Part shown: piece by piece, positions 1-64,000 of the stretch
How the letters are laid out: each line of letters opens with the position of its first letter
Position numbering within the stretch: position 1 is the first letter of the stretch
Virus record (IMG/VR): IMGVR_UViG_3300038426_000029
Coordinates: 1 to 64,000 of that record
Reading direction: 5' to 3' (one strand)
DNA: 64,000 bases
Origin: a virus
Taxonomy: Duplodnaviria > Caudoviricetes
Made by a program: the position numbers and the translations under genes
Notes under the pieces: generated by a model
What the model was told of the DNA's origin: nothing
What the model saw: the letters and a program-made list of their open reading frames with translations, nothing else
The model's database searches: none

Positions 1-103
1 ATCCTTCACCTTTACAGTGTGGGCAGACTATAGCACCTTCTGGTATCTTTATGGTTTCACGATAAATTTCGCCCTGTCTTACAGGATGAACATAATCAGA
101 CAT
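1..103 (-). CDS. Partial small protein with CxxCxGxG (DnaJ-type Zn finger) motif; runs off the window start
   Basis: Manual translation from ATG at 103: MSDYVHPVRQGEIYRETIKIPEGAIVCPHCKGEG; GGAG RBS upstream. Confidence 0.5.
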   Translation of the reverse strand, partial: MSDYVHPVRQGEIYRETIKIPEGAIVCPHCKGEG

Positions 104-114
104 TTTTCTATCTC

Positions 115-273
115 CTACATTGGCTTGGTTCCTTTTAACTCTTCCTGCATCTTGTCTCTTATCTTCTTTGGGAATTCTTTGAGCAACATTGTGGCAACAT
201 CATCGTCTTGAATTGATTGAATGATCTCGTTCCATTCTGCCAATGTAAGTGTGATAGTTACCGAAAGGTCCAT
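115..273 (-). CDS. Small hypothetical protein (52 aa)
   Basis: Manual translation MDLSVTITLTLAEWNEIIQ...; same strand as neighbours; below ORF-track cutoff. Confidence 0.45.
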   Translation of the reverse strand: MDLSVTITLTLAEWNEIIQSIQDDDVATMLLKEFPKKIRDKMQEELKGTKPM

Positions 274-290
274 TATTGTTGTTTTTTTAC

Positions 291-587
291 TCATCCTTTA
301 TCCACCCTTTCTATATTTTTTAAATGATATTCCACAGATTCCGTGATAATATCACTCCAAGCCCACATCTGAAGGGATTCCTCTATTTCATTCCGTAATT
401 CTTCATCTGTTAGATTATATTTCTTCTTAGTCTCATCCCATATATGCTTATATGTGAAGAGTTCATAAGTTTTATAAACAGCAGGTTCAATCATTTCATC
501 ACCAAGCGGTGCTTTCAAACTTTTAACTGTTTCTGATGGATGATACACATTAGATTTTGGATATTTATCTTTCCAAGATTCAGTCAT
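291..587 (-). CDS. Hypothetical protein
   Basis: 98-aa ORF downstream of a BRE-TATA promoter at 646-660. Confidence 0.6.
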   Translation of the reverse strand: MTESWKDKYPKSNVYHPSETVKSLKAPLGDEMIEPAVYKTYELFTYKHIWDETKKKYNLTDEELRNEIEESLQMWAWSDIITESVEYHLKNIERVDKG

Positions 588-645
588 TCTTTACACACCC
601 ATGATTCTGGGTATCTCTATCTATTCTCAGTTAGAATTCTAAGCA

Positions 646-660
646 TTTAAACCTTTCGGT
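646..660 (-). promoter_or_regulatory. Archaeal BRE-TATA promoter
   Basis: Minus strand ACCGAAAGGTTTAAA; matches copies at 2956, 4076, 5135, 5856. Confidence 0.7.
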
Positions 661-779
661 TATTATCTGTGAATACCTATACAAAGACCACCATTAGTGG
701 CATTATCAATCTTACAAACACCATATTCCTCAAGTTTTTTTATAATTTCTTGAATATCACATATTCTACTCAATTAAAT

Positions 780-986
780 TCACCTGAAACATGGCGGGTT
801 ACGTGTATCATCGAACAACTTTTCCCTACGTTCAACCTCCACTAAAAATATTTTCATTCTTATCCTCATAATTCTTATTTCCTCATTAATATCAACAAAA
901 GAATAATTTCTCATATCTTCTCTAATTTCCATAGCTAATTCATCTGGGTCTTTACATCCCGTTTCAAATGATCCAAGTTTATTCAT
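780..986 (-). CDS. Hypothetical protein
   Basis: 68-aa ORF; 4-nt overlap with upstream gene. Confidence 0.55.
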   Translation of the reverse strand: MNKLGSFETGCKDPDELAMEIREDMRNYSFVDINEEIRIMRIRMKIFLVEVERREKLFDDTRNPPCFR

Positions 987-1192
987 TTAATCACTCTCCA
1001 ATTATTACATCTCTGTTTTTTCAATTCTTCTTCCCATCCTTTTTTGTCTGTATCAACTAAATATAATGCTCTAATCCAAATATTTTCAGGTTCATCCACA
1101 GAAAAACGACAGGTATATTCATGTGGAGAATCATCATAAGATAAAAATCCAAATCGCTTATAGAAGCAATTAAAACAGGACTTTTCACTCAT
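983..1192 (-). CDS. Small Cys-containing hypothetical protein
   Basis: 69 aa, CxxC near N-terminus; operon-like overlap. Confidence 0.55.
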   Translation of the reverse strand: MSEKSCFNCFYKRFGFLSYDDSPHEYTCRFSVDEPENIWIRALYLVDTDKKGWEEELKKQRCNNWRVIK

Positions 1193-1301
1193 TTTTTATC
1201 CACCGATCTTTCTAATTTTTTCTCAGCTTGCCGAATCATAGTCGTAACATGACAGTTAATTCTGCCACATGTTGGGCAAACTGGCTTACCATCCTTTCCT
1301 A

Positions 1302-1649
1302 TCATTTTTTAATAACTCCATAGAGGCAAAACACACCATTGTTGTCCAAATCAAACTCTAGACAATGTTCACAAATTTCACAGTTTCCCATGTTCTGCCA
1401 ACCCGTTTTTTTGTCTCTGGTTGGTATGCCCTCAATTATTGGTGGCTCTTTGGGTGGTGTAGTAATTATACCATTAAGATATTGGTTCCACTCTTTTACT
1501 ATTGGTTCATTTTGCTCCGAAATTAATTGCCGTTGTTCATCTGTCATTTTAGAATAGTCATATATCTTATAGGTTTTGGGACACCAAACTGCTGAACTAC
1601 GCACTCTGAATTTTGCTTTTCTTAAAAGTTCTACATCCATATTAATCAC
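1302..1649 (-). CDS. Hypothetical protein, Cys-rich C-terminus
   Basis: 115 aa, CEICEHC motif; overlaps neighbour by 4 nt. Confidence 0.55.
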   Translation of the reverse strand: MINMDVELLRKAKFRVRSSAVWCPKTYKIYDYSKMTDEQRQLISEQNEPIVKEWNQYLNGIITTPPKEPPIIEGIPTRDKKTGWQNMGNCEICEHCLEFDLDNNGVFCLYGVIKK

Positions 1650-2038
1650 TTCTTGGCTGAAAGTGGCTGTTCCAAATTTTTATATGCCTTCTCGATGGCT
1701 GGTATCAATAGTTTGCCGTTGTTTCGTTTTTCAACCAAGTTTGAGAATTGCCTGTTACCTCTTTCTTCTCTGAGAATATGTGCAATCTTCCATGCGTCAT
1801 TAGATAGTAAAACTAAATGGGTATAGCTTCCCCCAACTCTTCCCGTATTATCTTTTTTGATGAAGGCAAAGGGGCATCTGACAAAACTGATAAACTTGTC
1901 ATCGTGCCATCCCTTAGCTATATCAAGGTCTGTATCATTCATTCGAGATGGTTGAACACAACCCATCTGGTTCACCATACAATCCTCAAAGTACAAAAGT
2001 AAGTTCCTTTCATCCTTGGTCATATCTTCAACTTTCAT
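1646..2038 (-). CDS. Hypothetical phage-type protein
   Basis: 130 aa; ATGA overlaps at both ends. Confidence 0.65.
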   Translation of the reverse strand: MKVEDMTKDERNLLLYFEDCMVNQMGCVQPSRMNDTDLDIAKGWHDDKFISFVRCPFAFIKKDNTGRVGGSYTHLVLLSNDAWKIAHILREERGNRQFSNLVEKRNNGKLLIPAIEKAYKNLEQPLSAKK

Positions 2039-2283
2039 TTTTCATTCACCCTATTTTCTACCTCTTTAATATGGGATAAAAGTGGTTCATTCTTCTCCGA
2101 TTCCATTCGCCAAGTCTCACCATCAAATAATTCTATCTTTCCCTTACTTGTACGCCATATCAGAGAATCATCAGGATTAATTCGAGCCTTCCATAAAAGG
2201 TGCTGAATGAAAGCTAACAACTTCTCAGGGTTCTCAATCCATTCCTTTACTGTATCTTCAACAGTGACTCTTTGGATACTCAT
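2035..2283 (-). CDS. Hypothetical protein
   Basis: 82 aa; ATGA-coupled. Confidence 0.6.
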   Translation of the reverse strand: MSIQRVTVEDTVKEWIENPEKLLAFIQHLLWKARINPDDSLIWRTSKGKIELFDGETWRMESEKNEPLLSHIKEVENRVNEK

Positions 2284-2654
2284 TTTTTCACCATCTCTGA
2301 AAACTTTGTCGTATATGATTCTGTATTAGCGGCATACTGTTCAGACCTATATGAACAACTCTCAATTGGACATTTTAATTCTGATCTAGTCCACTCATCT
2401 GTGGAAATTAATTTTTCCAAATGAATCGGACATATTCTCCTGCCTGATTTAAGTTCATAATATGAGTATCCTGTTAGTGGGTGTGTATATCCACTGAAAT
2501 AAAAGGATTTTCTTTCTACGTATAGCCCAAACTTTTGAAATGTATGTCTAGCTGATTCGGTACGTATCTCGAAGTTATTTATATCACCCCTTAGAGACTT
2601 CATACCACGTTGAAAACTCTTGTTCCAACGATATTCTCCATATGTGAATTTCAT
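2280..2654 (-). CDS. Hypothetical protein with possible Zn-binding residues
   Basis: 124 aa, CPIH...CPIESC; coupled to neighbours. Confidence 0.6.
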   Translation of the reverse strand: MKFTYGEYRWNKSFQRGMKSLRGDINNFEIRTESARHTFQKFGLYVERKSFYFSGYTHPLTGYSYYELKSGRRICPIHLEKLISTDEWTRSELKCPIESCSYRSEQYAANTESYTTKFSEMVKK

Positions 2655-2657
2655 TAT

Positions 2658-2933
2658 TTATCCAACCCTATCTATCAACCGATTATAGGCATCTATAATT
2701 GAACCTTTAGCATCAAGTTCCTTGAATGTTGATCTGCAATGGATGTTCTTACACTCAAATACAAATATGTAGTTATTATCGGTTTTTATCTTTGTGCTAA
2801 AGAGTTGATCCTTTTTGCACATTGGACATATATACGGTCCTTTAAACATGTTATGAACATTATTTCTTCGATGTTCTGTAAGAGAGGCTTTATATTCCTC
2901 AATTTCATCTATTGATTTTTGCATTACTGTCAA
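2658..2933 (-). CDS. Zn-ribbon protein
   Basis: CPMC...CKNIHC; TTG start about 23 nt downstream of TATA box (leaderless). Confidence 0.6.
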   Translation of the reverse strand: MTVMQKSIDEIEEYKASLTEHRRNNVHNMFKGPYICPMCKKDQLFSTKIKTDNNYIFVFECKNIHCRSTFKELDAKGSIIDAYNRLIDRVG

Positions 2934-2955
2934 TAACAGAGTTGGTTGATGAGTT

Positions 2956-2970
2956 TATAAAGATTTCGGT
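2956..2970 (-). promoter_or_regulatory. Archaeal BRE-TATA promoter
   Basis: Minus strand ACCGAAATCTTTATA. Confidence 0.75.
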
Positions 2971-2983
2971 TAAAAGACCGAAT

Positions 2984-3607
2984 TTAAACGGATATTTTGT
3001 TAATAACTTCCTGTCCTTTCACAGCAAGGTCAAACGGGTTTGTGGTGCATGGCAGACTTCTATACTCAAATCCGTGTTTCTTAGGTTCCCACTCACCAAG
3101 CATCCTCTTGTTGGAAACCACATAATCTTTGAATGTGTTGTCCAATTCAAAAACCATATGTCGAATTTCATCCTTTGTGAAGTCTCTAAACTTTTCTTTT
3201 TCTGTATCCCATATGGAAAAGTGAACGTGCATACCAGCAGTTGCCCTTCCGGGTAGAAGTCCTGTGTTGTGGGTGTGTTCGGTCTTTCCATAGATGTTTT
3301 GTGTACTATCACCAAATGAGGCATGATGATACTTTTCGGCTATATATTTCTGCCATTCGTCTGTGACTTTCATTTCTGGACTTAGAAGTATTTTTAATCC
3401 TAACACACGTGCCTTTTCTCTTTCGTTGCTTTCGGCTAGTCCAAGTGTATCAACAACTCTCTCTGGGTTACTTCCCCAAGCAGAACGGACTTCAACAAGG
3501 AAGCCCATCTCATCAGCAGGGAAGTTGTACATAGGTGCTTCTACGATTCTGTTATCAGAGTCGAGAAGCCACATCTCTCTCTCCAAACCAATCTCTTTGA
3601 TTAGCAT
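2984..3607 (-). CDS. phiEco32-like COOH-NH2 ligase type 2 (glutamine synthetase/amidoligase fold)
   Basis: IGLERE (ExE), TAGMHVHFS and GEWEPKKHGFEYRSLP motifs; start moved to ATG 3607 (AAGGT RBS) from the track's 3667. Confidence 0.7.
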   Translation of the reverse strand: MLIKEIGLEREMWLLDSDNRIVEAPMYNFPADEMGFLVEVRSAWGSNPERVVDTLGLAESNEREKARVLGLKILLSPEMKVTDEWQKYIAEKYHHASFGDSTQNIYGKTEHTHNTGLLPGRATAGMHVHFSIWDTEKEKFRDFTKDEIRHMVFELDNTFKDYVVSNKRMLGEWEPKKHGFEYRSLPCTTNPFDLAVKGQEVINKISV

Positions 3608-3681
3608 ACATACTACCTTTATCGAGAATATATAAACGTTTGTGTACTGTTTGCACAAAAAATACATTAAAACATTAAGTT

Positions 3682-4050
3682 TTACCTGAAATAAGTACCG
3701 TAATATATAATCAGGGCATTGTTAGCAACAACTATCATGTTTATTTCAATAGCTAATATAATGAAAACCTTACAAAATTTCCGATATGCCAGTGATGCAT
3801 TATGCCTTTCAAGATAGTTTTGCCCAAATATAAGCACACCAGCCACACCACTCATTATCAGAAATGATACTAATATCACAAGTGGATAGCCCCCTAAATT
3901 CAAAAGATATGCGGTTACAGGATTTGCCTCATATCCATAACCATGACTTATAGAAACAGTGGTTGTGATCAAATCTAAGAATTTCGTAAAGAAGAGAAGA
4001 GATACAATTATGAAAGGTTGTATTTTTAGACTCTTAATTTCAGAACCCAT
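3682..4050 (-). CDS. DUF5658-like membrane protein
   Basis: LDLITT...G.EANP motif; three hydrophobic helices. Confidence 0.7.
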   Translation of the reverse strand: MGSEIKSLKIQPFIIVSLLFFTKFLDLITTTVSISHGYGYEANPVTAYLLNLGGYPLVILVSFLIMSGVAGVLIFGQNYLERHNASLAYRKFCKVFIILAIEINMIVVANNALIIYYGTYFR

Positions 4051-4075
4051 ATTTGATATTTGGTTGTGATCTGTT

Positions 4076-4090
4076 TATAAACATTTCGGT
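4076..4090 (-). promoter_or_regulatory. Archaeal BRE-TATA promoter
   Basis: Minus strand ACCGAAATGTTTATA, 26 nt before start 4050. Confidence 0.75.
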
Positions 4091-4095
4091 TCAGT

Positions 4096-4449
4096 TTAGG
4101 AAAAAATGCTCTGATATATAATAATACAATTATTCAGGACAACAATCATATTAAATATGAAAAAACCATAAGTAACTATCCTAATTGTAAATATCGTTGG
4201 TATACCCTCTCTATTGAACCATTTTTGCATGAAAAGGATCATGATACCAACACAGGACATAACCAATAAAGATACAATCGCTAGTGATAGAAAACCACCT
4301 ATACCTAGAAAGTACGCTGTGATGGGGTTTGCTTCAGAGGCATAACCACTTTTTATTCCAAAATAAGTTGTTCCTAAGTCCAAAATCTTTGAACCTAAGA
4401 GAAGTGTGAAGACTGTGACGGGTTGGAGTTTTCCTTGTGTCTTGGACAT
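4096..4449 (-). CDS. DUF5658-like membrane protein, paralog of 3682-4050
   Basis: LDLGTT...GY.SEANP.TAY motif shared with neighbour. Confidence 0.7.
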   Translation of the reverse strand: MSKTQGKLQPVTVFTLLLGSKILDLGTTYFGIKSGYASEANPITAYFLGIGGFLSLAIVSLLVMSCVGIMILFMQKWFNREGIPTIFTIRIVTYGFFIFNMIVVLNNCIIIYQSIFS

Positions 4450-4615
4450 AATAATTTATATGTGATAACTTACTTATAAGGTTTTCTATTTTATAGGTGA
4501 TGTCATACCATCGGATTTTCCAGCCAAAGACATCATTTCATTATAACACTTTAGACAAAGTTCTCTTTGATTTTTTGGATCATATCCCAGAAAATCGGTC
4601 TTACAACCACATTTA

Positions 4616-5107
4616 TCACACGTTGTTTTTCCTATCTCTAATCACCTCCATCCAGAGATTTTCCATTTTTATCCAAGCACTTACATTTTCAAGGGTTATT
4701 TTTCTCTCTTTATCCAAGTAGTAGATTTCCTTTATCCCACTTTGAATGATAAAACGTCTGCACATAAAACATGGGCTATCTCCTTTGGCATCGCCAGCAG
4801 GGGAAAGATACATGGTTGCACCCCATCTACGTATTGGATCGGCTTGAATTATGGCGTTCTGTTCAGCGTGAACGGCTGGACAGAAGTTGTAGGATGTTGA
4901 ATGTTCTTCGTTCTCTAAGTCCTTGAGACAGGGCATTTCTTCCGTTCCACAGTTGTGAGTTCCACGTGCAGAACCGTTATATCCCGAACTGATAATCATG
5001 TCATCTTTTACGATGATTGCACCGAACTTTCGTCTTGAACAGGAAGAACGTTCAGCAACAACACCTGCTATATCCAGATAATACTGGGTTTTTGTTGGTC
5101 TAGACAA
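4616..5107 (-). CDS. dCMP deaminase (ComEB-like)
   Basis: RSSCSRRKFGAIIV, GYNG, HAEQNA and PCFMC zinc-deaminase motifs; TTG start. Confidence 0.92.
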   Translation of the reverse strand: MSRPTKTQYYLDIAGVVAERSSCSRRKFGAIIVKDDMIISSGYNGSARGTHNCGTEEMPCLKDLENEEHSTSYNFCPAVHAEQNAIIQADPIRRWGATMYLSPAGDAKGDSPCFMCRRFIIQSGIKEIYYLDKERKITLENVSAWIKMENLWMEVIRDRKNNV

Positions 5108-5134
5108 TTCTATATTTTAACCACATGAACTACA

Positions 5135-5149
5135 TATAAATGTTTCGGT
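5135..5149 (-). promoter_or_regulatory. Archaeal BRE-TATA promoter
   Basis: Minus strand ACCGAAACATTTATA. Confidence 0.75.
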
Positions 5150-5188
5150 AAATATATCCCAGTTTCCTTTAATATATAATTTTTTTGG

Positions 5189-5428
5189 TTATTTTTTCAG
5201 CTTTTTTTCCAATTCCTCTATCTTTGTGTTGAGTATAGCAATATCAGCATAGTGCTTTAACTTAACTTCTGGTGCTTTTGCCCCACCAAACTCTTGTTTC
5301 CACAAAGTAACTTCATTCTCAAGAACCTTGTATGGGCATTTGTTCGGAGTACACCGTATCTTAATACAGAAATCACGGTTCGGGCAACTAAGCTGGATTT
5401 TCTCTTCCTCACTCAATTTATATGTCAT
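5189..5428 (-). CDS. Small Cys-containing coiled-coil hypothetical protein
   Basis: 79 aa; CPNRDFC...CPY. Confidence 0.55.
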   Translation of the reverse strand: MTYKLSEEEKIQLSCPNRDFCIKIRCTPNKCPYKVLENEVTLWKQEFGGAKAPEVKLKHYADIAILNTKIEELEKKLKK

Positions 5429-5832
5429 TTTTTCACCATTCCATCGGCTGTGGATTTAATACAAGAATAACGTTTCATATTTTCATTAAATGAACTTGTC
5501 TTTTTCTCTTTATCAGACCATTCACTTAACCTAGCCATACCATCTTTAAAATAACTAAATTTCATAGCACATCTTAGACACCTTGCATCTCCATATCTCT
5601 CTATATCAGACTGAACCCATTTGTGAGGTAGTAAATCTTTTTCAGTAAGAGGAACCACAAGTTGAAGTTTATCAAGTAATTTTTGAAGTCTTACACGTTC
5701 TGCATCATATTGATTTTCAGATGAGAAGTCCCTTTTCTTATATGCCTCATCAGCAAGTTTTTTTAGTTTTGAAATCCTTTCTTCCAAATTCTTTATACTA
5801 TGTGTTGGATTATTATTCATCATATTGCACAA
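5425..5832 (-). CDS. Hypothetical protein (coiled coil plus CxxC)
   Basis: 135 aa; downstream of promoter 5856-5870. Confidence 0.6.
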   Translation of the reverse strand: MCNMMNNNPTHSIKNLEERISKLKKLADEAYKKRDFSSENQYDAERVRLQKLLDKLQLVVPLTEKDLLPHKWVQSDIERYGDARCLRCAMKFSYFKDGMARLSEWSDKEKKTSSFNENMKRYSCIKSTADGMVKK

Positions 5833-5855
5833 TAACCTATGTTATTGATCATTAA

Positions 5856-5870
5856 TATAAGTCTTTCGGT
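5856..5870 (-). promoter_or_regulatory. Archaeal BRE-TATA promoter
   Basis: Minus strand ACCGAAAGACTTATA. Confidence 0.75.
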
Positions 5871-5957
5871 TTGAAACCACCAAAATCATTAGTTATCTAT
5901 TATAAAATAAATAGATTTTTTACTATCTACTCGTCTACGCTTCCACGCTTCCACTCT

Positions 5958-6392
5958 TCAAATATTATGATGTGATCTCATTTTTTCGCCTTTTCTTTTT
6001 AAGAAAGCAAAATATTTTAACAGAATTCTAACATCTTTTTCTGTCCCATTTCTAACTGCCATATTCTGAACGATTCTAAAGCTATCCGTGCAACCTCTAC
6101 TTTTATACCAGTTTAGAATCACAATCGAACCAGCAAGTGGATTTGGTTCCCTTTCTTCTCCTATAAAATCGCCAAACGGAACATAAATCACCCCTGCACA
6201 ATCATCATTATCATACCAATATGTTCCATATGGTGAATAATTATCTTCATGCTGGTTACAGAACCTACGGAGTTTATTTATCAAAAAGCAATTCCAGTTA
6301 TCGTCCCTGAAAGTGCCATCTAGATTGAAAGCACAGTATGGTGGGCTTCCATTCCAATTCTGTTTACCGTGTCTGCAAAGTATTCCTGTCAA
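5958..6392 (-). CDS. Conserved phage-type hypothetical protein
   Basis: CAF..G.F..DNWNC motif, which I recall from uncharacterised phage proteins. Confidence 0.55.
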   Translation of the reverse strand: MTGILCRHGKQNWNGSPPYCAFNLDGTFRDDNWNCFLINKLRRFCNQHEDNYSPYGTYWYDNDDCAGVIYVPFGDFIGEEREPNPLAGSIVILNWYKSRGCTDSFRIVQNMAVRNGTEKDVRILLKYFAFLKRKGEKMRSHHNI

Positions 6393-6546
6393 TATTTTTC
6401 CTTCCTTTGCACCAACATTCCCAGCACATTTCCTTAGTACCTTCCCTACCTACAGTTCTAGACCATTCTAAATATGCTGAAATACTCAGTGGGTTACTAC
6501 CAATGATGATTATCTCAGATTCGTGACCACATTTATACTTTGTCAA
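6364..6546 (-). CDS. Small Cys/His hypothetical protein
   Basis: 60 aa; CGH...CWECWC; downstream of promoter 6580-6594. Confidence 0.5.
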   Translation of the reverse strand: MTKYKCGHESEIIIIGSNPLSISAYLEWSRTVGREGTKEMCWECWCKGRKNIDRNTLQTR

Positions 6547-6570
6547 ACTTTTTCAATATGAGTAAAGACC

Positions 6571-6600
6571 TGTGTAGTATTTAAATCTTTCGTATCTAAA
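6571..6600 (-). repeat. 30-bp direct repeat copy 1, contains a BRE-TATA promoter
   Basis: tgtgtagtatttaaatctttcgtatctaaa; one mismatch to 6847-6876. Confidence 0.9.
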
Positions 6601-6605
6601 GATAT

Positions 6606-6821
6606 TTAGGTAATGTTTCCATAACCAAAAAAGAAAGCTAACAAATCCATGAAAATACTACACCCACAAGCTACAATAAATCCAGCAACACCCGGAGTAT
6701 AATTTGACTGGTAATTGGAAAACCAACCAGTATACCAAATTCCAAATATGACAAGATCAAATGCCGAACTTAGCACAATGGCTATACCAAATGCTTTCCA
6801 ATCCATATTAGACTTCACCAT
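6606..6821 (-). CDS. Small two-helix membrane protein
   Basis: 71 aa, two hydrophobic segments; lies between the 30-bp repeats. Confidence 0.6.
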   Translation of the reverse strand: MVKSNMDWKAFGIAIVLSSAFDLVIFGIWYTGWFSNYQSNYTPGVAGFIVACGCSIFMDLLAFFFGYGNIT

Positions 6822-6846
6822 TTCTATTTCAATACGTGTAAATACT

Positions 6847-6876
6847 TGTGTAGTATTTAAGTCTTTCGTATCTAAA
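6847..6876 (-). repeat. 30-bp direct repeat copy 2, contains a BRE-TATA promoter
   Basis: tgtgtagtatttaagtctttcgtatctaaa. Confidence 0.9.
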
Positions 6877-6980
6877 CAAACCTTTAAATACTATTAATGT
6901 TTCTATAATATGCTTACTGCCTCAAAGCACATCGCTGACTGACCAATTACTTTGACGGGGAGGGGTAAGCTATTTTCTTC

Positions 6981-7940
6981 TTATCCCATATTTTTATACG
7001 GACAATCTCTAACACTAACATACATACACATTCCGATGCTACGCAACTTTGAACATGTATATGGTTTTAGATGTCTACAAGATTTAATTTGACTTAAACA
7101 TATGGTGTTATTCCAATCCAACCAATTCAATGGCTCAAGGAAACTTCTTACATCCTCTGGACTGAAAACCTGTAATAAATCTGTCGCTGTTGCAACCCTA
7201 GCAGAATGTACAGGGTTTGGAACTGTTATTGCATTGTAAAGGCAAGGTCTTAGATATGCTTTTAAAAGATCGTTTGTTCGACCAGACACAACAGGTTGAG
7301 CTATTAATGATGGTGTCATATTCACGATTTCAGATAGTTTTAACTGTGGTAAATCGTTTATTGTTTGTGTTGGTTTTGGTGCTTCTGAAAATTCATGTGG
7401 CATCCTTGACCAGTTAATAACATCCATCCACTTGAAATTTACAAACTCTGGTGGAAGTGGTGTACACCAGAACCTATTCTGTGGTGGTCTACGTGTATTG
7501 GGTATTCTACTAATTCTTCGTATATCTCCGATGCAATGTGGGTCTGCTGTTGTTTTTGTATATCCATCACCAAAAACAGCTCTGAGAATACCCCAAGTTG
7601 CTTGTGATAAAATCTCTTTCGTGGTTGGAATTGGCTTTAACAGAACATAAATATGAACACCTTTTTTACCAGACGCAATTACCGCAACCGAATGTCCTTC
7701 TGCCATAAGCCATTTATAAACTCTCTTTGCATCTTCAAGTGCAGAGGCATAACCATCAAAATCATAAAAAATTTTGTCCACTTCATAATCTAATGTATAG
7801 ATTGAGGTATAACAATCAGTTACTCCGTCATTTTCAACTAAATAACGTTGCATTGCATCCATGTTATAAATATTCGATCTTATTCCAACTTCTCTGGGAA
7901 ACTTACCAAAAAGTTGTCGGGTTAGTTGATCAAAAATCAT
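6981..7940 (-). CDS. priS: Archaeo-eukaryotic primase: PriS catalytic domain fused to a PriL-like C-terminal Fe-S domain
   Basis: YDFD (DxD), SGKKGVH, DIRRISRIPNT; C-terminal LRPCL...H.AR...YTCSKLRSIGMC...C. Confidence 0.85.
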   Translation of the reverse strand: MIFDQLTRQLFGKFPREVGIRSNIYNMDAMQRYLVENDGVTDCYTSIYTLDYEVDKIFYDFDGYASALEDAKRVYKWLMAEGHSVAVIASGKKGVHIYVLLKPIPTTKEILSQATWGILRAVFGDGYTKTTADPHCIGDIRRISRIPNTRRPPQNRFWCTPLPPEFVNFKWMDVINWSRMPHEFSEAPKPTQTINDLPQLKLSEIVNMTPSLIAQPVVSGRTNDLLKAYLRPCLYNAITVPNPVHSARVATATDLLQVFSPEDVRSFLEPLNWLDWNNTICLSQIKSCRHLKPYTCSKLRSIGMCMYVSVRDCPYKNMG

Positions 7941-7959
7941 AAATAATCACACATAGAAT

Positions 7960-8196
7960 TTATGTTAAACTATTGTACCTTATCTGATCAATGTTTTTCT
8001 CAATTTCTTCAAAGTGCCTATCCAAAGTAAATATAAGTTTTCCCATTAAACACAATCTACATATTTCTGGACTTGGTTTATGTAAACAATCACCAGAATA
8101 TTTATCATTCATTGGAAGTGGTGTAAATTCACAACTTGGAACATCATCAGAATCATTACGATTTTTCAATATCCAAGGTTCAGTATGATCAGTCAT
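7960..8196 (-). CDS. Hypothetical protein
   Basis: 78 aa within the replication operon. Confidence 0.55.
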   Translation of the reverse strand: MTDHTEPWILKNRNDSDDVPSCEFTPLPMNDKYSGDCLHKPSPEICRLCLMGKLIFTLDRHFEEIEKNIDQIRYNSLT

Positions 8197-8349
8197 TTTA
8201 TCTATTCTCTTTTTCGATCATTCTAAATGTTGGATGGTCTGGTGAGTTTGGGTGTGTTACAGTTACCCAAACCTGTCCATCTTTTCCAAGTGTGATTTTT
8301 GTCACCTTGAGTTGGATTGTATCACCAACTTGTAAAGTGTCCATTTAGA

Positions 8350-9159
8350 TCAGTCCTGTTTTTTAGTCGCTAAGAAGCACATCATATTTATGTCTTTTGA
8401 TTGTTGTGTTATGAATATTGCCTTCTGGAACATTGTGATAGTGATTTCACCTGCAAAACTTTCCAACAGACTTTTTAATAACTTTACATTAAAGTTATAT
8501 TTCTGATAGTTAAATGGTACTTCAGGTGTTATTGGTGTGTCTGTCTCAAGATGATTTCTTGGAACCAATACTTTTTGTGGATCAAGGTTCATATTCATTT
8601 CTGCATGTCCATCCATTTCCCACTCTAACTTCATAGAAGTATCGAGTACTGATATGGAAACATCTGGGAAGTTTGGTATCACTAGTCTTTCTCTTCCAAT
8701 CTTAGTTTGGAAATGTATTGGTGTACTCTGTCTCTTTGCTGGCAGAAAACCAATGCCTTCAACGTCTGTTACGGGTATACTACTTTCAGCAACACCAACT
8801 GACTTGATGTTTTGTGGGTTCGGTATAGATGGTGTCCAACGTTTACCACCAGCAACAAGCTGTAGCTTATTGTTGGGTATGTCCGACTCAATTGTAACTG
8901 ATTGTTCGGAACCAATATACAATTCATCAAGATTTTTAATAAACTGTTTTGTAATCTTGATTTCTGTCATTGCATCACATACATACTCACTAAAGTATGT
9001 AGGTTGATAGACACCATAAGTACCATACGTTCCTTGTGATACATTTGTGATTGCCTCTTGTGGAGTGAATCTAATGAAAGCAGAATCCGACAGTCCATTC
9101 ATCAAGGCTTTCTTAAACATATCTAGTAATCGTTTGGGTTCTAATGTTATCTTAAACAT
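8350..9159 (-). CDS. pcn: Divergent PCNA-like sliding clamp
   Basis: 269 aa; N-terminal MFKITLE and YFSEYVCD...VTIESD align by eye with PCNA MFEA.. and GFD.Y.CD...ITL; RFC genes nearby. Confidence 0.65.
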   Translation of the reverse strand: MFKITLEPKRLLDMFKKALMNGLSDSAFIRFTPQEAITNVSQGTYGTYGVYQPTYFSEYVCDAMTEIKITKQFIKNLDELYIGSEQSVTIESDIPNNKLQLVAGGKRWTPSIPNPQNIKSVGVAESSIPVTDVEGIGFLPAKRQSTPIHFQTKIGRERLVIPNFPDVSISVLDTSMKLEWEMDGHAEMNMNLDPQKVLVPRNHLETDTPITPEVPFNYQKYNFNVKLLKSLLESFAGEITITMFQKAIFITQQSKDINMMCFLATKKQD

Positions 9160-9161
9160 TT

Positions 9162-10241
9162 TTACTTATCTCCTTTATAAAGCAATTCATATGCTTTAAC
9201 TTTTCCAGCATCTGCTGTAACATCTACTTTTCTACCTGTAGGGAAACTAGCATATTTAGATGTTGTTATATGTGCATTAAAACGCACAACACCACTAAGT
9301 TTATCTTCTGTACTCCACGTTTCAATAACGATGTCTGTCTGATCCTCAATGATGTCTAACCAGATTGGTTTCTTTGTCCTTTCCTTGGTTACACCATTGA
9401 TTATTATTTCTTCATAATCATACTTAGTGCAGAAGATTACCCCTTTCTTCACAATCATTGCTAGTTTGAGGAATAACTGTTTAGTGTAGAGTCTGCGATC
9501 CTTCCAGAATTGCCACTCAACACCCTGAGTCATTTTTATACCATTACGCCATCTCATAACATTTTCTGCAATTTTCATATACTCTTCCAGACCATCTATT
9601 AAAATCCAATCTGGATAAGCGTCTGGTCCTTGTGACTTAATCATATCCAGAATTGAGAAGATGTATCGGAAGCAAATTTCAGATGATACTAGAGAAGCAT
9701 CTGGGCTTGAGTAATCCATATATTTAATGGCATCATAAATAGTGATTCTTGGGTCGCTGTTAAACATATCAACCCAAGTTGGCACTGTTTTGTGGTCAAA
9801 TGACAGAACATCCATCTTTCCGGGGAAGGAAAGTGCTACTGTCGTTTTTCCTGAGTTTTTACCACCAAAAACAGTGAGATATTTTAGTAGTGTTGGTTTT
9901 TCTGGTTCCATATCATATTCTTTCGGAAATGTTGGTAGTGCTATAATTGGTACGTCTGATGTTTGTTTAAACACATTCATACCACTAGACAAAAGTGGGT
10001 TTGGCACAGGTGCTGGTGGTTTTGGTGCTTCAGGTAGAAGTGAAGATATTCCAGTTAGAGGCTTAGTTTCTTGTGGTGTTGGTGTAGCTTCTGGTGTTTT
10101 TTCGGGTGCTACTTCAGATGTTTTTTCTGGTGTAGTTTCTGGTGGTTTATTTTCCACTGGTTTTGGTTCTGTTATTTGTGGTTGAACAACTGGTGGTTGT
10201 TCATCCTTCTTTTTCACACCAAATAAAGCCTCAAGTGACAT
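9162..10241 (-). CDS. AAA_24/Sak4-like P-loop ATPase with Pro/Glu/Thr-rich N-terminal linker
   Basis: Walker A GGKNSGKT, VLSFD, Walker B ILIDG; adjacent to a putative SSB. Confidence 0.7.
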   Translation of the reverse strand: MSLEALFGVKKKDEQPPVVQPQITEPKPVENKPPETTPEKTSEVAPEKTPEATPTPQETKPLTGISSLLPEAPKPPAPVPNPLLSSGMNVFKQTSDVPIIALPTFPKEYDMEPEKPTLLKYLTVFGGKNSGKTTVALSFPGKMDVLSFDHKTVPTWVDMFNSDPRITIYDAIKYMDYSSPDASLVSSEICFRYIFSILDMIKSQGPDAYPDWILIDGLEEYMKIAENVMRWRNGIKMTQGVEWQFWKDRRLYTKQLFLKLAMIVKKGVIFCTKYDYEEIIINGVTKERTKKPIWLDIIEDQTDIVIETWSTEDKLSGVVRFNAHITTSKYASFPTGRKVDVTADAGKVKAYELLYKGDK

Positions 10242-10246
10242 TTAGT

Positions 10247-11212
10247 TTACCGTTCCTCAAATCCTGACTGAGAGAAGATTGGGACTATAAGACAGACAGC
10301 CATACTTAAAGTTTCTAAGTTTGTTGTGTTATCCCTCTTCTTCGTAATAGGTCCAAGGAAAGCACAATATGTACCATCATCATAGACTGTATTCTCTGGT
10401 GCTACCCAACCAGTTATTCCGGGCATAACAATTCTACCCTGATTATCCTGAGTTGGTTTTTCCTGAACGGTCATGTCGGTTATCTTGATCCTACCAGACA
10501 TTATGTCTGTTGTATCTGGTAAATCCTTTGGCTTCCATGTTATTGGAGAACCAGAAACATAACCGATGATACAACGCCAATCCGTATCAACAACATATCC
10601 TGTTTGTGCTACTGTTTTTGACGGATTATTATATGCCTCTGCAATTGTTACAATTGGAATCTTTAGTTGCTCACATAGAGCATATACATCTAAGTTCGAT
10701 GGCTGTACGGGTCTTACATTTGCCCTATCATCTAAGACAAAATCACCACCCTCAGCAAATCTGCCGAGACTAGCGGTATATATGCTTAGTGGGACAAGCC
10801 CAAGCGGAACATCTGCAAATTTACCATTACCAACCATTCTCTTTATTACCATTTGACCTTCATTAACACCAGCATAGGCATTAATATAAGGTGTTTTTCC
10901 ACCCTTACTAATTTTCTTTCCCTGATGTCCAAGGAAGATAAAGGTAATATCTGTCACAGGTGGTCTTTGGATAAGCATCTGGAAAGCCTTCCCAATTGCA
11001 TATCTCTGTCTCATTTCAAGTAGTCTTTCGGGTGTCGAGCTAGGAAATTGCTTTGTTGCGAATGTTCCTGAAACCTCAAACTCCCTTTGGTACTCCTTGA
11101 TTACAACATCACGACTAATTCCCCACTTTGATACCAGTTGGCTAAACATAGCCTCAACAAAATCTGGATATGTAGGCGGGTGTGCTAATAGTTTTGAATC
11201 TTGTGTACTCAA
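10247..11212 (-). CDS. Putative tandem OB-fold ssDNA-binding protein
   Basis: Beta-rich IIGYV...GRIKITD...CAFLGPI pattern; next to the Sak4-like ATPase; TTG start. Confidence 0.5.
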   Translation of the reverse strand: MSTQDSKLLAHPPTYPDFVEAMFSQLVSKWGISRDVVIKEYQREFEVSGTFATKQFPSSTPERLLEMRQRYAIGKAFQMLIQRPPVTDITFIFLGHQGKKISKGGKTPYINAYAGVNEGQMVIKRMVGNGKFADVPLGLVPLSIYTASLGRFAEGGDFVLDDRANVRPVQPSNLDVYALCEQLKIPIVTIAEAYNNPSKTVAQTGYVVDTDWRCIIGYVSGSPITWKPKDLPDTTDIMSGRIKITDMTVQEKPTQDNQGRIVMPGITGWVAPENTVYDDGTYCAFLGPITKKRDNTTNLETLSMAVCLIVPIFSQSGFEER

Positions 11213-11425
11213 ATTGAGTCTGGGAATGATCCAATAGAAGGGTATATAAACCTTTGTAATATACCATAGATTGCTATGTATTCCAACATTAAAAAAAGAT
11301 TACTGGTAGTATATATACCGATATTGGTTTGGATATTATATCACCTCAAAGGCAAATCGGAGATGCTTCTTGAGGATATGGAGATCAGAATACTTAAATA
11401 CTCTTGTGTATAGGGATAGGTAACT

Positions 11426-12388
11426 ATGTCCGAAAACATAAAACTAGTCGATAAATACAAACCACAACATTGGGAAGATATTGTTGGACAAACTAGGATT
11501 GTTACTCAGGTAAAAGCCATTGTGGATAAAAAAGGACCATACCCACACTTTTTGTTTGTTGGTCCTGCTGGTTCTGGTAAAACTTCTTTAGCAGAAATAT
11601 TTGCTAAAGAAACAGGATATGATGTTCACGAATTTAACGGTTCTGACGATAGAACACTTGTTTTCATTAGAGATAAAATCAAGGCACTTTCACAATTTGC
11701 TGGTAGGAGAATTATTATTCTAGATGAAGCCGATATGTTGATTCAACCAGCACAGATGGCTATGAAGAGGATAATGGAAACCACAGATGCCATATACATA
11801 CTCTGTGCTAATGATGAATTTAAAATTGAGGATGCTATCAAAAGCAGGTGTGCAATTTTCCGTTTCCCAAGGTTGACTGATAGTGTTGTTGAAGCTAAAA
11901 TTGTTGATATTATTAAAAAAGAAGGAATTGGCTTTGTTGATGACGAAAACCAAACTGTTATGAGAGGTCTGGGTACACTTGTCAAAAATGCCAAGGGAGA
12001 TTTACGAACAGCACTCAACGATCTTGAAACTGTTATAGATGTCAATAAACAAATAACACCTGAGTCAATAATGCTTGTTGGTGGAACCACAGGACTTGCT
12101 GTTTTGGCTATGGTTAAAGCACTTGAGGGTGATTTCAACACAGCCAAGGAAATGATCGAAAAGGCATATGTTGAAGGAAAATACGATCCAAGAAATATTT
12201 GTAGGGAGTTATATAGTGCTATACCAAATTTGAATGTTGAGTTAGAAATAAAGATTAGGATGTTCGAGAAGCTGGGAGAAGTTGAACACAACCTAAATGA
12301 TGGTGGTGATCCAATAATTCAATTGGTCACATATATATCTTTTATATGGTTAATCCCACATGCTACGGGTTGCCCACTTCTCAAGTAG
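11426..12388 (+). CDS. rfcS: Replication factor C small subunit
   Basis: DKYKP..WEDIVGQ, HFLFVGPAGSGKT, IIILDEAD, SRC motif. Confidence 0.93.
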   Translation: MSENIKLVDKYKPQHWEDIVGQTRIVTQVKAIVDKKGPYPHFLFVGPAGSGKTSLAEIFAKETGYDVHEFNGSDDRTLVFIRDKIKALSQFAGRRIIILDEADMLIQPAQMAMKRIMETTDAIYILCANDEFKIEDAIKSRCAIFRFPRLTDSVVEAKIVDIIKKEGIGFVDDENQTVMRGLGTLVKNAKGDLRTALNDLETVIDVNKQITPESIMLVGGTTGLAVLAMVKALEGDFNTAKEMIEKAYVEGKYDPRNICRELYSAIPNLNVELEIKIRMFEKLGEVEHNLNDGGDPIIQLVTYISFIWLIPHATGCPLLK

Positions 12389-12397
12389 GTTTAATTT

Positions 12398-12790
12398 ATG
12401 TCCGAATATTGGATTGAAATACACCCAGAAGAACCACAGTATATAATCGTTTCGGATGAAATTATCAATATTCTAAGAAATGCGAAGTTTCCAGAAAAAT
12501 TAGATGTACAGATTATATTAATTGATAAAACAATTACACTCATATTCTATAAATTTACTTCAGATGCTGAGAAAAAAGCAATACTTACAGACAATAAAAT
12601 TACGGGAATTAAATATACAGACATCAGTAAGGTTTATAAGTTGCCGATTAGAGTATTTGTTACCTTTGAACAGAGGGACACATACCAACAAACCAACCTT
12701 GACTTTGACGTTTTTGTGATTGACTTCACGACTGACATAGACAAACCAAAACAGGAAGAGGAAGAAAGTTTAGAAGATGTGTTCAAATGA
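12398..12790 (+). CDS. Hypothetical protein with acidic C-terminus ending SLEDVFK
   Basis: 130 aa in the RFC operon; ATGA-coupled to the nuclease. Confidence 0.65.
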   Translation: MSEYWIEIHPEEPQYIIVSDEIINILRNAKFPEKLDVQIILIDKTITLIFYKFTSDAEKKAILTDNKITGIKYTDISKVYKLPIRVFVTFEQRDTYQQTNLDFDVFVIDFTTDIDKPKQEEEESLEDVFK

Positions 12791-13542
12791 TGTCCACAGT
12801 AAATGAAAAAATGGCTAGTATCACTCAAACCCAGATGAATCTGGATGAAAACTGCCCTCAGAGTTGGTATTATTATCGTAAAAAGTTCCCTAAAATTATT
12901 GGAGATACTAGATATATGCTGGTTGGAACCATAATCCATAATTCCATAGAACAATATTTTAGGACAATTTCAGAAAGCCCACATACTGGACTAATATCTG
13001 GAACATTCAAGACAATTTTAGATAAGAATTGGGAACCACATAATGAAGAACTAAAAGAATTATATAATAGAAAAATAAAATGTACAGAAAACTTCTTAAA
13101 GTTTGAAACAGAACGAATGAAAGTTTGCAATAGATATAGACCATCAATGCAAGAAGAAAAATTAAATGCCAATATTAACGGTGTAGAGTTTTTTACAATT
13201 GTTGATTGTTTCTGGGCTGAAGATGGATTCTTAGTTGATTGGAAAACAGGAAGCAAGAACACTTTAAGTGTACAGGATTACATTCAAGGCATGATTGAAA
13301 AAATGATTCTTGAGGCTAGAGGATATACAGTCAAGAAAGTAGTTTTTGCAATGTTATTCACAGGGCAATATATTGAGATGGGTGTACAACCAGATAATTT
13401 CATTATGGACAGAGCAAACAAAATGATCCGTGAATGGACAACTGGTAACTTCCCAAAAATAAGAGGGCAACAATGTTTATATTGCGGTTGGGATATTAGG
13501 TGTGCCCTTCAAGAGAAGAAAATTAGTCTATGGGAGATATAA
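12787..13542 (+). CDS. Cas4/AddB-like PD-(D/E)xK exonuclease with Fe-S cysteines
   Basis: CPQSWYY, GTIIH, E...VD...LVDWKTG, C-terminal CLYC...RC. Confidence 0.85.
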   Translation: MMSTVNEKMASITQTQMNLDENCPQSWYYYRKKFPKIIGDTRYMLVGTIIHNSIEQYFRTISESPHTGLISGTFKTILDKNWEPHNEELKELYNRKIKCTENFLKFETERMKVCNRYRPSMQEEKLNANINGVEFFTIVDCFWAEDGFLVDWKTGSKNTLSVQDYIQGMIEKMILEARGYTVKKVVFAMLFTGQYIEMGVQPDNFIMDRANKMIREWTTGNFPKIRGQQCLYCGWDIRCALQEKKISLWEI

Positions 13543-13544
13543 AA

Positions 13545-13760
13545 ATGGGTGTATATCATAAATGTGAACATTGTAATAGAACCCTAACAGATATGGATTC
13601 CATGACTGTCGGTTATGGTCCAGTTTGTTATAAAAAGTTATTTGGTATAGCACTAAAAAGAACACAAGCTAACAAAACAAAAACTATATACAAAACAACA
13701 AAAAAGATGAAAGATTTGTTGGAAATGGAGAATTTAGATGAGGTTTTTATAGATGTTTGA
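13545..13760 (+). CDS. DUF6011-like Zn-binding protein
   Basis: CEHCNRTLTD.DS...GYGPVC motif; ATG 13545 follows a GGAG RBS. Confidence 0.75.
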   Translation: MGVYHKCEHCNRTLTDMDSMTVGYGPVCYKKLFGIALKRTQANKTKTIYKTTKKMKDLLEMENLDEVFIDV

Positions 13761-14613
13761 ACCAAAAAAAATTAGTGATTTATTGGGTAATCCAACAGCA
13801 CTTAAAAAATTAGAGGAACAGATCAAAGACGGTGTTCCAACACTTATTGTTGGTCCACCCGGAATTGGTAAAACCACAGGTGTAAATGTTATTGCAAAAG
13901 AGTTAGGATATGAAGTCATGGGGCTTAATGCTAGTGACGATAGACAGGCTGGAACAGATGATGAACCAAGCGAACTTAGAAAGTTGCTTTGGAAATCTCA
14001 AATGAATAGCCCATTTGGTGAGAAATATCTTATATTTTTAGATGAAGTTGATGGTATGGGTAGCACTCAAATGGATGGTGTATCGAGTTGGGATATTGTT
14101 AAGGATATAATTCAAGAAAGCGTTTATCCTGTTATTCTAGCTTGTAACGATGACTATAAGGTTCCAGAAGGCGTACAAAAACTTCTAATAAAAATTGATT
14201 TCAGACAGGTTGATTCCAGAACAGTAACAAAAATTGTACAGAAGTTTGCTAAGGATATGGGTGTTTCACCAGACTTATCAAAAATTGGTGGTGATATTAG
14301 ATCAGGAATTTCCCTTCTTTTTGGTGGTGAAGGTTATGTTCCATCTGGTGATTTCCTATATATTCAGAAGTTTTTTGCTGAAGGAACAGAGATTGAACGA
14401 GAGAAATATCCTTGGATTTTAGATAACATACCTGAATTTTACAAGGGTTATGATATGTATTTGGCATATAAAGTACTATCATTAACCAGATATAGCCCAA
14501 GGGCACTAGATATGCTGAGAAAGGGCAAGATAGGAAGGGTAAAGTTCCCTACTTATTACCTAGTTAGGAAGAAAGATAAAAAGGTGGAGAAAGAGGAAAA
14601 TGGTCAAGTTTAG
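13753..14613 (+). CDS. rfcL: Short replication factor C large subunit-like ATPase
   Basis: PKKISDLLGN, GPPGIGKTT, LNASDDR, IFLDEVDG; only 286 aa. Confidence 0.85.
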   Translation: MFEPKKISDLLGNPTALKKLEEQIKDGVPTLIVGPPGIGKTTGVNVIAKELGYEVMGLNASDDRQAGTDDEPSELRKLLWKSQMNSPFGEKYLIFLDEVDGMGSTQMDGVSSWDIVKDIIQESVYPVILACNDDYKVPEGVQKLLIKIDFRQVDSRTVTKIVQKFAKDMGVSPDLSKIGGDIRSGISLLFGGEGYVPSGDFLYIQKFFAEGTEIEREKYPWILDNIPEFYKGYDMYLAYKVLSLTRYSPRALDMLRKGKIGRVKFPTYYLVRKKDKKVEKEENGQV

Positions 14614-14735
14614 AGATGCGGGTTGCCTTTTAACAGCTATTGTTTTGGGTAATGTATTTTGCGATAATTGTCCTTTTCACCTACTTTTTGGATGCCATAG
14701 TGGTGAATATATAACAGATAAGGTGAAAACAGAAA

Positions 14736-16250
14736 ATGGCTGATATTTCAGAAAAAAACCCGTTTGATATTATTTCATTACCATCAGAGATAGAAAAAGA
14801 AGAGACAATCAAAAAGAGAGAGGGTATTACGGCAACTGGTTTGGTTGGAGAACTTGCAAATTTTATGTCTGATAAAATTCCAACAAGCCCAGATTGGTGT
14901 GAAAATTTGGCGGCTTGTTTGGTTGGGGCAATTGCTGGTTCAACTGAGGATGGAAAAATGAGAGAGATTAGAAATTCTTTTGGACCACTCAGACCTAACA
15001 TATTTACAATTTATATCGGTGCTAGTAGATTAGGATTCAAAACAGTTCCACTTAAAACGGTTGTTAGACCTATGTTAATCAGAGTTACAACCATGTATAA
15101 CAGCAAAGTGTGTTTGGAAAATGGAATAACTGTTGATGAGTTCTATATTAGAAAATCTGGTTTATCAAAGGCAAAAGGAAAAGAAAAAACAACACCAGAA
15201 TGGAAAAAGGAAAAGGAGTTTATTGATAGAATTTCAACACAACTAGTAAATTTTGAAATGCCTGAGAGTTTTACAAGTGAAGCATTAATATCTTGGTTAT
15301 CAACACATCCAATCGGAATGATTGCTTCTGATGAATTCACAAATATGTTCAAGGGAACAACAACAAAAGACTATTTAGCAAATGTTATGGAAGTTCTAAG
15401 TAGGCTTTATGATAGTGAGGTTGAAAAGAAAGCAACAATAGCAAGAGGCATAGAGGATGCAAAGAATATACATGTCTGTTTTGCATCGGCAACCACACCA
15501 TATGTAATGACCCTCATGGATGAATCTTTCTTTTGGCAGGGTACTGGAAATAGAATACTTTGGATTGCTGATGATGAGCTTGATAAGATTGATGTGAAAG
15601 AGGAAGAAAATTTCACGGAGTTTTTCTGGAACCCAGATCAGACACGTGCCTTTGAAAATGAATTTGAGAGACTATCAATCTTATTGGCTGGAATTAAAAA
15701 TTTACCAACAGGGCAACTTTTACTAAGTTTCGGTTCTGCGGCTGAGTTGAACAAATACAGAATTGAGATGTATAATAAAGCAGTTGATCTTTTTGTGACA
15801 GATATAATGGATAAAGATTCAAGTTTCGTTGCTGGTCTTGCTCAAAACGCCATGAAGTTGGCTTTAATTCATTGTATTGGAAGATATGCTATGGATTCTA
15901 GTAGTGGAAACTATACAGGATTCATGGAAATAAATGAGGAAGATTCTGGTTGGGCAATTAAGAAAATGGATAGACATCTCAAATTCTACAAGAAGTTATG
16001 GGATTTATCTTCTAAGGTTAGAAAAACAGAGACAAAGGCACATGTGATAGATCAGGATAGGGTACTTCTGTTGATTGAGAGATTTGAATCAACGGGAAGA
16101 AAACTCACGGCAAATGAGTTACGTAGGAATACAAAATGGGACAGTGAAGAGTGTCAAAAAGTATTGAATACTATGGTACTAAACGAAGATATATATGTGG
16201 TAAATGAGAAAAAATTTACATATTACACAACCATAAATCCAAAAGTTTAG
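14736..16250 (+). CDS. DUF3987/YfjI-type AAA+ putative replicative helicase with probable C-terminal winged helix
   Basis: PNI..IYIGASRLGFKT, SFTSEAL, SDEF, LSRLYD, ASATTP, GTGNRIL motifs. Confidence 0.7.
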   Translation: MADISEKNPFDIISLPSEIEKEETIKKREGITATGLVGELANFMSDKIPTSPDWCENLAACLVGAIAGSTEDGKMREIRNSFGPLRPNIFTIYIGASRLGFKTVPLKTVVRPMLIRVTTMYNSKVCLENGITVDEFYIRKSGLSKAKGKEKTTPEWKKEKEFIDRISTQLVNFEMPESFTSEALISWLSTHPIGMIASDEFTNMFKGTTTKDYLANVMEVLSRLYDSEVEKKATIARGIEDAKNIHVCFASATTPYVMTLMDESFFWQGTGNRILWIADDELDKIDVKEEENFTEFFWNPDQTRAFENEFERLSILLAGIKNLPTGQLLLSFGSAAELNKYRIEMYNKAVDLFVTDIMDKDSSFVAGLAQNAMKLALIHCIGRYAMDSSSGNYTGFMEINEEDSGWAIKKMDRHLKFYKKLWDLSSKVRKTETKAHVIDQDRVLLLIERFESTGRKLTANELRRNTKWDSEECQKVLNTMVLNEDIYVVNEKKFTYYTTINPKV

Positions 16251-16474
16251 TCCTTTTTATCTGGTTGTTTTTCAATTAAATTCCATTCAGAACTATGATC
16301 AGTGGGATTATGCGTTGCCCTACCCTTAGCTAAATAAACTATATTAAAAATCTTACAGTATGGGCACTCAATTTTATCTTCGGCTTCTGAACTTACCCCA
16401 TTTCTCATTAATTTAAAACTATCTGGTGGAATTACCCGCCTACAAGAATAACATATCATTATGTCTGAAAGCAT
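16247..16474 (-). CDS. Zn-ribbon protein
   Basis: CYSC...CPYC. Confidence 0.6.
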   Translation of the reverse strand: MLSDIMICYSCRRVIPPDSFKLMRNGVSSEAEDKIECPYCKIFNIVYLAKGRATHNPTDHSSEWNLIEKQPDKKD

Positions 16475-16625
16475 CGCTGTTTTAATTACCTTAACACATT
16501 ATACATGTATGATAGAATATAAATGTTATGATAAAGTGAAAACAACCATTTTTCTTACCTAATATACCAAATCAAGGCGTGAATATCCACAATCCTTTTA
16601 TACTACATATGTATTTCTATTACAT

Positions 16626-16868
16626 GTGAAAAACATGGAACAAGAACAGAAACCGTTAAGCCTTGGAAAGTTATCCATCCTGATTGATGAGAAAAAACCA
16701 AAGTGCCTCTGTGGAAAACCATTAGAGGGAGTCGGTGTAAACTATTGGGGTCCACATGATAGTGGCATCTACATCGTTGGTGAAAAGGAAAAGCAATGGG
16801 TTTATATCCACTGCAACCACTGTGGATATGACATGGCACTCTGGAAGATTATGAGGGAACTTCAATGA
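16626..16868 (+). CDS. Zn-ribbon hypothetical protein
   Basis: CLCG...CNHCGYD; ATGA-coupled to next gene. Confidence 0.65.
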   Translation: MKNMEQEQKPLSLGKLSILIDEKKPKCLCGKPLEGVGVNYWGPHDSGIYIVGEKEKQWVYIHCNHCGYDMALWKIMRELQ

Positions 16869-17149
16869 CCGTAAAACCCAAGATGCTTCAGTACAACGTA
16901 GACTTCTTTATGAGGGGGATGACACCAGACGATGAGATTATCCCAGATGGATCAACAGTCGGTCACTATACCATAGACAGGACAAGACTTCACCGATGGA
17001 TCGACATGCTCATAGACAGTGGTAAAGTTGATAAGATCGATATTGGTTGGTATGATGCTAGTATAGGCTATGTCAAGAGGGTACAAGATCAGCTTGTTGA
17101 GAGCGAGAAAAACCTTGATGAACTTGAAAACAGAGAAAAGACACAATGA
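16865..17149 (+). CDS. Hypothetical protein
   Basis: 94 aa; coupled at both ends. Confidence 0.65.
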   Translation: MTVKPKMLQYNVDFFMRGMTPDDEIIPDGSTVGHYTIDRTRLHRWIDMLIDSGKVDKIDIGWYDASIGYVKRVQDQLVESEKNLDELENREKTQ

Positions 17150-17340
17150 ACAACAAACAGGCACTTTTTATAATAACACTACTTACAATCATATTTATAT
17201 CTTTTATGGCTTATTTGATATTCCCACTACCAAAACTTATATTTTGGATTTTAGAAATTGCCTTGGTTATTGCCATTCCATTATGTGTACTTGGTATTTC
17301 AGTATTAATATATGAGGAATATACATATCTAGGAGAATAA
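17146..17340 (+). CDS. Small two-helix membrane protein
   Basis: 64 aa, hydrophobic. Confidence 0.6.
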   Translation: MNNKQALFIITLLTIIFISFMAYLIFPLPKLIFWILEIALVIAIPLCVLGISVLIYEEYTYLGE

Positions 17341-17398
17341 AAACACAAACCTTATATAAAGCCCGTAATATTTATAAACAAAAACATATTATATTAAA

Positions 17399-17866
17399 TT
17401 GATTAATATGACATCTGGAAATAAAACACGTTGTGATTTCTGTAATAATGAATTAATAGCTCAACCAAGAGCTAGAAAAGATAAATCGGGTATGTTTTAT
17501 TCAACACGACCCGAATATTATATGCCATATAAATGTCCTTTTTGTGGTGGATATTTCTGCGATAAACATAGATTGCCTGAGAATCATAAATGTAAAAATA
17601 TGCCATCTAGATATAGAAATACAGCATATAAAGAAATGCCATATTATGAAATCCCAACATATACAGATGTTAAAAAAATGTATTTAATAGAGCAAAAAAA
17701 GCCTGTTACAACATTTGACTATAATCCACCACCAAAAGACTACAGTAAACTGGGAAATTCACCAAAACAAACGGTAGCTGATTATATCCCATACTGGAAG
17801 GCAAGCAAAAAACCCAGTTTATTGACAAGAGCTAAAAACAGATTAACAAGAAAGAAAAAAAGATAA
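17399..17866 (+). CDS. AN1-type zinc finger protein with basic tail
   Basis: [22 protein letters not shown]. Confidence 0.8.
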
Positions 17867-17868
17867 AT

Positions 17869-19059
17869 TTAATATTCCTGTATCTGCCCATTAGCTAACT
17901 TTTCACAGTAATCTCCAAGTCCCAGCATTTCATGGTTCACCAGATTGATTATTTCATCTTCTACTACTGTTTTGTGAACCATCAACCCATCGTGTTTTAT
18001 GTATATGATTGTCGGTTCGTTTATTGGTGTTCCAATCCTGCTAACCATCCAGACATAGACGGTACTTATCTGATTTTCCTTGAAATTCTGGTATATCTTA
18101 TCCGCAAGATAGAAACAGAAGTGATTATAGATTTTTCCGATGTGTGAGATTGAATTCTTACCACTTGCCGCCTCAACGCTCATGGGTCTGGACATTGAGA
18201 TCAAACCAACAGGATTGTTACCTCTACCAACTTGACCAGAATCACCAGATTCGGCTGATGTTCCTGTGACGGTGAGATACAAACCATTTATTCCATTATC
18301 ATATCTATCCAATGTATTGAGCCTAATTGTTGGAGTATAATCTGGATAATTCTCTCTACAGAATCTAGCTATTAATCTTGTAATCTCTTCTTTGTCCTTC
18401 CTATAAGCATACATATCTGTGATATATCTATCAATCATAGCCATTGCCACCGTGATGTCTAATTGTTTGCCGTTTCTGATAGTCATTACCTTGATGTCCT
18501 TGCCTGAGCATGGATATTGTTTCTTGAATTCTGGTGTGTTAAGATATTTCTCAAGCCCTATTGTGAGATTTTCTGTCGGTGTGAATGGTGCATACCCTAC
18601 AGCCGCAGATGTGTCGTTGGCTGGTAGAAATTCACCATTTTTAGTTCGTTCAAAAATATCATTGAGATCACCAGAGCCTTCAGCTAGGTATGAAACATAT
18701 TTCGGCATAGGGAACATATCTAAATTTGTCTTAAACCAGTTCTTGATTGTTTGCTCTATAACTGGGTGGATGTCCACTTTCTTCCCATCAATAATAGATG
18801 TTGCTCTATCACCCAAACATATCGTGGCTGGTTTTATGATCTTCCCACCACCAAAGGCTGGTTGTGTTTCACCAGCAAAGAGTGTTGCCTTATCAAAGTT
18901 GTGGTGCTGTTTCCAGTTCTTGAAGTATTCTACAGAGATTGCATCAACGATACTATTTATGATTGTATCTGGATGCCCAAAACCCTTACGTTCAACGATT
19001 TCAACGCTGTCATTTTCAACGTTTGTCACACGTACTGGCTCAATATTTATGTTGACCAT
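17869..19059 (-). CDS. mat: Archaeal-type S-adenosylmethionine synthetase
   Basis: VEIVERKGFGHPDTI, HHNFDK, ANDTS, GKDIKVM, GDSGQVGRGN, EAASGKN..SHIGKIYN. Confidence 0.95.
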   Translation of the reverse strand: MVNINIEPVRVTNVENDSVEIVERKGFGHPDTIINSIVDAISVEYFKNWKQHHNFDKATLFAGETQPAFGGGKIIKPATICLGDRATSIIDGKKVDIHPVIEQTIKNWFKTNLDMFPMPKYVSYLAEGSGDLNDIFERTKNGEFLPANDTSAAVGYAPFTPTENLTIGLEKYLNTPEFKKQYPCSGKDIKVMTIRNGKQLDITVAMAMIDRYITDMYAYRKDKEEITRLIARFCRENYPDYTPTIRLNTLDRYDNGINGLYLTVTGTSAESGDSGQVGRGNNPVGLISMSRPMSVEAASGKNSISHIGKIYNHFCFYLADKIYQNFKENQISTVYVWMVSRIGTPINEPTIIYIKHDGLMVHKTVVEDEIINLVNHEMLGLGDYCEKLANGQIQEY

Positions 19060-19114
19060 ATCGTATATGTATATAGATAATAAATATAAATGTTTGTATG
19101 TCTATGAGGAATAA

Positions 19115-19453
19115 TTATATTAATGTGTCTACATATCTCTGTATCATCTTTGTGTACACCAACATCCTTCTATCATGTCTGGTCTTACCTGTCTTGTAAT
19201 GTTGAAGATAGTGGGCAAATTCATGGGAAACATCACCAGCAATTATTTGCCTATACTTGACATATTGTATCGTGTTAGGATACACGAATTTACAGAACCT
19301 CCTATTTTGTATTTTTATGTTTGGTATAGGGACATGAAATCTCCAACACATAAAATAAGTTAATCCGATTGCCTCTATTTGAGTTATGGGCTGATCATAC
19401 TTTGTGTTAGAAAGTTTATCTCTTTCAGTCCTGTAGTATACAAGACGAGTCAA
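19115..19453 (-). CDS. Small zincin/SprT-like metalloprotein
   Basis: SHEFAHYLQH (HExxH) followed by HD. Confidence 0.6.
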   Translation of the reverse strand: MTRLVYYRTERDKLSNTKYDQPITQIEAIGLTYFMCWRFHVPIPNIKIQNRRFCKFVYPNTIQYVKYRQIIAGDVSHEFAHYLQHYKTGKTRHDRRMLVYTKMIQRYVDTLI

Positions 19454-19638
19454 AGTTTGTCACTCTTGTAGGAACACCTGATACAAACATTATCGAATGT
19501 ATATCCATCAAAGAACCTACAAAGGTTACAGGTCTTTCCTATTAGAACCTGCGTACCTAATTTCGGGCACTCAACCAATGGTATCCGAATAACTTCCAGA
19601 GATTCAAATTTTGGCTTTGGCATGTGTACCATACACAT
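19450..19638 (-). CDS. Small Cys-rich hypothetical protein
   Basis: CPK...CNLC...C; start trimmed to ATG just downstream of TATA at about 19653; track start 19827 overlaps the GT gene. Confidence 0.45.
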   Translation of the reverse strand: MCMVHMPKPKFESLEVIRIPLVECPKLGTQVLIGKTCNLCRFFDGYTFDNVCIRCSYKSDKL

Positions 19639-19670
19639 AGATACATATCTCTTATATAAATCTTCCGAAC

Positions 19671-20630
19671 CTAAGAATCTTGTATAATGGCTTTTATATA
19701 TCCAATTCCGAAATAAAAGCCAAGAATGATAGCAACTCTTAGTACTGTATAATTGTGATGGTTCTTTAAATCTACACTCATAATTGTAAAAATTAAGCCC
19801 CAGCTTCCAAAGAAAGCACCAATACAATCAATCAGTGGTCTTGTTCCAATAAAATACGGTATGAAGAAAAACACAGGACTTAGAAGAATTAATAATGATG
19901 GCAGAGAACGGGATGGAAGATAGAAATGTTTTACCCTCAACATCCTACCCCAACTCCAACCATAGCCAAAAATTTGCTTTTGGAATTGTTTTATTGTCTT
20001 TCTTTCGTGATGTATTACTGGTGAGTTTGGGACACCTAATAATCTATATCCTCTCTTACGTAGTCTATAATTCATCTCATAGTCTTCTGCACCACCAATA
20101 TCCTCATTAAATCCATCAACATCTGCTATTGCTTTTGTTCTATATACACTGTTATATCCGGGTAGGCTATTGACATATGTGAAATCATCATATTTTTGCG
20201 AGTGATTAGAAGCAAGTTTCATTACAGAATTTATTGCTTGTGAAAGTTCTGAGGAAGCGTCTGGTACACAACCAGAAGATATTCCTGCAATTGGCATTTC
20301 ACCAAAATTGTTTAGATCAGAAAACATCTCTTCCATATCATCTGCCCAAGTGTGTGGAACTTCCGTATCGCTGTCTAGGAAGGCAACAAGATCGGATGTA
20401 ACGTGCATGAGTCCTTGATTACAGGCAACTGCACGTTTACTTCCCTTTCCAAGAGACTTGGGTTCATCATAGATTTCACAGCCATATTTTTTGGCAATTT
20501 CCAGAGTTTTATCAGTTGAACAACCATCAACAATTATGATCCTGACAGGAATGGTTTGTTGTCTCAGTGATTTGAGACAGACTTCAAGTGTTCCTTCAGA
20601 ATTTTTTGTGGGTATAATTACATCAATCAT
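19671..20630 (-). CDS. Family 2 glycosyltransferase with C-terminal TM helices
   Basis: VIIPTKN, IIIVDGCSTD, FLDSD (DxD), GFNE...AEDYEM. Confidence 0.92.
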   Translation of the reverse strand: MIDVIIPTKNSEGTLEVCLKSLRQQTIPVRIIIVDGCSTDKTLEIAKKYGCEIYDEPKSLGKGSKRAVACNQGLMHVTSDLVAFLDSDTEVPHTWADDMEEMFSDLNNFGEMPIAGISSGCVPDASSELSQAINSVMKLASNHSQKYDDFTYVNSLPGYNSVYRTKAIADVDGFNEDIGGAEDYEMNYRLRKRGYRLLGVPNSPVIHHERKTIKQFQKQIFGYGWSWGRMLRVKHFYLPSRSLPSLLILLSPVFFFIPYFIGTRPLIDCIGAFFGSWGLIFTIMSVDLKNHHNYTVLRVAIILGFYFGIGYIKAIIQDS

Positions 20631-20631
20631 T

Positions 20632-20820
20632 TTAATCAGTCACATCTGGTGTTATCATAAAAGCCGCACAACCAAAGCCAAAAGAAATTTGTACTATAAT
20701 AACCGAATTAACTAATATACCAGCCATAACACCAATTGCTGAAATAATAGTTGTTTTAATTATCCATTGATACCATTTCATCACAAATACACCAACAACT
20801 TTGGTATGAATATTATACAT
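20632..20820 (-). CDS. Small membrane protein
   Basis: 62 aa, hydrophobic; true start probably later. Confidence 0.4.
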   Translation of the reverse strand: MYNIHTKVVGVFVMKWYQWIIKTTIISAIGVMAGILVNSVIIVQISFGFGCAAFMITPDVTD

Positions 20821-21128
20821 CCCACGAAGAATGTAAATATTGTGAATAGTAAAACAGCACCAGAACTAATATCCTTAATAATTTTTATTTGTGGATTGGG
20901 ATTTGGATCAATCATGTTGCATATTGCTTCTACGCAAGTATTCATCATTTCTAGTGCCATTAACATAGATGAACATATAAGAACAGCTATCCATTCCATT
21001 GGAGATGCACCAAACATAAAACACATAATAAATGTAATGGTTGTAAACGTAAGCAATAATAGTAGTTTGCTATTCACCAATGCTAACAATATTCCGTTTA
21101 ATCCGTATTTGAACATACAATACTCCAC
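20781..21128 (-). CDS. dgkA: DgkA-family diacylglycerol/undecaprenol kinase
   Basis: LEMMNTCVEAICN and IKIIKDISSGAVL signature; three TM helices. Confidence 0.88.
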   Translation of the reverse strand: MEYCMFKYGLNGILLALVNSKLLLLLTFTTITFIMCFMFGASPMEWIAVLICSSMLMALEMMNTCVEAICNMIDPNPNPQIKIIKDISSGAVLLFTIFTFFVGCIIFIPKLLVYL

Positions 21129-21511
21129 CAGTTTTTAAGTCTATATATTAAAGACAGAGACATAACACCATTATAATGATTAAATATTATATCCAAAAAA
21201 ATATGTATGAAATATCCAGCACCAAAATAAACAATATATTGATTATGAATAAAAAACATCAAACCAATAACAATTAACATAAATTCATAACTATGAAGAG
21301 GCAATATATAATGTGGTCTATCTGCAAGACCATCTGAGAGTTCTCTAAGTGAATATGTTGGTTTCCTATACCTGAGATAATAATCGAAACAATGATCAAA
21401 ATCTATCAACACACCACCAATAAAGAATGGAATTAAAAGATATAGATTATCCTTCGGTGCAAAGAATAGGAAAATTGCTATTATGATTATTGCATGGTGT
21501 GAGAAGTACAA
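21098..21511 (-). CDS. Membrane metal-dependent hydrolase (YdjM/DUF457-like)
   Basis: SHH...GGVLIDFDH...LHSY...GYFIHIFLD conserved His/Asp pattern. Confidence 0.65.
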   Translation of the reverse strand: MYFSHHAIIIIAIFLFFAPKDNLYLLIPFFIGGVLIDFDHCFDYYLRYRKPTYSLRELSDGLADRPHYILPLHSYEFMLIVIGLMFFIHNQYIVYFGAGYFIHIFLDIIFNHYNGVMSLSLIYRLKNWWSIVCSNTD

Positions 21512-21516
21512 ATAAG

Positions 21517-22380
21517 TTATACACCCTTCATAATTTCCATAGTTAGTGTAATGCCCATTTCCAAATCGTGAAGTGGCACAAACCCAAGTTTCACAATTTT
21601 ATCTATATTGTACCAAGACCTTTTTAGATCAAAAGCAGACATCTCATATGGAACAAAAACTATTTTAGCATCCGTTTGTCTGGATATAATTTCTGCAACA
21701 TCAAGCACACTTGACTCAACACCTGTACCAATATTGTATGTTTCACCACGTATGCCATCTTCTAACACAAGTTGAAGCCCATCAAGGGCATCATCTATGT
21801 AGATCATATCCCTTGTTTGCTTACCATCACCATAAACTGTGAGAGGTTCACCTTTTAATGCCTTGTTGATGAAAATGTTTACTGGTCCCTCAGTTCTATT
21901 CGGTCCATAGACACTACTGAAACGGATAATCCTTGCATTTACATTCTTCGTAATAACCCATTTTCTTAGGTATTGTTCTGCGGCATACTTGGATATTCCA
22001 TAGTTGCTGACAGGTATACACATTGAATATTCTGAGTGTGGTACATTTGAAAGTCCATAAACAGCACCAGAAGAGGTGTAGACCATCGGAATATCTGTAC
22101 CTTCCAAACATTTTAGAAGGTTGATCATCCCAAACTCGTTTATCTTTATGTCCATTTCTGGATTTTGTTCTCCGGGTTTGAGAAAGGCTTGGGCACAAAT
22201 ATGATAGACCTGATCTGGATCAAATTTATAAAAAACATCCATCAACCTATCACCATCTGTGATGTCATATCTTTCATCGTGTTTTATGTCGTAATTAAAG
22301 ACATCGTGACCTTGGCTCTTTAGTCTTTCGACTAGAGCATTTCCTACAAATCCAGAACCGCCTGTTACAAGTATTCTCAA
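21517..22380 (-). CDS. NAD-dependent nucleotide-sugar epimerase/dehydratase
   Basis: RILVTGGSGFVG, SSGAVYG, YGISK (YxxxK); TTG start at 22380 overlaps upstream TGA. Confidence 0.92.
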   Translation of the reverse strand: MRILVTGGSGFVGNALVERLKSQGHDVFNYDIKHDERYDITDGDRLMDVFYKFDPDQVYHICAQAFLKPGEQNPEMDIKINEFGMINLLKCLEGTDIPMVYTSSGAVYGLSNVPHSEYSMCIPVSNYGISKYAAEQYLRKWVITKNVNARIIRFSSVYGPNRTEGPVNIFINKALKGEPLTVYGDGKQTRDMIYIDDALDGLQLVLEDGIRGETYNIGTGVESSVLDVAEIISRQTDAKIVFVPYEMSAFDLKRSWYNIDKIVKLGFVPLHDLEMGITLTMEIMKGV

Positions 22381-23177
22381 TATATTTTCATCCTCACTTT
22401 TAATGCAACTTCCTCTGCCACAGGACAGGAACATGCATACTTTTTATAATATTTGTTTTGGTAAACCGTCTTTGGATAGTAACCATCCTTTGGACTGAGC
22501 ATACCCAATTCAGATTCGATAGCTATTTTGTGTAAACGCAAGTTTGTCAGACCTATGAAGGCACATAACCTTGGCATCTTGTAGTTGTAGCCTTCCATGA
22601 CTTTTTCACCGTTCTCATCGAATCCATGATTGCGAATCATTCTAGCTTTTTTATCTATGTCAGGATCGTCTGTAACCAAAGCACCACCCTCAAATGTCCA
22701 CAGGTTTTTTGAGGCATAAAAACTGAATGTGCCAACATCACCAATTGAACCTGCCCTTCTACCATCCTTGACTTTTGCACCAAAGGCTTGAGAGGCATCT
22801 TCAATGAACTTCACGGCTGAGTTGTCACAAATCTTCCTGATTTCGAGAAGGTTTTCTGTATTACCAAAGAGATCGACATTGAGAATCGTGCTAATACGAT
22901 TGTTTTCTTCCAGCTTTTTCTGTACAAGTTCTGGATCAAGACATAGAGTTTTTCTATCTATATCAACGAATATAGGCTTTCTACCTATCTGAAGAATTGG
23001 GTCAACGGTTGCTATGAATGTAAAGGGTGTGGTTATTACATCTGCCCAAGTGTCAGATGCAATTAAAGCAGTATGAATGGCAGATGTTCCATTTGAAACA
23101 GCAACGACATATTTAGTACCAATATATTTGGCAATCTCTTCCTCAAATAGCTTGATAACGTCATCAAACTCGTTCAA
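22377..23177 (-). CDS. DegT/DnrJ/EryC1/StrS PLP-dependent sugar aminotransferase
   Basis: VAVSNGTSAIH, TPFTFIAT, IEDASQAFGA, FSFYASKN..TFEGG, GYNYKM. Confidence 0.93.
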   Translation of the reverse strand: MNEFDDVIKLFEEEIAKYIGTKYVVAVSNGTSAIHTALIASDTWADVITTPFTFIATVDPILQIGRKPIFVDIDRKTLCLDPELVQKKLEENNRISTILNVDLFGNTENLLEIRKICDNSAVKFIEDASQAFGAKVKDGRRAGSIGDVGTFSFYASKNLWTFEGGALVTDDPDIDKKARMIRNHGFDENGEKVMEGYNYKMPRLCAFIGLTNLRLHKIAIESELGMLSPKDGYYPKTVYQNKYYKKYACSCPVAEEVALKVRMKIY

Positions 23178-23614
23178 TGTGATTCCTCATATATTTTCTT
23201 TTTAGCAAAGTATTTATTAATATCATATTTATATTTTGCTGGATTTCCAAAGTAAACCCCCTTATTATAGAGGGATTTTGTGACAACAGCAGACCCACCA
23301 ACAACAATTCCACTGGAAACTCTTATACCCGGAAATATTGTGCAACTACCGCCAAGTACAACATCATCTTCAATTGTTGGGGGTAAATTCTTACTACTTG
23401 GTGGATATTTGTCATTTAAGAATGTAACGTTTGGACCGATAAAAACCCTGTTACCAATTTTAGTTCCGTTTGGTATTGATACTCTACATTGAATGTTGCA
23501 ATCTTCACCAATCTCAACATCTGTACCGATGTCACAAAAAGCACCGATTTTTGTTCCCTTTCCTATAGATTTTGCCCTATTCACCGTTGGCTCATAGATA
23601 ATAGGATCAGACAT
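23174..23614 (-). CDS. Hexapeptide-repeat N-acetyltransferase (WbpD/WlbB-like)
   Basis: IGKGTKIG, VFIGPNVTFLNDKYP, VTKS...GNPA. Confidence 0.9.
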   Translation of the reverse strand: MSDPIIYEPTVNRAKSIGKGTKIGAFCDIGTDVEIGEDCNIQCRVSIPNGTKIGNRVFIGPNVTFLNDKYPPSSKNLPPTIEDDVVLGGSCTIFPGIRVSSGIVVGGSAVVTKSLYNKGVYFGNPAKYKYDINKYFAKKKIYEESH

Positions 23615-23740
23615 TGATTTACACCAATATTACGTTGTGGTTGATTTATAAATGTTATGGACACCGAAACACTTATAAACTCTCCTAAAAACAGTTCTGT
23701 GGGAATCCCCGTCTAAACGGAATCCTAAAGGTAAAACAAA

Positions 23741-24079
23741 ATGTCAAATAACGATTTTGATTTTCCATATTTCTCTGAAATTATGGATAATGAAGAAACA
23801 AAGGTATATGATGAGGTTTGCAAGTTGCCAACACTCAAACTTTTTGAAGAGTTTGACAAGACTATGGAAAATAGTGAGAACATCAAAAACAGAACTAGAT
23901 ATGATGTTATCAGAGGTGTGATAGCTGATAGGTTGGGACTTTTCCACAGGGATGTTGCTGGTCCTGCCATTGCTGGTGAAATAGCTGAGGCTAATGATAA
24001 AATAGAAGAGTTAGATCGTAAGTTCAAAAACCACAGACATGATACATCCAAGTCCTATTCAGGCAAATCAGAGTGGTGA
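23741..24079 (+). CDS. Hypothetical coiled-coil protein
   Basis: 112 aa, opposite strand within the glycan cluster; AAGGT RBS. Confidence 0.65.
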   Translation: MSNNDFDFPYFSEIMDNEETKVYDEVCKLPTLKLFEEFDKTMENSENIKNRTRYDVIRGVIADRLGLFHRDVAGPAIAGEIAEANDKIEELDRKFKNHRHDTSKSYSGKSEW

Positions 24080-24082
24080 CGG

Positions 24083-24247
24083 TTGGAAAAAACAGCACTT
24101 TACTGGATTGATAAAGCCATAAAAATAATCCTGTTCGTTCCAATTTTTATTATTTTACTTTTTGCTGATTATATGTTCTATCCAAATCAACAGCGATATG
24201 ATGTGGTTGAGGTATTGAAAGAGTGGTGGAATCAGACACCACAGTGA
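24083..24247 (+). CDS. Small single-TM protein (54 aa)
   Basis: Manual translation MEKTALYWIDKAIKIILFVPIFIILL...; GGTGA RBS before TTG. Confidence 0.5.
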   Translation: MEKTALYWIDKAIKIILFVPIFIILLFADYMFYPNQQRYDVVEVLKEWWNQTPQ

Positions 24248-24250
24248 TAA

Positions 24251-24841
24251 TCACCACCTGTGCATTATTGATACATTTACACTTCTCTGATGCTCAAAAA
24301 CGTTTTTGCCAACAAATCCATTAGCTATGAATTTATCAACAAGATACCCAGTATGAACCTCTATCACACATGGTGTGTGGTAATTTTTGAGTATGTCACC
24401 ATCAAGTAAACCGCCCTCATAACCTTCTATGTCCATCTCCATAAAATGGTGGGGTATTGAGAGCATATCAACTGAAAATGGTTTGCCTATAACGATGATG
24501 GGGTGAGTTTGGGCATTTTCTTTGAGGTATTTTAATGCAACAGGTTCCATTTCGACAGCTATTACCTGTTTAGCACCAAGTTCTTCTATATAGAATTTGG
24601 AAGTTTCTCCACACCCTGCACCAACATTTAGAACAGTTTTGCCAACTAGGGAAAATGGAGGTTTATAAAGTTTTCTCCATACAGGAAGTTCCCTATAATA
24701 TAAATTCTCGAATTCTGGTGAAAAAGACCAGCCTTTCAAACTAGACCTGCGGAACAACATCTTCCAAGGTATGGGTTGCCCATATGCAGTAAGATGAAGG
24801 GGCAATCCTGTATATTTAATTCCTAATTTATTTGTTTTCAT
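24251..24841 (-). CDS. FkbM-like class I SAM methyltransferase
   Basis: VLNVGAGCG, VIAVEMEP, MDIEGYE. Confidence 0.8.
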   Translation of the reverse strand: MKTNKLGIKYTGLPLHLTAYGQPIPWKMLFRRSSLKGWSFSPEFENLYYRELPVWRKLYKPPFSLVGKTVLNVGAGCGETSKFYIEELGAKQVIAVEMEPVALKYLKENAQTHPIIVIGKPFSVDMLSIPHHFMEMDIEGYEGGLLDGDILKNYHTPCVIEVHTGYLVDKFIANGFVGKNVFEHQRSVNVSIMHRW

Positions 24842-24965
24842 TTATTTTACTTCCGCTTTCCGCTTTAATTTCCGCTTTACGCTTCCGGTTCCGAGTTCAC
24901 GCTTGGTTGGTTCCAATCAACTAGCATTTTTATGTAGTATATATAAATAGAAGTGTTTATAAATG

Positions 24966-25667
24966 TTATTCTTTTTTACAGACAATTACTTTGTCATAAC
25001 AGAATTCGGTTAAGAACCTATTTTTATATGTCTTGTTTTCTACCTTATTATATAGGGATGTACTCACTTTTATTATATTATCAGGTCTTGAATTTTTTCC
25101 GAATATGGCTTTGTAAAATATAGAAAGTAGTCTAGGTATAAAATTTAGGTTATATCCATATAATTGTTCTATTTTGAATTTATTTAGCATACTTTTAGCT
25201 TGTGTGTTTGTATAATAGTGTGTTTTTTGGTTATATTCTGAATATTGTGATTGTAAGTTATTGGTATAAGTATTGATTTTTAATAAATTTTCAAGGTCTA
25301 TCAATAGTCTGTAGGCAGATAATGATGATTGAAAACTAATCACCAAAAATGAGCCTTTTTTTAAGACTCTGTAAAATTCATCAATCGCTTTTTGATCTTT
25401 TTCAACATATCCAATAACCAAAATACAGAAAACAAAATCAAATGTATTGTCTCTAAATGGCAAATTTTCTATAGAAGACTGTATAAAAGGTATATTTTCA
25501 ATATCTTTTGGCACTAAAACATCAACTGGAATAACGGAATAACCCATATTCATCAGATATTTTGTATATTTTAAATCACCAGCACCAGCATCCAGAATAA
25601 TATCTGAAGATTTTGCTAATTCTAACAGTTTCTTTAATGATGGATTTCCTATAATATTAATCAACAC
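24966..25667 (-). CDS. Class I SAM methyltransferase (Methyltransf_11)
   Basis: ILDAGAG, IENLPFRDNTFDFV, RVLKKG. Confidence 0.88.
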   Translation of the reverse strand: MLINIIGNPSLKKLLELAKSSDIILDAGAGDLKYTKYLMNMGYSVIPVDVLVPKDIENIPFIQSSIENLPFRDNTFDFVFCILVIGYVEKDQKAIDEFYRVLKKGSFLVISFQSSLSAYRLLIDLENLLKINTYTNNLQSQYSEYNQKTHYYTNTQAKSMLNKFKIEQLYGYNLNFIPRLLSIFYKAIFGKNSRPDNIIKVSTSLYNKVENKTYKNRFLTEFCYDKVIVCKKE

Positions 25668-26299
25668 CTTAATTTATTTACTTTCCATGCAATAATAGTT
25701 CTTAATATACTTTTATTGTGTGGTTTAAAAAAGTTTATAATGGTCATAACACTAGATACAATCATATACTCTAAACCACTCCAATAAATCCTGTTTATTA
25801 TCTTTGTATTAAAACCAAGTTTCTTAAAGTCTGTATCATACCATATAGATTTGTGATAATCAATAACATCATCACCCACTCTCGATAATGTATTACCATA
25901 TGGACATACAAATATAACAAGTTTGGCTTTATCTCTAAGATATTCAATCATTTTTAATACTTTTTCTTTATCCTCAATATGTTCTATAACTTCTGTACAT
26001 ATTATAATATCTAAATCTTTTATGATATTCTCTGGATATGGTATATTTATGGCATCATATAGATATACCTCTCTGATAAATGGCATCCACTTTTTTGCAA
26101 AATCTACATTGATTGGGTCTACATCTATACCAACAATATATGGTTCTCCACTAATTTTCTGGTTTCGATTTGCAAAAGACACTATTGTATGTGAAATCTG
26201 CCCACAACCAAAGCCAATATCCAGAATACGTGCCCCCTGAATATTTGCTGGTAATAAGTCAAGAATCGAATCTATATCGTGAAATGTACCATGTGCCAT
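25661..26299 (-). CDS. Class I SAM methyltransferase
   Basis: ILDIGFGCG, VGID, DIIICTEVIEHIE. Confidence 0.85.
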   Translation of the reverse strand: MAHGTFHDIDSILDLLPANIQGARILDIGFGCGQISHTIVSFANRNQKISGEPYIVGIDVDPINVDFAKKWMPFIREVYLYDAINIPYPENIIKDLDIIICTEVIEHIEDKEKVLKMIEYLRDKAKLVIFVCPYGNTLSRVGDDVIDYHKSIWYDTDFKKLGFNTKIINRIYWSGLEYMIVSSVMTIINFFKPHNKSILRTIIAWKVNKLRC

Positions 26300-26304
26300 T
26301 TACA

Positions 26305-26820
26305 TCATCCACTTGATTGCTGTTTTTCCTTACTTTTTTCTTTTGTTTCATAAATGAAATCAATATATGTACTAATTCTATATGGTCTATCAATGTGCCA
26401 AATTGGTAGTTCACCCTCTTTTAATATTGGTTTGTGTCCTTCATAATAATCTACATCATAGTGCCAAGTATCCATACTCTGAGTTAATGGTGGTTCCCAT
26501 AGCCTTTTTCTATCTGGTCCACGCTTACCGATGTGAATGTGCCTTCTAACATCTTTTTCGTGTTCCCTCAGATATATCACAGATCGTGGTTTGACTTTAG
26601 ACACATCATCACGTATTCCGAACACAGTTTCCACACCAAGCATCTGATTGAGTTTAGATACAGTCTCAACATATTTATCCGTTTCGGTATAAACTTCCTC
26701 AACATACTTTGGTCTTAAATGAAGTACCCTACATACAGAATAAACAATGAGTTTTATGCCCCTTTGCATAGCATATATGTAGTCCAAGTCTGGATTGTCC
26801 CAATCGAATAGAACTTTCAT
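26305..26820 (-). CDS. Hypothetical protein, possibly deacetylase-like
   Basis: VLFDWD, HIH and IWH could be metal ligands; weak. Confidence 0.45.
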   Translation of the reverse strand: MKVLFDWDNPDLDYIYAMQRGIKLIVYSVCRVLHLRPKYVEEVYTETDKYVETVSKLNQMLGVETVFGIRDDVSKVKPRSVIYLREHEKDVRRHIHIGKRGPDRKRLWEPPLTQSMDTWHYDVDYYEGHKPILKEGELPIWHIDRPYRISTYIDFIYETKEKSKEKQQSSG

Positions 26821-27908
26821 ACTACATTCATCCTTAAAAGTTCATTAATAATTCTTTTTGAAGCATCACGAATTATCAAACCTGAGAATTTCTGAAATAC
26901 ACTTTTTTGTGCTATATGAATACCATCTATGATCTTTTGTGGATCGGAACCAACAAGACGATTTGCACCCGCTTTTATTGTCCATTCCCATTCAGTATTC
27001 TCTCTCAAAGTTACACATGGAGTACCTAACCAAAATGCTTCCTTCTGCAAACCACCAGAATCTGTGATCACCACACTAGCATCTTGAACGAGACTTAACA
27101 TTTCAAAGTATGGTAATGGGTCTACTATATTAATGTTTTGTAAATTAATACCCAAAAGTTCCAAATTTTTCCTAGTGTGTGGGTGACAGGGGAAAATAAC
27201 ATTCATATGTGATTCTATGATGGAATTAATTATTGATTTTAATTTATCTAAATCATCAACATTAGATTCTCTATGCAGAGTTAAAACACAATACGTTTTT
27301 TCAACAAGACCAAAAAACATTCTTGCTGTTCTTGCTTGATCAATATCTAATTTATGTTGAATTATACTTTCATACATAGTATCACCTGCAAGTTCTATTT
27401 TATCACTTGATATTCCTTCATTTAAGAGATTGGTGATACAATCTGTTGAAACAGCACATAACATAGATGATATATGATCTACAATACGTCTATTAACTTC
27501 TTCGGGCATAGTCATATCTCCACTTCTAGCACCCGACTCAACATGAACAACGGGAATAGACATCTTTACTGCTGATAAAGCACCTGCTAATGTCGAGTTT
27601 GTATCACCCGGAACAAGAACAATATCGGGTTTCAAACTATTATATGCATCTTCCAAACCACACATCATTTTCGTTATTTGCTGTACAGGTGAACACGAAC
27701 CAACACCCAAGTTTACAACAGGATCAGGAAGGGATAATTCGTTGAAAAATTCCTTTGACATTTCATAATCGTAGTGTTGTCCAGTATGTACTATAAACAT
27801 CTCAATTTCTTTATGCTTTCCAGCTTCGTTTATTATGGGTGCAGACTTGATTATCTGTGGTCTGGTTCCTATGACCAGAGCAATTTTTAATTTTTTCATT
27901 TCAACCAT
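26817..27908 (-). CDS. wecB: Non-hydrolysing UDP-GlcNAc 2-epimerase (WecB/WbpI family)
   Basis: GTRPQIIK, HTGQHYD, PGDTNST, HVESG.RS, PEEVNR, TDSGGLQKEA, LRENTEW. Confidence 0.95.
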   Translation of the reverse strand: MVEMKKLKIALVIGTRPQIIKSAPIINEAGKHKEIEMFIVHTGQHYDYEMSKEFFNELSLPDPVVNLGVGSCSPVQQITKMMCGLEDAYNSLKPDIVLVPGDTNSTLAGALSAVKMSIPVVHVESGARSGDMTMPEEVNRRIVDHISSMLCAVSTDCITNLLNEGISSDKIELAGDTMYESIIQHKLDIDQARTARMFFGLVEKTYCVLTLHRESNVDDLDKLKSIINSIIESHMNVIFPCHPHTRKNLELLGINLQNINIVDPLPYFEMLSLVQDASVVITDSGGLQKEAFWLGTPCVTLRENTEWEWTIKAGANRLVGSDPQKIIDGIHIAQKSVFQKFSGLIIRDASKRIINELLRMNVV

Positions 27909-28894
27909 TTCTTTCCATATCCAAATTCTGGTTTATTCTTGTTTTTAATTAAAATCCATAGCTGTTTATACTCTCCAATACTCTCCAAAAACTGGAATAC
28001 TAACAAATTTAGGCTCAATTTTCCGTGAGATACAATTACACCATAGCACAATCCAAATATGGACAATGCCAAGGTTAATCCAAATAAGGTTGCTGACGGA
28101 ATAGAACCTATGGCTAAACTAAGCAGAATCATAATAATTGAAAATAAAAAGCCAGTTCTTAATAATACACCAAAAAAGTGATGTTTACATAACAAACAAT
28201 AACGCCAACCATATTTATAAAAAAACCTGAAAAAAGTACCTGTTTTTAGGGCTTTGGTTATATTTCTCATTCCATATATACCAAAATGGTATCCTTCCGA
28301 GCCACAATCAGCACCTATTTTTCCTGCCTGTGATAAACGTATAACTAAATCAAAGTCTTGACCACGTGTAAATAATGGATCAAAACCACCAACTTCAATA
28401 GCATCCTTTCTCCTAAATGCAATTATTCCAGATAGTGGATCAGCACCATTTGTGTATTTCAGTTCTGTCGAAGCTGGAATTTTCTCTGGATCAACCTCAG
28501 ATATTTTACTTGGATTCTCTGGTGTGCCCGAATTACATAAATAAGACAAATTTTCATTACTGACAAAAAAGCCCATCATTCTTTCTACCCAATGTTTTGA
28601 CTTGATTCCATCTGAACTTGCCCAGAGAATTATATCCCCCTTAGCTTTTGATAGTGATAGACTCATAGCATAACCTGTACCTATGCCCTCTCTATCATAG
28701 CACAGTCTAACAGGCACACTACATTTTTTCTGAAAGTCTAATATTAATTCCTCTGTTTTATCTTCACTTTTACCTATGCAAACCACATATTCATCTGGTT
28801 GAACTACCTGTTCTAACAACATCTTTAATGAATATGGTAGACACCACTCTGCATTACGGGTCGGAAGAACAACAGAGGACATCATTTTTTTCAC
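27896..28894 (-). CDS. Family 2 glycosyltransferase with C-terminal TM helices
   Basis: SVVLPTRN, GGFDP...GQDFDL; DxD degenerate (SSD). Confidence 0.75.
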   Translation of the reverse strand: MKKMMSSVVLPTRNAEWCLPYSLKMLLEQVVQPDEYVVCIGKSEDKTEELILDFQKKCSVPVRLCYDREGIGTGYAMSLSLSKAKGDIILWASSDGIKSKHWVERMMGFFVSNENLSYLCNSGTPENPSKISEVDPEKIPASTELKYTNGADPLSGIIAFRRKDAIEVGGFDPLFTRGQDFDLVIRLSQAGKIGADCGSEGYHFGIYGMRNITKALKTGTFFRFFYKYGWRYCLLCKHHFFGVLLRTGFLFSIIMILLSLAIGSIPSATLFGLTLALSIFGLCYGVIVSHGKLSLNLLVFQFLESIGEYKQLWILIKNKNKPEFGYGKKWLK

Positions 28895-29556
28895 TTCTTA
28901 TATATTAATAATGGGTCTTTCTTGTCCAGATGCACCAATAAACGGTGTGTACCTAATAATAGAGCAAAATCCAATTTCAATTTTAGTAATATTCCTGCTG
29001 TGAGAGATTCTACAAATAGCTTTCGCTTGGACATTGAGATAAAAACCGTATCTGGTACAAGACTGATCAAGTCTTTCTCAGTGAAATGATATGGGTGTAT
29101 CTGATCAAACTCATTCATTATTGGTTTGACAATGGGTGAGAAAATATTTGAAAAAATATAAATTCTATTTGTGGAAACACGAATCATTTCATTTAGTGCT
29201 TTTTGCGGATGTTCGGTGTGGTCTAACATATTCATGGCATAACAATCTCTAAAATGGTTATCCTCAAAAGGTAGGTTTTCAGCATTTGCTTGAATAAAAT
29301 TCTTTCCATATTGGCTAAAATCTAGTGAATCTGTCCCAATTATTTTATCCGAAAATCTCCAAAAGCCATCAGAACCACACCCAACTTCTATATTTAAGCC
29401 ATCAAAATCTTTCAACTCAATTAGGTCTGCCCAAAACTTGAAACTATATGGAACCCCCCATTTCTGTGGTTTATTTTCCTCATTATATTTTCTTTCTAAC
29501 TCTTGTGAATGTTCCCATTTGTTTTTTATTACTCTTTCTATCAAATCTGTATTCAT
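28891..29556 (-). CDS. Class I SAM methyltransferase (Methyltransf_11)
   Basis: IEVGCG, AENLPFEDNHF, LDHTEHP..ALNEMIRV. Confidence 0.85.
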   Translation of the reverse strand: MNTDLIERVIKNKWEHSQELERKYNEENKPQKWGVPYSFKFWADLIELKDFDGLNIEVGCGSDGFWRFSDKIIGTDSLDFSQYGKNFIQANAENLPFEDNHFRDCYAMNMLDHTEHPQKALNEMIRVSTNRIYIFSNIFSPIVKPIMNEFDQIHPYHFTEKDLISLVPDTVFISMSKRKLFVESLTAGILLKLKLDFALLLGTHRLLVHLDKKDPLLIYKK

Positions 29557-29582
29557 ATCATTCTCTCCTTATTTTCACCATA

Positions 29583-31154
29583 CTATCCATCTATACTTGT
29601 TCCTATCCATTTATAAATCTTTATGTTTTTATACTCTTCAACTAATTTCCAATCAGGTAAGTCTTTCCAAATATCTGGAATTGGTTGATTGATTTGAACT
29701 GTTCTATACTTGGTTTTGAAGAAAAAGAAAGCAGATTTCTCCATTCTAGGACTCAGAATGATATATTTAAAAAATGGTGGTATTATCTCTACGGTTGTGG
29801 TTTCATTTGCATTTATTGTTGTTTTTGTCGTAGATACAGTTAAGTTCAAATTTACTTCAATTCTTTGATTTTCTATAGTATAAAAACTATCCTGTAGCAA
29901 CGGTAATCTGAGGTCTGAAGAGTAAAATATAAGTGAATTTTTCATTGGTACATCTGTCCACCATTCGGTAAAATTATATGTATTGTGTATAATTGAACTG
30001 TGTCCTAAGAATTCATATTCATCCGATGTCATTGCATTATTAATATATAACATAGTATTAGCACCATTTATAGATGTTAATATCATAGTTGTAATAATAA
30101 TTAATATAAAAATAATAGACAATATTGTTTTAAATTTGCTAATTAGTAAAGAAGTAAAGAATGATAATGGTAAAATAAAATAAAAAATTACTCTTGTTGG
30201 TGCAATTAGATATGGTGAATAGAATAACCAACTAACGACAAATAATAAAATACAACCAAATAAATATTCAAACATAATATTTATCTTTGGTTTATATAAC
30301 AATATTGATATTAATGATAATATAACCATAACAACACTACCAAAGAAAATAGACACACCAAGTAATAAATCAGATATGGAGTATAAAAATATATTAGATA
30401 ATTTGAATTGTGATGACATTGAACTAGGTAGAATAAAATATGTCATTACTTGATGTGGATTTAATGATGAAATCAAAAATAAAACAACCAGACATAACAC
30501 AACGGCTACATAAACTTTGTGTCTATAGTTTCCATTTAAGAAAATATCTAACAATACCAAGCCTATAATAAAAACTGCTGGTAATATGTGTGTATACATT
30601 GATATTACTATAAACACTAAGAAACCACAAAAGAATTTTATTTTGCTGTTTCTTTGTTCTTTATCTTTTGTATTTAAATACATATAAAGAGCAAGCATTG
30701 CAAAAAAGAAACCTAACGATTCTGTACTATTGAATATGCTCGATCTATATATCATATTTTCACTAAATGTCCATAGTGTTGTTGCTACAAGTGCTACTTT
30801 CTGGGTTGATATTTTTCTTAGTATATAATAAATAGGAATTATTGTCAATCCACCGATGATTGGGTTTACATATTGGCATAAAATTGTTGGATCAATGTGT
30901 GTTATTAAGTAGATAAAATATACTAAGTATTGTTCTAAAACAGGTTGATAACCAAGGCGAAAGGTTGTACCTGTTTTTATTAAGTCAAGAATTGTGTATA
31001 CATATCCTTCCTCTTCAATAATCCAACGTGGTATGAGATAAAGATGCGGATATGATCTGTAAAAAATACCTGCAATAGATAATATAAATAGCCATATGCT
31101 AGTTTTGCTGATTTTAGCCTTAGTCTCTTCTAAAAAACAAAACATTTTGTTCAT
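29583..31154 (-). CDS. Multi-pass membrane protein, putative GT-C (PMT/OST-like) glycosyltransferase
   Basis: About 11-12 TM helices, acidic EEEG after TM1, soluble C-terminal domain ending in WKLV.E..N.KIY. Confidence 0.55.
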   Translation of the reverse strand: MNKMFCFLEETKAKISKTSIWLFILSIAGIFYRSYPHLYLIPRWIIEEEGYVYTILDLIKTGTTFRLGYQPVLEQYLVYFIYLITHIDPTILCQYVNPIIGGLTIIPIYYILRKISTQKVALVATTLWTFSENMIYRSSIFNSTESLGFFFAMLALYMYLNTKDKEQRNSKIKFFCGFLVFIVISMYTHILPAVFIIGLVLLDIFLNGNYRHKVYVAVVLCLVVLFLISSLNPHQVMTYFILPSSMSSQFKLSNIFLYSISDLLLGVSIFFGSVVMVILSLISILLYKPKINIMFEYLFGCILLFVVSWLFYSPYLIAPTRVIFYFILPLSFFTSLLISKFKTILSIIFILIIITTMILTSINGANTMLYINNAMTSDEYEFLGHSSIIHNTYNFTEWWTDVPMKNSLIFYSSDLRLPLLQDSFYTIENQRIEVNLNLTVSTTKTTINANETTTVEIIPPFFKYIILSPRMEKSAFFFFKTKYRTVQINQPIPDIWKDLPDWKLVEEYKNIKIYKWIGTSIDG

Positions 31155-31764
31155 TTAAATATGTTCCTCTTCTGTCAATGATTGTAAACCCATTTCTTGT
31201 AACATTGTCTATGAAATAACTCATAGGGAATGAATATTCATGTACACCCTGCTGACTAAAGTGTTCCCAACCCCAATTAAGTAGACCACCAAAGAAAGAA
31301 AAATGGTTTGGTTGAACTATCATTAACCACTTATCTGAGATTCGGCAACCTTCTTTTATGAACGGTAGTGGGTCTTTAAAATGTTCCCACAAACCCTCAG
31401 AAAACATAAAATCAAACTTTCTATCTGGATAGCCTGTATTGGAACCATCTTTTCTGAAAACATCTACATTTTCTGTTAATCCATGTAGTTCTGATTTTCT
31501 CATTGCATGTGATGATATGTCTATTCCGATTGAGTTTTTAAAACCTATATCTCGCAAGAGTAGTAATGTTTCCCCACTTCCACAACCTACATCAATTGCT
31601 GATAGTTCTTTAGATATTGATTTTAACATTTTTCTTATTATTCCCATTCTCTGGACACGAAGGAATTTACCAATAATGGAACTGTGTTCATGTATATCGG
31701 CTGATTTTATCCATTCCTCTTCCCATAACCTTGCAACATCTTCAATAGACATACCAACCATCAC
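31120..31764 (-). CDS. Class I SAM methyltransferase (Methyltransf_11)
   Basis: IDVGCGSG, IGIDIS, FDFMFSEGLWEHF. Confidence 0.88.
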   Translation of the reverse strand: MMVGMSIEDVARLWEEEWIKSADIHEHSSIIGKFLRVQRMGIIRKMLKSISKELSAIDVGCGSGETLLLLRDIGFKNSIGIDISSHAMRKSELHGLTENVDVFRKDGSNTGYPDRKFDFMFSEGLWEHFKDPLPFIKEGCRISDKWLMIVQPNHFSFFGGLLNWGWEHFSQQGVHEYSFPMSYFIDNVTRNGFTIIDRRGTYLNEQNVLFFRRD

Positions 31765-32477
31765 CTTACACTATCAACGATGGAATATAGTGGTGCTTTG
31801 ACTTTCTTCACTACTCCAAGCCTAAAATAATAAATATTACTGTTTTTACCAGACGAAAATTCCTTAAATGCTGGTGTGTGTAATACATCATCTGAAAGCA
31901 ATATACCACCAGATTTCAGATATTTCCAAGCGGTATTGTATTCAAATGACATAACTTCGTAACTATGTTCACTATCATGTAAGAACATATCTATTGAACC
32001 TAGTCTATCCAACAGAGGAACCAAAACATCACTGCTAAGACCACGCACTATTTCCCATCTATCCTTTAGTTCATCTGGAACAAACCAACCAATTTTCTTA
32101 CCTGTTTCACTTGAGTTACGATCACCTGCCAATCTACCTATACCTAAACAAAACTCATCTGGGTCAATAGAGTATAATTTTCCCATGTTATTATCGTGAA
32201 GTGCCCTTAATATAAAATAAGAGGAAAAGCCGCTATTAATACCCGTTTCAACAACTATTTCTGGTTTATATTCTCTGACTAGAGCATATATATACTCACA
32301 ACAATCATACCAAACAGGTCCACAATCTCCTAACATATATCTATAATTAAAATCACTAACAACACACTTGAATTTAGACGTTAATCTGTATGTTCTGGGT
32401 TTGGTGACAATATAAGATGCAAGAACAAGTGGATTTGATAATAGATACTTTGTTTTTATTTTATTCATTGTATTCAC
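31761..32477 (-). CDS. Methyltransf_24-like SAM methyltransferase
   Basis: KPEIVVETG, SID, IDMFLHDSEHSY, LKSGGILLSDD. Confidence 0.85.
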   Translation of the reverse strand: MNTMNKIKTKYLLSNPLVLASYIVTKPRTYRLTSKFKCVVSDFNYRYMLGDCGPVWYDCCEYIYALVREYKPEIVVETGINSGFSSYFILRALHDNNMGKLYSIDPDEFCLGIGRLAGDRNSSETGKKIGWFVPDELKDRWEIVRGLSSDVLVPLLDRLGSIDMFLHDSEHSYEVMSFEYNTAWKYLKSGGILLSDDVLHTPAFKEFSSGKNSNIYYFRLGVVKKVKAPLYSIVDSVR

Positions 32478-32489
32478 CTTTTCTTGTTT

Positions 32490-33260
32490 TTAAAGAGTTG
32501 AAAAACATTTTTGTATTGCACCCTCATAATCACTATCCATCTTGTTTTCTTTATGATATAAGATACTACATATTTCACATATCTTTGAATCTTCCATATT
32601 CCACCATTCAGATTTAAGCAACATATCTATGGTCTTTTGTGAAAACCTATATTTAATAACCTTCGCTGGAACACCAACAACAACCGCATATGGTGGAACA
32701 TCCTTGGTGACAACAGCACCAGCACCGATAACAGCACCTGTGGATATATTTACAGGTGGCAGAATTATCACATTTGAACCTATCCAAACATCATTTCCAA
32801 TTGTAATTAGATTACTTTCTTGGAGATATTCTTCAGCTAACTCTTTTTCAATAAAACCATATTTACGTTCGGTTGTTATTGGGTGTGTAGTAAATCTGTG
32901 GATTGGATGATCATATCCAGCAAGAACCAAATTACGTGCTATTGCACAGAAATTTCCTATGCTTTTAAGTGTATGATATTCAGAATTAAGTAACTGTATA
33001 ACACCATATGTATATCTGCCTATTTCTATGTTAAAATACTTCTTATAAAAATATATCACTAATCTTTGATCTTTATATTTTCTATTCAAAAACCCCAGAA
33101 TGGATACAATAAATACTGGTGGAATTGACTTTTTATGTAATATATATAGAACACTTAGTATGTGTTTTTCTGTGGTTGTTATATCATTCAAATAAGAATC
33201 CCACCATACCTTTGGCATCGTTGAAAACATTAACCCACTCTCTTGGGTTTGTGGCAACAT
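32490..33260 (-). CDS. CatB/Vat-related hexapeptide O-acetyltransferase
   Basis: IGRYTYG, SIGNFCAIA, IGNDVWIG, GAVVTKDVPPYAVVVGVPAKVIKYRF. Confidence 0.9.
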   Translation of the reverse strand: MLPQTQESGLMFSTMPKVWWDSYLNDITTTEKHILSVLYILHKKSIPPVFIVSILGFLNRKYKDQRLVIYFYKKYFNIEIGRYTYGVIQLLNSEYHTLKSIGNFCAIARNLVLAGYDHPIHRFTTHPITTERKYGFIEKELAEEYLQESNLITIGNDVWIGSNVIILPPVNISTGAVIGAGAVVTKDVPPYAVVVGVPAKVIKYRFSQKTIDMLLKSEWWNMEDSKICEICSILYHKENKMDSDYEGAIQKCFSTL

Positions 33261-34539
33261 TCCACCAGAACTTTGGGTTTTTGATATAGAATTCGTTAAA
33301 ACAGTATTGCTCCCATTTCTTCATTTCCTCAAAGTTCATCATATACGTTCCCGGCATGTCTTGATGTGCCTTTCTAACATCAACTATAGTCGTGTTTGGA
33401 TACTCCTGCAATTGTGCCACATTAATACGGGTAGCACCGTTATCCTTTATCCATTTGACCATATATCTTATATCAGCTTTCGACATCCAAGGGAAGATCA
33501 TAAAACTAGAGGAAGTCCAGAGCTTGAGCTTGTTGACATCCTTGATAAATTGTGCTTCCTGTTTGACTGTAATATCCTTTTTCATCTCATCTAAATAGCT
33601 CTGAATTGGAACTTCATAGCCAACGTGCAAAGTCCGGCAACCAGCATCTTTCATCAGTCTCAGTGTATCATAATCCTTATCAGCACGTGAATAGCAACCC
33701 CAACACAATTTGAGTCCTTCACTGAGCATTGTAAGACTGATTTCCCTTGCCCTTGATCCAATAAGTGTTGAATCTTGAAAGAAAAGTTGTTTGATCTGTG
33801 GAAGTTCATTTTTGACATACCAAAGTTCTTCCATCACATTCTTGATGCTACGCTGTACATAACGCTTTGGATGTAAGAGATCACAACCATTTGTCCAACT
33901 ACAAAACGCACAACGGTGAGGGCAACTTAAAGCTGAAAATAAATCAATAAACGGATACCTGAAACTTGTCTGATGATAATCAAAAAAGTCTAAGTGTTCA
34001 GCATAAACCTTTGTAACGAAAGGCATCCAATCAAATTCTTCCTGTGTATACGGTTCAGCCTGTGGATTGAAGAGAATATCTTTACCTTCTCTATATTTTA
34101 GACCTTGTATTAATCTCTTTGGCTCATCTGTATAAAGGTCTTGTAACGTGTATTCAAAATTTCCGAAAGTCATTTCATTAACGTTTGGGCATTTATCTAG
34201 AGCATCGGGCATATGAGCAGACCAAGGACCAACGAGAGTTACATGGTAATCCTTACCCAATTCATTAGCGAATGAAAGATCGGATTCTGCCGTATCATAT
34301 GCCCAGAAATAGGCTATGGCTTCTGGTTTCAGACTATTAACAAGAAACTTAACGTCTAAACACGAATCTTTTTTCACAGAAGCATCATATAAATAACATT
34401 CATGTCCAAATTTCTCTAGTGTTCCAGTAGCATACGCAAGATGGATAGGATACCATGATTGTGTACTAATCTTTGATTTACGAACTAGCCTTCCCGTTCT
34501 TATTGCTTCTCCCGGTGGGTTCAATAAAAGAACTTTCAA
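33184..34539 (-). CDS. Cobalamin-binding radical SAM protein (class B / HpnJ-like)
   Basis: KVLLLNPP B12-binding N-terminus, YPIHLAY, CPHRCAFC (CxxxCxxC), AGC...VGYE. Confidence 0.9.
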   Translation of the reverse strand: MKVLLLNPPGEAIRTGRLVRKSKISTQSWYPIHLAYATGTLEKFGHECYLYDASVKKDSCLDVKFLVNSLKPEAIAYFWAYDTAESDLSFANELGKDYHVTLVGPWSAHMPDALDKCPNVNEMTFGNFEYTLQDLYTDEPKRLIQGLKYREGKDILFNPQAEPYTQEEFDWMPFVTKVYAEHLDFFDYHQTSFRYPFIDLFSALSCPHRCAFCSWTNGCDLLHPKRYVQRSIKNVMEELWYVKNELPQIKQLFFQDSTLIGSRAREISLTMLSEGLKLCWGCYSRADKDYDTLRLMKDAGCRTLHVGYEVPIQSYLDEMKKDITVKQEAQFIKDVNKLKLWTSSSFMIFPWMSKADIRYMVKWIKDNGATRINVAQLQEYPNTTIVDVRKAHQDMPGTYMMNFEEMKKWEQYCFNEFYIKNPKFWWNVATNPREWVNVFNDAKGMVGFLFE

Positions 34540-34904
34540 TTTTTACCTTTCTCCTTTCCAAAGTGTATTTCCCAAAAAATCCAAATCCAAACACCACTAG
34601 TATATGCACCAAATCCTATAAGGACAAGAGATGTTAATCTTAACCAAGGCACAAAATATGTAATTGCAGAAATTGTTAAAAGCCCACAACCAATGACAAA
34701 TTCTTTGATTGTTGGTGGTTCAAGATTGTACTCATCATTACGAAATATAAAATAAATAAGGATAAAACCCAAACCACCTATTGTTAATAAAAACGTACCT
34801 AAATGTTTCTCTGGACTTATAAAATCTACAATTCCAGCAACCAATATGAGTATAGAAAACATATATAATGATACTGGATTTGGTGGATCACCTACGATAC
34901 TCAA
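34536..34904 (-). CDS. Four-TM membrane protein
   Basis: 122 aa, hydrophobic; coupled to neighbours. Confidence 0.6.
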   Translation of the reverse strand: MSIVGDPPNPVSLYMFSILILVAGIVDFISPEKHLGTFLLTIGGLGFILIYFIFRNDEYNLEPPTIKEFVIGCGLLTISAITYFVPWLRLTSLVLIGFGAYTSGVWIWIFWEIHFGKEKGKN

Positions 34905-35010
34905 TTAGTAAACCTTCCTATAGCCATGAGTATGATTATTACAATAATCAATATTAATGCTGAAAACCATGTAAAAAGTGGGTCGATTTTTCTATTTTCA
35001 AATACCATAT

Positions 35011-35964
35011 TTATAAACTCTCCCAAGCTGGGGGGATTTTTGCATCTGGTTCCACATAATACTTGAAAAGTTCATCCAACACAGTTGAGACATTCTTCTC
35101 TGGTTTCCAGCCGAAACGTTTGTATATTTTTTCAATATTTAGCGTAGATTCTAGCACATATCCATTTGGTGCAAACGGTGTCTTGGAATAATCAAGTTTA
35201 TAACCATATTTTGTGGCTGTCCTTGCAACAATTTCCGCTATTGTCGAACCACTTACCTCCATCCCCATCGAGACATTATATGTATTCTCAAACGGTTCAC
35301 AGGTCTGCATGTATATGGCAGATATTAATGCCCTACAAATATCATGTACGGATATTAAATCTCTATAGGCTTTTCCGTTGTTGAATAGTTCTATTGGAAT
35401 ACCATGCACAGCACAGTAAACAAGCCTATTAGGGAAGGTTCTGCCTCTTATTCCAATAACCGTTCCGAATCTATAGATCACATACTCTATACCAGACTTC
35501 CTAATTTCCTCTTCACAAACCCACTTTGAATAGCCATACGGACTTGAGATTTGAATGGGATGTATCTCTCTCATTCTCCTGCCTTGACCATATATATTAG
35601 CCGAAGAGGAAAATATAATTTTCTCTGGTCGAATTTTTGAAAGAACGTTATATGTTGCAACCGTGTTATTATAGAAGCAATTATCTGCCTCTGCTAACCA
35701 GCCCTGATCACCCTTGACTTTTGACCAAGGAGAACCTGCCAAATGAATAACAGCCCTTGGTTTCTCATTTATATATTTGAATTCTGGATCGGCTAAATCT
35801 TCCACAATATATTCAACATCATCGAACATTTTGTCAGGTGGTCTTTTGTCAATAGATATTATTTTAACATCATAGTATTTTTTATATTTCTCAACCAACA
35901 TATCCAAGAGGTTTGACCCGATAAATCCTGATCCACCCGTAACAATTAAAGTAAAGTCGGTCAT
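35011..35964 (-). CDS. NAD-dependent nucleotide-sugar epimerase/dehydratase
   Basis: IVTGGSGFIG, HLAG, SSSANIYG, SPYGYSK. Confidence 0.9.
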   Translation of the reverse strand: MTDFTLIVTGGSGFIGSNLLDMLVEKYKKYYDVKIISIDKRPPDKMFDDVEYIVEDLADPEFKYINEKPRAVIHLAGSPWSKVKGDQGWLAEADNCFYNNTVATYNVLSKIRPEKIIFSSSANIYGQGRRMREIHPIQISSPYGYSKWVCEEEIRKSGIEYVIYRFGTVIGIRGRTFPNRLVYCAVHGIPIELFNNGKAYRDLISVHDICRALISAIYMQTCEPFENTYNVSMGMEVSGSTIAEIVARTATKYGYKLDYSKTPFAPNGYVLESTLNIEKIYKRFGWKPEKNVSTVLDELFKYYVEPDAKIPPAWESL

Positions 35965-36209
35965 TTGATGTTTAATTCCTTAAAACCAATTTTTTCACAA
36001 AACTTAAATAAAATATAACCATACATAAAAATGAATGGTATTGAAATAAACCCGCAAACAATTTCAACAGCATCATTAGTTATAAGCATTGTATTAAATA
36101 ATTCTTGCGATCCAACAAACAATCCACCCAAAAAAGATACCGTTAATATAGCAAAGGCAGTAGAAACAGTTATAAATAAAATAAAATAAAAATCGTTAAT
36201 TTTGCTCAT
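35961..36209 (-). CDS. Small two-TM protein
   Basis: 82 aa; ATGA overlaps. Confidence 0.6.
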   Translation of the reverse strand: MSKINDFYFILFITVSTAFAILTVSFLGGLFVGSQELFNTMLITNDAVEIVCGFISIPFIFMYGYILFKFCEKIGFKELNIK

Positions 36210-37405
36210 TTGACATTCAACTCTTTCACTAATCTACGTTGCATACTGATTATAAATGTTATGGTTCCCAGCATCAGAGAAGCTATAAAACTTATACCAC
36301 AGATGAGTGCCATAGATATATTGAGTTTGAATGTTTCGAGATATAAACCTGTCGTGTATAGACCAGAGAATAATGATGTTAAGAATAAGATGGCTGTTGG
36401 TATTCCAATATATGTGTAGGGTCTATTCCATACAGCACCCCAGAATATTATCTCAATGAGTGTCAGACCCTGATATATAAATTTTGTGGGATGTTCTGGT
36501 TTGTTATAAGTGACATTACATGGCACATCTGTTATGTTTAAACCCTTCTCTCTTGCCCTATTAATTATCTCAAGGGATGCTTCCATTCCATCTGCTGTCA
36601 AATGTAGCCTATCAATTGCAAATTTATTATATGCCCTGAAACCGCACTGAGTATCACCAATACCATAGATCATATTAATTCCCTGAACAACAACTCTTCT
36701 ATGGTAAGGCATATTATTTGTTACTGAAAACCTATTACCAACAACAATATCTGAATCTTGAATTTTATCTAAAAACTTTGGAATTTCATTAGGATCATGC
36801 TGTCCATCTCCATCAAGCGTAATGAGGACATCATAATCATTAACCTTAGCATATTTGAAGATTTCTTGTAAAGCTCTGCCATATCCAGACCAATCAAATT
36901 CTAGAACCTTAGCACCATAAGATTTTGCAAGAAAAGCTGTTCCATCTGTTGATCCATTGGAAACAACAAGAACATCACCATATTTCTTGGACTCTTTTAC
37001 TACATCTTTAATGTTATCCTGTTCATTATATGCAGGAATACCAATCAGGATATTATGACCTAATGGAAACTTCACTTTTAGTGTATTATCTAATAGTGCC
37101 ATTTCCTCTGGATCGGTTGATTCTGCATCACAGGCAACAAAATGATAGTGTTCTGGTATTGAGCAGTGTGTAGAATCACAGAAATACCAAGGCTTGATAC
37201 CGACATACTTGTTCATGTATTCTATGAGCTTGGCTTTGACACGTATCTGTTCTTCAAAAGTAGGTTTATCAGAGTGTCTAATTATGCTGGACATCAGACG
37301 AATTTTATGCCCTTTCTTATCTTTAGTTTCCACAACATATACTAATTCATCTGTGTAAATAAGTTTTTCTCGTTGAGGAATAGTACAGAGTGAACATTCA
37401 GACAT
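36206..37405 (-). CDS. HIT-like domain fused to a DPM1-like GT2 (polyprenol-phosphate glycosyltransferase) with C-terminal TM helices
   Basis: N-terminal CSLC..LIYTDELV..RH..EEQ..SIPEHYHF; then IGIPAYNE, TLDGDGQHDP, DTQCGFRAY. Confidence 0.85.
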   Translation of the reverse strand: MSECSLCTIPQREKLIYTDELVYVVETKDKKGHKIRLMSSIIRHSDKPTFEEQIRVKAKLIEYMNKYVGIKPWYFCDSTHCSIPEHYHFVACDAESTDPEEMALLDNTLKVKFPLGHNILIGIPAYNEQDNIKDVVKESKKYGDVLVVSNGSTDGTAFLAKSYGAKVLEFDWSGYGRALQEIFKYAKVNDYDVLITLDGDGQHDPNEIPKFLDKIQDSDIVVGNRFSVTNNMPYHRRVVVQGINMIYGIGDTQCGFRAYNKFAIDRLHLTADGMEASLEIINRAREKGLNITDVPCNVTYNKPEHPTKFIYQGLTLIEIIFWGAVWNRPYTYIGIPTAILFLTSLFSGLYTTGLYLETFKLNISMALICGISFIASLMLGTITFIISMQRRLVKELNVK

Positions 37406-37406
37406 T

Positions 37407-37667
37407 TTAATTACCTCTCAAAATTGAATTCTTTGAGAAATAATCATCATATACCACCAAAATTATTGTATATAAAATCGTTATAATAAGAATTGTTTGT
37501 ATTATTGGGTTATAACTTAAAGCACACAGTGTCCTAGCAGGTTCGGTTTGTATCACAGCCGTTGTATAACCCATTGGACAAAAAACCATGAAACAAAAAA
37601 GAATAGAAATTACATCTACATAGACAGATATATGAAATATTTGTTTTTTGTCTATGTTGATTGACAT
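37407..37667 (-). CDS. Small two-TM protein
   Basis: 86 aa, hydrophobic. Confidence 0.55.
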   Translation of the reverse strand: MSINIDKKQIFHISVYVDVISILFCFMVFCPMGYTTAVIQTEPARTLCALSYNPIIQTILIITILYTIILVVYDDYFSKNSILRGN

Positions 37668-37673
37668 TTTATC

Positions 37674-38351
37674 TTACACAACTGGTTTTAAAGCTGTTTT
37701 CCATTTTTCAGTGAATTCTTTTACAGCTTCCTCTGTTTTGGGATGTTTGTACATCTCATTTAGGACTTTGTACGGAACTGTTACAATATCAGCACCGCTA
37801 TCCATACAGACCTGAACATCCTCTGGACTTCTGATACTTCCACAGATTAGGAGTGGTCTATCACCACTACCAAATCTCTGTAAATATTCGGCTGTTATTC
37901 TGATCTGTTCCTTTGCGTAATCAAAGTTCTTGAAATCAATCATTCTCCTGTAGAAAAGGGAGATATAATATGGTTCTGACTCAAGACCAATGATAGCCTG
38001 ATAAGCAGACATTAGACATGTTAGATTTACTGGAATATGTTTTCTTTTTAAAGCATTTATTAATTCTGATGTGCGAGTATCAATCATAGGTACTTTTACT
38101 ACTACCTTTTCCATACAACACATATAGTATTCTGTTGCTTCATCAACAAGTTTATCTATAGATAAAAATGGATCAATCAACTCAACAGATACATCATATA
38201 TATCATATTGACATATATCATGTATCATCTTCTGTATGTCTTTCACACCAGATTTTGCCATTAGACTTGGGTTGGTTGTAATACCATCACATAAACCAAG
38301 GCTAAGAATCTCATCTATCTCTTTCAAGTCTGCCGAATCTAAGTATAATAT
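37674..38351 (-). CDS. tal: Transaldolase/fructose-6-phosphate aldolase (TalC/Fsa family); probable ATA start
   Basis: GITTNPSL, VVVKVP (Schiff-base Lys), VNLT, SIRS; frame extends to ILYLDSAD, covering the conserved Asp, with GGAGG 10 nt upstream. Confidence 0.9.
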   Translation of the reverse strand: MLYLDSADLKEIDEILSLGLCDGITTNPSLMAKSGVKDIQKMIHDICQYDIYDVSVELIDPFLSIDKLVDEATEYYMCCMEKVVVKVPMIDTRTSELINALKRKHIPVNLTCLMSAYQAIIGLESEPYYISLFYRRMIDFKNFDYAKEQIRITAEYLQRFGSGDRPLLICGSIRSPEDVQVCMDSGADIVTVPYKVLNEMYKHPKTEEAVKEFTEKWKTALKPVV

Positions 38352-38746
38352 AGCCCAACATCCTCCATATACGTTTTTAACATTTCTTCATTTATCTCAG
38401 TCTTTTTGTTCAGTTTAGTAATCATATCTATAGCAGTTAGAACTGTTATTTTTTCGTGTCTAGCTAGATATAGTGCGACCACAAACGCTGAACGAGACTT
38501 ACCTTCACGACAATGAATTAGTATTCTCTTTCTTTTATTAACTTGTTCTCTAATCTTCTTCAAGACTAGATTATAGTGCTTAATAGGATTGTGACCATCC
38601 ACTAGATGGAACTTATAATCCTCAAATCCTGTATCACTTCCACCCACATTTATAACGAAACAAATATTATTACTTCTAAGATCGTCTAAAGTATATTTAT
38701 CGTTTCCTATAAATATATCTTCTGTTATTTTTGTTATCGACATCAT
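38339..38746 (-). CDS. Dual-specificity (Cys-based) phosphatase
   Basis: ILIHCREGKSRS (HCxxGxSRS) P-loop. Confidence 0.9.
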   Translation of the reverse strand: MMSITKITEDIFIGNDKYTLDDLRSNNICFVINVGGSDTGFEDYKFHLVDGHNPIKHYNLVLKKIREQVNKRKRILIHCREGKSRSAFVVALYLARHEKITVLTAIDMITKLNKKTEINEEMLKTYMEDVGLYYT

Positions 38747-39312
38747 GTTACCTTCAATACATTTATTTCCGATACTAATGCATGTGCTAAGACACTATGT
38801 ATTCCCTCAACTATATAAGGATTTCTTGTATCTACACAGAGTGAAATATCACATAACTCTTTTAAATTACCACCATTATTGCCTATAAAAGCATATCTAT
38901 AACCGTGCATAGATTTAAAATACTTTGCTAAATTAAACAAATTAGAACTCCACAACTCATCATTCGGACTCTTGCCACTTGAACCATTCACACTAGCCAT
39001 AATGAGAATGTCACCATTCTTGATCCTACCCTTGACAACGGAAGAGTAAACATCATCCCAACCATCATCATTTATCTTGGCTGTGAGGGAGGGGACATTA
39101 TCTGTTATGCAGATTGCTTGTATTCCAAGGTTTGTAAGGTCTGATGCTAAGTGACTCATCGTTGCTGACGAACCACCATTACCAACTAACCACACCGTAG
39201 CATTAAAACGGTGTGCCCTGATGAAAATTGCATTTGCAATATCTTTTATAAGAATTATATTCGTTTCTGGTAAATATTTTACAACTTCATCAATTACCTG
39301 TCTAGCTGTCAC
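38743..39312 (-). CDS. gmhA: Sedoheptulose-7-phosphate isomerase (SIS domain)
   Basis: LVGNGGSSATMSHLASDL, TDNVPSLTA..NDDG, VEGIHS. Confidence 0.88.
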   Translation of the reverse strand: MTARQVIDEVVKYLPETNIILIKDIANAIFIRAHRFNATVWLVGNGGSSATMSHLASDLTNLGIQAICITDNVPSLTAKINDDGWDDVYSSVVKGRIKNGDILIMASVNGSSGKSPNDELWSSNLFNLAKYFKSMHGYRYAFIGNNGGNLKELCDISLCVDTRNPYIVEGIHSVLAHALVSEINVLKVT

Positions 39313-40243
39313 CTGCTATCACCTCTGAGCCTGTATATGTCATTTTGAATGGAACATATGCCCTACTCTCGAAACAACCAGACTGAAGAATTTTTGTTCT
39401 TGTTTTATTATCTGGAATAACTACCATGAGGAATCCACCACTACCTGCACCGACTAATTTTCCACCAATAGCACCGTTTTGTCTCAATTCATCATAGAGA
39501 TTATCTATCTCTGGTGTAGACATCTCAGGTGAAATTGTCTTTTTAATTTTCCAGTGATCATCCATAAGTTCACCAAGTTTTTGATAATCCAGATTCATAA
39601 TAGCCTTAGCGGATTCTCTACCAATCTCTTCAATATCTTTAAGTTGCCGTGTGGATTCCTTTACAGTATTGAGTATCCTTCCCGAATCACGTATATTTGA
39701 GGTATAAATTAACATTAAGTGGTTTGTAAGTTCTGGTTCTGTGAGAATTATATCATCAACTTTACCATCCCTACCAATCATATAAACTCTAGTTCCACCA
39801 AAAGAAGCCGAATATTGATCCTGCTTTCCGATGGGTCTTGAAAGATTGTTCCGTTCAATGGAATATGCCTGTTCAGCCAAGTCGGTTTTACTTATTGTAG
39901 GATTAAATGCCTTTATTGCACCAACTGTGAAAGCACCAGAAGAACCTAATCCTGAACTTCCGGGTAGATCAGCAAATGTGATAAATTCCTGATTCTGCCA
40001 TATGTTAAACTTCTTGAATATCTCCCTGATTATTGGATGTTGAATATCTCGATTGCCTTTAGTAATTTCTAGATTTGAATAAACTATTCTAAGTTCTTTC
40101 TCAAACCTAGTGTTTATAGCTATATATATGTATTTGTCGATTGTAGCTGAAATCCAGAAACCACCGTTTTCTTGATAGTATTCTGGTATGTCTGTTCCAC
40201 CACCCCCAAGTGTTATACGTAAAGGTGTTCTTGTAATGATCAT
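39302..40243 (-). CDS. hddA: D-glycero-D-manno-heptose-7-phosphate kinase (GHMP family)
   Basis: TRTPLRITLGGGGTD, GSSGLGSSG, GKQDQY...FGG, GGKLVGAGSGGF. Confidence 0.9.
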   Translation of the reverse strand: MIITRTPLRITLGGGGTDIPEYYQENGGFWISATIDKYIYIAINTRFEKELRIVYSNLEITKGNRDIQHPIIREIFKKFNIWQNQEFITFADLPGSSGLGSSGAFTVGAIKAFNPTISKTDLAEQAYSIERNNLSRPIGKQDQYSASFGGTRVYMIGRDGKVDDIILTEPELTNHLMLIYTSNIRDSGRILNTVKESTRQLKDIEEIGRESAKAIMNLDYQKLGELMDDHWKIKKTISPEMSTPEIDNLYDELRQNGAIGGKLVGAGSGGFLMVVIPDNKTRTKILQSGCFESRAYVPFKMTYTGSEVIAGDS

Positions 40244-40872
40244 ACTAAACGACCACCACTGGTTTTTGGCACATGAAATATAAGTGAATAATGTGTTTGT
40301 AAATCATTCATCTTTTTCTTTTTACAATTTCCTACCTCAAAAATCATAACATCACCATTTTGCTTTTTTGCATAAACATCTACAGCATAACGATGTCCAT
40401 TAATTGTTATAAATCTCTCTGTTTCTACAACCATACCAAGAGAACGTATTTCGTTTGCTATTTTATTTTTTATAGTTTTATGTTCATCAGACTCTCTTGA
40501 AATATTAAGATATTTAGCATCATTTTCAAAATATATATGAAGTTTATTACTAATTGAATCTAATGTTTTTTGTGAATAGACATTTGTTTTTCCTTTATTC
40601 CAAGGAATGTGCCCTATATTAGCATCACTAATTCTTTTTACACTTTCATTATTATACTTAGTTTTACCAATATTCCAAACGGTTCGTTCACCATTTTCAT
40701 ATAATTTTTTTAAACTTTTAGATGTCTTTTCTTTTTGTTCTTCTGAAACACACATACCTTTCTTAGTTTTTGATATATTATCCCCCCATTCCCTGCTTCT
40801 GGGCTTTCCATTAAACGGATGTATGTGTACCTTGCCACACTTACGGCAGAGTCCATAGTTATGTCCTTTCAC
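40240..40872 (-). CDS. NUMOD3-repeat protein with C-terminal PD-(D/E)xK-like nuclease domain (copy 1)
   Basis: Basic NUMOD3-like repeats; C-terminal ERFITINGHRYAVDVYA...IFEVG shared with three paralogs. Confidence 0.7.
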   Translation of the reverse strand: MKGHNYGLCRKCGKVHIHPFNGKPRSREWGDNISKTKKGMCVSEEQKEKTSKSLKKLYENGERTVWNIGKTKYNNESVKRISDANIGHIPWNKGKTNVYSQKTLDSISNKLHIYFENDAKYLNISRESDEHKTIKNKIANEIRSLGMVVETERFITINGHRYAVDVYAKKQNGDVMIFEVGNCKKKKMNDLQTHYSLIFHVPKTSGGRLV

Positions 40873-40914
40873 TTTTTAAATCACCAGAAACAACACATTC
40901 TAACAATAGACATT

Positions 40915-41586
40915 CTATTTAGATTTCTCCATAGGTTTCGATTTATTAACACAATATAGTACTATCAAGATGTTTATAAACCTGTTGATCATAAAATAAG
41001 GTGAATTCCAATAACTAGCTATAATACTACTATTCTCTGTTGGAACTGGTGATCTAAAATATAAGAATAATATTGAAATGATAACACCAGATAAAACAGC
41101 AATTATTGTTTTTCTATCACTTTTCCATCCACAGGTAATATATATGAAAAGAACAAACAAAAGACCAACAAGCTGTAAGAAAATATCTATCACAAATCCT
41201 TTTTGAAGTACGTTATATATAATTGTTGGTGCTTCCCAGAAAAATCTTCCTACACCAACAGACACAACCGAAATAGCAAATGCTTGTGGGAAGTCCCATT
41301 TTCTATCAACCATAAGGTACATTATAAATGAAAGACCAATAAAACCATAAAAAGATATTAAATATGTTATAGAAGTAGCATTTAATATATATGTTAAATA
41401 TGATCCATTAGACTGTATAAATGTATAAAATACTTGCATAAATAGTGTAAATAAAAGACCAATATACAAAAATATATATATTTTGTTTAACTTTGATGTT
41501 TTATAGTAGTAGAACATTATTGCAAAAGCAGGAAGTATCCACATCACAAAATATGCTAATAGTGACATTAAAGTTGCTTCATCCAT
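40915..41586 (-). CDS. Multi-pass membrane protein (array member, weakly related)
   Basis: 223 aa, about 6-7 TM helices. Confidence 0.65.
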   Translation of the reverse strand: MDEATLMSLLAYFVMWILPAFAIMFYYYKTSKLNKIYIFLYIGLLFTLFMQVFYTFIQSNGSYLTYILNATSITYLISFYGFIGLSFIMYLMVDRKWDFPQAFAISVVSVGVGRFFWEAPTIIYNVLQKGFVIDIFLQLVGLLFVLFIYITCGWKSDRKTIIAVLSGVIISILFLYFRSPVPTENSSIIASYWNSPYFMINRFINILIVLYCVNKSKPMEKSK

Positions 41587-41588
41587 TT

Positions 41589-42257
41589 TTAAAACCTTGG
41601 TGATTCAATTTTATAATTTTCTTCTTTACCATGCTCAACTAGGTAGTAAAATAGGAAGAACGTTGTTGTACGCATAAACAGCCAAAAGACATTGGCGTTT
41701 GGATCATAATTATAGGAACTACCGACGGCAAAGTGTGTCCAGAAACCATTAATCCACAAAGCAAGATAACCAATTCCCTGTAAAAGTAGAAGCCCTACTG
41801 TCTTTAGTTTATCAGAAATACTCAACTTTTTCTTCAATATTGGATAGTGTTTATTCAAAATTAGAAGAATCCAGTAAAACCACACAATTACGGTCACATC
41901 CGTGATGAACATGATATTCCAAACACCATTTATTGCAAAGTTATTGAAGTCCCATAGAAATCCACCAAAGTAACTATGTATGGCAACTATGAGAAAAGAA
42001 GCAACTATTCTAGTTATAATAGGAATATGTTTTAATACTCTTTGATACATCATAAAAGCAATTGAAAACAATATCATAGAATAACTATGAACATAATTAA
42101 TTGTGAATGGAATCTGTGATACTGCATATATACTTTTGGTCTGTAAAATAGGAATGGTACAATATATAATGATCAAAATTGGAATAACCCAAGTCACTAT
42201 AACATTTATATTTTTACTTAGTTTTGGGTTGTTCATGTTTCTTCGTTCGTTCCTCAT
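41589..42257 (-). CDS. Multi-pass membrane protein (array member)
   Basis: 222 aa; DPNANVFW resembles the DPHNWLW motif of neighbours. Confidence 0.65.
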   Translation of the reverse strand: MRNERRNMNNPKLSKNINVIVTWVIPILIIIYCTIPILQTKSIYAVSQIPFTINYVHSYSMILFSIAFMMYQRVLKHIPIITRIVASFLIVAIHSYFGGFLWDFNNFAINGVWNIMFITDVTVIVWFYWILLILNKHYPILKKKLSISDKLKTVGLLLLQGIGYLALWINGFWTHFAVGSSYNYDPNANVFWLFMRTTTFFLFYYLVEHGKEENYKIESPRF

Positions 42258-42765
42258 GTTGCTTTTTGTTAAGTATCATTGGGTATAGGAACCATACGCC
42301 AAGTCCCTTGTTAATCATCCACAGCCAATCATGTGGATTTGGTGTTGTCATACCAGAAGCCAACCAAGCACGTACTAGTGGATAGTAACCTGTAAATGTG
42401 AAGATATAAAATGTTGAAAGTTCAATCAAATATAAAGCAATGCTCAGTTTGGTTAGATGTATGAATTTAAACAAATAATTACAGACAATAAGTGCTACAA
42501 ACAATCCGATAACCACAACAATATACTGCATAAAATAGGAATTTATATTTGTCTCATATGTCATATACTGCCAAATGGATTCATAAAGATCATTTCCAAA
42601 AGCACCCAATAAATAAGCTAACATAAGGGCATAGACAATGTTTGTATATCTAGATATTTTATAGAAAGCCACAAAACAGAAAACTGCATATGTTACAAAT
42701 GACCAAACGTGAAGCTGATAACCACCAATATGAACTTCTAATAATAAAAGATTATAAATCCACAA
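42214..42765 (-). CDS. Multi-pass membrane protein, paralog of 42777-43337
   Basis: HVWS, NDLYESIW, TPNPHDWLWMINKGLG. Confidence 0.7.
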   Translation of the reverse strand: MWIYNLLLLEVHIGGYQLHVWSFVTYAVFCFVAFYKISRYTNIVYALMLAYLLGAFGNDLYESIWQYMTYETNINSYFMQYIVVVIGLFVALIVCNYLFKFIHLTKLSIALYLIELSTFYIFTFTGYYPLVRAWLASGMTTPNPHDWLWMINKGLGVWFLYPMILNKKQHEERTKKHEQPKTK

Positions 42766-42776
42766 CCAGAAGTCGA

Positions 42777-43337
42777 TTATTGACGTTTTCTCTTTCCCCC
42801 CTTCAATCTTAAATTTCGCTGTTCCTTACTCAATATAAGCGGATATAAAGCAAAAGCACCCAAACCCTTATTGATCATCCATAACCAATTATGTGGGTCT
42901 GGTGTTTGTCCACCAGACAAGAACCAAGGTCTAAGTACCTCATAATGCCCTGTGAAATATAATACAAAAAATGAAAGAATTTCAAGAGAAATTAAAATAA
43001 CAAAAGTTTTATTTATTCTTAAAAATACTGTTTTTCTATTAACGACAAACAAAAGGACAACAAGAGAACTTAGAATTATCATATCTTGTGGTATTAACAC
43101 TGTTCTGGATGGAATCTGTGCAAAGGCTGTCCAGATAGTTTCATAAAAATCATTTGCTATTATACCAACTAAAAGAGTTAATAATGCACTAATAACAATA
43201 TTATAATACTTGGAGATTTTATAAAATGCAACTAAACAAAAGGCAATATATACAACCAAAGACCACACGTGGATATTACCAAGAGAAGGTATTGTGGAAA
43301 GTAAAAAAAGATAAAATTCTTCAAACATTAGAGCCAT
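42777..43337 (-). CDS. Multi-pass membrane protein, paralog of 42214-42765
   Basis: HVWS, NDFYETIW, TPDPHNWLWMINKGLG. Confidence 0.7.
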   Translation of the reverse strand: MALMFEEFYLFLLSTIPSLGNIHVWSLVVYIAFCLVAFYKISKYYNIVISALLTLLVGIIANDFYETIWTAFAQIPSRTVLIPQDMIILSSLVVLLFVVNRKTVFLRINKTFVILISLEILSFFVLYFTGHYEVLRPWFLSGGQTPDPHNWLWMINKGLGAFALYPLILSKEQRNLRLKGGKRKRQ

Positions 43338-43744
43338 TGCCCTTTATTCTTTCTCTTGGGTGCTAATCCTGTTAAGTATCCTAATGCACCAACTGTTAAT
43401 GAATAGTTCCAGAAAGCGGCAACCAGAATTGCACAAATATCCGCTATAATTAATGGTAAAATACTAACAAGAGATGAAAGAACTAAATAATTTACGGCAG
43501 TTCCACCTATACCACAAATAATAGCATAATTACCAAAACTCCAAATTTTCTTATAAAAACTTGCAATTGGACCTGAATCATCAGAAATCTTATCCAAACC
43601 GAGAAGAATTAATCTAGACATTGGGTTGTCAATTGTTTGTGTAGATTCATTTACCTCAATAACCTTCTTATTCTCAGCTACTTTGAGTTGTGACTTTAAG
43701 TTTTCAACTTGTTGCTTGAGTAATTCTAATTCTGTTGTTGACAT
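43328..43744 (-). CDS. GtrA-like membrane protein (lipid-linked sugar flippase) with N-terminal coiled coil
   Basis: FGNYAIICGIGGTAVNY...AILVAAFWNYSL pattern. Confidence 0.65.
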   Translation of the reverse strand: MSTTELELLKQQVENLKSQLKVAENKKVIEVNESTQTIDNPMSRLILLGLDKISDDSGPIASFYKKIWSFGNYAIICGIGGTAVNYLVLSSLVSILPLIIADICAILVAAFWNYSLTVGALGYLTGLAPKRKNKGQWL

Positions 43745-43759
43745 TAAAAAACCTTCAGT

Positions 43760-43876
43760 TTATGCCTTAGATAATTGTTTCCTTAACTTTGCCAAACGTA
43801 CTCTAGCAACAACCTCCCAGATGAATATACCACCTAGCATTGATGCCGCTACAGTAAATATGAAATCTGTTTCTAT
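43760..43876 (-). CDS. Small single-TM protein (38 aa); probable ATA start
   Basis: GAGGTG RBS 8 nt upstream; ATA overlaps the TAG of the upstream gene (ATAG). Confidence 0.4.
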   Translation of the reverse strand: METDFIFTVAASMLGGIFIWEVVARVRLAKLRKQLSKA

Positions 43877-44010
43877 TGTCTTTTCACCTCTTTTTTCTTT
43901 TCTTCCTCAGATACTGCTTTCTCTAAAGCGGTTTTAATAAAAGAATGGATGTTGATTCCAAGTTTGGATATTCTTATAACTAGCTCGTCTGGTATATAAT
44001 ATGTTCCCAT
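43873..44010 (-). CDS. Ribbon-helix-helix DNA-binding protein (45 aa)
   Basis: Manual translation MGTYYIPDELVIRISKLGINIHSFIKTALEKAV. Confidence 0.6.
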   Translation of the reverse strand: MGTYYIPDELVIRISKLGINIHSFIKTALEKAVSEEEKKKEVKRQ

Positions 44011-44073
44011 CTTACAATCGTGTTATAATAATAATAACATAGATATATAAATGTTATGTTTTCCCTGACTTTT

Positions 44074-44391
44074 TTAGAATACAGATATTATAGACTCAAA
44101 CATGCTTTTCTTTTTCTTTTGTGGTGTTGGTTTCTTCTTTGATGTGAGTGGCTTTACAATAGCACTTCCTATTCTAACAGCCCTGTTACCCTTGATGTTG
44201 GTTTCTATCCACATATCTGCTTTTACTTTGCTTGTTTCTACATACGGTTTGAATTTTCTTTCTGTATGTATTGCTGTCTTAACCAGTGGCTTGACAAGAC
44301 CCCTCATCCGTTTTGGTGATCTAACATAAACTTGAGCAAGAGTCTGTGTAGCTTGTTCACCCAATTCATCTATTCTATTTCTTTTAGACAT
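44074..44391 (-). CDS. Basic hypothetical protein, possibly nucleic-acid binding
   Basis: 105 aa, Lys/Arg-rich. Confidence 0.6.
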   Translation of the reverse strand: MSKRNRIDELGEQATQTLAQVYVRSPKRMRGLVKPLVKTAIHTERKFKPYVETSKVKADMWIETNIKGNRAVRIGSAIVKPLTSKKKPTPQKKKKSMFESIISVF

Positions 44392-44474
44392 GGTTGATCA
44401 TACTATATATGTGTTTATAAAGGTTATGTTAATGTATATTTGTTAACGGTTGATCATTACTGTTAAACCATAAT

Positions 44475-44488
44475 CCTTATATAATAGT
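44475..44488 (+). promoter_or_regulatory. TATA-containing promoter shared by the nuclease genes
   Basis: CCTTATATAATAGT, identical to the reverse complement of 50691-50704. Confidence 0.7.
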
Positions 44489-44503
44489 CTCGTACACTAT
44501 GGA

Positions 44504-45220
44504 TTGATTGAAATGCCAAAGAAAGGAGAACACCCATCAGATGTAACAAGAAAACTACAGAGTGAGGCTAAGAAAGGTAAGCATCTCTCAGACACAACAA
44601 AAAAGCTATTAAGTGAGATTAATAAAGGTGAGAATAACCCCATGTTTGGTGTGACAGGTGAAAAATGCCCTGCGTTTGGTATACATTTAACTGGTGAGAA
44701 AACCTCTATGTTTGGCAAACATCACACAAAGGAAACAAAAAAACTAATTGGTGATGCTAATAGAGGTGAAAAAAGTCCTATGTTTGGTAAAACTGGTGGG
44801 TTATGCCCTAATTATGGCAGACATCACACGCAAGAGGAAAGAGTAAAAATAAGTGTAGCACACCAACTACGTGTTCATCACACCAAAGGTGGAGGTACAT
44901 CCCACCTAGTTACTATAGCACTCATTAGTAGTCGATTAGAGAGTCTGGGATGGAAAGTTGAAAGTTGGTGTACAACAGGAGAGAGATTTATCACGATAGA
45001 TAAACACAAATACTCACCTGATATTTATGCTACAAAGGATAATAATAATCCAATTTTGGTTGAGGTTGGAAGTTGCACAACACAAAAACTATGCCACTTA
45101 ATGTCCCATTATCCTGTGGTATTACATGTGTCAAAGCTGAAAATGGAGTTAGAATTTCAATTCTCTAAGAATGAAATGTCCACACTATATAAATGGAATT
45201 TATTTAACAGGCTACTTTAA
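44504..45220 (+). CDS. NUMOD3-repeat/PD-(D/E)xK-like nuclease (copy 2)
   Basis: GEKNPMFGK/HHTxETK repeats; C-terminal HLVTIALISSRLESLGW...YSPDIYA...LVEVGSC; likely ATG at 44513. Confidence 0.8.
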   Translation: MIEMPKKGEHPSDVTRKLQSEAKKGKHLSDTTKKLLSEINKGENNPMFGVTGEKCPAFGIHLTGEKTSMFGKHHTKETKKLIGDANRGEKSPMFGKTGGLCPNYGRHHTQEERVKISVAHQLRVHHTKGGGTSHLVTIALISSRLESLGWKVESWCTTGERFITIDKHKYSPDIYATKDNNNPILVEVGSCTTQKLCHLMSHYPVVLHVSKLKMELEFQFSKNEMSTLYKWNLFNRLL

Positions 45221-45311
45221 CTACTTAATCTCAAATGTTTGCTAAACATACCATCTATTAGGCTTGTCCTATTATTTTCGTCTTTTATTTCTCTAGGTAT
45301 GTTTAATCACA

Positions 45312-48300
45312 CTATATACTTGAAAAGAGGCGTGTGAAGAAACCCGATAAGTAACCAAATATCCATCTGATCCAGTCGGACACAACGGAGTATATAAACA
45401 TAGCGAAACCTGTCAACACGTTTATGAGTCCGTACAATGTTTGGAAGTCATTAAGTGCAAGTGAAAGTAAACCTATACCCATTGTCTCCTGCCGAGAATC
45501 TAGGCTTTGTATCCAAACAATGAAGATAACAAATGGCATAAAGATTATCAAATTAGTACCACCAAAGAGGTTCCAAATGTTTCCTAAACCAAAACTGATA
45601 CTACCTACAACATTACCGCCATAGGTTATAGCTGTACTAGTACCATTCAAAAGATTTATCATTATAGTAACAAGTGCAATTATAAAACTTCCCATTATTG
45701 AAATCCAAGTAAATAGGAACACTGCGAAGTTAAAGAACATCGTTCCCAACGTTGTAACAAATGACACCATCATAGTTATTGACGCCACGAACCATATACC
45801 AATAGATGTTATCATAGCCCAAATAGCCACTACACCGCCACCAATACCAAAAAGGTTGAATACTGGCTGAAGTAATATGGTAAGTGGGCTTAGGCTTGGA
45901 ACAAAGTTTGCAGTAACATAGACTGTTAATGTGGCGTTGTTTGCCGAAGGACCAGCAACAAATGGTAATAACATAAACAGTTTAAGATGATATGTCTGAT
46001 TGCCAGTGGCTAAGTAAGGAGTGAAAACAACCTGATATGTACCATTTACGATAGCAGGGTCTTGGGCAACTAAAGTCTTATTCCAAACCTCCACTCTAGT
46101 AAATTGTGCATCTGGTGGTGAAACCATAACTGTATACAGATTAATGTTTGCAGGAGAAATTTCATAAAAAACACCACCTGTTATGGCTATCTGAACACCT
46201 AGAAAGACCTGTGGTGTTGTTGTCGTTATGGTTGCAACTAAATCGGATATAACATCACAATAGGCTGTTTGCATTTTAATTATGCCTGAAGAACCAGCAC
46301 CATTCACAGCCTCAAGATATAAGTCTAAATCAGCCGTAGTTGGGAAATTCCATTTTGTTTCAATCTTGAATGTTGCCGTTCCAAGTGTGCCTGATTTAGC
46401 CCAGACACAGTGTGCAGTGTCAAGATTTATTATTGTTGAGTTGGAAATTATTGACCAAACAGGAACAGTATTTAGGCTTGCACCATGAACCTTGAAATAA
46501 ATCTGTGCCCCTTTCATAGCTGTAATATATATATCCGTGACATCATTGGGTGAATTTACTGTGGTTGTAGATGCTACAAAAGTGTAATACTTATCCATGC
46601 TATAAATATTCCTGAACGTTGAAATTCCAGCACTCAAGTCTGGTACTACCAGATAATTTAGTGTTGGTTCATCACCTGTCAAAAGACCATTTACTACAAT
46701 TGTGTATGGTGGTCCAGCACCTGTCATCCAACCTACACCTGTTGGTGAGAAAGATTGATAAACAGATATTATCGGTGTTCCTGTTGTTATACCAGAACTA
46801 GTAATACCTACTGTAACACCACTCCATGAAGATGTTGAATTTCTATATATATTGTAATATATTTTGTCCGTTACTGGATCATTCATCCAAATAACAGAGA
46901 TATCCTCATAGCTATTTCTTGAGATTGTTGGTGATGGTGCTGTACCCAAGGAAGTATATAGAATTGTTTCTGCTGTGATAGCCCCCATTTCACCACTATA
47001 AAAATCTGAATCTATTTTGTTTGTCGATGTTGTATAAGCAATAAAAACATCATTATCTTTATTGACACAACTGAATGATGAGAATGATTTCAGAGAATAT
47101 GAGGTTTGAGAAACAGTATTAAATACAGATGTTCTTAAACACAACATATAATTGCTAATTGAAGTTGCACTACTATCACTATCAAAACAAACATCAAATA
47201 TACCTGTTGTAAAGATAAGTTTGGCACTCTTACCACCCACTGATGGAAGTAGATATGATATTGTACTCATAGTATTTATGTCTATTTTTGTCAATACTGG
47301 TGTTGTATAATTATATACAGTATATAGATATGTACCATCATTTACTATGGATGTTGGATTTGCATGATAACTAGGAAGAACAGACCAATTAGCTACGGTT
47401 AACATAAATGGTGTTATATTTATCTTTACGATCTTTGAATCTACACCAATGTATATGAAACTACCATATGCCGAACTACTATAAACATTCGCACCATAAC
47501 CTGCACCACTCCATGTGCCTGTGGTGGATAATGTTGTAGTATTCATCTGTATAGCCGCACAATTTGATGCTTGTGACATACTTATATAGACATTACCATC
47601 TGCGGCATCATACATAATCGTGTTTGTACCTACATAAATATAGCTTGTCACATCCTTGGAATCATATGTCATAGTAGATTCGAGAATTTTCACTACAACA
47701 AGATGATTAGTTGCCATATTTCTTGCTAATGCATACAAATATGTGCCATCTGAACACAAGCCAAGAGCATAATCAAGATTATAACTTGGGTCTGCTTTGT
47801 ATGATTGTGCTGTTTTCATTGTTACCGCATTTACTTTAGTTATTACTAAGTTTCCGTATCCTTCACAGCCAATATATAAGAAACCAGCATCATATACCAG
47901 TGTATTATTTGCGGGAAGTGTTGAATTATATTGCCAAACATCAACGGGGAAAAGACCATCTACGGTTAGTTTTTTAATGACTAATGGACTTTGATATAGT
48001 GATTCATAAAGGTACGTTCCATCACTAACTGCATTATTAAGTGAATTTTCCGTGTTGGTAGAATTAAATAAGACATTCTGAATTTCATAACCAGAATCAA
48101 GAAAACCATAAGAACTTGTACTTACCACAAAACTTGTGACAGACTTCCCACCAACAAAGGATACTGGTGATGTTAATTGCTTATCTTTAGCAACATTTAT
48201 AATAGTTTTGGTTGATGTGTGATCACCATATACAACCGTACAGTTGAGTTGTAATGTATGAGATGGGTCTGTTTGATATGTAATACCAATATTATTTAGT

Positions 48301-49574
48301 TCTGTTGAACTTAGCGGTGATGTAAAATTGTAATATATAATATCTCTTCCTGTTATTGGGTCTGTGGTATAATACCAGCTATTAACATACGAGTGCCAAA
48401 CAAATATTGCAGGTAGAGTTTTTATATAATTTAGTGTGCCAACACCACCATAGTAATCATCCCCACCATATCTATCATGTGATGCTATACCATCAACATA
48501 ATATTCTAAGTCTGAACTAAAGTTTTCCCACATGGTAGCATCATTATAAGTGATCTTGGTTATCACTTTTGCATTTGAAATACCATGTTCCGCATTATAT
48601 TTGTAAATAGCACCTAAAACATCACCATTAAGTGGCACTTGTATTGTGAGAGTTGTACCATCAGAATAATAAATTATAAATGTTCCATAAACAGGTCCAC
48701 TACCAGTAGAATACATGGTGGCTGATGCTGTAAAGGTACTTATGCTATTCAACTGGATCAAACAATTTTCTGACTGAGAACTATATCCACTATCAAAAAC
48801 AATACTTGAAAGTGTCTTTATACCCTGTTCAAGAATTGAACCAAGTGGTTCTCCATCTAAACCATATGCAGAGTTAAAAGACTTAGTTTTTAGTGGTGTA
48901 GAATCGCTCCCATAAGCAACGATGACATGACCATCAACTGTTGGTGTTGGGCAAACACCATATTGTACAAAAGCAAGTGATCTCTCAAGTTCTATTGGCA
49001 TAGGGTATCCAACTGTGCCATTGTCACGGTCACTTCTCATAACATATGCGGCTGTATATGTAGCATTTCCACCTATAACACCGTTTGAGTTACAATAACC
49101 AATCCATAAATATCCAGCAGTATCTATGCAAACTGATGGTGCTGTTACATAGTAATTATTTGTTTTTATTTTTGTCTCAGAGATTAACCAAACAATACTA
49201 CCATTCGTTTGTGTTATTCCATAACGATAGTATAATACACCTGCGGTGGTCACACGTACATAAGCAACATACGGACCATTAGAAAACACAGAAAATAGAT
49301 TACCAGAAGCAACACCTGTCACAGCAGTATAAATTGTGTTAAATGTGATATAGTCTGGTGTGGATGTCCATTTCATGTCTATGCCATCTGAATAGAAGTA
49401 CCAAGTCAGACCTGAAGCATTAAAAGTGTGTCTTTGGAAGTTATATCCAAAAGCCGTTGGTGATGTTGTTGTGATTGATGGGGTAGAGTGTGCAATCTGT
49501 TGTGGCATAATAAATGCACTCATAATGAAAATGAGTAACACAACTAAAGATTTAAACTTCATATTATCTACCAC
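45312..49574 (-). CDS. Large secreted, C-terminally membrane-anchored beta-rich protein (putative virion adhesin/tail glycoprotein)
   Basis: Signal-like N-terminus, DGTYLY propeller-like repeats, about 20 N-x-S/T sequons, long hydrophobic C-terminus. Confidence 0.75.
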   Translation of the reverse strand: MVDNMKFKSLVVLLIFIMSAFIMPQQIAHSTPSITTTSPTAFGYNFQRHTFNASGLTWYFYSDGIDMKWTSTPDYITFNTIYTAVTGVASGNLFSVFSNGPYVAYVRVTTAGVLYYRYGITQTNGSIVWLISETKIKTNNYYVTAPSVCIDTAGYLWIGYCNSNGVIGGNATYTAAYVMRSDRDNGTVGYPMPIELERSLAFVQYGVCPTPTVDGHVIVAYGSDSTPLKTKSFNSAYGLDGEPLGSILEQGIKTLSSIVFDSGYSSQSENCLIQLNSISTFTASATMYSTGSGPVYGTFIIYYSDGTTLTIQVPLNGDVLGAIYKYNAEHGISNAKVITKITYNDATMWENFSSDLEYYVDGIASHDRYGGDDYYGGVGTLNYIKTLPAIFVWHSYVNSWYYTTDPITGRDIIYYNFTSPLSSTELNNIGITYQTDPSHTLQLNCTVVYGDHTSTKTIINVAKDKQLTSPVSFVGGKSVTSFVVSTSSYGFLDSGYEIQNVLFNSTNTENSLNNAVSDGTYLYESLYQSPLVIKKLTVDGLFPVDVWQYNSTLPANNTLVYDAGFLYIGCEGYGNLVITKVNAVTMKTAQSYKADPSYNLDYALGLCSDGTYLYALARNMATNHLVVVKILESTMTYDSKDVTSYIYVGTNTIMYDAADGNVYISMSQASNCAAIQMNTTTLSTTGTWSGAGYGANVYSSSAYGSFIYIGVDSKIVKINITPFMLTVANWSVLPSYHANPTSIVNDGTYLYTVYNYTTPVLTKIDINTMSTISYLLPSVGGKSAKLIFTTGIFDVCFDSDSSATSISNYMLCLRTSVFNTVSQTSYSLKSFSSFSCVNKDNDVFIAYTTSTNKIDSDFYSGEMGAITAETILYTSLGTAPSPTISRNSYEDISVIWMNDPVTDKIYYNIYRNSTSSWSGVTVGITSSGITTGTPIISVYQSFSPTGVGWMTGAGPPYTIVVNGLLTGDEPTLNYLVVPDLSAGISTFRNIYSMDKYYTFVASTTTVNSPNDVTDIYITAMKGAQIYFKVHGASLNTVPVWSIISNSTIINLDTAHCVWAKSGTLGTATFKIETKWNFPTTADLDLYLEAVNGAGSSGIIKMQTAYCDVISDLVATITTTTPQVFLGVQIAITGGVFYEISPANINLYTVMVSPPDAQFTRVEVWNKTLVAQDPAIVNGTYQVVFTPYLATGNQTYHLKLFMLLPFVAGPSANNATLTVYVTANFVPSLSPLTILLQPVFNLFGIGGGVVAIWAMITSIGIWFVASITMMVSFVTTLGTMFFNFAVFLFTWISIMGSFIIALVTIMINLLNGTSTAITYGGNVVGSISFGLGNIWNLFGGTNLIIFMPFVIFIVWIQSLDSRQETMGIGLLSLALNDFQTLYGLINVLTGFAMFIYSVVSDWIRWIFGYLSGFFTRLFSSI

Positions 49575-49821
49575 AGGTTTAACGGTATGATCTGTATATT
49601 ATTTACACTAAATATATATAAATGTTAGTATAAAAAACAACATTCAAAATACCACCTATATCATAGCTTTTTCACAACATTTTAAAAAGACATATATAGA
49701 TTATATTAAAAATATTTTTATGAAAAAACCATCAATAATAAGTAATATTGTTTACATATAAATGTTATTATAATATCTAGATAAATATATTTCTACTATT
49801 TACTAGTTTTATATAAGATAA

Positions 49822-50676
49822 TCACACCATCCAACGATAAAATTTATGCCAATTAACTAAGTCTCTAATATCAATAGGTTTTAGTTCCATTTTCATTTTT
49901 GGGACTTGCAACACTATTGGATATTTGATCATAAGATTGCATAGTTTCTGTGTAGAACAATCCCCAACCTCAACTAGAATGATATCATTACCCTTCTTGG
50001 CATAGATGTCGGGTACATAATTATATTTATCTATTCTAACAAATCTCTCTCCCGTTGTAGTCCAACTCTGTACTGCCCACCCTAATCTCTCCAATTGATT
50101 ACTAATGAGTGATATCGTAACCAAATGAGATGTTTTTCCACCTCTATTATGTTTTTCTTTTAATGGTGCTTTTTCTCTCATTTTTTCTCTTGATGCCTCT
50201 GATTGGTGTTTTCCCTTCATAGGAGAAGGTCTACCCTTATTTGCCACACTTAATTTTATTTTTGTTGCCTCTGATGGATGTTTACCATAATTAGGACATA
50301 ACACACCTATCTTGCCTTTTTGTGCGTTTCCGATTTTTATTCTTGTTGCTTCCGAGTGGTGTTTGCCAAACATTGGATTTTTATCACCAGTTCTACCAAA
50401 CGCAGGGCATTTTTCACCTATCCTACCAAACATAGGGTTACTTTCACCTTTATGACCTTTTTTCATATTTGTCTCTTTAGAGTAATGTTTACCTGAATTG
50501 GCACTACCAATTTTCACTTTGGTTTCTGGTGTGAGATGTTTACCATAATTAGGTGCTTTCTCACCTGTCCTACCCATACTTTTCTTGGTCTTACTTATTT
50601 TTATTTTTGTTGCTTCTGAGAGATGTTGTTGTGGCATTTCATCAACATCAGAAAGTAACCATTCCATTTCAATCAA
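49822..50676 (-). CDS. NUMOD3-repeat/PD-(D/E)xK-like nuclease (copy 3)
   Basis: Same repeats; HLVTISLISNQLERLGW...YVPDIYA...LVEVGDC. Confidence 0.8.
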   Translation of the reverse strand: MIEMEWLLSDVDEMPQQHLSEATKIKISKTKKSMGRTGEKAPNYGKHLTPETKVKIGSANSGKHYSKETNMKKGHKGESNPMFGRIGEKCPAFGRTGDKNPMFGKHHSEATRIKIGNAQKGKIGVLCPNYGKHPSEATKIKLSVANKGRPSPMKGKHQSEASREKMREKAPLKEKHNRGGKTSHLVTISLISNQLERLGWAVQSWTTTGERFVRIDKYNYVPDIYAKKGNDIILVEVGDCSTQKLCNLMIKYPIVLQVPKMKMELKPIDIRDLVNWHKFYRWMV

Positions 50677-50690
50677 TTAATAGATATAAA

Positions 50691-50704
50691 ACTATTATAT
50701 AAGG
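50691..50704 (-). promoter_or_regulatory. TATA-containing promoter shared by the nuclease genes
   Basis: Minus strand CCTTATATAATAGT. Confidence 0.7.
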
Positions 50705-50713
50705 TTTGTGGAT

Positions 50714-51064
50714 TTATTCTTTGTGTTTGGAAGGATCGTATTTTACATCTGAACGTAGCTTTCTATAGTATATATAATATCCATCTCCCTGTTTTTTACC
50801 ACCATTATAACCAACCTTGTAAACAAAAGTTTTACCCTTAAAAATTCCTGTTCCACCCGATTTATTCTTTTCCAATAACCATTTTGGTATTTCATCTGGA
50901 TATGAATTTGGCATACCATAAGTTCCTATTCTCTCCCAATGCGTTTTTAGATACTTTTCATTTTCTTTGTCTTCTTTTTCTTTTTGCCTAATTGCTCTCT
51001 CTTTTGATTTCTCTTTTTGATTGATCTCTCTCGCTTTCATTTTCTGTTTCAGGCTTTCAAACAT
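50714..51064 (-). CDS. Hypothetical protein with charged N-terminal helix
   Basis: 116 aa. Confidence 0.6.
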   Translation of the reverse strand: MFESLKQKMKAREINQKEKSKERAIRQKEKEDKENEKYLKTHWERIGTYGMPNSYPDEIPKWLLEKNKSGGTGIFKGKTFVYKVGYNGGKKQGDGYYIYYRKLRSDVKYDPSKHKE

Positions 51065-51300
51065 TTTGTATCATATAAAGATGTGCATCATAACTATTTA
51101 AAGTTTGTGGTTTTTAATTACCTAAATAAGTATAATTCATTCGTAAACTCTGTAGATTTAAATGCATTTTATCAAATATAATATGAATAATTTTTAAACA
51201 GTTTCATAATCTATTTTATATAGAAAAGAACCGTTTTTATTTATTAATCACTAATTAGATAGTTAAATAATCATTTTATATATAAGTATTATTATAAATT

Positions 51301-54300
51301 CTAAAATAATACATTCGTACTCTTCACATTTGGCATTTTTACTATACTAACCTGTTTTGGTATCTCTAATGATCCTCTCTTGTTCCATGTATTTCCGAGT
51401 GCTTCTCTAAATGTACGTGCAGAAACTTCTTTTTCATTTTCGTTATCCATGAATGTATATGTCACTTTAAACTTTGATATGCTTTTTGATGGCTTATCCG
51501 CATAGTCTTTATCTGTTGGCTTTGCTGGTGCGGGAAGTTTCAAAGATGGATATTCTTTTTCTTCATATGACTGAGATGATGGTGAGGGTTCACTTGGTTC
51601 TGATAATTCAGATATAGATGAAAGTTCACTTGGTTCTGATGTTTCTGACACAGATGAAATTTTACTTTGCTCAGAAATATTACTTACCTCAGATATTGAG
51701 CTTATATCTGATGGTGATTTTGCTGATTCTACTGAACTTATATATTTCTCTACCTGATTTGAACTTACCTTTTCTGATGCAGATTCTATAGAACTTATAC
51801 TATCTTCTGATTGCACAGATTTAATAGAAGATGCTATTTTTGAACTAATTCTTTCAGATAGATTACTCTTCACAGACTCTGGTACAGAATTATATATCTT
51901 AGAAACTTGCTCTGGACTAGAAATATCAACAAGTTTCTCTATTGTAGGTGCAGATAAAGCATTAATCGCAGAATCTAACTGTGTGGCTGATAGTTTCCCA
52001 CTTGAAATAATAGTAGATAAATCATTTATTTGTGACGTTGATAATTTTATAGAGCCTGTGGTTGCTGAGATGCTATAATCGGTTGATAAAACAGCATTGA
52101 GTGTTGGTATATACATTGTGTTTGCCTTAATACTAGAAGAACCCGAATCAAGATTCACAATTTTGCTAATTGCATCTTCTGTAACAGTACCTGCATTACC
52201 AATTGGTTGCATCATCTGTAGTGGGACAATTCTACCGTTTATATTGACCCACAACTGATCACCAACTTTTATGAATTTCTGCCCCGGTCCAATGATTATT
52301 TGTGATTCCATCCCCTGTTCTGAGGGCATAACACCGACATACTGTCCTGATCTATCCAGTATATCCTGATAAAGTTTTCCTAAGTCTTTACGATCCATCT
52401 TACTTATAAAATCTTCATTGGTAACATCATCAATTCCAATTGAGATTACGCTTGCCTTAGCAAATGGGTTGACAAAAGCACTTGGCAAAGCTACCTCTTC
52501 TGCTTGTCCTATACCAGAAAATGCAGTACTCCAACTATGTGATGCCCAAAGTAATGGTGCATCTCCACCTGTAACACCGACTTTTGCTAGACTTGCAACT
52601 AATTGTGGGTCTTGGGTTCCTGAATATACAATAACTTTCCCCTCCTGTTCCAGTTCAGGTGGTGTATAGTTCACACTTAGCATCTTGAAGTTTTCTGGTG
52701 TTGCTTTCATTCGTTGTTCTTCAAAGCCCGGATACTTAGCCCTGCCCTCTATAACATTTGCCTCTGCAACTTCATATGCACTTAGTGGTTGTCCTTTTGT
52801 TAGCTTCATTTGAATATAGTTAAAAGGTGTATCACTATATGAGAATCCTACTTGGAAACCTTTTATACCACCAAGGAAAGCAGAAGAATCTACAGCAAAT
52901 TGACCCAACCAATCTTCTGCCCCTTTTGTCTGTAGCACTTTTTCAAGTCTATCATATTCATATGCGGCAAGACCAGCCGTTCCTGCTATAGTAACCAGTG
53001 GCATTTGTGTAATTGCCGCTAATTGATTTAATGTATCCATCTCAGTAACACCAAGTGATAGTTTGTCCATACCAATTGTTATAGCATTTTTAAGTTGACC
53101 TGTAAGTGTTGGTGCTTTAGTTGTAATACTTTCAACCGTAAGAGGTATAACTTTTCCCTCTTCATCAGTCACTAATTGTGTAGCCTCATCAATAATACCT
53201 AGTTTTGTTAAACCTGCTTTTATTGTAGAAAGAATACTTGATGGTAAACTTGCCCCTGTTGCTGTTGTTAATGCCATACCACCCCTTTCAGCCAAACCAC
53301 CAATTGCGGGAATTTTAGCTACAAGTTTACCTGCCGCACCATAAGCAAAACCAAGAACAGCACCTTCAACCATAGATGTGAAGTATATTTCTGCACCCTC
53401 TGTAGCATATCCCATTGCCTTGCCAACAATTACCTTGTCTGGTGTAAGCCCTCTATCCTCTAAATCTTTATATGTAAAGGTTTCCTGTTCAGGAAGAACT
53501 TGGAATAAATAGTTTGATCCATCTGCCTTTCTTGGTAGTAAATTTAAGAATGGTGACAGTTGTTTTTCTGTAGCTTCTGCAATTATAGCCTCTGCCTGTA
53601 AAACTCCCTTGGGATTGTACTCACCATTTTGACCTTTTATTGCCGAAAATGCCGGATAAAGCATATCCAACGCAACTTTTAAATCATTTGATTGTGCATA
53701 CTCAGGTGCTTGTGATGCAAGTTGCCATAATTTATTGCTGAGAACATCTACATTCGCTTTAATTTGTGTCTCAGATAAACCTTCAATATATCTATGTAAT
53801 TCATCAGGTGTCTTAAATTGCATCTCTGTTGCGTCTATTTTATTTGCTGTAGAACTCTTTGCACTTGTATCAAACTTCTGTATAGTAGAACCCTCTGCTG
53901 GACTTAAAATCAATGTGCTTGCGGCTTTTGTATTAATATCTACTATAAACTTTTGCATATCATCATAATTATTAAATATTTGTGTTTTTTTAACCCCATT
54001 ATCCGTGTAATTAAGTGTCCAAGAAGTCTTTGCTATAGATGCTGTTTGAAGTGATGATATAAGTTGTGTTTTCGACTTGGTATAAGTATCAAAGTTTTTC
54101 TTATATGTATCTAAGTCTGTTGGTGCTGTTGAAAGTGCCATTTTTAAATCATTCATATCTTTAATATATGCTTGTTTACCCGTTCCATTTTTGGTAGATT
54201 TATATGAAGAAAAATCATATTCATCCCATTTATGTAGTTTTACTATATCATTATATTGTGCTAGTGCATCATTTCCATCTTTAATAAAAGTTGTATATGA

Positions 54301-54783
54301 TGCTACATTTTTATCATACTCAGCCGTATTAACTTTAAGAAGAGTTGTTTCTAATCCAGCCCTAATTTTTGGATCACTTCTACCAAATTCTGTTGGGGCG
54401 GCTTGTGGGCTATCTCCTATAGCAAGTGCTAAAGGATTTGATGTTAGTTTTAATCTACTTTGTTCAATCATATTCTGTGAATTGTCTATCTTTGCCATTA
54501 TTGATGATACTGGTGGTATTACTTTTACTGGTGTTGAAGATATTACTGGTTTTATTGATGTTATTGATGTGTTGTGTACATTTACCCTATTTATTGCATC
54601 AACATAATTTGATGGTACGATAGTTGCTTTTTGGGCTTGTATTGGTGTCGATACTATTACTGGTTTTGGTTGTATTCTAGTTTGTTCTATAACATTTTGT
54701 TGAATTAATGCTTGTGATCTATTCAATTCTTGTGTACGTAATGCTTGTGCTTGTTGCTCTGATTGTTGATATTCTTCTGACAT
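51301..54783 (-). CDS. Large putative virion internal/structural protein with Ser-rich C-terminal linker
   Basis: 1160 aa; Gln-rich N-terminus, Gly/Ala-rich middle, SISS/SEPS low-complexity tail. Confidence 0.7.
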   Translation of the reverse strand: MSEEYQQSEQQAQALRTQELNRSQALIQQNVIEQTRIQPKPVIVSTPIQAQKATIVPSNYVDAINRVNVHNTSITSIKPVISSTPVKVIPPVSSIMAKIDNSQNMIEQSRLKLTSNPLALAIGDSPQAAPTEFGRSDPKIRAGLETTLLKVNTAEYDKNVASYTTFIKDGNDALAQYNDIVKLHKWDEYDFSSYKSTKNGTGKQAYIKDMNDLKMALSTAPTDLDTYKKNFDTYTKSKTQLISSLQTASIAKTSWTLNYTDNGVKKTQIFNNYDDMQKFIVDINTKAASTLILSPAEGSTIQKFDTSAKSSTANKIDATEMQFKTPDELHRYIEGLSETQIKANVDVLSNKLWQLASQAPEYAQSNDLKVALDMLYPAFSAIKGQNGEYNPKGVLQAEAIIAEATEKQLSPFLNLLPRKADGSNYLFQVLPEQETFTYKDLEDRGLTPDKVIVGKAMGYATEGAEIYFTSMVEGAVLGFAYGAAGKLVAKIPAIGGLAERGGMALTTATGASLPSSILSTIKAGLTKLGIIDEATQLVTDEEGKVIPLTVESITTKAPTLTGQLKNAITIGMDKLSLGVTEMDTLNQLAAITQMPLVTIAGTAGLAAYEYDRLEKVLQTKGAEDWLGQFAVDSSAFLGGIKGFQVGFSYSDTPFNYIQMKLTKGQPLSAYEVAEANVIEGRAKYPGFEEQRMKATPENFKMLSVNYTPPELEQEGKVIVYSGTQDPQLVASLAKVGVTGGDAPLLWASHSWSTAFSGIGQAEEVALPSAFVNPFAKASVISIGIDDVTNEDFISKMDRKDLGKLYQDILDRSGQYVGVMPSEQGMESQIIIGPGQKFIKVGDQLWVNINGRIVPLQMMQPIGNAGTVTEDAISKIVNLDSGSSSIKANTMYIPTLNAVLSTDYSISATTGSIKLSTSQINDLSTIISSGKLSATQLDSAINALSAPTIEKLVDISSPEQVSKIYNSVPESVKSNLSERISSKIASSIKSVQSEDSISSIESASEKVSSNQVEKYISSVESAKSPSDISSISEVSNISEQSKISSVSETSEPSELSSISELSEPSEPSPSSQSYEEKEYPSLKLPAPAKPTDKDYADKPSKSISKFKVTYTFMDNENEKEVSARTFREALGNTWNKRGSLEIPKQVSIVKMPNVKSTNVLF

Positions 54784-55052
54784 ATATTAGTCACTACCAC
54801 CAAATTTAGAAATATGATATATATGATCTAGGATCGGTGTAATACCTACTACACATATATCATATATACGCATTTTTAATTACTTCTTTACTTTCATTGC
54901 GTTCTTCTTTTGTGACGCAATTATCTTCTTTGCTATCTCTGGTGTTGTTGTTAGATAACCAATCGGTGTAACAACCGTGACCAACTTTGGCTTACTTGTA
55001 GCCGTTGCCTTATTCTTTACCATTTTTACTTTTTCACCTCCGTAGTCTAAGG

Positions 55053-55358
55053 TTATACCTTACGTAGAGTAATACGTCTGATTTGCCTATCAGCATATCC
55101 TATACCAACTGGTAGTGCTGTCAAATAAGTTTTCTCCTTTAAAATAACCTCTTTAGTATTATCATCTGCATATTTTATAAGCATGTTGAATCCACCTTTA
55201 TCTGTACCATTTACTTTTTTCCCTAGGACTTTTCCTGATAGCTTGGGTGTTTTTACTACTACTTTTGCCTCTCCACTACCTCTAAGATAATCATTTACCA
55301 CAGTGCCTGTTTGACGCTTATATCTGTGAACCGTGTGTTCAATTGGAGATTTTCTCAT
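55053..55358 (-). CDS. Basic hypothetical protein
   Basis: HTVHRYKR..G..V..Y.RG motif of a type seen in small viral basic proteins. Confidence 0.6.
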   Translation of the reverse strand: MRKSPIEHTVHRYKRQTGTVVNDYLRGSGEAKVVVKTPKLSGKVLGKKVNGTDKGGFNMLIKYADDNTKEVILKEKTYLTALPVGIGYADRQIRRITLRKV

Positions 55359-55478
55359 TTTTCAGACACCTCAGACTACTCTATCATAATGTTCTGTTCG
55401 TTCTTATATAAATGTTATGATAAGATACTCATAGAAAGATATATATGTTGGTAATAGGCACATATGGTAGTGAATATC

Positions 55479-55637
55479 ATGCTAACGGATTATATTTGCC
55501 CATACTGTGGCAATCCATCATTGAGTATGGAAGCCGTTAGAAAACATGTAAAAAAGAAGCACCCAGAAAATTTGGAAGATTTTAATAGGAAATTTTATCC
55601 AGACATTTCTGATAAATTTAAAAAACCAAAAGCATAA
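55479..55637 (+). CDS. C2H2 zinc-finger protein (52 aa)
   Basis: Manual translation YICPYCGNPSLSMEAVRKHVKKKHP. Confidence 0.7.
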   Translation: MLTDYICPYCGNPSLSMEAVRKHVKKKHPENLEDFNRKFYPDISDKFKKPKA

Positions 55638-55676
55638 TCTTTTTATACTCACCTCACACTTATATCTTTGATTATA

Positions 55677-55844
55677 ATGGCAAAGGGAATGAGCATTGAC
55701 ACACTTTACTTCATTGGTCTAATTTTTATTTCAATAGCTTCTGGTTTCAACGGTGGGCTTGACTCCCTCTTTTACACGTTTGGTACTGGTGTCTTTGGAT
55801 ATATTGCATTAAAAATAATAGCAAAATATCTTGGGTGGAAATGA
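55677..55844 (+). CDS. Small two-TM protein (55 aa)
   Basis: Manual translation MAKGMSIDTLYFIGLIFISIASG... Confidence 0.5.
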   Translation: MAKGMSIDTLYFIGLIFISIASGFNGGLDSLFYTFGTGVFGYIALKIIAKYLGWK

Positions 55845-55846
55845 AA

Positions 55847-56740
55847 TTACTTTTTTTCTAATATAGTTTGATTGTAGACATTAGTAAATATTTTCACACA
55901 TTTGTTCATATTCATATAATTATTTATAAATGATATACCAGATGTATTAAGTTGTTTTACATTTTCTAGCTCTCTCATATGTTTATACACCATGTCATAA
56001 TCGGTGGCATATAAACAATTTGGAAATTTGTATGACCAGATCACATATCTTCCTCTAGCCAATGCCTCTTGAACCATTTTTGATAAAGCATCATGTTTGG
56101 TTATTCTGAGAAGAACAGTTGTTCGAGAATATATTTCATCCATGTCCTCAACATTAACATGACCTAAATATTCAATATTTGGTGCTTTCAACACATCCCT
56201 CTTGCCAAGAATAATAAATTTATATGGCATTGAAACTAACCTTCTCACTATCTCAAGACCATAAAAATATTCTCTATTTCCAAAATATACAAGTGCTGTT
56301 GGTGTTTCTGGTAATGGACCTATCTTCTTTGCCCTAATATTCCATGATGGTATGGGAGCAAACTCAGCCACAACCCCCTTTTCTTTTAATTCATTTACTA
56401 ACCAAGGTGCATGAACAAGATTTTTATCTATTAATTTAGAACAAATTAACACTATTTTTTTATCCGAATCCATGACATCTGATCCAATCCAATAAAACAA
56501 TATTTTTTTACCAATAATCTTAAAAAATACAAATAAAAAAATCCAAAACATGCCCTCTATACCATTAAGTTTAGCAGACATAATTTGAACAATATCTGCA
56601 CTTAACAAATTCTTAATATTTTCTTTAATACCAGTACCTACAAAATTGAAACTCAAATTTGGAATATTACTTAATAATGAGGTTAAACCATATTTTCTTC
56701 CTTTCGCTTTTGGATTACTGTATACCAATATTCTAATCAT
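55847..56740 (-). CDS. GT-B fold (GT4-like) glycosyltransferase
   Basis: YWIGSD, NIEYLG, IYSRTTVLLR...D.LSKMVQEALARGRYVI. Confidence 0.75.
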   Translation of the reverse strand: MIRILVYSNPKAKGRKYGLTSLLSNIPNLSFNFVGTGIKENIKNLLSADIVQIMSAKLNGIEGMFWIFLFVFFKIIGKKILFYWIGSDVMDSDKKIVLICSKLIDKNLVHAPWLVNELKEKGVVAEFAPIPSWNIRAKKIGPLPETPTALVYFGNREYFYGLEIVRRLVSMPYKFIILGKRDVLKAPNIEYLGHVNVEDMDEIYSRTTVLLRITKHDALSKMVQEALARGRYVIWSYKFPNCLYATDYDMVYKHMRELENVKQLNTSGISFINNYMNMNKCVKIFTNVYNQTILEKK

Positions 56741-56766
56741 AATTATCTAGTATAAATTAAGTTTAC

Positions 56767-57135
56767 TTAAACCTCTTCACCCAGTTCTTCCATAGCTTCC
56801 TGTTTCCAATCTCTCTTAGTTATATTACGTTGTGTCCAACTTGTTGGTTTTGCGGCTTCAATCTCAGACTCAACGTTAACCGAACCACCACGAGAAACCT
56901 GTTCCATACGGATGATGTCACGCCTACCACGACCACCGAAACCAACATTTAGGTTTAAGTACCAATCCAAGACAGTTGCCCAACTTGGAGAATTCTTAGC
57001 CCTGACAGCCGCATAAAGAACAGCCCCCATCTTGTTGTGTTTCAGGACAGTTAGCCTTCTCATATCTACACGACCCATTTCTAGGTCGATTGGGTCTGTA
57101 CCCAACTGTGGTGATAAACTTTCTTGTTCTGCCAT
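56767..57135 (-). CDS. Conserved-looking viral hypothetical protein
   Basis: YLNLNVG..GRGRRDII motif; in an operon with membrane proteins. Confidence 0.65.
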   Translation of the reverse strand: MAEQESLSPQLGTDPIDLEMGRVDMRRLTVLKHNKMGAVLYAAVRAKNSPSWATVLDWYLNLNVGFGGRGRRDIIRMEQVSRGGSVNVESEIEAAKPTSWTQRNITKRDWKQEAMEELGEEV

Positions 57136-57149
57136 TTTACATTACCTCT

Positions 57150-57824
57150 TTAATGTGCTACTCTCAACCAACCTTGATTGACCATGATATATACTGCCAA
57201 AGCACCAATACCAACACCAATAAGAATCTGCTGGAAATCGAACTTACTCTTTTTCTGCTGATCCATAGCATCTTCAGCCAATATCTTCAGGATTGCTTCG
57301 TCATCCTTCTCTCTAAGTGCCTCAGAGGAAATATTTGGCATATCTTCCCCTTCATACGCTTCGATTGCGATTGTAAGACCCCATCGGGTGTCCTCAACCA
57401 ACTTCCTATTGGATTTTGGCATCCTTTCATATTTGTCATCTCCCCAAAGTATGCGTAATGCCCTGTCGATTGTTGTGGGTTCGGGTGCTGTATTTTCGGG
57501 TGTTCTAATGTCTGCTGTATATCCAACTCCCTCAATAGCAAAGAACTTGGTTACGTTTGGGAAAACATATCCGGGTGCAACTTTATAGAATTTACGTGGG
57601 ACATCTTCGATTGTCTTACAGTATAGCCAGTGTGCTGTTTCCTTCAAAATAGGAATCTCTAAGGCTCTCTTTTCTCCGGGTCTGATTAGAACTAGTGTCT
57701 TTTTGGTTCCACTACCACCTTTTGACATGATATTAGTGTAATAGTAATATACACCAAGACCACCCAAGACAACTAATAATCCCATCACTCCATATGGAGA
57801 GAACAACATATCTACTACAGACAT
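57150..57824 (-). CDS. Membrane protein with N- and C-terminal TM helices (putative morphogenesis protein)
   Basis: 224 aa, TM helix at each end. Confidence 0.7.
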   Translation of the reverse strand: MSVVDMLFSPYGVMGLLVVLGGLGVYYYYTNIMSKGGSGTKKTLVLIRPGEKRALEIPILKETAHWLYCKTIEDVPRKFYKVAPGYVFPNVTKFFAIEGVGYTADIRTPENTAPEPTTIDRALRILWGDDKYERMPKSNRKLVEDTRWGLTIAIEAYEGEDMPNISSEALREKDDEAILKILAEDAMDQQKKSKFDFQQILIGVGIGALAVYIMVNQGWLRVAH

Positions 57825-57995
57825 TACTTTTCAACTCCTACATTCTTTGCTTTCCGTTTCATATAACTATCTCTTGATGATATTCTCCATGCTTCGTGTA
57901 CAGGATCATTATACTTTATTTTAACACCACGTTTGTGTTCTGGTTCTGGATGACAATCTTTATAGCATCCACATTCTAAACAACATATAGACATT

Positions 57996-58523
57996 TTAAT
58001 CAGCCCATTTCTCCGTTTTTTGCGGTCCAGTTATAATCAGATAATCAATGAATATGATCATTGTCAGGAAACAAATAATTGCTGGTATCGGTGAGTCTCT
58101 AAGTACGAATATCAAAAGACCTGTAAAGCAGAGCAAAAGAACCGTTGCTATAAGCCTCTTGACAACCATAGGACCGGGAAAAGTTCTATCTAAGTTTGGA
58201 ATAAACCTTGCTTTCTGTGGCTTATCTTCATCCCATTTTTCTTCCTGTTTTGGTTTCCTTGATTTTTCTGACTTTAATTCGGGTTCTGGTTTTGGTTCTA
58301 CTTTTGTTTCTACTACTGGTTGTTTCACTACTTGTTCTACTGGTTGTTTCACAGATGAAATATCTATTACTACATCATCAAAATTTCTATTTTTCCTCTT
58401 TATCCTTTTTCCTCTTTGCTCTCTTGGCTTTCTAGGTGGAAATAGAATAGACTTTACCTTTTTTATTATTTTTTGTGAAAGAGTCCATTCCTCATCCTCT
58501 TTCCATTCATCGTCAGAACTCAA
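57996..58523 (-). CDS. Charged protein with two C-terminal TM helices
   Basis: 175 aa; TTG start. Confidence 0.6.
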   Translation of the reverse strand: MSSDDEWKEDEEWTLSQKIIKKVKSILFPPRKPREQRGKRIKRKNRNFDDVVIDISSVKQPVEQVVKQPVVETKVEPKPEPELKSEKSRKPKQEEKWDEDKPQKARFIPNLDRTFPGPMVVKRLIATVLLLCFTGLLIFVLRDSPIPAIICFLTMIIFIDYLIITGPQKTEKWAD

Positions 58524-58622
58524 ATTAATCTATATATATTAGAGTGTAGACATTTATAAACATTACTACTACTATTTATCTATTCGTAACATATAAATAT
58601 GCCTATATGCCTATATACATAT

Positions 58623-58778
58623 ATGACTAAGAAGAATGATGATCCAACTACTGTTTGTATTACCAATGATGTTTGGTGCATAATGAATAGTCTCAAAAGA
58701 AATCCAAGAGAATCGCCAAACGATGTTTTTAGAGAAGCTATTCTTTTACTACAAGAGAAAAGGAAAAATGGTGTTTAA
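58623..58778 (+). CDS. Ribbon-helix-helix protein (51 aa)
   Basis: Manual translation TTVCITNDVWCIMNSLKRNPRESPNDVFR, archaeal RHH pattern. Confidence 0.65.
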   Translation: MTKKNDDPTTVCITNDVWCIMNSLKRNPRESPNDVFREAILLLQEKRKNGV

Positions 58779-58780
58779 AA

Positions 58781-59782
58781 ATGGCATATAGTAGAGACTT
58801 TGAAGAAACACCTGTTGATGCAGAATTTAAACAGAAAGTCAATGTTGAGTATCTTGTACTGAAACAGATAGACCGTTGCAATAATGCCGCACTAGAGGGA
58901 GATGAGATAAAGTTCTCAAATGCTGTTGAATCTCTCTTGGCAATGTTACCAAAGGAGAACAGACTTAGGATAGAAAATGACAAGACTAGAGAACAATACA
59001 CAGCTAAAGTTGAACAGCCTGTATATAAATATTCCTGTGGCAAACCAATGGGAACTTTGGAAAATCCGATTTTCCGTAACAAACCAACAGATTGGAACTA
59101 TGACGGTGGAGAACCTATCAGAATTTCTCCGATGGTTGAGGAAGTCGAACAGACAGACTACCAGAAATTATACAAGATAATACTCAATGAACTACAGGAT
59201 GTTGGCGTGACTTGGAAAATCGAACCGAGAGGTAATGTGGAAAAGAAGATCGACCCACCACCAATACCACTGTTAAGACTCAAGAATGGAAGTTTTGTTA
59301 GAGTATTGGTTGAAAGAGGTATTGAGGGTGTGAAGGAAGGTATAATTGTGGATAAAGAATCAGCATCACTAGAACCCACACCACCAGAACCAATAATGGA
59401 ACCAGAATCTGATGATGAAAATGAGGACATTAATGATGATGAGGATAAGGATATGAATGAACCAAAAACGTCACTAGAACCTATAAAACACGAAGTATAT
59501 GAGGAAACCATTGATGAGGTAACCAAGGAATTAGAGAAAGAGGAAGATAAGGAATTTGCAGAATATAAAGTAATATTAGAAGAAAGAAAAGATAAAAAAT
59601 TAAAACAAAAAATAGATAAAGAAAAGTTTGATAACGAGACACAACAGAAATTAAAAGAAACGGAGATAGGAAATATTATATTAGTTAGTGAAGAGATACC
59701 AACTACAAATACACAACCAGAAGCAATTATGTCAAAACCAATAAAAAAGAAAAAATTAACAATGAAAAACATAGATGAATAA
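58781..59782 (+). CDS. Hypothetical protein with acidic C-terminal half
   Basis: 333 aa, directly upstream of the ATPase. Confidence 0.7.
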   Translation: MAYSRDFEETPVDAEFKQKVNVEYLVLKQIDRCNNAALEGDEIKFSNAVESLLAMLPKENRLRIENDKTREQYTAKVEQPVYKYSCGKPMGTLENPIFRNKPTDWNYDGGEPIRISPMVEEVEQTDYQKLYKIILNELQDVGVTWKIEPRGNVEKKIDPPPIPLLRLKNGSFVRVLVERGIEGVKEGIIVDKESASLEPTPPEPIMEPESDDENEDINDDEDKDMNEPKTSLEPIKHEVYEETIDEVTKELEKEEDKEFAEYKVILEERKDKKLKQKIDKEKFDNETQQKLKETEIGNIILVSEEIPTTNTQPEAIMSKPIKKKKLTMKNIDE

Positions 59783-59784
59783 AC

Positions 59785-60879
59785 ATGAGTACAAAATCTA
59801 AAAGAATTTTTAAAAGAACCACAATAAGAAAAGTTGGTGGTGATGAATTCGTTGATCCACCAAAGGGGTACAAGGGTGCAAATCGTTGGACAAATTGGCA
59901 TGGGGTCAGGGCTGAGTTTGGTTCGGGTTATGGCACTTTCTTGCTCGATGAGCTACAGGAAAAAAGGGATAATATTGAGGCTTGTATTGTTGTCGTAACA
60001 GGCGGTGGTGGAAAAGGGAAAACCTATTTCACTCTGAGACTTGCAGAAATTTTAGACCCTAAGTTCGATGTAGACGTTCAAGTTCCATTTGGTCCAGATG
60101 AATTCATGGAACTGATTGGTCCAGATAGTCCTTTGGGTATTGGCAGGGTAATAGTGGTCGATGAAAGTCAATTTGCGATCTCTAGCCGGGACTGGTATGC
60201 AGACATTCAGAAGGACTTGATGAAGCAACTTGAGGCTATTCGTTCAAAGGGATTCATAATCTTCATAGTCTGTTTGTCAGAGGCAACTCTAGATGTTATA
60301 GCAAGATCGTGGGTCATAACACATAAAATACATCTAATGAAAAGAGGTAGAGCTAGAGTGTATTCATATCAAACCGGACCTTTTTCTACGAAGCCTTATC
60401 CCCGAACAATCAGCAAGGATGAGAAAATGACACTTCCGGGTGCGGAATACTGTGAACACTCTTCGTGTTTAAAATGCCCATACTCTGGTGTAGCACAGCC
60501 ACAATGGAAACTTAGAAACAGATGGGAAGAACTAAATACACCATTATGTCAAACAATAAGAGCTTTATATGAGAGGAAAAAGAAATTCTTCCTGACAGAG
60601 ATGGCTGAGATCGCCAATGAGAAGAGAAGGGAAGCCCAAATGAAAAAGACACAGCTTTCTGATATAGTTGCCACATTGAAAGAACATACTACTATGCTCA
60701 GAAAGACCAAGAGAAACCGCATAGACATAAACTCTGCGTCTGCCATAATACGCCAATTTCTGGGAAGTGGGATTCCAGACAATTTTGTTAAAAAGGCGTG
60801 TAGAGAACTGGATGTAGATACCGATACGATGGACACGGTGCAGATGTTAAATTATTTAGTCAAACCAAAAGAAAAATAG
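59785..60879 (+). CDS. P-loop ATPase (Zot/B251-like; putative morphogenesis/packaging ATPase)
   Basis: Walker A TGGGGKGKT, Walker B IVVDES, SSRDWY...IRSK...LDVIAR. Confidence 0.75.
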   Translation: MSTKSKRIFKRTTIRKVGGDEFVDPPKGYKGANRWTNWHGVRAEFGSGYGTFLLDELQEKRDNIEACIVVVTGGGGKGKTYFTLRLAEILDPKFDVDVQVPFGPDEFMELIGPDSPLGIGRVIVVDESQFAISSRDWYADIQKDLMKQLEAIRSKGFIIFIVCLSEATLDVIARSWVITHKIHLMKRGRARVYSYQTGPFSTKPYPRTISKDEKMTLPGAEYCEHSSCLKCPYSGVAQPQWKLRNRWEELNTPLCQTIRALYERKKKFFLTEMAEIANEKRREAQMKKTQLSDIVATLKEHTTMLRKTKRNRIDINSASAIIRQFLGSGIPDNFVKKACRELDVDTDTMDTVQMLNYLVKPKEK

Positions 60880-61024
60880 AATGATCTATCCCAAAAATTT
60901 TTGTAATACAGGAGATTTTTAGTTTTTTGTTTTTTTCACAGAAAGGATGCCAGCATATACTATATTATATAGCCTGTCATACAAGACAATCGCATACTCA
61001 TAAACTATGGTTATATATCAGTAT

Positions 61025-61053
61025 ATTTATGAGAGTAGGTAACTCTCATAAAT
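61025..61053. repeat. Perfect 12-bp inverted repeat with 5-nt spacer; candidate tyrosine-recombinase site
   Basis: ATTTATGAGAGT-AGGTA-ACTCTCATAAAT, about 54 nt upstream of the recombinase ATG. Confidence 0.7.
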
Positions 61054-61106
61054 TTTACGTAACATATAAAAAGGCTCGATTTGGTATATAATACAGGGTT
61101 ATAATC

Positions 61107-61817
61107 ATGGATCACAGAAGTGTAGAAACGTTCAGGCTGGATATTGGGGGCTGGAAAGGATGGGAGTGGTTTGATGCTATTTACAATAAATGTAAAAATT
61201 TGGAACAAAAGGCAATTTTAATAGGGCTTTTAAAAACAGGTTCGAGAAGTAATGAATTAAACAAATTAACTAAACAAATGGTAGATGTGGATACCTATAA
61301 AGAAAAAGGTAAAGAAATGATTCTTATAAAGTCACAACCACTAGAGAAACAAAAAAAGGCTATACAATTAGTTGATAAAGATGGTAAATATATGTATGAT
61401 GGAATGAGAAGGCTATACAGATTTGAGCATATTGAGGGATGGAGAACTTATGCGTTCCCAAAGAATGAAAAATACTCTAAACAATTTTTAAAATTTGTCG
61501 ATCAAGTAGAAAACCCAAAAGATCAGGTATTTCCATTTACTTACAGCCAAATCTATTATAGAATTTGTACCATTGGGATGGAGTTACCAGAAGGTGTTCC
61601 TATGAAGGATTGGGCATATCATTTGGATGAAGGGTGTGGGCTGTTCCCGCATGAATTACGAAGTATTCGTGCCTGTCAACTTTTGAGGGATTATGAGTAT
61701 AACAACCAGAAATTACGTAAGTTCTTTGGATGGGCAGAAGATAGCCCAATGCCTGATCACTACATGGAACTAACAGCAGATGACTTGATACCATCACCTG
61801 AACGTATGCCTAAGTGA
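61107..61817 (+). CDS. Compact tyrosine recombinase (catalytic domain only)
   Basis: TGSRSNE (R), FPHELR (HxxR), FFGW, MPDHY (catalytic Tyr). Confidence 0.85.
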   Translation: MDHRSVETFRLDIGGWKGWEWFDAIYNKCKNLEQKAILIGLLKTGSRSNELNKLTKQMVDVDTYKEKGKEMILIKSQPLEKQKKAIQLVDKDGKYMYDGMRRLYRFEHIEGWRTYAFPKNEKYSKQFLKFVDQVENPKDQVFPFTYSQIYYRICTIGMELPEGVPMKDWAYHLDEGCGLFPHELRSIRACQLLRDYEYNNQKLRKFFGWAEDSPMPDHYMELTADDLIPSPERMPK

Positions 61818-61857
61818 TGAGGTTGAAATCTTTCATATAAAAAAAGATATAGTAAGA

Positions 61858-61870
61858 CTTATATAGTAGT
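61858..61870 (+). promoter_or_regulatory. TATA-containing promoter shared by the nuclease genes
   Basis: CTTATATAGTAGT, one mismatch to the 44476 copy, same spacing to TGATTGAAAT. Confidence 0.65.
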
Positions 61871-61885
61871 TTTACACTCTGTAGG

Positions 61886-62854
61886 GTGATTGAAATTATG
61901 AAGAAAGGAGAGAAGATGTCTGATGAGCAGAAATTAAAAATGAGTGAAACACGTAAACGTAGAGGTGTTGCATCTGGTGAGAAAAACCCAATGTATGGTA
62001 GGTCTGGGATATTAAGCCCTGTGTATGGTAAGTCGCAAACACCAGAGCATAAGAAAAAAATAGGTGACGCACAAAAAGGTGAAAAAAACCATATGTTTGA
62101 TAAAAAAGGGACGTTAAATCCTAACTATGGTAAACACCCATCAGAAGCTACAAGAAAAAAACAAAGTGAAGGAGGAAGGGGCAAACATAGTGGTAAGAAT
62201 AACCCTATGTGGGGTAAAAAACGCACACCAGAGTGGTGTATACAACACAGTAAGGATATGAAAGGTAGATTTTCTGGTGAGAAAAATCCATTTTATGGCA
62301 AGAAACACACACCAGAGACTATAAAATATTTAAGTGACATTACATCTGGTGAGAACCATCCCCAATATGGTAAACATAGATTACCAAATACTGTAAAAAA
62401 AATAAGTGAAAAAAATAAAGGCAGACCCTCTCCAATGAAAGGAAATACCTCCCCCATGTTCGGTAAACATCACACACCAGAGTCAATAATAAAAATGAGT
62501 AAATCCCAACAATTACGAACCGACCACAACAAAGGTGGAAATACACCACACACAGTCACCATAGCCCTCATTAGTAGCCAACTTGAAAGGCTTGGTTGGA
62601 AAGTACAAAGCTGGTCTACCACAGGTGAGAGATTTGTTATAATAAACGGACACAGATACTCACCAGACATCTATGCTACAAGAGGTAATGAAATACTGAT
62701 AATTGAGGTTGGGGGTTGTGATAATCCAGAAAAACTACCTGATCTTATGACCAAATACGCCATTGTATTACAAGTACCCAAAATGTCGGTGGAACTCAGA
62801 CCTATTGATCTTAAAGATTTAGTTAATTGGCAACACTTCAGCCACAACTTTTAA
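61886..62854 (+). CDS. NUMOD3-repeat/PD-(D/E)xK-like nuclease (copy 4)
   Basis: Most repeats of the four; HTVTIALISSQLERLGW...YSPDIYA...IIEVGGC; likely ATG at 61898. Confidence 0.8.
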   Translation: MIEIMKKGEKMSDEQKLKMSETRKRRGVASGEKNPMYGRSGILSPVYGKSQTPEHKKKIGDAQKGEKNHMFDKKGTLNPNYGKHPSEATRKKQSEGGRGKHSGKNNPMWGKKRTPEWCIQHSKDMKGRFSGEKNPFYGKKHTPETIKYLSDITSGENHPQYGKHRLPNTVKKISEKNKGRPSPMKGNTSPMFGKHHTPESIIKMSKSQQLRTDHNKGGNTPHTVTIALISSQLERLGWKVQSWSTTGERFVIINGHRYSPDIYATRGNEILIIEVGGCDNPEKLPDLMTKYAIVLQVPKMSVELRPIDLKDLVNWQHFSHNF

Positions 62855-62974
62855 TCACTCCCAATTCATATAATAGAAAAAGCATTTTCAAGATATATTT
62901 AATATTTCTAGTATCAAAAAACTACTTGTGATAGATCGAAAGATATATAAACATTTCTAAAGTACATAATACCA

Positions 62975-63463
62975 ATGAACAAGAATACCTTAGATGTAAT
63001 GTTCTCAAAGAAGTCCGATAACTGGGAAACCCCCCAAGATTTCTATGATGGACTGAACAAAGAATACCATTTTACCCTAGACCCATGTGCCATAAAAGAG
63101 AACGCAAAATGCCCAAAATTCTACACAATCGAAGATGATGGTCTAATTCAGAATTGGAAAGATGAAATAGTATTCGTAAATCCACCTTATGGAGATATAT
63201 CGAGTTGGGTAAGTAAGTGTTATTATGAATATACTCTTTATAATGCAACTGTTATCCTGTTAATTCCTGCTAGAACAGATACAAAATATTTTCAAGAATA
63301 TTGTCTGAGATGTACAAGCCTTGGGTTTGTTGAGGGTAGACTGACATTTGGAAATTGTGAATCACCAGCACCATTTCCATCGGTTATTGTGGTGTTTGAT
63401 CCAAAGGAAAAAGATAAAACACAAAAACTATTTCGGATAAACCGACGGGGCATCCGAATTTAG
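62975..63463 (+). CDS. Phage-type DNA amino-methyltransferase (Dam-like N6-adenine family)
   Basis: WETPQ, FTLDPCA, FVNPPYG, LIPARTDT. Confidence 0.92.
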   Translation: MNKNTLDVMFSKKSDNWETPQDFYDGLNKEYHFTLDPCAIKENAKCPKFYTIEDDGLIQNWKDEIVFVNPPYGDISSWVSKCYYEYTLYNATVILLIPARTDTKYFQEYCLRCTSLGFVEGRLTFGNCESPAPFPSVIVVFDPKEKDKTQKLFRINRRGIRI

Positions 63464-63474
63464 AAAATTATATA

Positions 63475-63515
63475 CCAGATGTTTATGAATATTCCAGATG
63501 TTTATGAGTATTCCA
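63475..63515 (+). repeat. Tandem 19-bp repeat (2 copies plus 3 nt)
   Basis: ccagatgtttatgaatatt / ccagatgtttatgagtatt / cca. Confidence 0.85.
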
Positions 63516-63558
63516 CGTTTCGAGTAATTTAAAGTTATATTTTAATTATCATAAGCCT

Positions 63559-63705
63559 TTATTTTGAATGTAGTTTATGAAAATCGTCTAGCTTTAAATC
63601 CACCTCATAAATTTGTATGTCCAGCTTCTTGGCAATCTCAGCCGCAGAGAAACCTTCATCATGTAGCCTCAAAACATCGGCTTCTTTATCCTTTGTCCAT
63701 ATCAT
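63559..63705 (-). CDS. Small helix-turn-helix protein (48 aa)
   Basis: Manual translation MIWTKDKEADVLRLHDEGFSAAEIAKKLDI. Confidence 0.6.
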   Translation of the reverse strand: MIWTKDKEADVLRLHDEGFSAAEIAKKLDIQIYEVDLKLDDFHKLHSK

Positions 63706-63724
63706 TTTAAAACACACCACTGAC

Positions 63725-64000
63725 TTACTTTACTCTTTCCAACCAACGACACTTGGGGCACTTGAAATAGTTGTTTGTGTATCGGTATCCTTTGACAGAT
63801 TTATACACCATGTTTGCCCCACACTTTGGGCAGACCTTTTTTGGTGATAGTTGTTTCTTTGGTCTGTACTTTTCTCGTTGCTTGATTCTATATTCATCAT
63901 CCACACCATCTGGATTGGTAATCTTTTGCGGGTATCTCTCACAACCATGCTTTAACTTCTTGTCATAGTTGTCATAACATTCACCGCATGGTATTCCACA
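63725..64000 (-). CDS. Partial Zn-ribbon protein; start lies beyond the window end
   Basis: Open frame CGIPCGEC...CPKCG...FKCPKC to TAA at 63725; preferred over track ORF 63730-63948. Confidence 0.6.
   Translation of the reverse strand, partial: CGIPCGECYDNYDKKLKHGCERYPQKITNPDGVDDEYRIKQREKYRPKKQLSPKKVCPKCGANMVYKSVKGYRYTNNYFKCPKCRWLERVK

Follow-up and report, generated by a model that had tools for sequence, protein, structure and literature searches.

The window, by which we mean the whole 64,000-nt stretch of DNA analysed here, encodes an archaeal-type methionine adenosyltransferase (MAT, also called SAM synthetase) close to a glycan-biosynthesis island rich in SAM-dependent enzymes. MATs convert ATP and L-methionine to SAM, PPi and Pi (EC 2.5.1.6). 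Judged from its sequence, the MAT falls into a clade specific to such elements, which parted from the cellular enzymes long ago. With moderate confidence, we read it as supplying SAM generally to the SAM-dependent enzymes of the element, glycan methylation being the main consumer in this genome.

The MAT gene and its immediate neighbours are arranged as follows, in order of position.

17399-17866, plus strand: zf-AN1 protein (PF01428, E 2.9e-11)
17869-19059, minus strand: MAT, archaeal-type (SAM synthetase), 396 aa, ATG start (PF01941)
19077-19090, minus strand: TATA-like box tttatatttattat, 18-31 nt upstream of the MAT ATG, read from the sequence
19115-19453, minus strand: conserved 112-aa ORF with an HExxH motif, in every case between the GT2 gene and MAT
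19671-20630, minus strand: GT2 glycosyltransferase, last enzyme of the glycan island (PF00535, E 8e-23)
20781-21128, minus strand: DgkA-type lipid kinase, DAGK (PF01219, E 2.1e-23)

In a profile search, the 396-aa protein matched PF01941 (AdoMet_Synthase) with an E-value of 1.7e-124 and a score of 416 bits against a cut-off of 27. The alignment ran end to end, with residues 3-391 of the MAT covering profile positions 2-394 of 395. The solved archaeal MATs 4L4Q (TkMAT), 6S81 (PfMAT), 4HPV (SsMAT) and 7P82 (MjMAT) were matched with E-values of about 1e-75 to 1e-78. The active site of TkMAT comprises H33, H62, N64, D144, L145, N161, D201, Y271, and D283, of which His33 is catalytic, His62, Asn64, and Asn161 bind the methionine carboxylate, Asp144 and Leu145 form part of the gating loop, Tyr271 stacks on the adenine, and Asp201 and Asp283 bind the ribose and the amine (PMC3853416, Schlesier et al.). 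All nine were found in the window MAT by HMMER alignment, as H29, H52, N54, D131, L132, N148, D188, Y261, and D273, respectively. Both the archaeal-specific methionine-binding residues (H52, N54, N148, D273, and L132) and the adenosine-binding residues (Y261, D188, and D131) are thus kept, and the catalytic histidine of the GHPD motif (H29, in GFGHPDT) is invariant in both MAT alignments made. The preliminary description of a full-length archaeal MAT with intact motifs is borne out by the end-to-end profile match and the complete active site. While the cellular archaeal MATs share the fold family, a similar length and the nine residues with the window MAT, they are at most 49% identical to it, and it differs from them in falling into a separate, element-only clade and in standing in a viral instead of a housekeeping context. 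It also scored below every NCBIfam equivalog cut-off (the best was NF003363, with 421.9 bits against 557), and by these profiles it is a PF01941 family member outside the curated cellular NCBIfam groups.

Comparison with the MAT of L001, a contig from a related element on which the enzyme is 77% identical, gave a dN of 0.144, a dS of 0.90, and a dN/dS of 0.16; by this ratio, the gene is under purifying selection. The GC content of the MAT gene (38.9%) is not far from that of the window (34.6%). The TATA-like box may be a promoter of the MAT gene's own that would yield a near-leaderless mRNA, and a T-run lies 3' of the stop codon, where it could act as a terminator. The zf-AN1 gene is convergent with MAT, with 2 nt between the two stop codons, and is the same neighbour in L001 and L003. 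No family match was obtained for the 112-aa ORF in Pfam and NCBIfam scans; the identity of this ORF is 85% with the L001/L002 counterpart and 49% with those in L100/L101, and in the comparison with L001 it is better conserved than MAT itself (85% against 77%). The GT2 glycosyltransferase is 73% identical to its L001 counterpart, and the DgkA-type kinase is kept in L001, L002, L004, and L101. MAT had been described as placed at the end of a SAM-hungry island. It does lie at the island's end and on the same strand, but it does not abut it directly; the 112-aa ORF and a 55-nt spacer with the TATA-like box stand between MAT and the last GT2 gene.

The MAT gene belongs physically to the element, and a misassembly with host DNA does not account for its place there. 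Logan contigs of four peat/wetland runs (2017-2021), some of which may be the source sample, cover positions 14000-24000 and both MAT junctions with zero differences. One of the Logan contigs over the MAT region is 102,087 nt long and another 43,916 nt. Positions 16500-21500 were present in 24 peat/wetland runs (2017-2021), with 93-100% of sampled words found, and no RNA run was listed among them. The gene order around MAT recurs in at least five related contigs from other samples. In L001-L004 (MAT 77% identical), DAGK, GT2, a 113-aa ORF, and MAT follow one another and are succeeded by a convergent zf-AN1 gene, and in L100/L101 (MAT 71-73%) the upstream gene order is the same as in the window. 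L101 carries in addition a 259-aa ORF inserted before the small ORF, which resembles the NUMOD3-like ORF of the window at 40240. On the 60-kb contig that carries P0009 (MAT 63%), MAT comes after a glycan island with two methyltransferases. Misassembly had been named as one finding that would undo the viral reading; the four runs that span the junctions and the recurrence of the gene order in relatives at 63-77% MAT identity dispose of it.

Two trees were inferred with IQ-TREE (LG+C20, quick search), one of 99 rows and one of 50 rows restricted to archaea. The clade that contains the window MAT has ten members, or eight in the thinned tree, and an SH-aLRT support of 100. P0010, P0011, and P0024 are the sisters of this clade and are joined to it at a support of 99, which brings the group to 13 sequences on a stem of 0.36-0.42 substitutions per site. 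The preliminary description had proposed to find the donor host by phylogeny, and no cellular sister or donor was resolved among the archaeal lineages in the two trees, which left the element clade unplaced among them. All 13 members are located on gene-dense, virus-like contigs with small ORFs of no known family, homing endonucleases, eS30, and radical SAM genes. MAT identity falls from 63% within the clade to about 49% for the three sister sequences and to at most 48-49% for the best cellular MATs. The closest cellular MATs are those of Brockarchaeota and Bathyarchaeia (40-48% identical), and across all cellular MATs found identity is at most 49% over the full length. Since the sister sequences are also on element-like contigs and the group has no cellular sister, the capture from cells would be old or the gene fast-evolving. 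The cellular MATs of Bathyarchaeia and Brockarchaeota stand in a housekeeping context with SRP54, Pus10, and L21e. The probable host lineage has a MAT of its own, so the viral copy would be supplementary.

Two sequence changes mark the element MATs. An aspartate (D39 in TkMAT) present in 99% of 82 cellular MATs is replaced by asparagine in 13 of 13 element sequences. This residue (N35 in the window MAT) lies four residues after the GHPD motif, and the change may have altered the properties of the enzyme. In the core ten members of the clade, moreover, 6 aa are deleted immediately ahead of the HHN motif.

Gene neighbourhoods differ across the group. Among the contigs of the sister sequences, an eS30 gene overlaps the MAT start in L092 and L105, with an NrdG-like radical SAM activase 0.5 kb downstream of MAT in L092 and an HNH-AP2 endonuclease in L105. 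The element-like contigs L091 and L106, likewise of sister sequences, carry DruA, YunG, and small ORFs, and in L104 and the P0009 contig MAT is near another small radical SAM gene. The small radical SAM protein encoded downstream of MAT in L104 and the NrdG-like protein of L092 were considered as one conserved partner, and this was rejected as they have no BLASTP similarity. The synteny of GT2, small ORF, and MAT occurs only among fairly close relatives and thus represents one inherited arrangement. No related element without MAT was recovered.

The glycan island and the SAM-dependent enzymes encoded in the window are given below.

19671-43744, minus strand: glycan-biosynthesis island, 24 kb (Pfam scans)
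24251-24841, minus strand: class I methyltransferase, FkbM-like, weak (TIGR01444, 34.9 bits against a cut-off of 37.7; Pfam methyltransferase models, E about 1e-4)
24966-25667, minus strand: class I SAM methyltransferase (PF08241, E 1e-16)
25661-26299, minus strand: class I SAM methyltransferase (PF13847, E 4.7e-7)
28891-29556, minus strand: class I SAM methyltransferase (PF08241, E 1e-7)
29583-31154, minus strand: STT3/AglB-like oligosaccharyltransferase (PF02516, E 9e-11)
31120-31764, minus strand: class I SAM methyltransferase (PF13489, E 6e-14)
31761-32477, minus strand: class I SAM methyltransferase, Methyltransf_24 (PF13578, E 1.1e-20)
33184-34539, minus strand: radical SAM enzyme, HpnJ-like, putatively B12-binding (class B) (PF04055, E 2e-7; TIGR03471)
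62975-63463, plus strand: phage-type Dam DNA adenine methyltransferase (PF05869, E 5e-28; TIGR01712, E 6e-23)

Sugar genes of the island encode three GT2s, two SDR epimerase/dehydratases, a DegT aminotransferase, and two hexapeptide acyltransferases. WecB (UDP-GlcNAc 2-epimerase), the STT3/AglB-like transferase, and the DgkA-type kinase are also encoded, together with heptose-pathway genes and genes for transaldolase, SIS, GHMP-kinase, and phosphatase proteins. The island is mosaic, as the window genes at 21517-23614 are replaced in L001/L002 by others that include WbqC and PIG-L. Five of the six island methyltransferases passed the Pfam cut-off, and the one at 24251 was below it. The radical SAM core of the 33184-34539 product scored 31.8 bits with PF04055 against the Pfam cut-off of 29.5. 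TIGR03471 (HpnJ) spans residues 20-390 of this product with an E-value of 5e-56, far below the equivalog cut-off, and the alignment takes in the B12-binding N-terminal part. The enzyme had been called a B12 radical SAM protein; the radical SAM core and the HpnJ alignment agree with that assignment, while the Pfam B12-binding model alone was weak (E 0.05). Altogether, the window encodes at least eight SAM-dependent enzymes, and the earlier count was recovered: Dam, one radical SAM enzyme, and six class I methyltransferases, of which one is a weak match. The shared minus-strand orientation of MAT and the methyltransferase-rich island was recovered as well. A SAH-recycling enzyme was not found among the ORFs scanned in the window, so heavy methylation would still depend on the host.

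The element is at least about 102 kb long, with about 38 kb of the approximately 102-kb contig outside the window. The 64-kb window has no tRNA and no Rfam family, hence no rRNA, and no ribosomal protein family was found with Pfam among its scanned ORFs. Replication-type genes encode RFC-S, a short RFC-L-like ATPase, a RecB-like nuclease, and primase-like proteins, and three genes are homing-endonuclease-like with NUMOD3. The phage-integrase (tyrosine recombinase) family gave a sub-threshold Pfam match only, at 61107-61817. The best viral matches of RFC-S (30%) and of the primase at 6981-7940 (23% over 96%) are HVTV-1, HCTV-1, and HCTV-5, tailed haloarchaeal viruses of about 102 kb. The order of RFC-S, small genes, RecB, and then RFC-L is common to HVTV-1 and the window, and the window primase also resembles that of HVTV-1. 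To the cellular RFC-S of five archaeal genomes from different lineages, the window RFC-S is 33-36% identical. For the ATPase at 59785-60879, the nearest ESM Atlas clusters are labelled 83-100% viral, which we treat as a lead only. In related contigs, small orphan ORFs occur in long runs, and a T4 endonuclease V-like gene is present. Pfam and PHROGs revealed no capsid, portal, or terminase family in the window, so the case for a virus is indirect, and two large proteins of 1420 and 1160 aa had no PHROGs or Pfam match. We consider it likely that the element is a virus or virus-derived, and we read it as a large archaeal virus, possibly tailed, whose structural genes would lie outside the window. 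A Borg-like element was also considered and dropped, with few tandem repeats present and a MAT that is not close to that of Methanoperedens in the tree.

The 1420-aa protein is of surface type, with a signal peptide and C-terminal membrane helices. Its N-terminal approximately 200 aa match large proteins in 14 of 401 Bathyarchaeia genomes and in none of 301 Halobacteriota or 201 Nitrososphaeria genomes. Because of these matches, the closest cellular MATs (Brockarchaeota and Bathyarchaeia), and the peat habitat, the host is probably a member of Bathyarchaeia.

Virus-borne MATs of this family were rare in the collections searched. The 50,697 GenBank phage records gave no match to MAT, and none to the 504-aa primase-like protein. 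IMG/VR single-sequence pattern scans with MAT, the ATPase, and the 1160-aa protein returned no close relatives. A pattern-limited IMG/VR scan for PF01941-type MATs found four distant loci only, and the earlier statement that few viral examples exist agrees with these counts. One of the IMG/VR loci, L007, was rejected as a viral gene; it stands beside an integrase and cellular-type regulators and is probably the host flank of a provirus. In the unrelated IMG/VR tailed virus UViG_3300005613_000171 (L009), a DNA N6/N4 methylase and PolB flank a short PF01941 gene. This locus and its relative L008 are like the window MAT in being PF01941 homologues on a viral contig (weak terminase-domain match, PolB) next to a SAM user. 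However, their MATs are 30-33% identical to it, have about 300 aa with truncated ends, and sit on a very long branch; the L009 gene is tied to DNA methylation, whereas the window MAT is beside glycan genes.

Other genes that act on the SAM pool offer further comparisons. Metagenome surveys repeatedly count bacterial-type metK (K00789) among the abundant auxiliary genes of phages, anaerobic digesters being one example (PMC13644194), and a list of archaeal provirus AMGs that share more than 70% identity with host genes includes MetK (bioRxiv 10.1101/2025.11.27.691053). These surveys are listings without clade or context analysis. The surveyed AMGs and the window MAT would have the same presumed role of sustaining methylation in infection, but the window MAT is unlike them in being far from every cellular MAT, conserved across an element family, and placed beside a methylation-rich island. 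The SAMase (SAM lyase) of phage T3 destroys SAM, blocks MetK, and disables SAM-dependent defence (bioRxiv 10.1101/2023.02.27.530186). Both it and the window MAT would alter the host SAM pool, yet in opposite directions, as the window MAT would add SAM-making capacity. PF01941 MATs on haloarchaeal (Natribaculum, Salinigranum) and bacterial megaplasmids are extrachromosomal like the window MAT, but they are at most 37% identical to it, and their replicons, about 0.27-0.86 Mb among those listed, are not virus-like. In the literature we found, most subscription journals being outside its scope, neither a virus-specific clade of archaeal-type MAT nor a link of such a gene to glycosylation islands has been described.

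Three other explanations were weighed against a general supply of SAM. The stretch could be cellular, either chromosomal DNA of an archaeon with a small genome or a genomic island of the host, with MAT as the housekeeping enzyme of that cell. Genes of cellular type (RFC-S, RFC-L, MAT, and AglB-like) would fit such an origin, as would the failure of Pfam and PHROGs to find a capsid gene in the window and of the IMG/VR pattern scans to find the element. The lack of any tRNA, rRNA, or other Rfam match over 64 kb, and of a ribosomal protein family among the scanned ORFs, argues against it, and the near-equal distance of RFC-S from five archaeal lineages together with a replication module that is halovirus-like in content, and partly in order, points to a virus. 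The several NUMOD3 genes, the phage-type Dam, and the runs of small orphan ORFs in relatives point the same way, and the MAT differs from genuine cellular MATs both in scoring below all equivalog cut-offs and in its neighbours, which in cells are SRP54, Pus10, and L21e. We therefore regard a cellular origin as quite unlikely. That the protein is a re-tooled PF01941 paralogue that makes another adenosyl compound for the glycan pathway appears very improbable. The sub-equivalog score, the clade-wide change of Asp to Asn near GHPD, and the 6-aa deletion before HHN in the core clade would be expected of such a paralogue, but the residues for the methionine carboxylate (H52, N54, and N148), amine (D273), and side chain (L132) are kept together with the catalytic His29, and the full-length protein is 45-49% identical to cellular MATs.

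Under the remaining alternative, the chief role of MAT would be in DNA modification and protection against restriction, with SAM supplied to Dam and other DNA methylases to ensure complete methylation of new genomes, and MAT would not serve glycan methylation. The phage-type Dam in the window and the position of the L009 gene next to a DNA methylase are in its favour. Dam is, however, 44 kb from MAT, whereas six methyltransferases and the radical SAM enzyme lie within 16 kb of it on the same strand, and DNA methylation would be far less SAM-demanding than a stoichiometric methylation of sugars. We consider it unlikely that DNA modification is the main use.

A general supply of SAM is the explanation we prefer. 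In the proposed mechanism, MAT would be a working methionine adenosyltransferase and an auxiliary gene carried by a virus or virus-like element (at least about 102 kb) of peat/wetland archaea. It would be expressed in infection, probably from its own TATA-box promoter, and would increase the SAM pool or keep it up. The largest foreseeable sink would be the neighbouring glycan island (six methyltransferases and one B12 radical SAM enzyme), because it would use one SAM per methyl group on each sugar unit made; DNA methylation by Dam would be a further sink. The position of MAT at the island's end and on the same strand fits a coordinated use. We only infer that the gene is expressed, that SAM is limiting in infection, and which of the sinks matters most. 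The general role is preferred over a glycan-specific one because the adjacency to the island was inherited within one sub-family, and other sub-families pair MAT with other genes. The more distant relatives, which have MAT beside eS30 and the NrdG-like activase, count against a glycan-specific link. The preliminary description had proposed that the virus boosts SAM for heavy glycan methylation. Its bona fide MAT, its mobile virus-like element, and its genome rich in SAM users all stood up, while a general supply fits the data better than a reason specific to glycans. Read across gene neighbourhoods, what recurs is a MAT carried by a virus and located beside a SAM user of one sort or another.

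A wider reading is offered tentatively and is rather doubtful at present. MAT could be an ancient gene that defines a lineage, namely a family of archaeal viruses not yet described, with genomes of about 100 kb. These viruses would come from peat and wetland soils, would probably have Bathyarchaeia as hosts, and would combine their own SAM synthetase, eS30, and self-contained N-glycosylation. The change of Asp to Asn and the loop deletion would then mark an enzyme that escapes host control, such as product inhibition.

Taken as a general SAM supply, the MAT represents a new lineage of a known viral helper gene and not a new mechanism. The gain is modest, as the function is the expected one and we infer the link to glycan methylation. 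Archaeal MATs serve to make SAM analogues, so the element MAT may interest biocatalysis groups. The gene may also serve as a simple marker with which to find large archaeal viruses of peat, a family that seems to escape standard virus detection. For the biology of these viruses, an element-only clade of archaeal-type MAT suggests that archaeal viruses can run short of SAM when they commit heavily to methylated glycans, radical SAM chemistry, and DNA methylation.

The archaeal-type methionine adenosyltransferase (MAT) of the window has an asparagine at residue 35, a feature found in all 13 element-borne sequences, while 99% of 82 cellular MATs have an aspartate there. The site corresponds to D39 of the Thermococcus MAT (TkMAT) and lies four residues past the GHPD motif. 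In the region of residues 50-52 of the window MAT, the core ten element-borne sequences also have six residues missing, immediately before the HHN motif.

A small gene is always located between the glycosyltransferase gene GT2, the last enzyme of the glycan island, and MAT:

19115-19453, - strand: 112-aa ORF with an HExxH motif

No family match was found for this ORF. With 85% identity to the equivalent ORF of the related contig L001, it is better conserved than MAT itself (77%). One relative, L101, has an additional 259-aa ORF (1396-2172) upstream of MAT, where it separates GT2 from the small ORF. It is similar to the NUMOD3-like ORF at window position 40240 and looks like a mobile endonuclease insertion.

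Other neighbors of MAT were found in further elements. In two contigs of the sister sub-family (L092, 679-2093; L105, about 1040-2420), the start of MAT shares 4 nt with a gene for ribosomal protein eS30, and the two genes form an apparent operon. An NrdG-like radical SAM activase follows 0.5 kb downstream in L092. A truncated PF01941 homologue of ~300 aa is flanked by a DNA N6/N4 methylase and PolB in L009 (344-4419; IMG/VR UViG_3300005613_000171), a tailed virus contig with PolB and a weak terminase-domain match. This homologue represents a distinct and highly divergent viral lineage within the family.

A comparison of window 21517-23614 with L001 1303-3995 showed that the glycan island is mosaic. 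L001 has other genes, WbqC and PIG-L among them, where the window carries its SDR/DegT/acetyltransferase cassette, while the two flanks remain collinear.

Elsewhere in the window, there are two copies of a 26-nt motif that ends in CCTTATATAA, at 17334-17359 (+) and 50695-50720 (-), with 2 mismatches and a chance expectation of none. The zf-AN1 gene has one copy on its upstream side and a NUMOD3 gene has the other, and the motif is probably a promoter element common to both. Two further features of the window are:

4616-5107, - strand: 163-aa ORF with a HAEQNA motif and cysteines nearby, which looks like a candidate dCMP/cytidine deaminase
6981-16250: replication module with a primase-like protein, RFC-S, a 130-aa ORF, a RecB-like nuclease, a short RFC-L-like ATPase, and a 504-aa primase-like protein

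The replication module is similar to that of HVTV-1, HCTV-1, and HCTV-5, tailed haloarchaeal viruses of ~102 kb, and RFC-S, nuclease, and RFC-L follow in the same order. Because of this resemblance, the element may be a tailed rather than a non-tailed virus, with structural genes beyond the window.

A further gene encodes a candidate glycosylated surface protein:

45312-49574, - strand: 1420-aa protein with a signal peptide, six C-terminal membrane helices, and 21 N-x-S/T sequons

The sequons are not in excess over shuffled sequences. Matches to its N-terminal ~200 aa were absent from 301 Halobacteriota and 201 Nitrososphaeria genomes, while 14 of 401 Bathyarchaeia genomes encode large proteins that match this region, which provides a lead to the host.

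Follow-up and report, generated by a model that had tools for sequence, protein, structure and literature searches.

A putative dolichol-phosphate-linked glycosylation island with a miniature STT3/AglB-like transferase on a virus-like archaeal element

Does a virus-like element of uncultured archaea encode its own route for building a glycan on a lipid carrier? The question is raised by positions 19671-43744 of the 64-kb stretch of DNA analysed here (the window), described in an earlier note as a self-contained lipid-linked glycosylation pathway of roughly 24 kb, almost all on one strand with coupled overlaps and occupying about 40 percent of the window. Consistently with that layout, the island measures 24,074 nt (37.6% of the window) and comprises 33 co-directional genes or ORFs, all on the minus strand, with 26 of the 32 junctions either overlapping (18) or no more than 12 nt apart (8). 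The block is operon-like, and the virus-like element that carries it, from uncultured archaea, is large, at 108 kb or more, and low in G+C; the G+C content of the island (30-37%) equals that of the flanks, with no compositional break at its edges, and no convincing gene was found in the 636-nt stretch 23615-24250. Family calls were obtained for 28 of the 33 genes (Pfam, NCBIfam), and we give a probability of roughly 60% to the reading that the island is a dolichol-phosphate-linked glycosylation route. Its putative final enzyme is the following.

29583-31154, minus: miniature STT3/AglB-type GT-C glycosyltransferase, 523 aa (Pfam STT3, AF2, Foldseek, motif alignment)

This protein scored 42.3 bits against Pfam STT3 (cut-off 24.5) and has about 11-12 TM helices and an external C-terminal domain of about 150 aa. 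With its AF2 model, of moderate confidence (pLDDT 58), the top 18 Foldseek matches were all STT3, AglB or PglB, spanning residues 8-523, and the fold Z was 14-17 (VIA), so that the earlier call of a GT-C-like membrane enzyme survived the structural test; on the membrane part, PMT and DPY19 enzymes equalled OSTs in score. No sequence match to any solved chain was detectable, and hhalign to single AglB sequences was weak (probability 34-56%, the WW motif placed consistently in one of two cases). A reverse search with the family profile retrieved canonical 700-1300-aa AglB/STT3 in 48 Asgard genomes (E 1e-8 to 1e-5). Conserved features are the EL1 acidic pair E48-E49, R137, E145, H189, SISD 259-262, R321 and W398-W399-x-D401; aligned with six canonical AglB, R137/E145 correspond to the R...DNE motif, SISD to SVSE, LIAPTR to LLAPSA, W398-W399 to the WW of WWDYG and the terminal KIYKW to the AglB terminal strand. 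Across 30 diverse members of the family, E145, H189 and R321 are invariant, D401 is present in 28 and D/E262 in 25.

Model and sequence point to an STT3/AglB-like enzyme, closest in sequence to STT3/AglB and not to ArnT or PMT-type transferases. Like A. fulgidus AglB (3WAK/7E9S), C. lari PglB (3RCE) and human STT3A (6S7O), it combines the GT-C fold and the Pfam STT3 match with two paired acidic residues in external loop 1, R...E in EL2, an SVSE-like motif ahead of the final TM block, W-W some 30 residues beyond the final TM helix and a terminal K-I-Y-type beta-strand. Unlike them, it has only 523 aa and about 11-12 instead of 13 TM helices, carries W-aromatic-x-D (here W-W-x-D) in place of WWDYG, and lacks most of the external domain as well as the DK/MI segment, absent in the alignment with six AglB and in the 30 family members. 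In OSTs, WWDYG binds the sequon and the DK/MI segment shapes the Ser/Thr pocket; since the one is replaced and the other absent, Asn-X-Ser/Thr glycosylation is not assured. With these motifs altered or missing, and with no sequon enrichment in the 1420-aa neighbour protein (21 against 18.9 expected), the earlier proposal of transfer onto virion or host surface proteins is unproven.

The GT-C family counts about 55-60 proteins (445-552 aa), every one unnamed, among 1.84 billion representatives. A profile search of 301 Asgard genomes placed it in one, where it lies on a contig of only 2.7 kb, and no stripped-down OST-like relative was found in the virus records or papers searched. Nor does the island duplicate any known agl locus of a chromosome; a pattern scan of 185,579 species genomes did not detect the family.

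Three GT2 enzymes would act before it.

36206-37405, minus: polyprenyl-phosphate glycosyltransferase of DPMS/AglJ/GtrB/ArnC type, 399 aa (AglJ model, AF2, Foldseek)
19671-20630, minus: GT2, 319 aa, DSD motif, three C-terminal TM helices (PF00535 E 8e-23)
27896-28894, minus: GT2, 332 aa, two C-terminal TM helices (PF00535 E 3.9e-13)

The 399-aa enzyme matches the AglJ model over the full length of the model (E 3.9e-31) and has two C-terminal TM helices; its AF2 model (pLDDT 86) folds as dolichyl-phosphate mannose synthase, ArnC and GtrB, with Foldseek E values of 1e-15 to 1e-12 to ArnC/DPMS/GtrB, TM helices included, and with ArnC, P. furiosus Dol-P-Man synthase and GtrB as the best structural matches (Z 20.7 for 5mlz). 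Its conserved N-terminal 115-aa domain appears HIT-like (CxxC, GH, RH, HxH, invariant in 24 homologues; hhalign to HIT weak, E 7e-4). The 319-aa GT2 weakly matches AglJ/AglG/MftF-type models (NCBIfam) and the lipid glycosyltransferase family Glyco_transf_21 (Pfam), the 332-aa GT2 is conserved in metagenome contigs L002 and L003, and both are candidate elongating transferases. Thus the DPM1-like enzyme and the two further GT2s named earlier were all reproduced by Pfam and NCBIfam.

The genes with predicted roles in sugar building, and two ORFs interspersed with them, are these.

21517-22434, minus: 4,6-dehydratase-like SDR (Pfam, NCBIfam)
22377-23177, minus: compact 266-aa DegT aminotransferase, SFYASK lysine kept (Pfam, NCBIfam, sequence inspection)
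23174-23614, minus: NeuD/PglD-type hexapeptide acetyltransferase (Pfam, NCBIfam)
26305-26820, minus: soluble 171-aa protein (no Pfam or NCBIfam match)
26817-27908, minus: non-hydrolysing UDP-GlcNAc 2-epimerase WecB (TIGR00236)
35011-35964, minus: SDR epimerase or reductase resembling GalE and heptose 6-epimerase (PF01370 E 2.9e-28)
37674-38327, minus: transaldolase/F6P-aldolase, FSA (Pfam)
38339-38746, minus: Cys-based dual-specificity phosphatase (Pfam)
38743-39312, minus: GmhA-like SIS isomerase (Pfam; NCBIfam GmhA)
39302-40243, minus: HddA-like GHMP kinase (Pfam; NCBIfam HddA)
40240-40872, minus: 210-aa protein paralogous to the NUMOD3-repeat nucleases of the window (BLASTP)

SDR, DegT and acetyltransferase form an amino-sugar trio at 21517-23614, and WecB scored 301 bits against TIGR00236, above the equivalog cut-off of 210. 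Pfam and NCBIfam agree with the earlier calls of two SDR epimerases, WecB and an aminotransferase, the SDR at 35011-35964 staying under the NCBIfam cut-offs for both GalE (80 bits) and heptose_epim (56 bits). The 171-aa protein always adjoins WecB in relatives, with copies 61-66% identical in L002 and L003, and offers a weak sulfotransferase-like lead only. The genes at 37674-40243 may constitute a heptose-type module: the families behind the claimed heptose genes are present, but GmhA (58 bits) and HddA (129 bits) fall far below their equivalog cut-offs. The ORF at 40240-40872 matches those at 44504-45220, 49822-50676 and 61886-62854 (BLASTP E 1e-14 to 1e-18) and, judged by this similarity, is a mobile nuclease gene lodged in the island, not a sugar gene.

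Decoration and SAM supply would involve a further set.

17869-19059, minus: archaeal-type S-adenosylmethionine synthetase (PF01941 E 1.7e-124, full length)
24251-24841, minus: class-I SAM methyltransferase, weak, E 1.6e-4 (Pfam Methyltransf_11/25/31)
24966-25667, minus: class-I SAM methyltransferase, 233 aa (Pfam Methyltransf_11/25/31)
25661-26299, minus: class-I SAM methyltransferase (Pfam Methyltransf_11/25/31)
28891-29556, minus: SAM methyltransferase, 221 aa (PF08241)
31120-31764, minus: SAM methyltransferase, Methyltransf_23/11, 214 aa (Pfam)
31761-32477, minus: SAM methyltransferase, Methyltransf_24 (Pfam)
32490-33260, minus: hexapeptide-repeat O-acyltransferase, Vat/CatB/WbbJ type (NCBIfam E 1e-34 to 1e-19)
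33184-34539, minus: cobalamin-binding (B12) radical-SAM enzyme, HpnJ-like (TIGR03471 E 5e-56, PF04055)

All six methyltransferases of the earlier note were recovered by Pfam, the one at 24251-24841 weakly, and its two acetyltransferases and radical SAM returned as hexapeptide acyltransferases and a B12 radical SAM enzyme. In relatives, the 233-aa methyltransferase is conserved in L003 (59% identity), the 221-aa one in L002 and L003 (63-70%), the 214-aa one is kept beside GT-C in L001-L003, and the radical SAM enzyme is 58-76% identical in L002-L004 and 61% in the Heimdall-MAG contig L005. The SAM synthetase, just outside the 19671-43744 span, probably feeds the island methyltransferases.

The remaining membrane proteins of the island are these.

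20781-21128, minus: DgkA-family small membrane lipid kinase, 115 aa (PF01219 E 2.1e-23)
21098-21511, minus: 137-aa membrane protein, weak YdjM-like (membrane hydrolase) match (PF04307 E 6.9e-4, below cut-off)
34536-34904, minus: 122-aa protein, three predicted TM helices (TM scan)
35961-36209, minus: 82-aa small membrane protein (TM scan; no family match)
37407-37667, minus: 86-aa small membrane protein (TM scan)
40915-43337, minus: four multi-TM proteins, 223, 222, 183 and 186 aa (TM scan; no Pfam match)
43328-43744, minus: 138-aa protein, N-terminal coiled coil and two TM helices (PF04138, sub-threshold)

The lipid kinase call stands, with PF01219 covered from position 2 to 102 of 102, and the enzyme may act as a polyprenol (dolichol) kinase. 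The GtrA-like flippase, in contrast, was not borne out: the 138-aa protein scored 19.1 bits against PF04138 (cut-off 26.1) over profile positions 4-46 of 117, its two TM helices resemble one half of the GtrA domain, hhalign to genuine GtrA gave E 2e-3 (probability 12%), and none of its seven homologues is annotated GtrA. No Wzx/AglR/MurJ-type flippase was detected in the island by Pfam or NCBIfam. The four multi-TM proteins, of which the 183- and 186-aa members are paralogues (42% identity, BLASTP), are flippase candidates by elimination only, and the 122-aa protein, which has no Pfam or NCBIfam family match and no GtrA similarity by hhalign, is a candidate translocation helper.

The roles assigned do span polyprenol-phosphate-linked glycan assembly, as had been claimed, from initiating GT2, two GT2s and DgkA kinase to GT-C and tailoring enzymes. 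In the proposed route, host precursors would first be converted into unusual sugars, WecB giving ManNAc, the dehydratase-like SDR, compact DegT and acetyltransferase a 4-acetamido-4,6-dideoxy-type sugar, and the transaldolase, GmhA-like, HddA-like and phosphatase proteins a heptose. The DgkA-family kinase would replenish the polyprenol-phosphate pool, the DPMS/AglJ/GtrB-fold GT2 with its N-terminal HIT-like domain would place the first sugar on the lipid phosphate, and the two membrane-anchored GT2s would lengthen the chain. Six SAM methyltransferases, two acyltransferases and the B12 radical SAM enzyme, with SAM from the adjacent synthetase, would then decorate the glycan, another protein would translocate it, and the miniature GT-C would move it to an outer-face acceptor, most probably protein. 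"Self-contained" was an overstatement: no sugar-1-phosphate nucleotidyltransferase or GlmS/M/U was found in the island (Pfam, NCBIfam) and, since a recognised flippase is missing too, host functions or unrecognised proteins are needed.

In the euryarchaeal Agl N-glycosylation of Haloferax volcanii (AglJ, AglG/I/E, AglP, AglB, AglD/AglS, AglR), as in the island, a DPMS-like GT2 starts the glycan on dolichol monophosphate, and further GT2s, a SAM methyltransferase step and a final GT-C recur, with weak NCBIfam AglJ/AglG matches. Unlike Agl, the island has no AglR/Wzx flippase but many additional tailoring enzymes, brings a lipid kinase and a SAM synthetase of its own, and is located on a mobile element; its initiating GT also bears a fused HIT-like domain. 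Chloroviruses and mimiviruses carry glycosylation gene clusters with soluble glycosyltransferases, and we know of none that brings lipid-carrier GT2, GT-C and lipid kinase together. These clusters and the 5.5-kb module of the Asgard virus GuangzhiV1 (PMC13700489), thought to decorate virion or host proteins, share with the island sugar-nucleotide tailoring genes, glycosyltransferases and a methyltransferase; the GuangzhiV1 module, about a quarter of the island's size, also uses soluble glycosyltransferases, and the lipid-carrier combination was not found in it (PMC13700489).

Among related elements, metagenome contigs L001-L004 share part of the island in synteny (47-76% identity): the 399-aa GT2, SDR, radical SAM, GT-C, two methyltransferases, the 332-aa GT2, WecB, the 171-aa protein and a methyltransferase. 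This core is surrounded by differing decorating genes and is essentially absent from cellular genomes. In an 80-kb predicted viral contig of 32% G+C (IMGVR_UViG_3300029288_004207), a 20-kb portion contains WecB together with genes for an SDR, a methyltransferase, a DgkA-like protein and two DPMS-like GT2s; no GT-C was found in the 20 kb examined, and identity is only 27-37%.

Is the element a virus? Its gene content is virus-like, as the earlier label implied, but the label is unproven because no capsid, portal, terminase or packaging gene was matched in the window. It is improbable, though worth weighing, that the sequence belongs to an extrachromosomal, plasmid-like element or to the chromosome of an archaeon with a small genome, the island being that replicon's own locus for cell-envelope glycosylation. 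Besides the missing hallmarks, cellular-type genes (SAM synthetase, RFC-like, and eS30 beyond the window) would fit this, as would an identical copy of the 138-aa protein on a 213.7-kb contig, which exceeds the 3-188 kb reported for one 2026 archaeal virus catalogue (PMC13465236). A Heimdallarchaeota MAG, too, includes contigs with relatives of the radical SAM, SDR and GT-C, but at only 2.7-3.5 kb these make the binning weak evidence. Against it, the 64 kb contain no tRNA, rRNA or Rfam family, the backbone ORFs are short (median 175 aa) and mostly without family, and no member of the GT-C family turned up in 300 of the 301 Asgard genomes or in the pattern scan of 185,579 species genomes. The backbone looks like a mobile element: besides four paralogous homing-type nucleases with NUMOD3, it encodes Dam, a dCMP deaminase, a tyrosine recombinase and proteins resembling RFC and primase.

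Temperate phages alter receptors and block superinfection with gtrABC, and an analogous surface remodelling is an equally doubtful reading of the island: the 399-aa GT2 would make a dolichol-phosphate monosaccharide, small membrane proteins would flip it and GT-C would add single modified sugars to host-surface glycans or lipids, so that receptors would be changed and superinfection blocked. Phage gtrABC and bacterial ArnC/ArnE/ArnF/ArnT (GtrB structure, PMC4728340) offer the same mobile-element trio of polyprenol-phosphate GT2, small membrane proteins and GT-C; the initiating GT2 is as good a match to GtrB and ArnC as to DPMS, its flanks hold three small TM proteins of 82-122 aa, much as ArnE/ArnF lie beside ArnC, a half-GtrA-like protein is present, the OST motifs for sequon binding are altered or missing, and the tyrosine recombinase would permit a temperate lifestyle. 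Unlike those systems, however, the island has an STT3-like GT-C whose OST matches include the C-terminal domain, a half-length, sub-threshold GtrA-like protein, an archaeal host and about 20 surrounding sugar-tailoring genes; three GT2s and more than 10 tailoring enzymes suggest an oligosaccharide, not one sugar. Least probable is a glycolipid product or a polysaccharide, secreted or capsular, built on the carrier and ligated by GT-C to lipid or polymer, which the weak Glyco_transf_21 match, the lipid (hopanoid) sugar pathway of bacterial HpnJ and the absent DK/MI motif would suit, whereas no Wzy-/Wzz-type polymerase or chain-length gene was found and the closest GT-C relatives are protein N-glycosylating enzymes.

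If the dolichol-phosphate-linked route is the right reading, 24 kb of a virus-like archaeal element would be given to a heavily decorated, lipid-carried glycan and a stripped-down relative of the OSTs.

The region at 19671-43744 contains 33 genes, with every convincing ORF on the minus strand; 18 of its 32 junctions are overlaps (mostly of 4 nt) and a further eight are gaps of at most 12 nt. The sole long gap, of 636 nt (23615-24250), carries weak overlapping ORFs of no family on both strands and may be the boundary between two transcription units. G+C content is 30-37% throughout and no different in the flanks; by its composition, the island is thus no recent newcomer to the replicon. Using Pfam and NCBIfam, we reproduced nearly all of the earlier family assignments: three GT2 enzymes and one GT-C; two SDRs, a DegT aminotransferase and WecB (above its equivalog cut-off) for sugar building; two hexapeptide acyltransferases and an HpnJ-like B12 radical-SAM enzyme for tailoring; six SAM methyltransferases (one a weak call); a heptose-type set (transaldolase, Cys-phosphatase, GmhA-like and HddA-like); and a DgkA-family kinase, a small three-TM protein that matches PF01219 at 82.5 bits against a cut-off of 22.3 (E 2e-23, profile positions 2-102 of 102).

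Features of the island and its low-coordinate edge
17869-19059, archaeal SAM synthetase, just outside the low-coordinate (19671) edge of the island
19671-20630, minus strand, third GT2
26305-26820, minus strand, 171-aa soluble protein
27896-28894, minus strand, GT2-332
29583-31154, minus strand, 523-aa GT-C (mini GT-C)
36206-37405, minus strand, 399-aa GT2, predicted initiating enzyme
43328-43744, minus strand, 138-aa protein

In the reading that we favor, with a probability of about 0.6, the island builds a heavily modified, dolichol-phosphate-linked glycan that a miniature oligosaccharyltransferase (OST) passes to an acceptor, most probably a protein, outside the membrane. The dolichyl-phosphate mannose synthase (DPMS)-like GT2 would start the glycan on dolichol phosphate and the two other GT2s would extend it, with WecB-derived, amino-dideoxy and heptose-type sugars that would be heavily methylated and acylated; the GT-C would then transfer it on the outer side of the membrane, protein being the most probable acceptor.

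The GT-C matches the Pfam STT3 family (PF02516) with 42.3 bits, above the gathering score of 24.5, over residues 73-244. Sequence searches against solved structures gave no match, and only 12 close relatives were found among 5.8 billion proteins; an AF2 model built on the alignment of these 12 reached a moderate pLDDT of 58. The model shows the GT-C fold, with many membrane spans in the N-terminal domain and a C-terminal domain that lies outside. Its best 18 Foldseek matches are all STT3, AglB or PglB, and VIA-align gave Z scores of 14-17 against OSTs over residues 8-523, so that the GT-C assignment, which the earlier note had exposed to a structural check, holds; PMT and DPY19 reach similar Z scores, PMT over the membrane part only. 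Motifs were compared in an alignment of the GT-C family with six canonical, WWDYG-bearing AglB proteins from Asgard and Methanophagales genomes.

Motifs of the mini GT-C and of canonical AglB (EL, external loop)
EL2: mini GT-C S-E-N-M-I-Y-R-S-S...F-N-S-T-E; canonical AglB ...S-R-S-T...F-Y-D-N-E
EL5: mini GT-C S-I-S-D; canonical AglB S-V-S-E
Mini GT-C L-I-A-P-T-R; canonical AglB L-L-A-P-S-A
Mini GT-C E-W-W-T-D; canonical AglB S-W-W-D-Y-G
Mini GT-C final K-I-Y-K-W; AglB terminal V/I-K-I/L-Y strand

The OST catalytic acids of EL1 and EL2 and an EL5 motif of the SVSE/TIXE type are present, E145 pairing with the glutamate of the DNE motif in AglB. The WWDYG motif is not kept: W-W-T-D stands in its place (family pattern W-aromatic-x-D), with the two tryptophans aligned, the Asp displaced by one position and YG missing. 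The DK/MI motif (DxxK...I; Ser/Thr pocket) is absent and falls in a gap of the alignment with the six AglB proteins, and between EL2 and EL5 the chain is shorter by about two membrane helices. It would accordingly cross the membrane about 11 times, from an N-terminus inside to a C-terminus outside. Taken together, model and motifs argue that the GT-C descends from the OST family and would work like its members; because it fails two defining OST motifs, WWDYG and DK/MI, we do not class it with the canonical AglB proteins.

An exhaustive HMMER search of 1.84 billion representatives yielded some 55-60 full-length members of the family, 445-552 aa long, and no other hits of note; the members sampled are all unnamed metagenome singletons. 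Among the 30 members over which conservation was counted, E145, H189, R321, E379 and R470 never vary; R137 occurs in 29 and D401 in 28. The first tryptophan of the W-W motif (W398) is kept in 24, and an acidic residue (D or E) occupies the EL5 site in 25 and the EL1 position (the E48-E49 pair) in 29. In 301 Asgard genomes the family profile found ordinary AglB/STT3 proteins of 700-1300 aa in 48 (E 1e-8 to 1e-5) and a single true member, which lies between a radical SAM gene and a methyltransferase gene on a 2.7-kb contig from a Heimdallarchaeota MAG. No match came from a pattern scan of genome contigs with the profile, from IMG/VR (single sequence and profile) or, by tblastn, from 50,697 records of phages and archaeal viruses. 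We take the family to be a miniature branch within the OST superfamily, so far undescribed.

For the 399-aa GT2, the AF2 model (pLDDT 86) has as its best structural matches ArnC, the Pyrococcus Dol-P-Man synthase and GtrB, interface and TM helices included (Foldseek E 6e-15 to 1e-12; Z 20.7 against 5mlz over residues 114-388). The protein has the layout of DPMS, GtrB, ArnC and AglJ, with a GT-A domain, interface helices and C-terminal TM helices, and covers positions 3-291 of 293 of the AglJ model (E 3.9e-31), under the equivalog cut-off; a single-sequence search of IMG/VR found no relatives. With ArnC and GtrB among the matches, a Gtr/Arn-like remodelling, in which single sugars are placed on host surface glycans, deserves consideration, but we regard it as improbable in an island that pairs this enzyme with an OST-like GT-C and two further GT2s, and in which the GtrA assignments fell. 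The earlier note had called the 138-aa protein a GtrA-like flippase; its match to PF04138 is sub-threshold (19.1 bits against 26.1) and covers half a domain (profile positions 4-46 of 117), hhalign against GtrA gave a probability of 12%, and none of seven homologues carries PF04138. The protein is a coiled coil with two TM helices. A GtrA identity was likewise dropped for three small TM proteins, two of them directly flanking the 399-aa GT2 (hhalign E 0.3-0.6).

Residues 1-115 of the 399-aa GT2 form a separate domain, in which C4, C7, G32-H33, R36, H44, H86, H88 and C92 are invariant among 24 homologues (39-83% identity). Its motif order (CxxC, GH, RH, HxH) is that of HIT proteins, and the strand and helix order of the AF2 model fits. 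All motifs align, weakly, with six HIT proteins in hhalign (E 7e-4, probability 27%); the third His of the H-x-H-x-H triad is replaced, none of the 24 homologues matches the Pfam HIT domain, and no PDB sequence match was found. We hypothesize that this HIT-like domain supplies the absent sugar-1-phosphate nucleotidyltransferase activity.

The heptose genes reach family level only: GmhA-like (58 bits) and HddA-like (129 bits) are each under their cut-offs. The four-enzyme NDP-heptose pathway (GmhA, HddA, GmhB, HddC) is incomplete, the window holding neither a HAD-type GmhB nor a nucleotidyltransferase, for which the Cys-phosphatase and the HIT-like domain are possible stand-ins. We had considered DegT as a frameshifted pseudogene and dropped this, since the PLP lysine motif and the family C-terminal end lie in a single 266-aa frame, with no space for a missing domain. 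Inside the island, on the same strand, a 210-aa ORF (40240-40872) is a paralogue of three NUMOD3-repeat nucleases (44504-45220, 49822-50676 and 61886-62854; BLASTP E 1e-14 to 1e-18). Five membrane proteins and the soluble 171-aa protein have no assignable family. The latter also lies directly downstream of WecB in two related contigs, L002 and L003 (61-66% identity); a language-model look-up gave a weak sulfotransferase-like lead only, and a PAPS-loop motif is not visible. At 42214-43337 lies a tandem pair of paralogous 4-TM proteins of no family (42% identity), both with a PDPHxWLWMINKGLG-type motif; an Atlas look-up of one membrane paralogue gave weak leads only.

The pathway had been described as self-contained, which is too strong: with Pfam and NCBIfam the window shows no NTP_transferase-type enzyme, no GlmS/M/U, no phosphoglycosyl transferase of the AglH/WecA type and no MOP-family flippase. 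The island thus depends on UDP-GlcNAc, dolichol and cofactors of the host, and perhaps on a host flippase. Euryarchaeal Agl pathways use dolichol monophosphate glycan donors, and the DPMS-type starter together with the lack of a phosphoglycosyl transferase suggests by analogy that the donor of the island should be of this kind. If host donors were diphosphate-linked, this would explain why the element has its own transferase and lipid kinase.

The order of the island core (GT2-399, SDR, radical SAM, GT-C, two methyltransferases, GT2-332, WecB, 171-aa protein, methyltransferase) is kept in four metagenome contigs (L001-L004) at 47-76% identity, while the genes around it differ in the 16-kb contig L003, which has three hexapeptide acyltransferases as well as a GT1/GT4-like gene. 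The same contig carries, at 2920-4584 and 7409-8521, a 554-aa 12-TM protein directly upstream of the mini GT-C and an N-acetyl-sugar amidotransferase-like gene (PDB 8wex, E 8e-6) with no counterpart in the window. The core is stable and the decoration genes are variable. Matching sizes indicate that relatives of the GT-C and the 399-aa GT2 lie together on two contigs, of 60,040 and 28,275 nt, and a 52%-identical relative of this GT2 was seen three times on contigs of ~197 kb. The record to which the window belongs is 107,838 nt long, and an identical 138-aa protein is recorded on 35 contigs, the longest of 213,709 nt; the element may be larger than 200 kb and is found in many assemblies. Searches of IMG/VR found no member of the island lineage, and predicted viral contigs there combine DPMS-like GT2, DgkA-like, WecB and SDR genes. 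One of them, IMGVR_UViG_3300029288_004207 (80.5 kb), has two DPMS-like GT2s, DgkA-like, WecB, SDR and methyltransferase genes within 20 kb, with no GT-C in the fetched 20 kb, and is a second case of a virus-like contig with a lipid kinase beside a polyprenol-phosphate glycosyltransferase.

The flanks encode RFC-like, PD-(D/E)XK, primase-like and PrimPol-like proteins, a dCMP deaminase (4616-5107, PHROG E 1e-39), Dam, a tyrosine recombinase and NUMOD3 nucleases, the remaining ORFs being mostly short and unassignable; two adjacent DUF5658 membrane proteins lie at 3682-4050 and 4096-4449. No capsid, portal or terminase was found by Pfam or PHROG structural matches in the 64-kb window (of a contig of at least 108 kb), and tRNA and Rfam scans of the window found none. 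The primase-like protein had no tblastn match in the 50,697 phage and archaeal-virus records, nor had a 364-aa ATPase-like protein relatives in IMG/VR. A 1420-aa protein (45312-49574) has a signal-peptide-like start, an external part of ~1200 aa and six C-terminal TM helices, with no family and no relatives in IMG/VR; sequon enrichment was not seen in this neighbor (21 N-X-S/T sites against 18.9 expected from composition). A Borg-like element was rejected, as there are just nine tandem repeats, short and imperfect. With no structural match in the window, the island might be the envelope locus of a non-viral replicon; we hold this to be unlikely. The carrier is probably a mobile element, virus or plasmid-like, and, less surely but more likely than not, a virus proper. 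Two small contigs binned with the Heimdallarchaeota (Asgard) MAG, one of 3.5 kb with SDR-SDR-radical SAM (L005) and one of 2.7 kb with radical SAM-mini GT-C-methyltransferase (L007), are 26-61% identical to the island at a G+C of 40-45%, and are either a mis-binned related element or the cellular source of the module; they give the sole taxonomic hint for the host in this analysis, a weak one.

Protein N-glycosylation is not rated higher mainly because of the altered sequon-binding motifs of the GT-C, and a glycolipid or polysaccharide product is quite unlikely for an enzyme whose structural matches are led by OSTs. Transfer by the mini-OST, most probably to protein, stays our preferred reading. 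It is a doubtful further step, which we offer tentatively, that this is the first virus-borne OST, founding a miniature OST family and ending a complete element-encoded dolichol monophosphate N-glycosylation route; such a route could work beside that of the host and cover proteins of the virion or the host surface with a glycan rich in methyl and acetyl groups.

Viral glycosylation clusters are known, as are viruses that bring soluble glycosyltransferases. To our knowledge, only cells have until now been credited with membrane-bound, lipid-carrier glycosylation whose last enzyme is of the STT3 type. We found no report of a virus-encoded STT3/AglB-type enzyme in the literature searched and none in the virus collections searched, nor a lipid-carrier route of the size of this island in either. 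In an Asgard virus, a 5.5-kb glycosylation module has been described (PMC13700489). The STT3 relatives of 450-550 aa are the smallest OST-like scaffold seen in this analysis, and provide a natural experiment in what an OST can do without; they may also yield a compact enzyme for glyco-engineering. That the core stays fixed while the decorating genes are exchanged suggests that diverse glycans are selected for, as would be expected of a virus-host arms race at the surface. Should the element be viral, the boundary between viral glycosylation that depends on the host and viral glycosylation that is autonomous shifts.

Follow-up and report, generated by a model that had tools for sequence, protein, structure and literature searches.

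Within the 64-kb stretch of DNA analysed here (the window, part of a ~194-kb contig), we found a block of four translationally coupled genes, hddA-gmhA-DSP-tal, listed at positions 37674-40243 and lying entirely on the minus strand. The carrier is a large archaeal-type virus, and the 10 kb upstream of the window contain PolB, TFIIB and otherwise only small open reading frames. The block and its neighbours comprise the following features.

39302..40243, minus strand: hddA, a GHMP kinase of the D-glycero-D-manno-heptose-7-phosphate 1-kinase clade
38743..39312, minus strand: gmhA, an SIS-fold sedoheptulose-7-phosphate isomerase
38339..38746, minus strand: a minimal Cys-based dual-specificity phosphatase (DSP, 134 aa), proposed heptose-1,7-bisphosphate 7-phosphatase
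37674..38351, minus strand: tal, a short TalC-type transaldolase, with a probable ATA start (listed as 37674-38327)
37407..37667, minus strand: 86-aa protein with two predicted membrane helices (hydropathy scan)
37049..37405, minus strand: HIT-fold domain, the N-terminal 119 aa of the GT2 gene, proposed heptose-1-phosphate nucleotidyltransferase
36206..37048, minus strand: GT2 glycosyltransferase part of the HIT-GT2 gene, putatively of the polyprenyl-phosphate type (AglJ/DPM1/GtrB-like)
35961..36209, minus strand: 82-aa protein with two predicted membrane helices (hydropathy scan)
35011..35964, minus strand: SDR nucleotide-sugar epimerase/dehydratase (PF01370 99 bits; heptose_epim 3e-15; GalE 1.5e-22)
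29583-31154: GT-C protein without the WWDxG motif of AglB

The genes of the block are closely packed, with an 11-nt overlap between hddA and gmhA and a common ATGA at the gmhA/DSP junction. The original prediction had described four overlapping genes in this order, and this description was borne out, with the overlap of tal and DSP requiring that tal start at an ATA codon. The listed TTG start would leave the transaldolase without its catalytic N-terminal Asp, in the frame upstream of that TTG a conserved I-L-Y-L-D-S-A can be read, beginning with the ATA at 38351 (conserved N-terminus LYLD(S/T)A), and a GGAGGA Shine-Dalgarno sequence precedes this ATA only. Judged from the sequence, tal appears to start at this conserved codon, a probable start that would give tal a 13-nt overlap with the 3' end of DSP. 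No slippery heptamer was found that could support a -1 frameshift yielding a DSP-Tal fusion, and an ATA start or reinitiation is preferred for that reason. Among the neighbouring genes, the 86-aa protein matched no Pfam family above cut-off, and the SDR gene occupies an equivalent position beside the module in three related loci (L081, L082 and L107).

Heptose enzymes and the transaldolase

Evaluating the kinase and isomerase against curated families and solved structures, we assigned both to heptose-enzyme families. The best NCBIfam family for hddA is HddA (NF049969, E 2.7e-37), at 129 bits and so below its 600-bit cut-off, whereas its best PDB matches are the heptose-7-phosphate kinases 4usk, 4n3o and 3k85 (WcbL/HddA; E 3e-33 to 1e-29), with the next GHMP families in the PDB reaching only 1e-11; a local HddA HMM matches at 2e-98, and the GHMP motifs are present. 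The gmhA product matches TIGR00441 at E 1e-15, again under cut-off, and its twelve best PDB matches are phosphoheptose isomerases, with DiaA next at only E 0.003. The GmhA motifs (GNGGS, H, D, ND, SGKS, E, H) are present, and GNGGS, H54, D58, N81-D82, S107, G110, S122, N124, E169 and H177 are invariant across the viral GmhA proteins.

The tal product scores 92 bits against PF00923, its best PDB match is 1vpx (E 3e-26), and its Schiff-base Lys, catalytic Glu, Phe and Arg align to 1vpx and 3s0c. We take this Glu/Phe pair to mark the transaldolase type, with Gln/Tyr marking fructose-6-phosphate (F6P) aldolase (FSA). Of the 80 independent viral HddA loci from IMG/VR, 12 have a Tal gene among or next to the heptose genes, as would suit a supplier of sedoheptulose-7-phosphate. 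The earlier suggestion that the virus brings a transaldolase to make its own precursor is supported by these 12 loci, with the activity itself inferred. As another possible source of sedoheptulose-7-phosphate, a split thiamine pyrophosphate (TPP) enzyme in L036/L102 was considered as a transketolase and set aside, as Pfam cannot separate it from E1-type or branching enzymes.

Could these diverged proteins make some other sugar? The scores of HddA, GmhA and Tal under curated equivalog cut-offs leave room for SIS, GHMP and Tal/FSA proteins that use a different ketose phosphate, such as the product of an aldolase-type reaction, as does the Asp that viral GmhA carries at the position of E. coli Glu65. 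However, all three proteins find their top matches specifically among heptose enzymes or transaldolase, Tal carries Glu/Phe and not the FSA pair, and the GmhA Asp variant also occurs in L043 and L054, viral loci with a canonical HddC, so that we judge a product other than glycero-manno-heptose to be very improbable. The shortfall of HddA, GmhA and GT2 against the NCBIfam curated cut-offs still counts against the heptose pathway proposed below.

A dual-specificity phosphatase in loci without gmhB

The DSP matches PF00782 at 48 bits, above the 33.5-bit cut-off, and its catalytic motifs are intact: the P-loop HCREGKSRS conforms to C(X)5R, the general-acid Asp is aligned, and D50, C79 and R85 are conserved. 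Its AF2 model (pLDDT 92.4) has the DSP fold, with a Z of 18.6 to MKP-2, and no membrane helix is predicted. We know of no DSP that acts in nucleotide-sugar biosynthesis, and our literature search turned up neither a DSP nor a HIT enzyme with a reported part in heptose synthesis.

Neither a HAD phosphatase (GmhB) nor an NTP/CTP-transferase (HddC/HldE) was found in the window by six-frame HMM search or by Pfam annotation of 59 open reading frames, and searches of the 10 kb upstream and of the regions flanking the module in relatives likewise revealed no GmhB- or HddC-type gene. The absence of gmhB and hddC noted in the original prediction therefore holds for this scope; as the window covers only part of the contig, a HAD or nucleotidyltransferase gene could lie elsewhere. 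In the 155-kb L036 record, GmhA, HddA and an NTP-transferase are present, and a GmhB-type HAD occurs nowhere.

The placement of the DSP is conserved well beyond this genome. The order hddA-gmhA-DSP-tal recurs in 14 related metagenomic loci (L081-84, L087-93, L103/104 and L107), across which DSP identity falls to 18-35%, and L109 keeps hddA-HTH-gmhA-DSP with tal undetected. A second DSP clade (~25% identical) has its gene overlapping hddA in two loci (L036 and L099) and gmhA in a third (L101), representing three gene orders distinct from hddA-gmhA-DSP-tal. A DSP adjoining gmhA or hddA in loci without gmhB is thus found in both clades, and no HAD phosphatase occurs there. Together, the retained slot, the second clade and the lack of a HAD support the earlier claim that a Cys-based phosphatase replaces GmhB, with its substrate inferred. 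A fusion of DSP to a heptose enzyme was searched for and not found, which counts weakly against this role. Against IMG/VR, a single query with P0003 returned no relative, and a P0003-based alignment matched only L036 and one unrelated DSP.

These patterns have to be weighed against another arrangement, in which the virus makes only the Tal, GmhA and HddA part, the host provides GmhB and the nucleotidyltransferase, and the DSP merely accompanies the operon while acting elsewhere, for instance on phosphoproteins of host or virus, on a phospholipid or polyprenyl phosphate, or on the ends of RNA. Around two thirds of viral HddA loci have no HAD within 10 kb, so that loci without gmhB are common and the step could fall to a host enzyme; these HAD-less HddA/GmhA loci include that of the cultured Caulobacter phage Cr30. 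The count of HADs (none in ~7 DSP architectures versus 23 of 80 loci) is not significant alone. In structure the DSP is closest to protein phosphatases, which make up most of its neighbours, and archaeal viruses also carry DSPs outside sugar loci. That DSPs outside both clades, such as that of HGTV-1, are not adjacent to heptose genes counts equally in favour of a heptose role for the two clades. Moreover, the DSP stays translationally coupled between gmhA and tal even where its identity is as low as 18-35%, and members of the second clade adjoin one or other of the two heptose genes in three further arrangements. Elsewhere in viruses with HddA a DSP is hardly ever present: only 1 of 50 such records has one that scores above cut-off, and it overlaps hddA. 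The protein also has no membrane helix. We therefore regard reliance on host enzymes as unlikely and prefer a DSP that would act on heptose-1,7-bisphosphate.

A HIT-fold domain fused to a glycosyltransferase

The N-terminal domain of the GT2 gene is not recognisable by sequence, with no Pfam match even at E 10 and none by phmmer against the PDB, and was placed by fold and a weak profile match only. Its AF2 model (pLDDT 94.9) was assigned to HINT/HIT by Foldseek (probability 1.0, TM 0.55-0.59), and VIA gave a top Z of 11.4 to HINT2 (99 residues, rmsd 2.6), with all sixteen matches of Z at least 8 being HIT proteins. The weak profile match, to 2oik (E 0.015), pairs H86 and H88 with the second and third His of the triad. 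Across the family the consensus is P-x-H-W-H, with Pro in place of the first His and no variation in the second (nucleophilic) or the third, such that the complete triad H-x-H-x-H-x-x is not present; a CxxC and two further His are also invariant. An IMG/VR scan with the HIT-domain alignment returned no relatives. Standalone HIT-like proteins also occur in the metagenomic contigs searched, two of them on contigs too short to give any gene context.

The arrangement of the HIT domain varies among the loci, being fused to GT2, fused to Tal (P0036) or free between tal and GT2 (L107). It was seen only in loci without an NTP/CTP-transferase: the HIT-bearing relatives have no NTP_transferase or cytidylyltransferase-like gene, whereas such nucleotidyltransferases are present in most phage loci. 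In L108, HIT genes sit beside an HddA-like kinase with GmhA and DSP absent, as would be expected of a DSP required solely where the substrate carries a 7-phosphate. We caution that the HIT-bearing loci are not independent cases, because all may belong to one virus lineage.

The original prediction left the missing nucleotidyltransferase unexplained, and we consider this domain a candidate for it. Most HIT proteins are hydrolases, and the sole support for its proposed role as a sugar-1-phosphate nucleotidyltransferase, an activity that we infer, is context, namely its fusions with Tal and with GT2 and its mutual exclusion with NTP-transferases. RNA-end processing, with the DSP as a triphosphatase and the HIT domain as a decapping enzyme, was rejected because of those same fusions and the sugar-operon context.

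The GT2 part scores 69 bits against PF00535, with matches to AglJ (4e-31), PpgS (9e-28) and Dol-P-hexose transferase (3e-19) all below curated cut-offs, and has one predicted C-terminal membrane helix (residues 359-377).

Proposed route to an activated heptose and its known counterparts

To interpret these genes jointly, we lean towards a conserved viral module for activated D-glycero-D-manno-heptose that comprises Tal, GmhA, HddA, DSP, HIT and GT2, holding it with somewhat more belief than doubt. In this module, transaldolase would convert host F6P and erythrose-4-phosphate (E4P) to sedoheptulose-7-phosphate, GmhA would isomerise this to heptose-7-phosphate, and HddA would phosphorylate C1 to give heptose-1,7-bisphosphate. 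The DSP is proposed to strip the 7-phosphate from the bisphosphate (the GmhB step), the HIT domain may place a nucleotidyl group onto heptose-1-phosphate by way of a His-NMP intermediate (the HddC step), and the fused GT2 would hand the heptose to polyprenyl phosphate for glycosylation on the outward-facing side of the membrane. The substrates of DSP and HIT, the order of their steps, the nucleotide and the lipid acceptor are all inferred, with no biochemical evidence behind them. The fuller claim, that in this large archaeal-type virus lineage both the phosphatase and the nucleotidyltransferase steps are carried out by non-orthologous enzymes and that the pathway is self-sufficient from F6P and E4P, is more tentative, and we hold it with slightly more doubt than belief. 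Our literature search found no description of such a pathway variant, which rests on gene-neighbourhood and fold evidence only. Because all five proteins are small and soluble, direct in vitro testing is possible.

The same chemistry could run in another order, with the HIT domain acting on the bisphosphate first and the DSP on NDP-heptose-7-phosphate, or heptose-1-phosphate could be used unactivated. The sequence data do not fix the order of steps, and gene order is not pathway order (here hddA, gmhA, DSP, tal, HIT). However, known heptose nucleotidyltransferases take heptose-1-phosphate as their substrate and DPM1/GtrB-type GT2 enzymes use NDP-sugars, which leaves these variants distinctly improbable in our view, and we retain dephosphorylation before activation.

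Heptose nucleotide sugars are bacterial surface building blocks and innate-immune agonists, and their biosynthesis has so far been treated as a fixed four-enzyme scheme. If the proposed module is correct, a DSP-fold enzyme would add small sugar bisphosphates to the known substrates of cysteine phosphatases, and annotators could recognise heptose pathways that at present seem to be missing enzymes. Likewise, if the HIT-fold domain is a sugar-1-phosphate nucleotidyltransferase, the fold would serve sugar activation in a second way, independently of GalT, and a HIT-like family without a Pfam model would gain its first function. The virus would then encode every step from precursor to lipid carrier for a rare sugar, which presumably decorates its own surface or that of its host.

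Compared with the known NDP-glycero-manno-heptose pathway (GmhA/HddA/GmhB/HddC), the module shares an adjacent GmhA-type isomerase and HddA-clade GHMP kinase and the logic of bisphosphate to 1-phosphate to NDP-sugar, but has a DSP and a HIT-fold domain in the places of GmhB and HddC and a built-in transaldolase. The product of HddA is the alpha anomer, whereas the LPS of E. coli is made by the beta route, and mutants in gmhB are leaky. Phage heptose clusters (that of phage Cr30 and the 80 IMG/VR loci) likewise have adjacent hddA and gmhA, often with an SDR epimerase and glycosyltransferases; where complete, and unlike the viral module, they use HAD and NTP_transferase or CTP_transf_like proteins, sometimes as HddC-GmhB fusions, and none has a HIT-like domain and only L036 a DSP.

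At the level of single enzymes, the viral DSP shares its fold (Z 11-16) with DSPs that act on non-protein substrates (PTPMT1, PTEN, laforin/SEX4/LSF2, Siw14 and the baculovirus RNA phosphatase). As in PTEN and PTPMT1, its P-loop (C-R-E-G-K-S-R) is basic at X1 and X4, a trait of pockets that accept substrates bearing several negative charges, whereas the protein is much smaller than these enzymes and lacks a carbohydrate-binding or C2 domain. The HIT domain resembles in fold the HIT nucleotidyl transferases and phosphorylases (3ano, Z 10.0; GalT-like 1z84, Z 5.8; 1gup, Z 4.5) and conserves the nucleophilic His of GalT, Ap4A phosphorylase Rv2613c and GDP-L-galactose phosphorylase; it differs from them in its length of ~115 aa, in the Pro at the first triad position and in having no Pfam family, and its shape is nearer to HINT hydrolases than to GalT. 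Finally, the viral genes recall the three-part polyprenyl-phosphate glycosylation systems GtrA/GtrB/GtrC of phages and ArnC/ArnE-F/ArnT in combining a GT2 (putatively of the polyprenyl-phosphate sugar synthase type) with adjacent small membrane proteins and a GT-C protein, whereas in the viral module the sugar would be a heptose that the module itself supplies and the small membrane proteins have two helices each.

Gene content of the module and the start of the transaldolase gene

Four tightly packed open reading frames occupy 37674-40243 on the minus strand, and a GT2 gene follows them:

39302-40243, minus strand: hddA, GHMP kinase of 313 aa, best family NF049969 (HddA)
38743-39312, minus strand: gmhA, SIS protein of 189 aa, top twelve PDB matches all phosphoheptose isomerases
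38339-38746, minus strand: minimal dual-specificity phosphatase (DSP) of 134-135 aa, Pfam score above cut-off
37674-38327 as listed, likely start 38351, minus strand: tal, short transaldolase, PF00923 at 92 bits
36206-37405, minus strand: GT2 gene with a HIT-domain N-terminus, related to AglJ and Dol-P-hexose synthases

Evaluating the gene products, we found that the hddA product matched NF049969 at E 2.7e-37, but with 129 bits against a curated 600, and that among solved structures it matches the heptose kinases WcbL (4usk), 4n3o and 3k85 best (E 1e-29 to 3e-33), and these lead mevalonate, fuco- and galactokinases by twenty orders of magnitude. The gmhA product retains the GNGGS, His, ND, SGKS, Glu and His motifs. 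Across all viral GmhA compared (alignment A5), including those from loci with canonical HddC, Asp replaces the catalytic Glu65 of E. coli GmhA, and H54, D58, E169 and H177 are invariant. The DSP carries HCREGKSRS and the general-acid Asp, and its AlphaFold model (pLDDT 92.4) matches DSP structures with Z up to 18.6, a predicted fold that does not by itself reveal the substrate. Its aligned P-loop (C-R-E-G-K-S-R) has basic residues at positions that are basic in PTEN and PTPMT1 too, and this hints weakly at a multiply anionic, non-protein substrate.

The tal product matches the Tal proteins of T. maritima and T. acidophilum (E 1e-22 to 3e-26), with the Schiff-base Lys aligned, as are the Glu and Phe by which transaldolases differ from F6P aldolases. 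Translated from the listed TTG (38327), it lacks the first strand and, with it, the catalytic Asp. Further upstream the reading frame stays open, encoding I-L-Y-L-D-S-A-D without any ATG, GTG or TTG. Because the peptide is preserved in relatives despite synonymous and conservative substitutions, along with the preceding ATA codon, and because a GGAGGA Shine-Dalgarno sequence lies 10 nt 5' of ATA 38351 and none precedes the TTG, tal most likely starts at this ATA and overlaps the DSP gene by 13 nt. All three module junctions would then overlap, bearing out the four overlapping genes noted originally, and the strongly conserved DSP C-terminus would be explained by the overlap of the tal start region with the DSP 3' end. 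In related contigs, gene callers trim 10-40 residues off Tal, catalytic Asp included.

Directly upstream of hddA, and overlapping its start, lies a NUMOD3-repeat nuclease gene (40240-40872, minus strand) that takes the same place in three related loci (L082-84). There the hddA frame is intact over ~320 codons (L082:2601-3566, L083, L084), and the deposited call, which begins directly after the nuclease gene, covers the last 137 residues only; either a further non-canonical start or an artefact of gene calling may account for this.

A phosphatase in heptose loci without GmhB

HMMs built from viral HAD (GmhB-like), NTP_transferase and cytidylyltransferase-like genes had no match in the six-frame window translation, and Pfam found neither nucleotidyltransferase nor HAD among 59 window ORFs, whose glycosylation genes comprise SDRs, WecB, an aminotransferase, acetyltransferases, methyltransferases, radical SAM, GT2s and GT-C. 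The 10 kb upstream, read from a near-identical contig (L112), hold PolB, TFIIB and small ORFs. The originally noted absence of gmhB and hddC thus holds for the window and these 10 kb, with ~120 kb of the ~194-kb contig outside its scope. Two RFC-like clamp-loader AAA+ proteins (11426-12388 and 13753-14613, plus strand), together with the family-B DNA polymerase and TFIIB homologue just upstream (L112:15684-19863), fit a large archaeal virus that encodes factors of its own for replication and transcription.

The original prediction had the DSP replacing GmhB. DSP homologues at 58-84% identity came from metagenomes only, and every locus long enough to judge (L081-84, L087-93) has hddA-gmhA-DSP-tal in identical order, an order kept in L103/104 and L107 though DSP identity there is just 18-35%; L109 reads hddA-HTH-gmhA-DSP, with tal not detectable. 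Among 80 IMG/VR loci gathered independently, starting from HddA, one (L036; 155 kb, 87% complete) encodes a DSP of 150 aa whose gene overlaps the hddA end, along with gmhA, SDR and NTP-transferase, and no GmhB-type HAD in the whole record. DSPs of this second clade are ~25% identical to that of the window, and their relatives again lie in heptose loci with other gene orders, namely SDR-hddA-DSP-x-rSAM-gmhA (L099/100) and hddA-gmhA-DSP-UGDH-cupin-NTP-transferase (L101); in L102 a PfkB kinase accompanies the DSP in a sugar cluster. HAD genes are absent from all of these loci. DSPs beside gmhA or hddA without gmhB occur in both clades.

Could this adjacency be chance? Heptose genes were not found near five more distant DSP loci used as controls, nor near the DSP of archaeal virus HGTV-1, and in 50 HddA-bearing viral records (20-316 kb) the sole DSP above cut-off overlaps hddA. 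Given these observations, the conserved order and the second clade, chance is very unlikely on comparative grounds. The distribution is that of a pathway enzyme, and the GmhB step is the only unfilled phosphatase role, the substrate being inferred; replacement of GmhB is thus supported by synteny, with activity an inference only. No HAD lies within 10 kb in 53 of the 80 viral HddA loci, and GmhB may therefore often come from the host.

The second-clade DSP is followed downstream by a PfkB kinase and a TPP enzyme split in two (E1_dh/TPP_C, 194 aa; Transket_pyr, 178 aa) at L036:12330-15199 and L102:1820-4685; the latter enzyme may act as a mini-transketolase or in two-carbon branching.

A HIT domain as a proposed stand-in for the nucleotidyltransferase

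Sequence searches with the N-terminus of the GT2 gene gave no match. A full-database HMMER search gathered 70 representatives, either ~400-aa GT2 fusions or 110-150-aa standalone proteins, in which CxxC, K-G-H, R, H and H-W-H are invariant or near-invariant. The AlphaFold model (pLDDT 94.9) has the HIT fold, with Foldseek probability 1.0 to HINT proteins and VIA-align Z of 11.4 (HINT2), 11.0 (aprataxin) and 10.0 (Ap4A phosphorylase Rv2613c); all 16 matches with Z >= 8 are HIT proteins. In the family profile, H86 and H88 align to the second (nucleophilic) and third triad His of 2oik, and the first triad position is Pro. Four members weakly touch DcpS_C, a HIT-clan model, and the closest ESM-Atlas clusters that carry a name are HIT.

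The HIT::GT2 fusion lies 3' of tal in the window and seven relatives. In L107 HIT stands as its own gene between tal and GT2; it follows the DSP in L109, and is fused to the Tal C-terminus in L103/104 (hddA-gmhA-DSP-tal::HIT, without any GT2). HIT domains and NTP-/CTP-transferases never occur together in any locus compared, in either direction. L108 (1-16378) has two HIT-like genes with an HddA-like GHMP kinase (6e-105), RmlC, SDR, an aminotransferase and three B12-radical-SAM genes in a sugar-tailoring cluster where GmhA, DSP, Tal and NTP-transferase were not found. This single case is consistent with a HIT enzyme acting for an anomeric kinase and a DSP required only by a 7-phosphate substrate, and the HIT family may activate other sugar-1-phosphates too.

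Proposed route and downstream glycosylation

Building on the observed identities, motifs, folds, synteny and fusions, we propose a route whose substrates are inferred: Tal would make sedoheptulose-7-phosphate (S7P), GmhA heptose-7-phosphate and HddA heptose-1,7-bisphosphate, after which, in an inferred step order, the DSP would take off the 7-phosphate and the HIT domain would form NDP-heptose via a His-NMP intermediate, from NTP or, GalT-like, from NDP-hexose, the nucleotide being likewise inferred. That the virus brings its own S7P source gains support from Tal lying in or beside heptose genes in 12 of 80 unrelated viral loci, mostly directly adjoining gmhA, so that carriage of such a source is recurrent in viruses; S7P synthesis itself is inferred.

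NDP-heptose enzymes are reported across kingdoms, and heptose genes in phages are already known and annotated (Caulobacter phage Cr30). Our literature search turned up no heptose pathway described with a DSP or HIT enzyme, and a difference of this module from the known pathway is well supported by comparative genomics, without biochemical data. Some phage loci carry NTP_transferase-HAD fusions of 353-437 aa (L001:7185-8498, L013:7015-8232, L017:11138-12199), that is, HddC-GmhB as one polypeptide.

The GT2 fused to HIT would put heptose on polyprenyl phosphate, an inferred lipid, and a downstream SDR, B12-radical-SAM enzyme and acyl- and methyltransferases would tailor the sugar. A 523-aa membrane protein (29583-31154, minus strand) matches the STT3 N-terminus at 42 bits without a WWDxG motif, and is more likely a polyprenyl-P-sugar GT-C (GtrC/ArnT/PMT-like) than a true AglB oligosaccharyltransferase. 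The HIT::GT2 gene is flanked by two mini-proteins (37407-37667 and 35961-36209, minus strand), each predicted to have two membrane helices; together they may form a split flippase resembling ArnE/ArnF.
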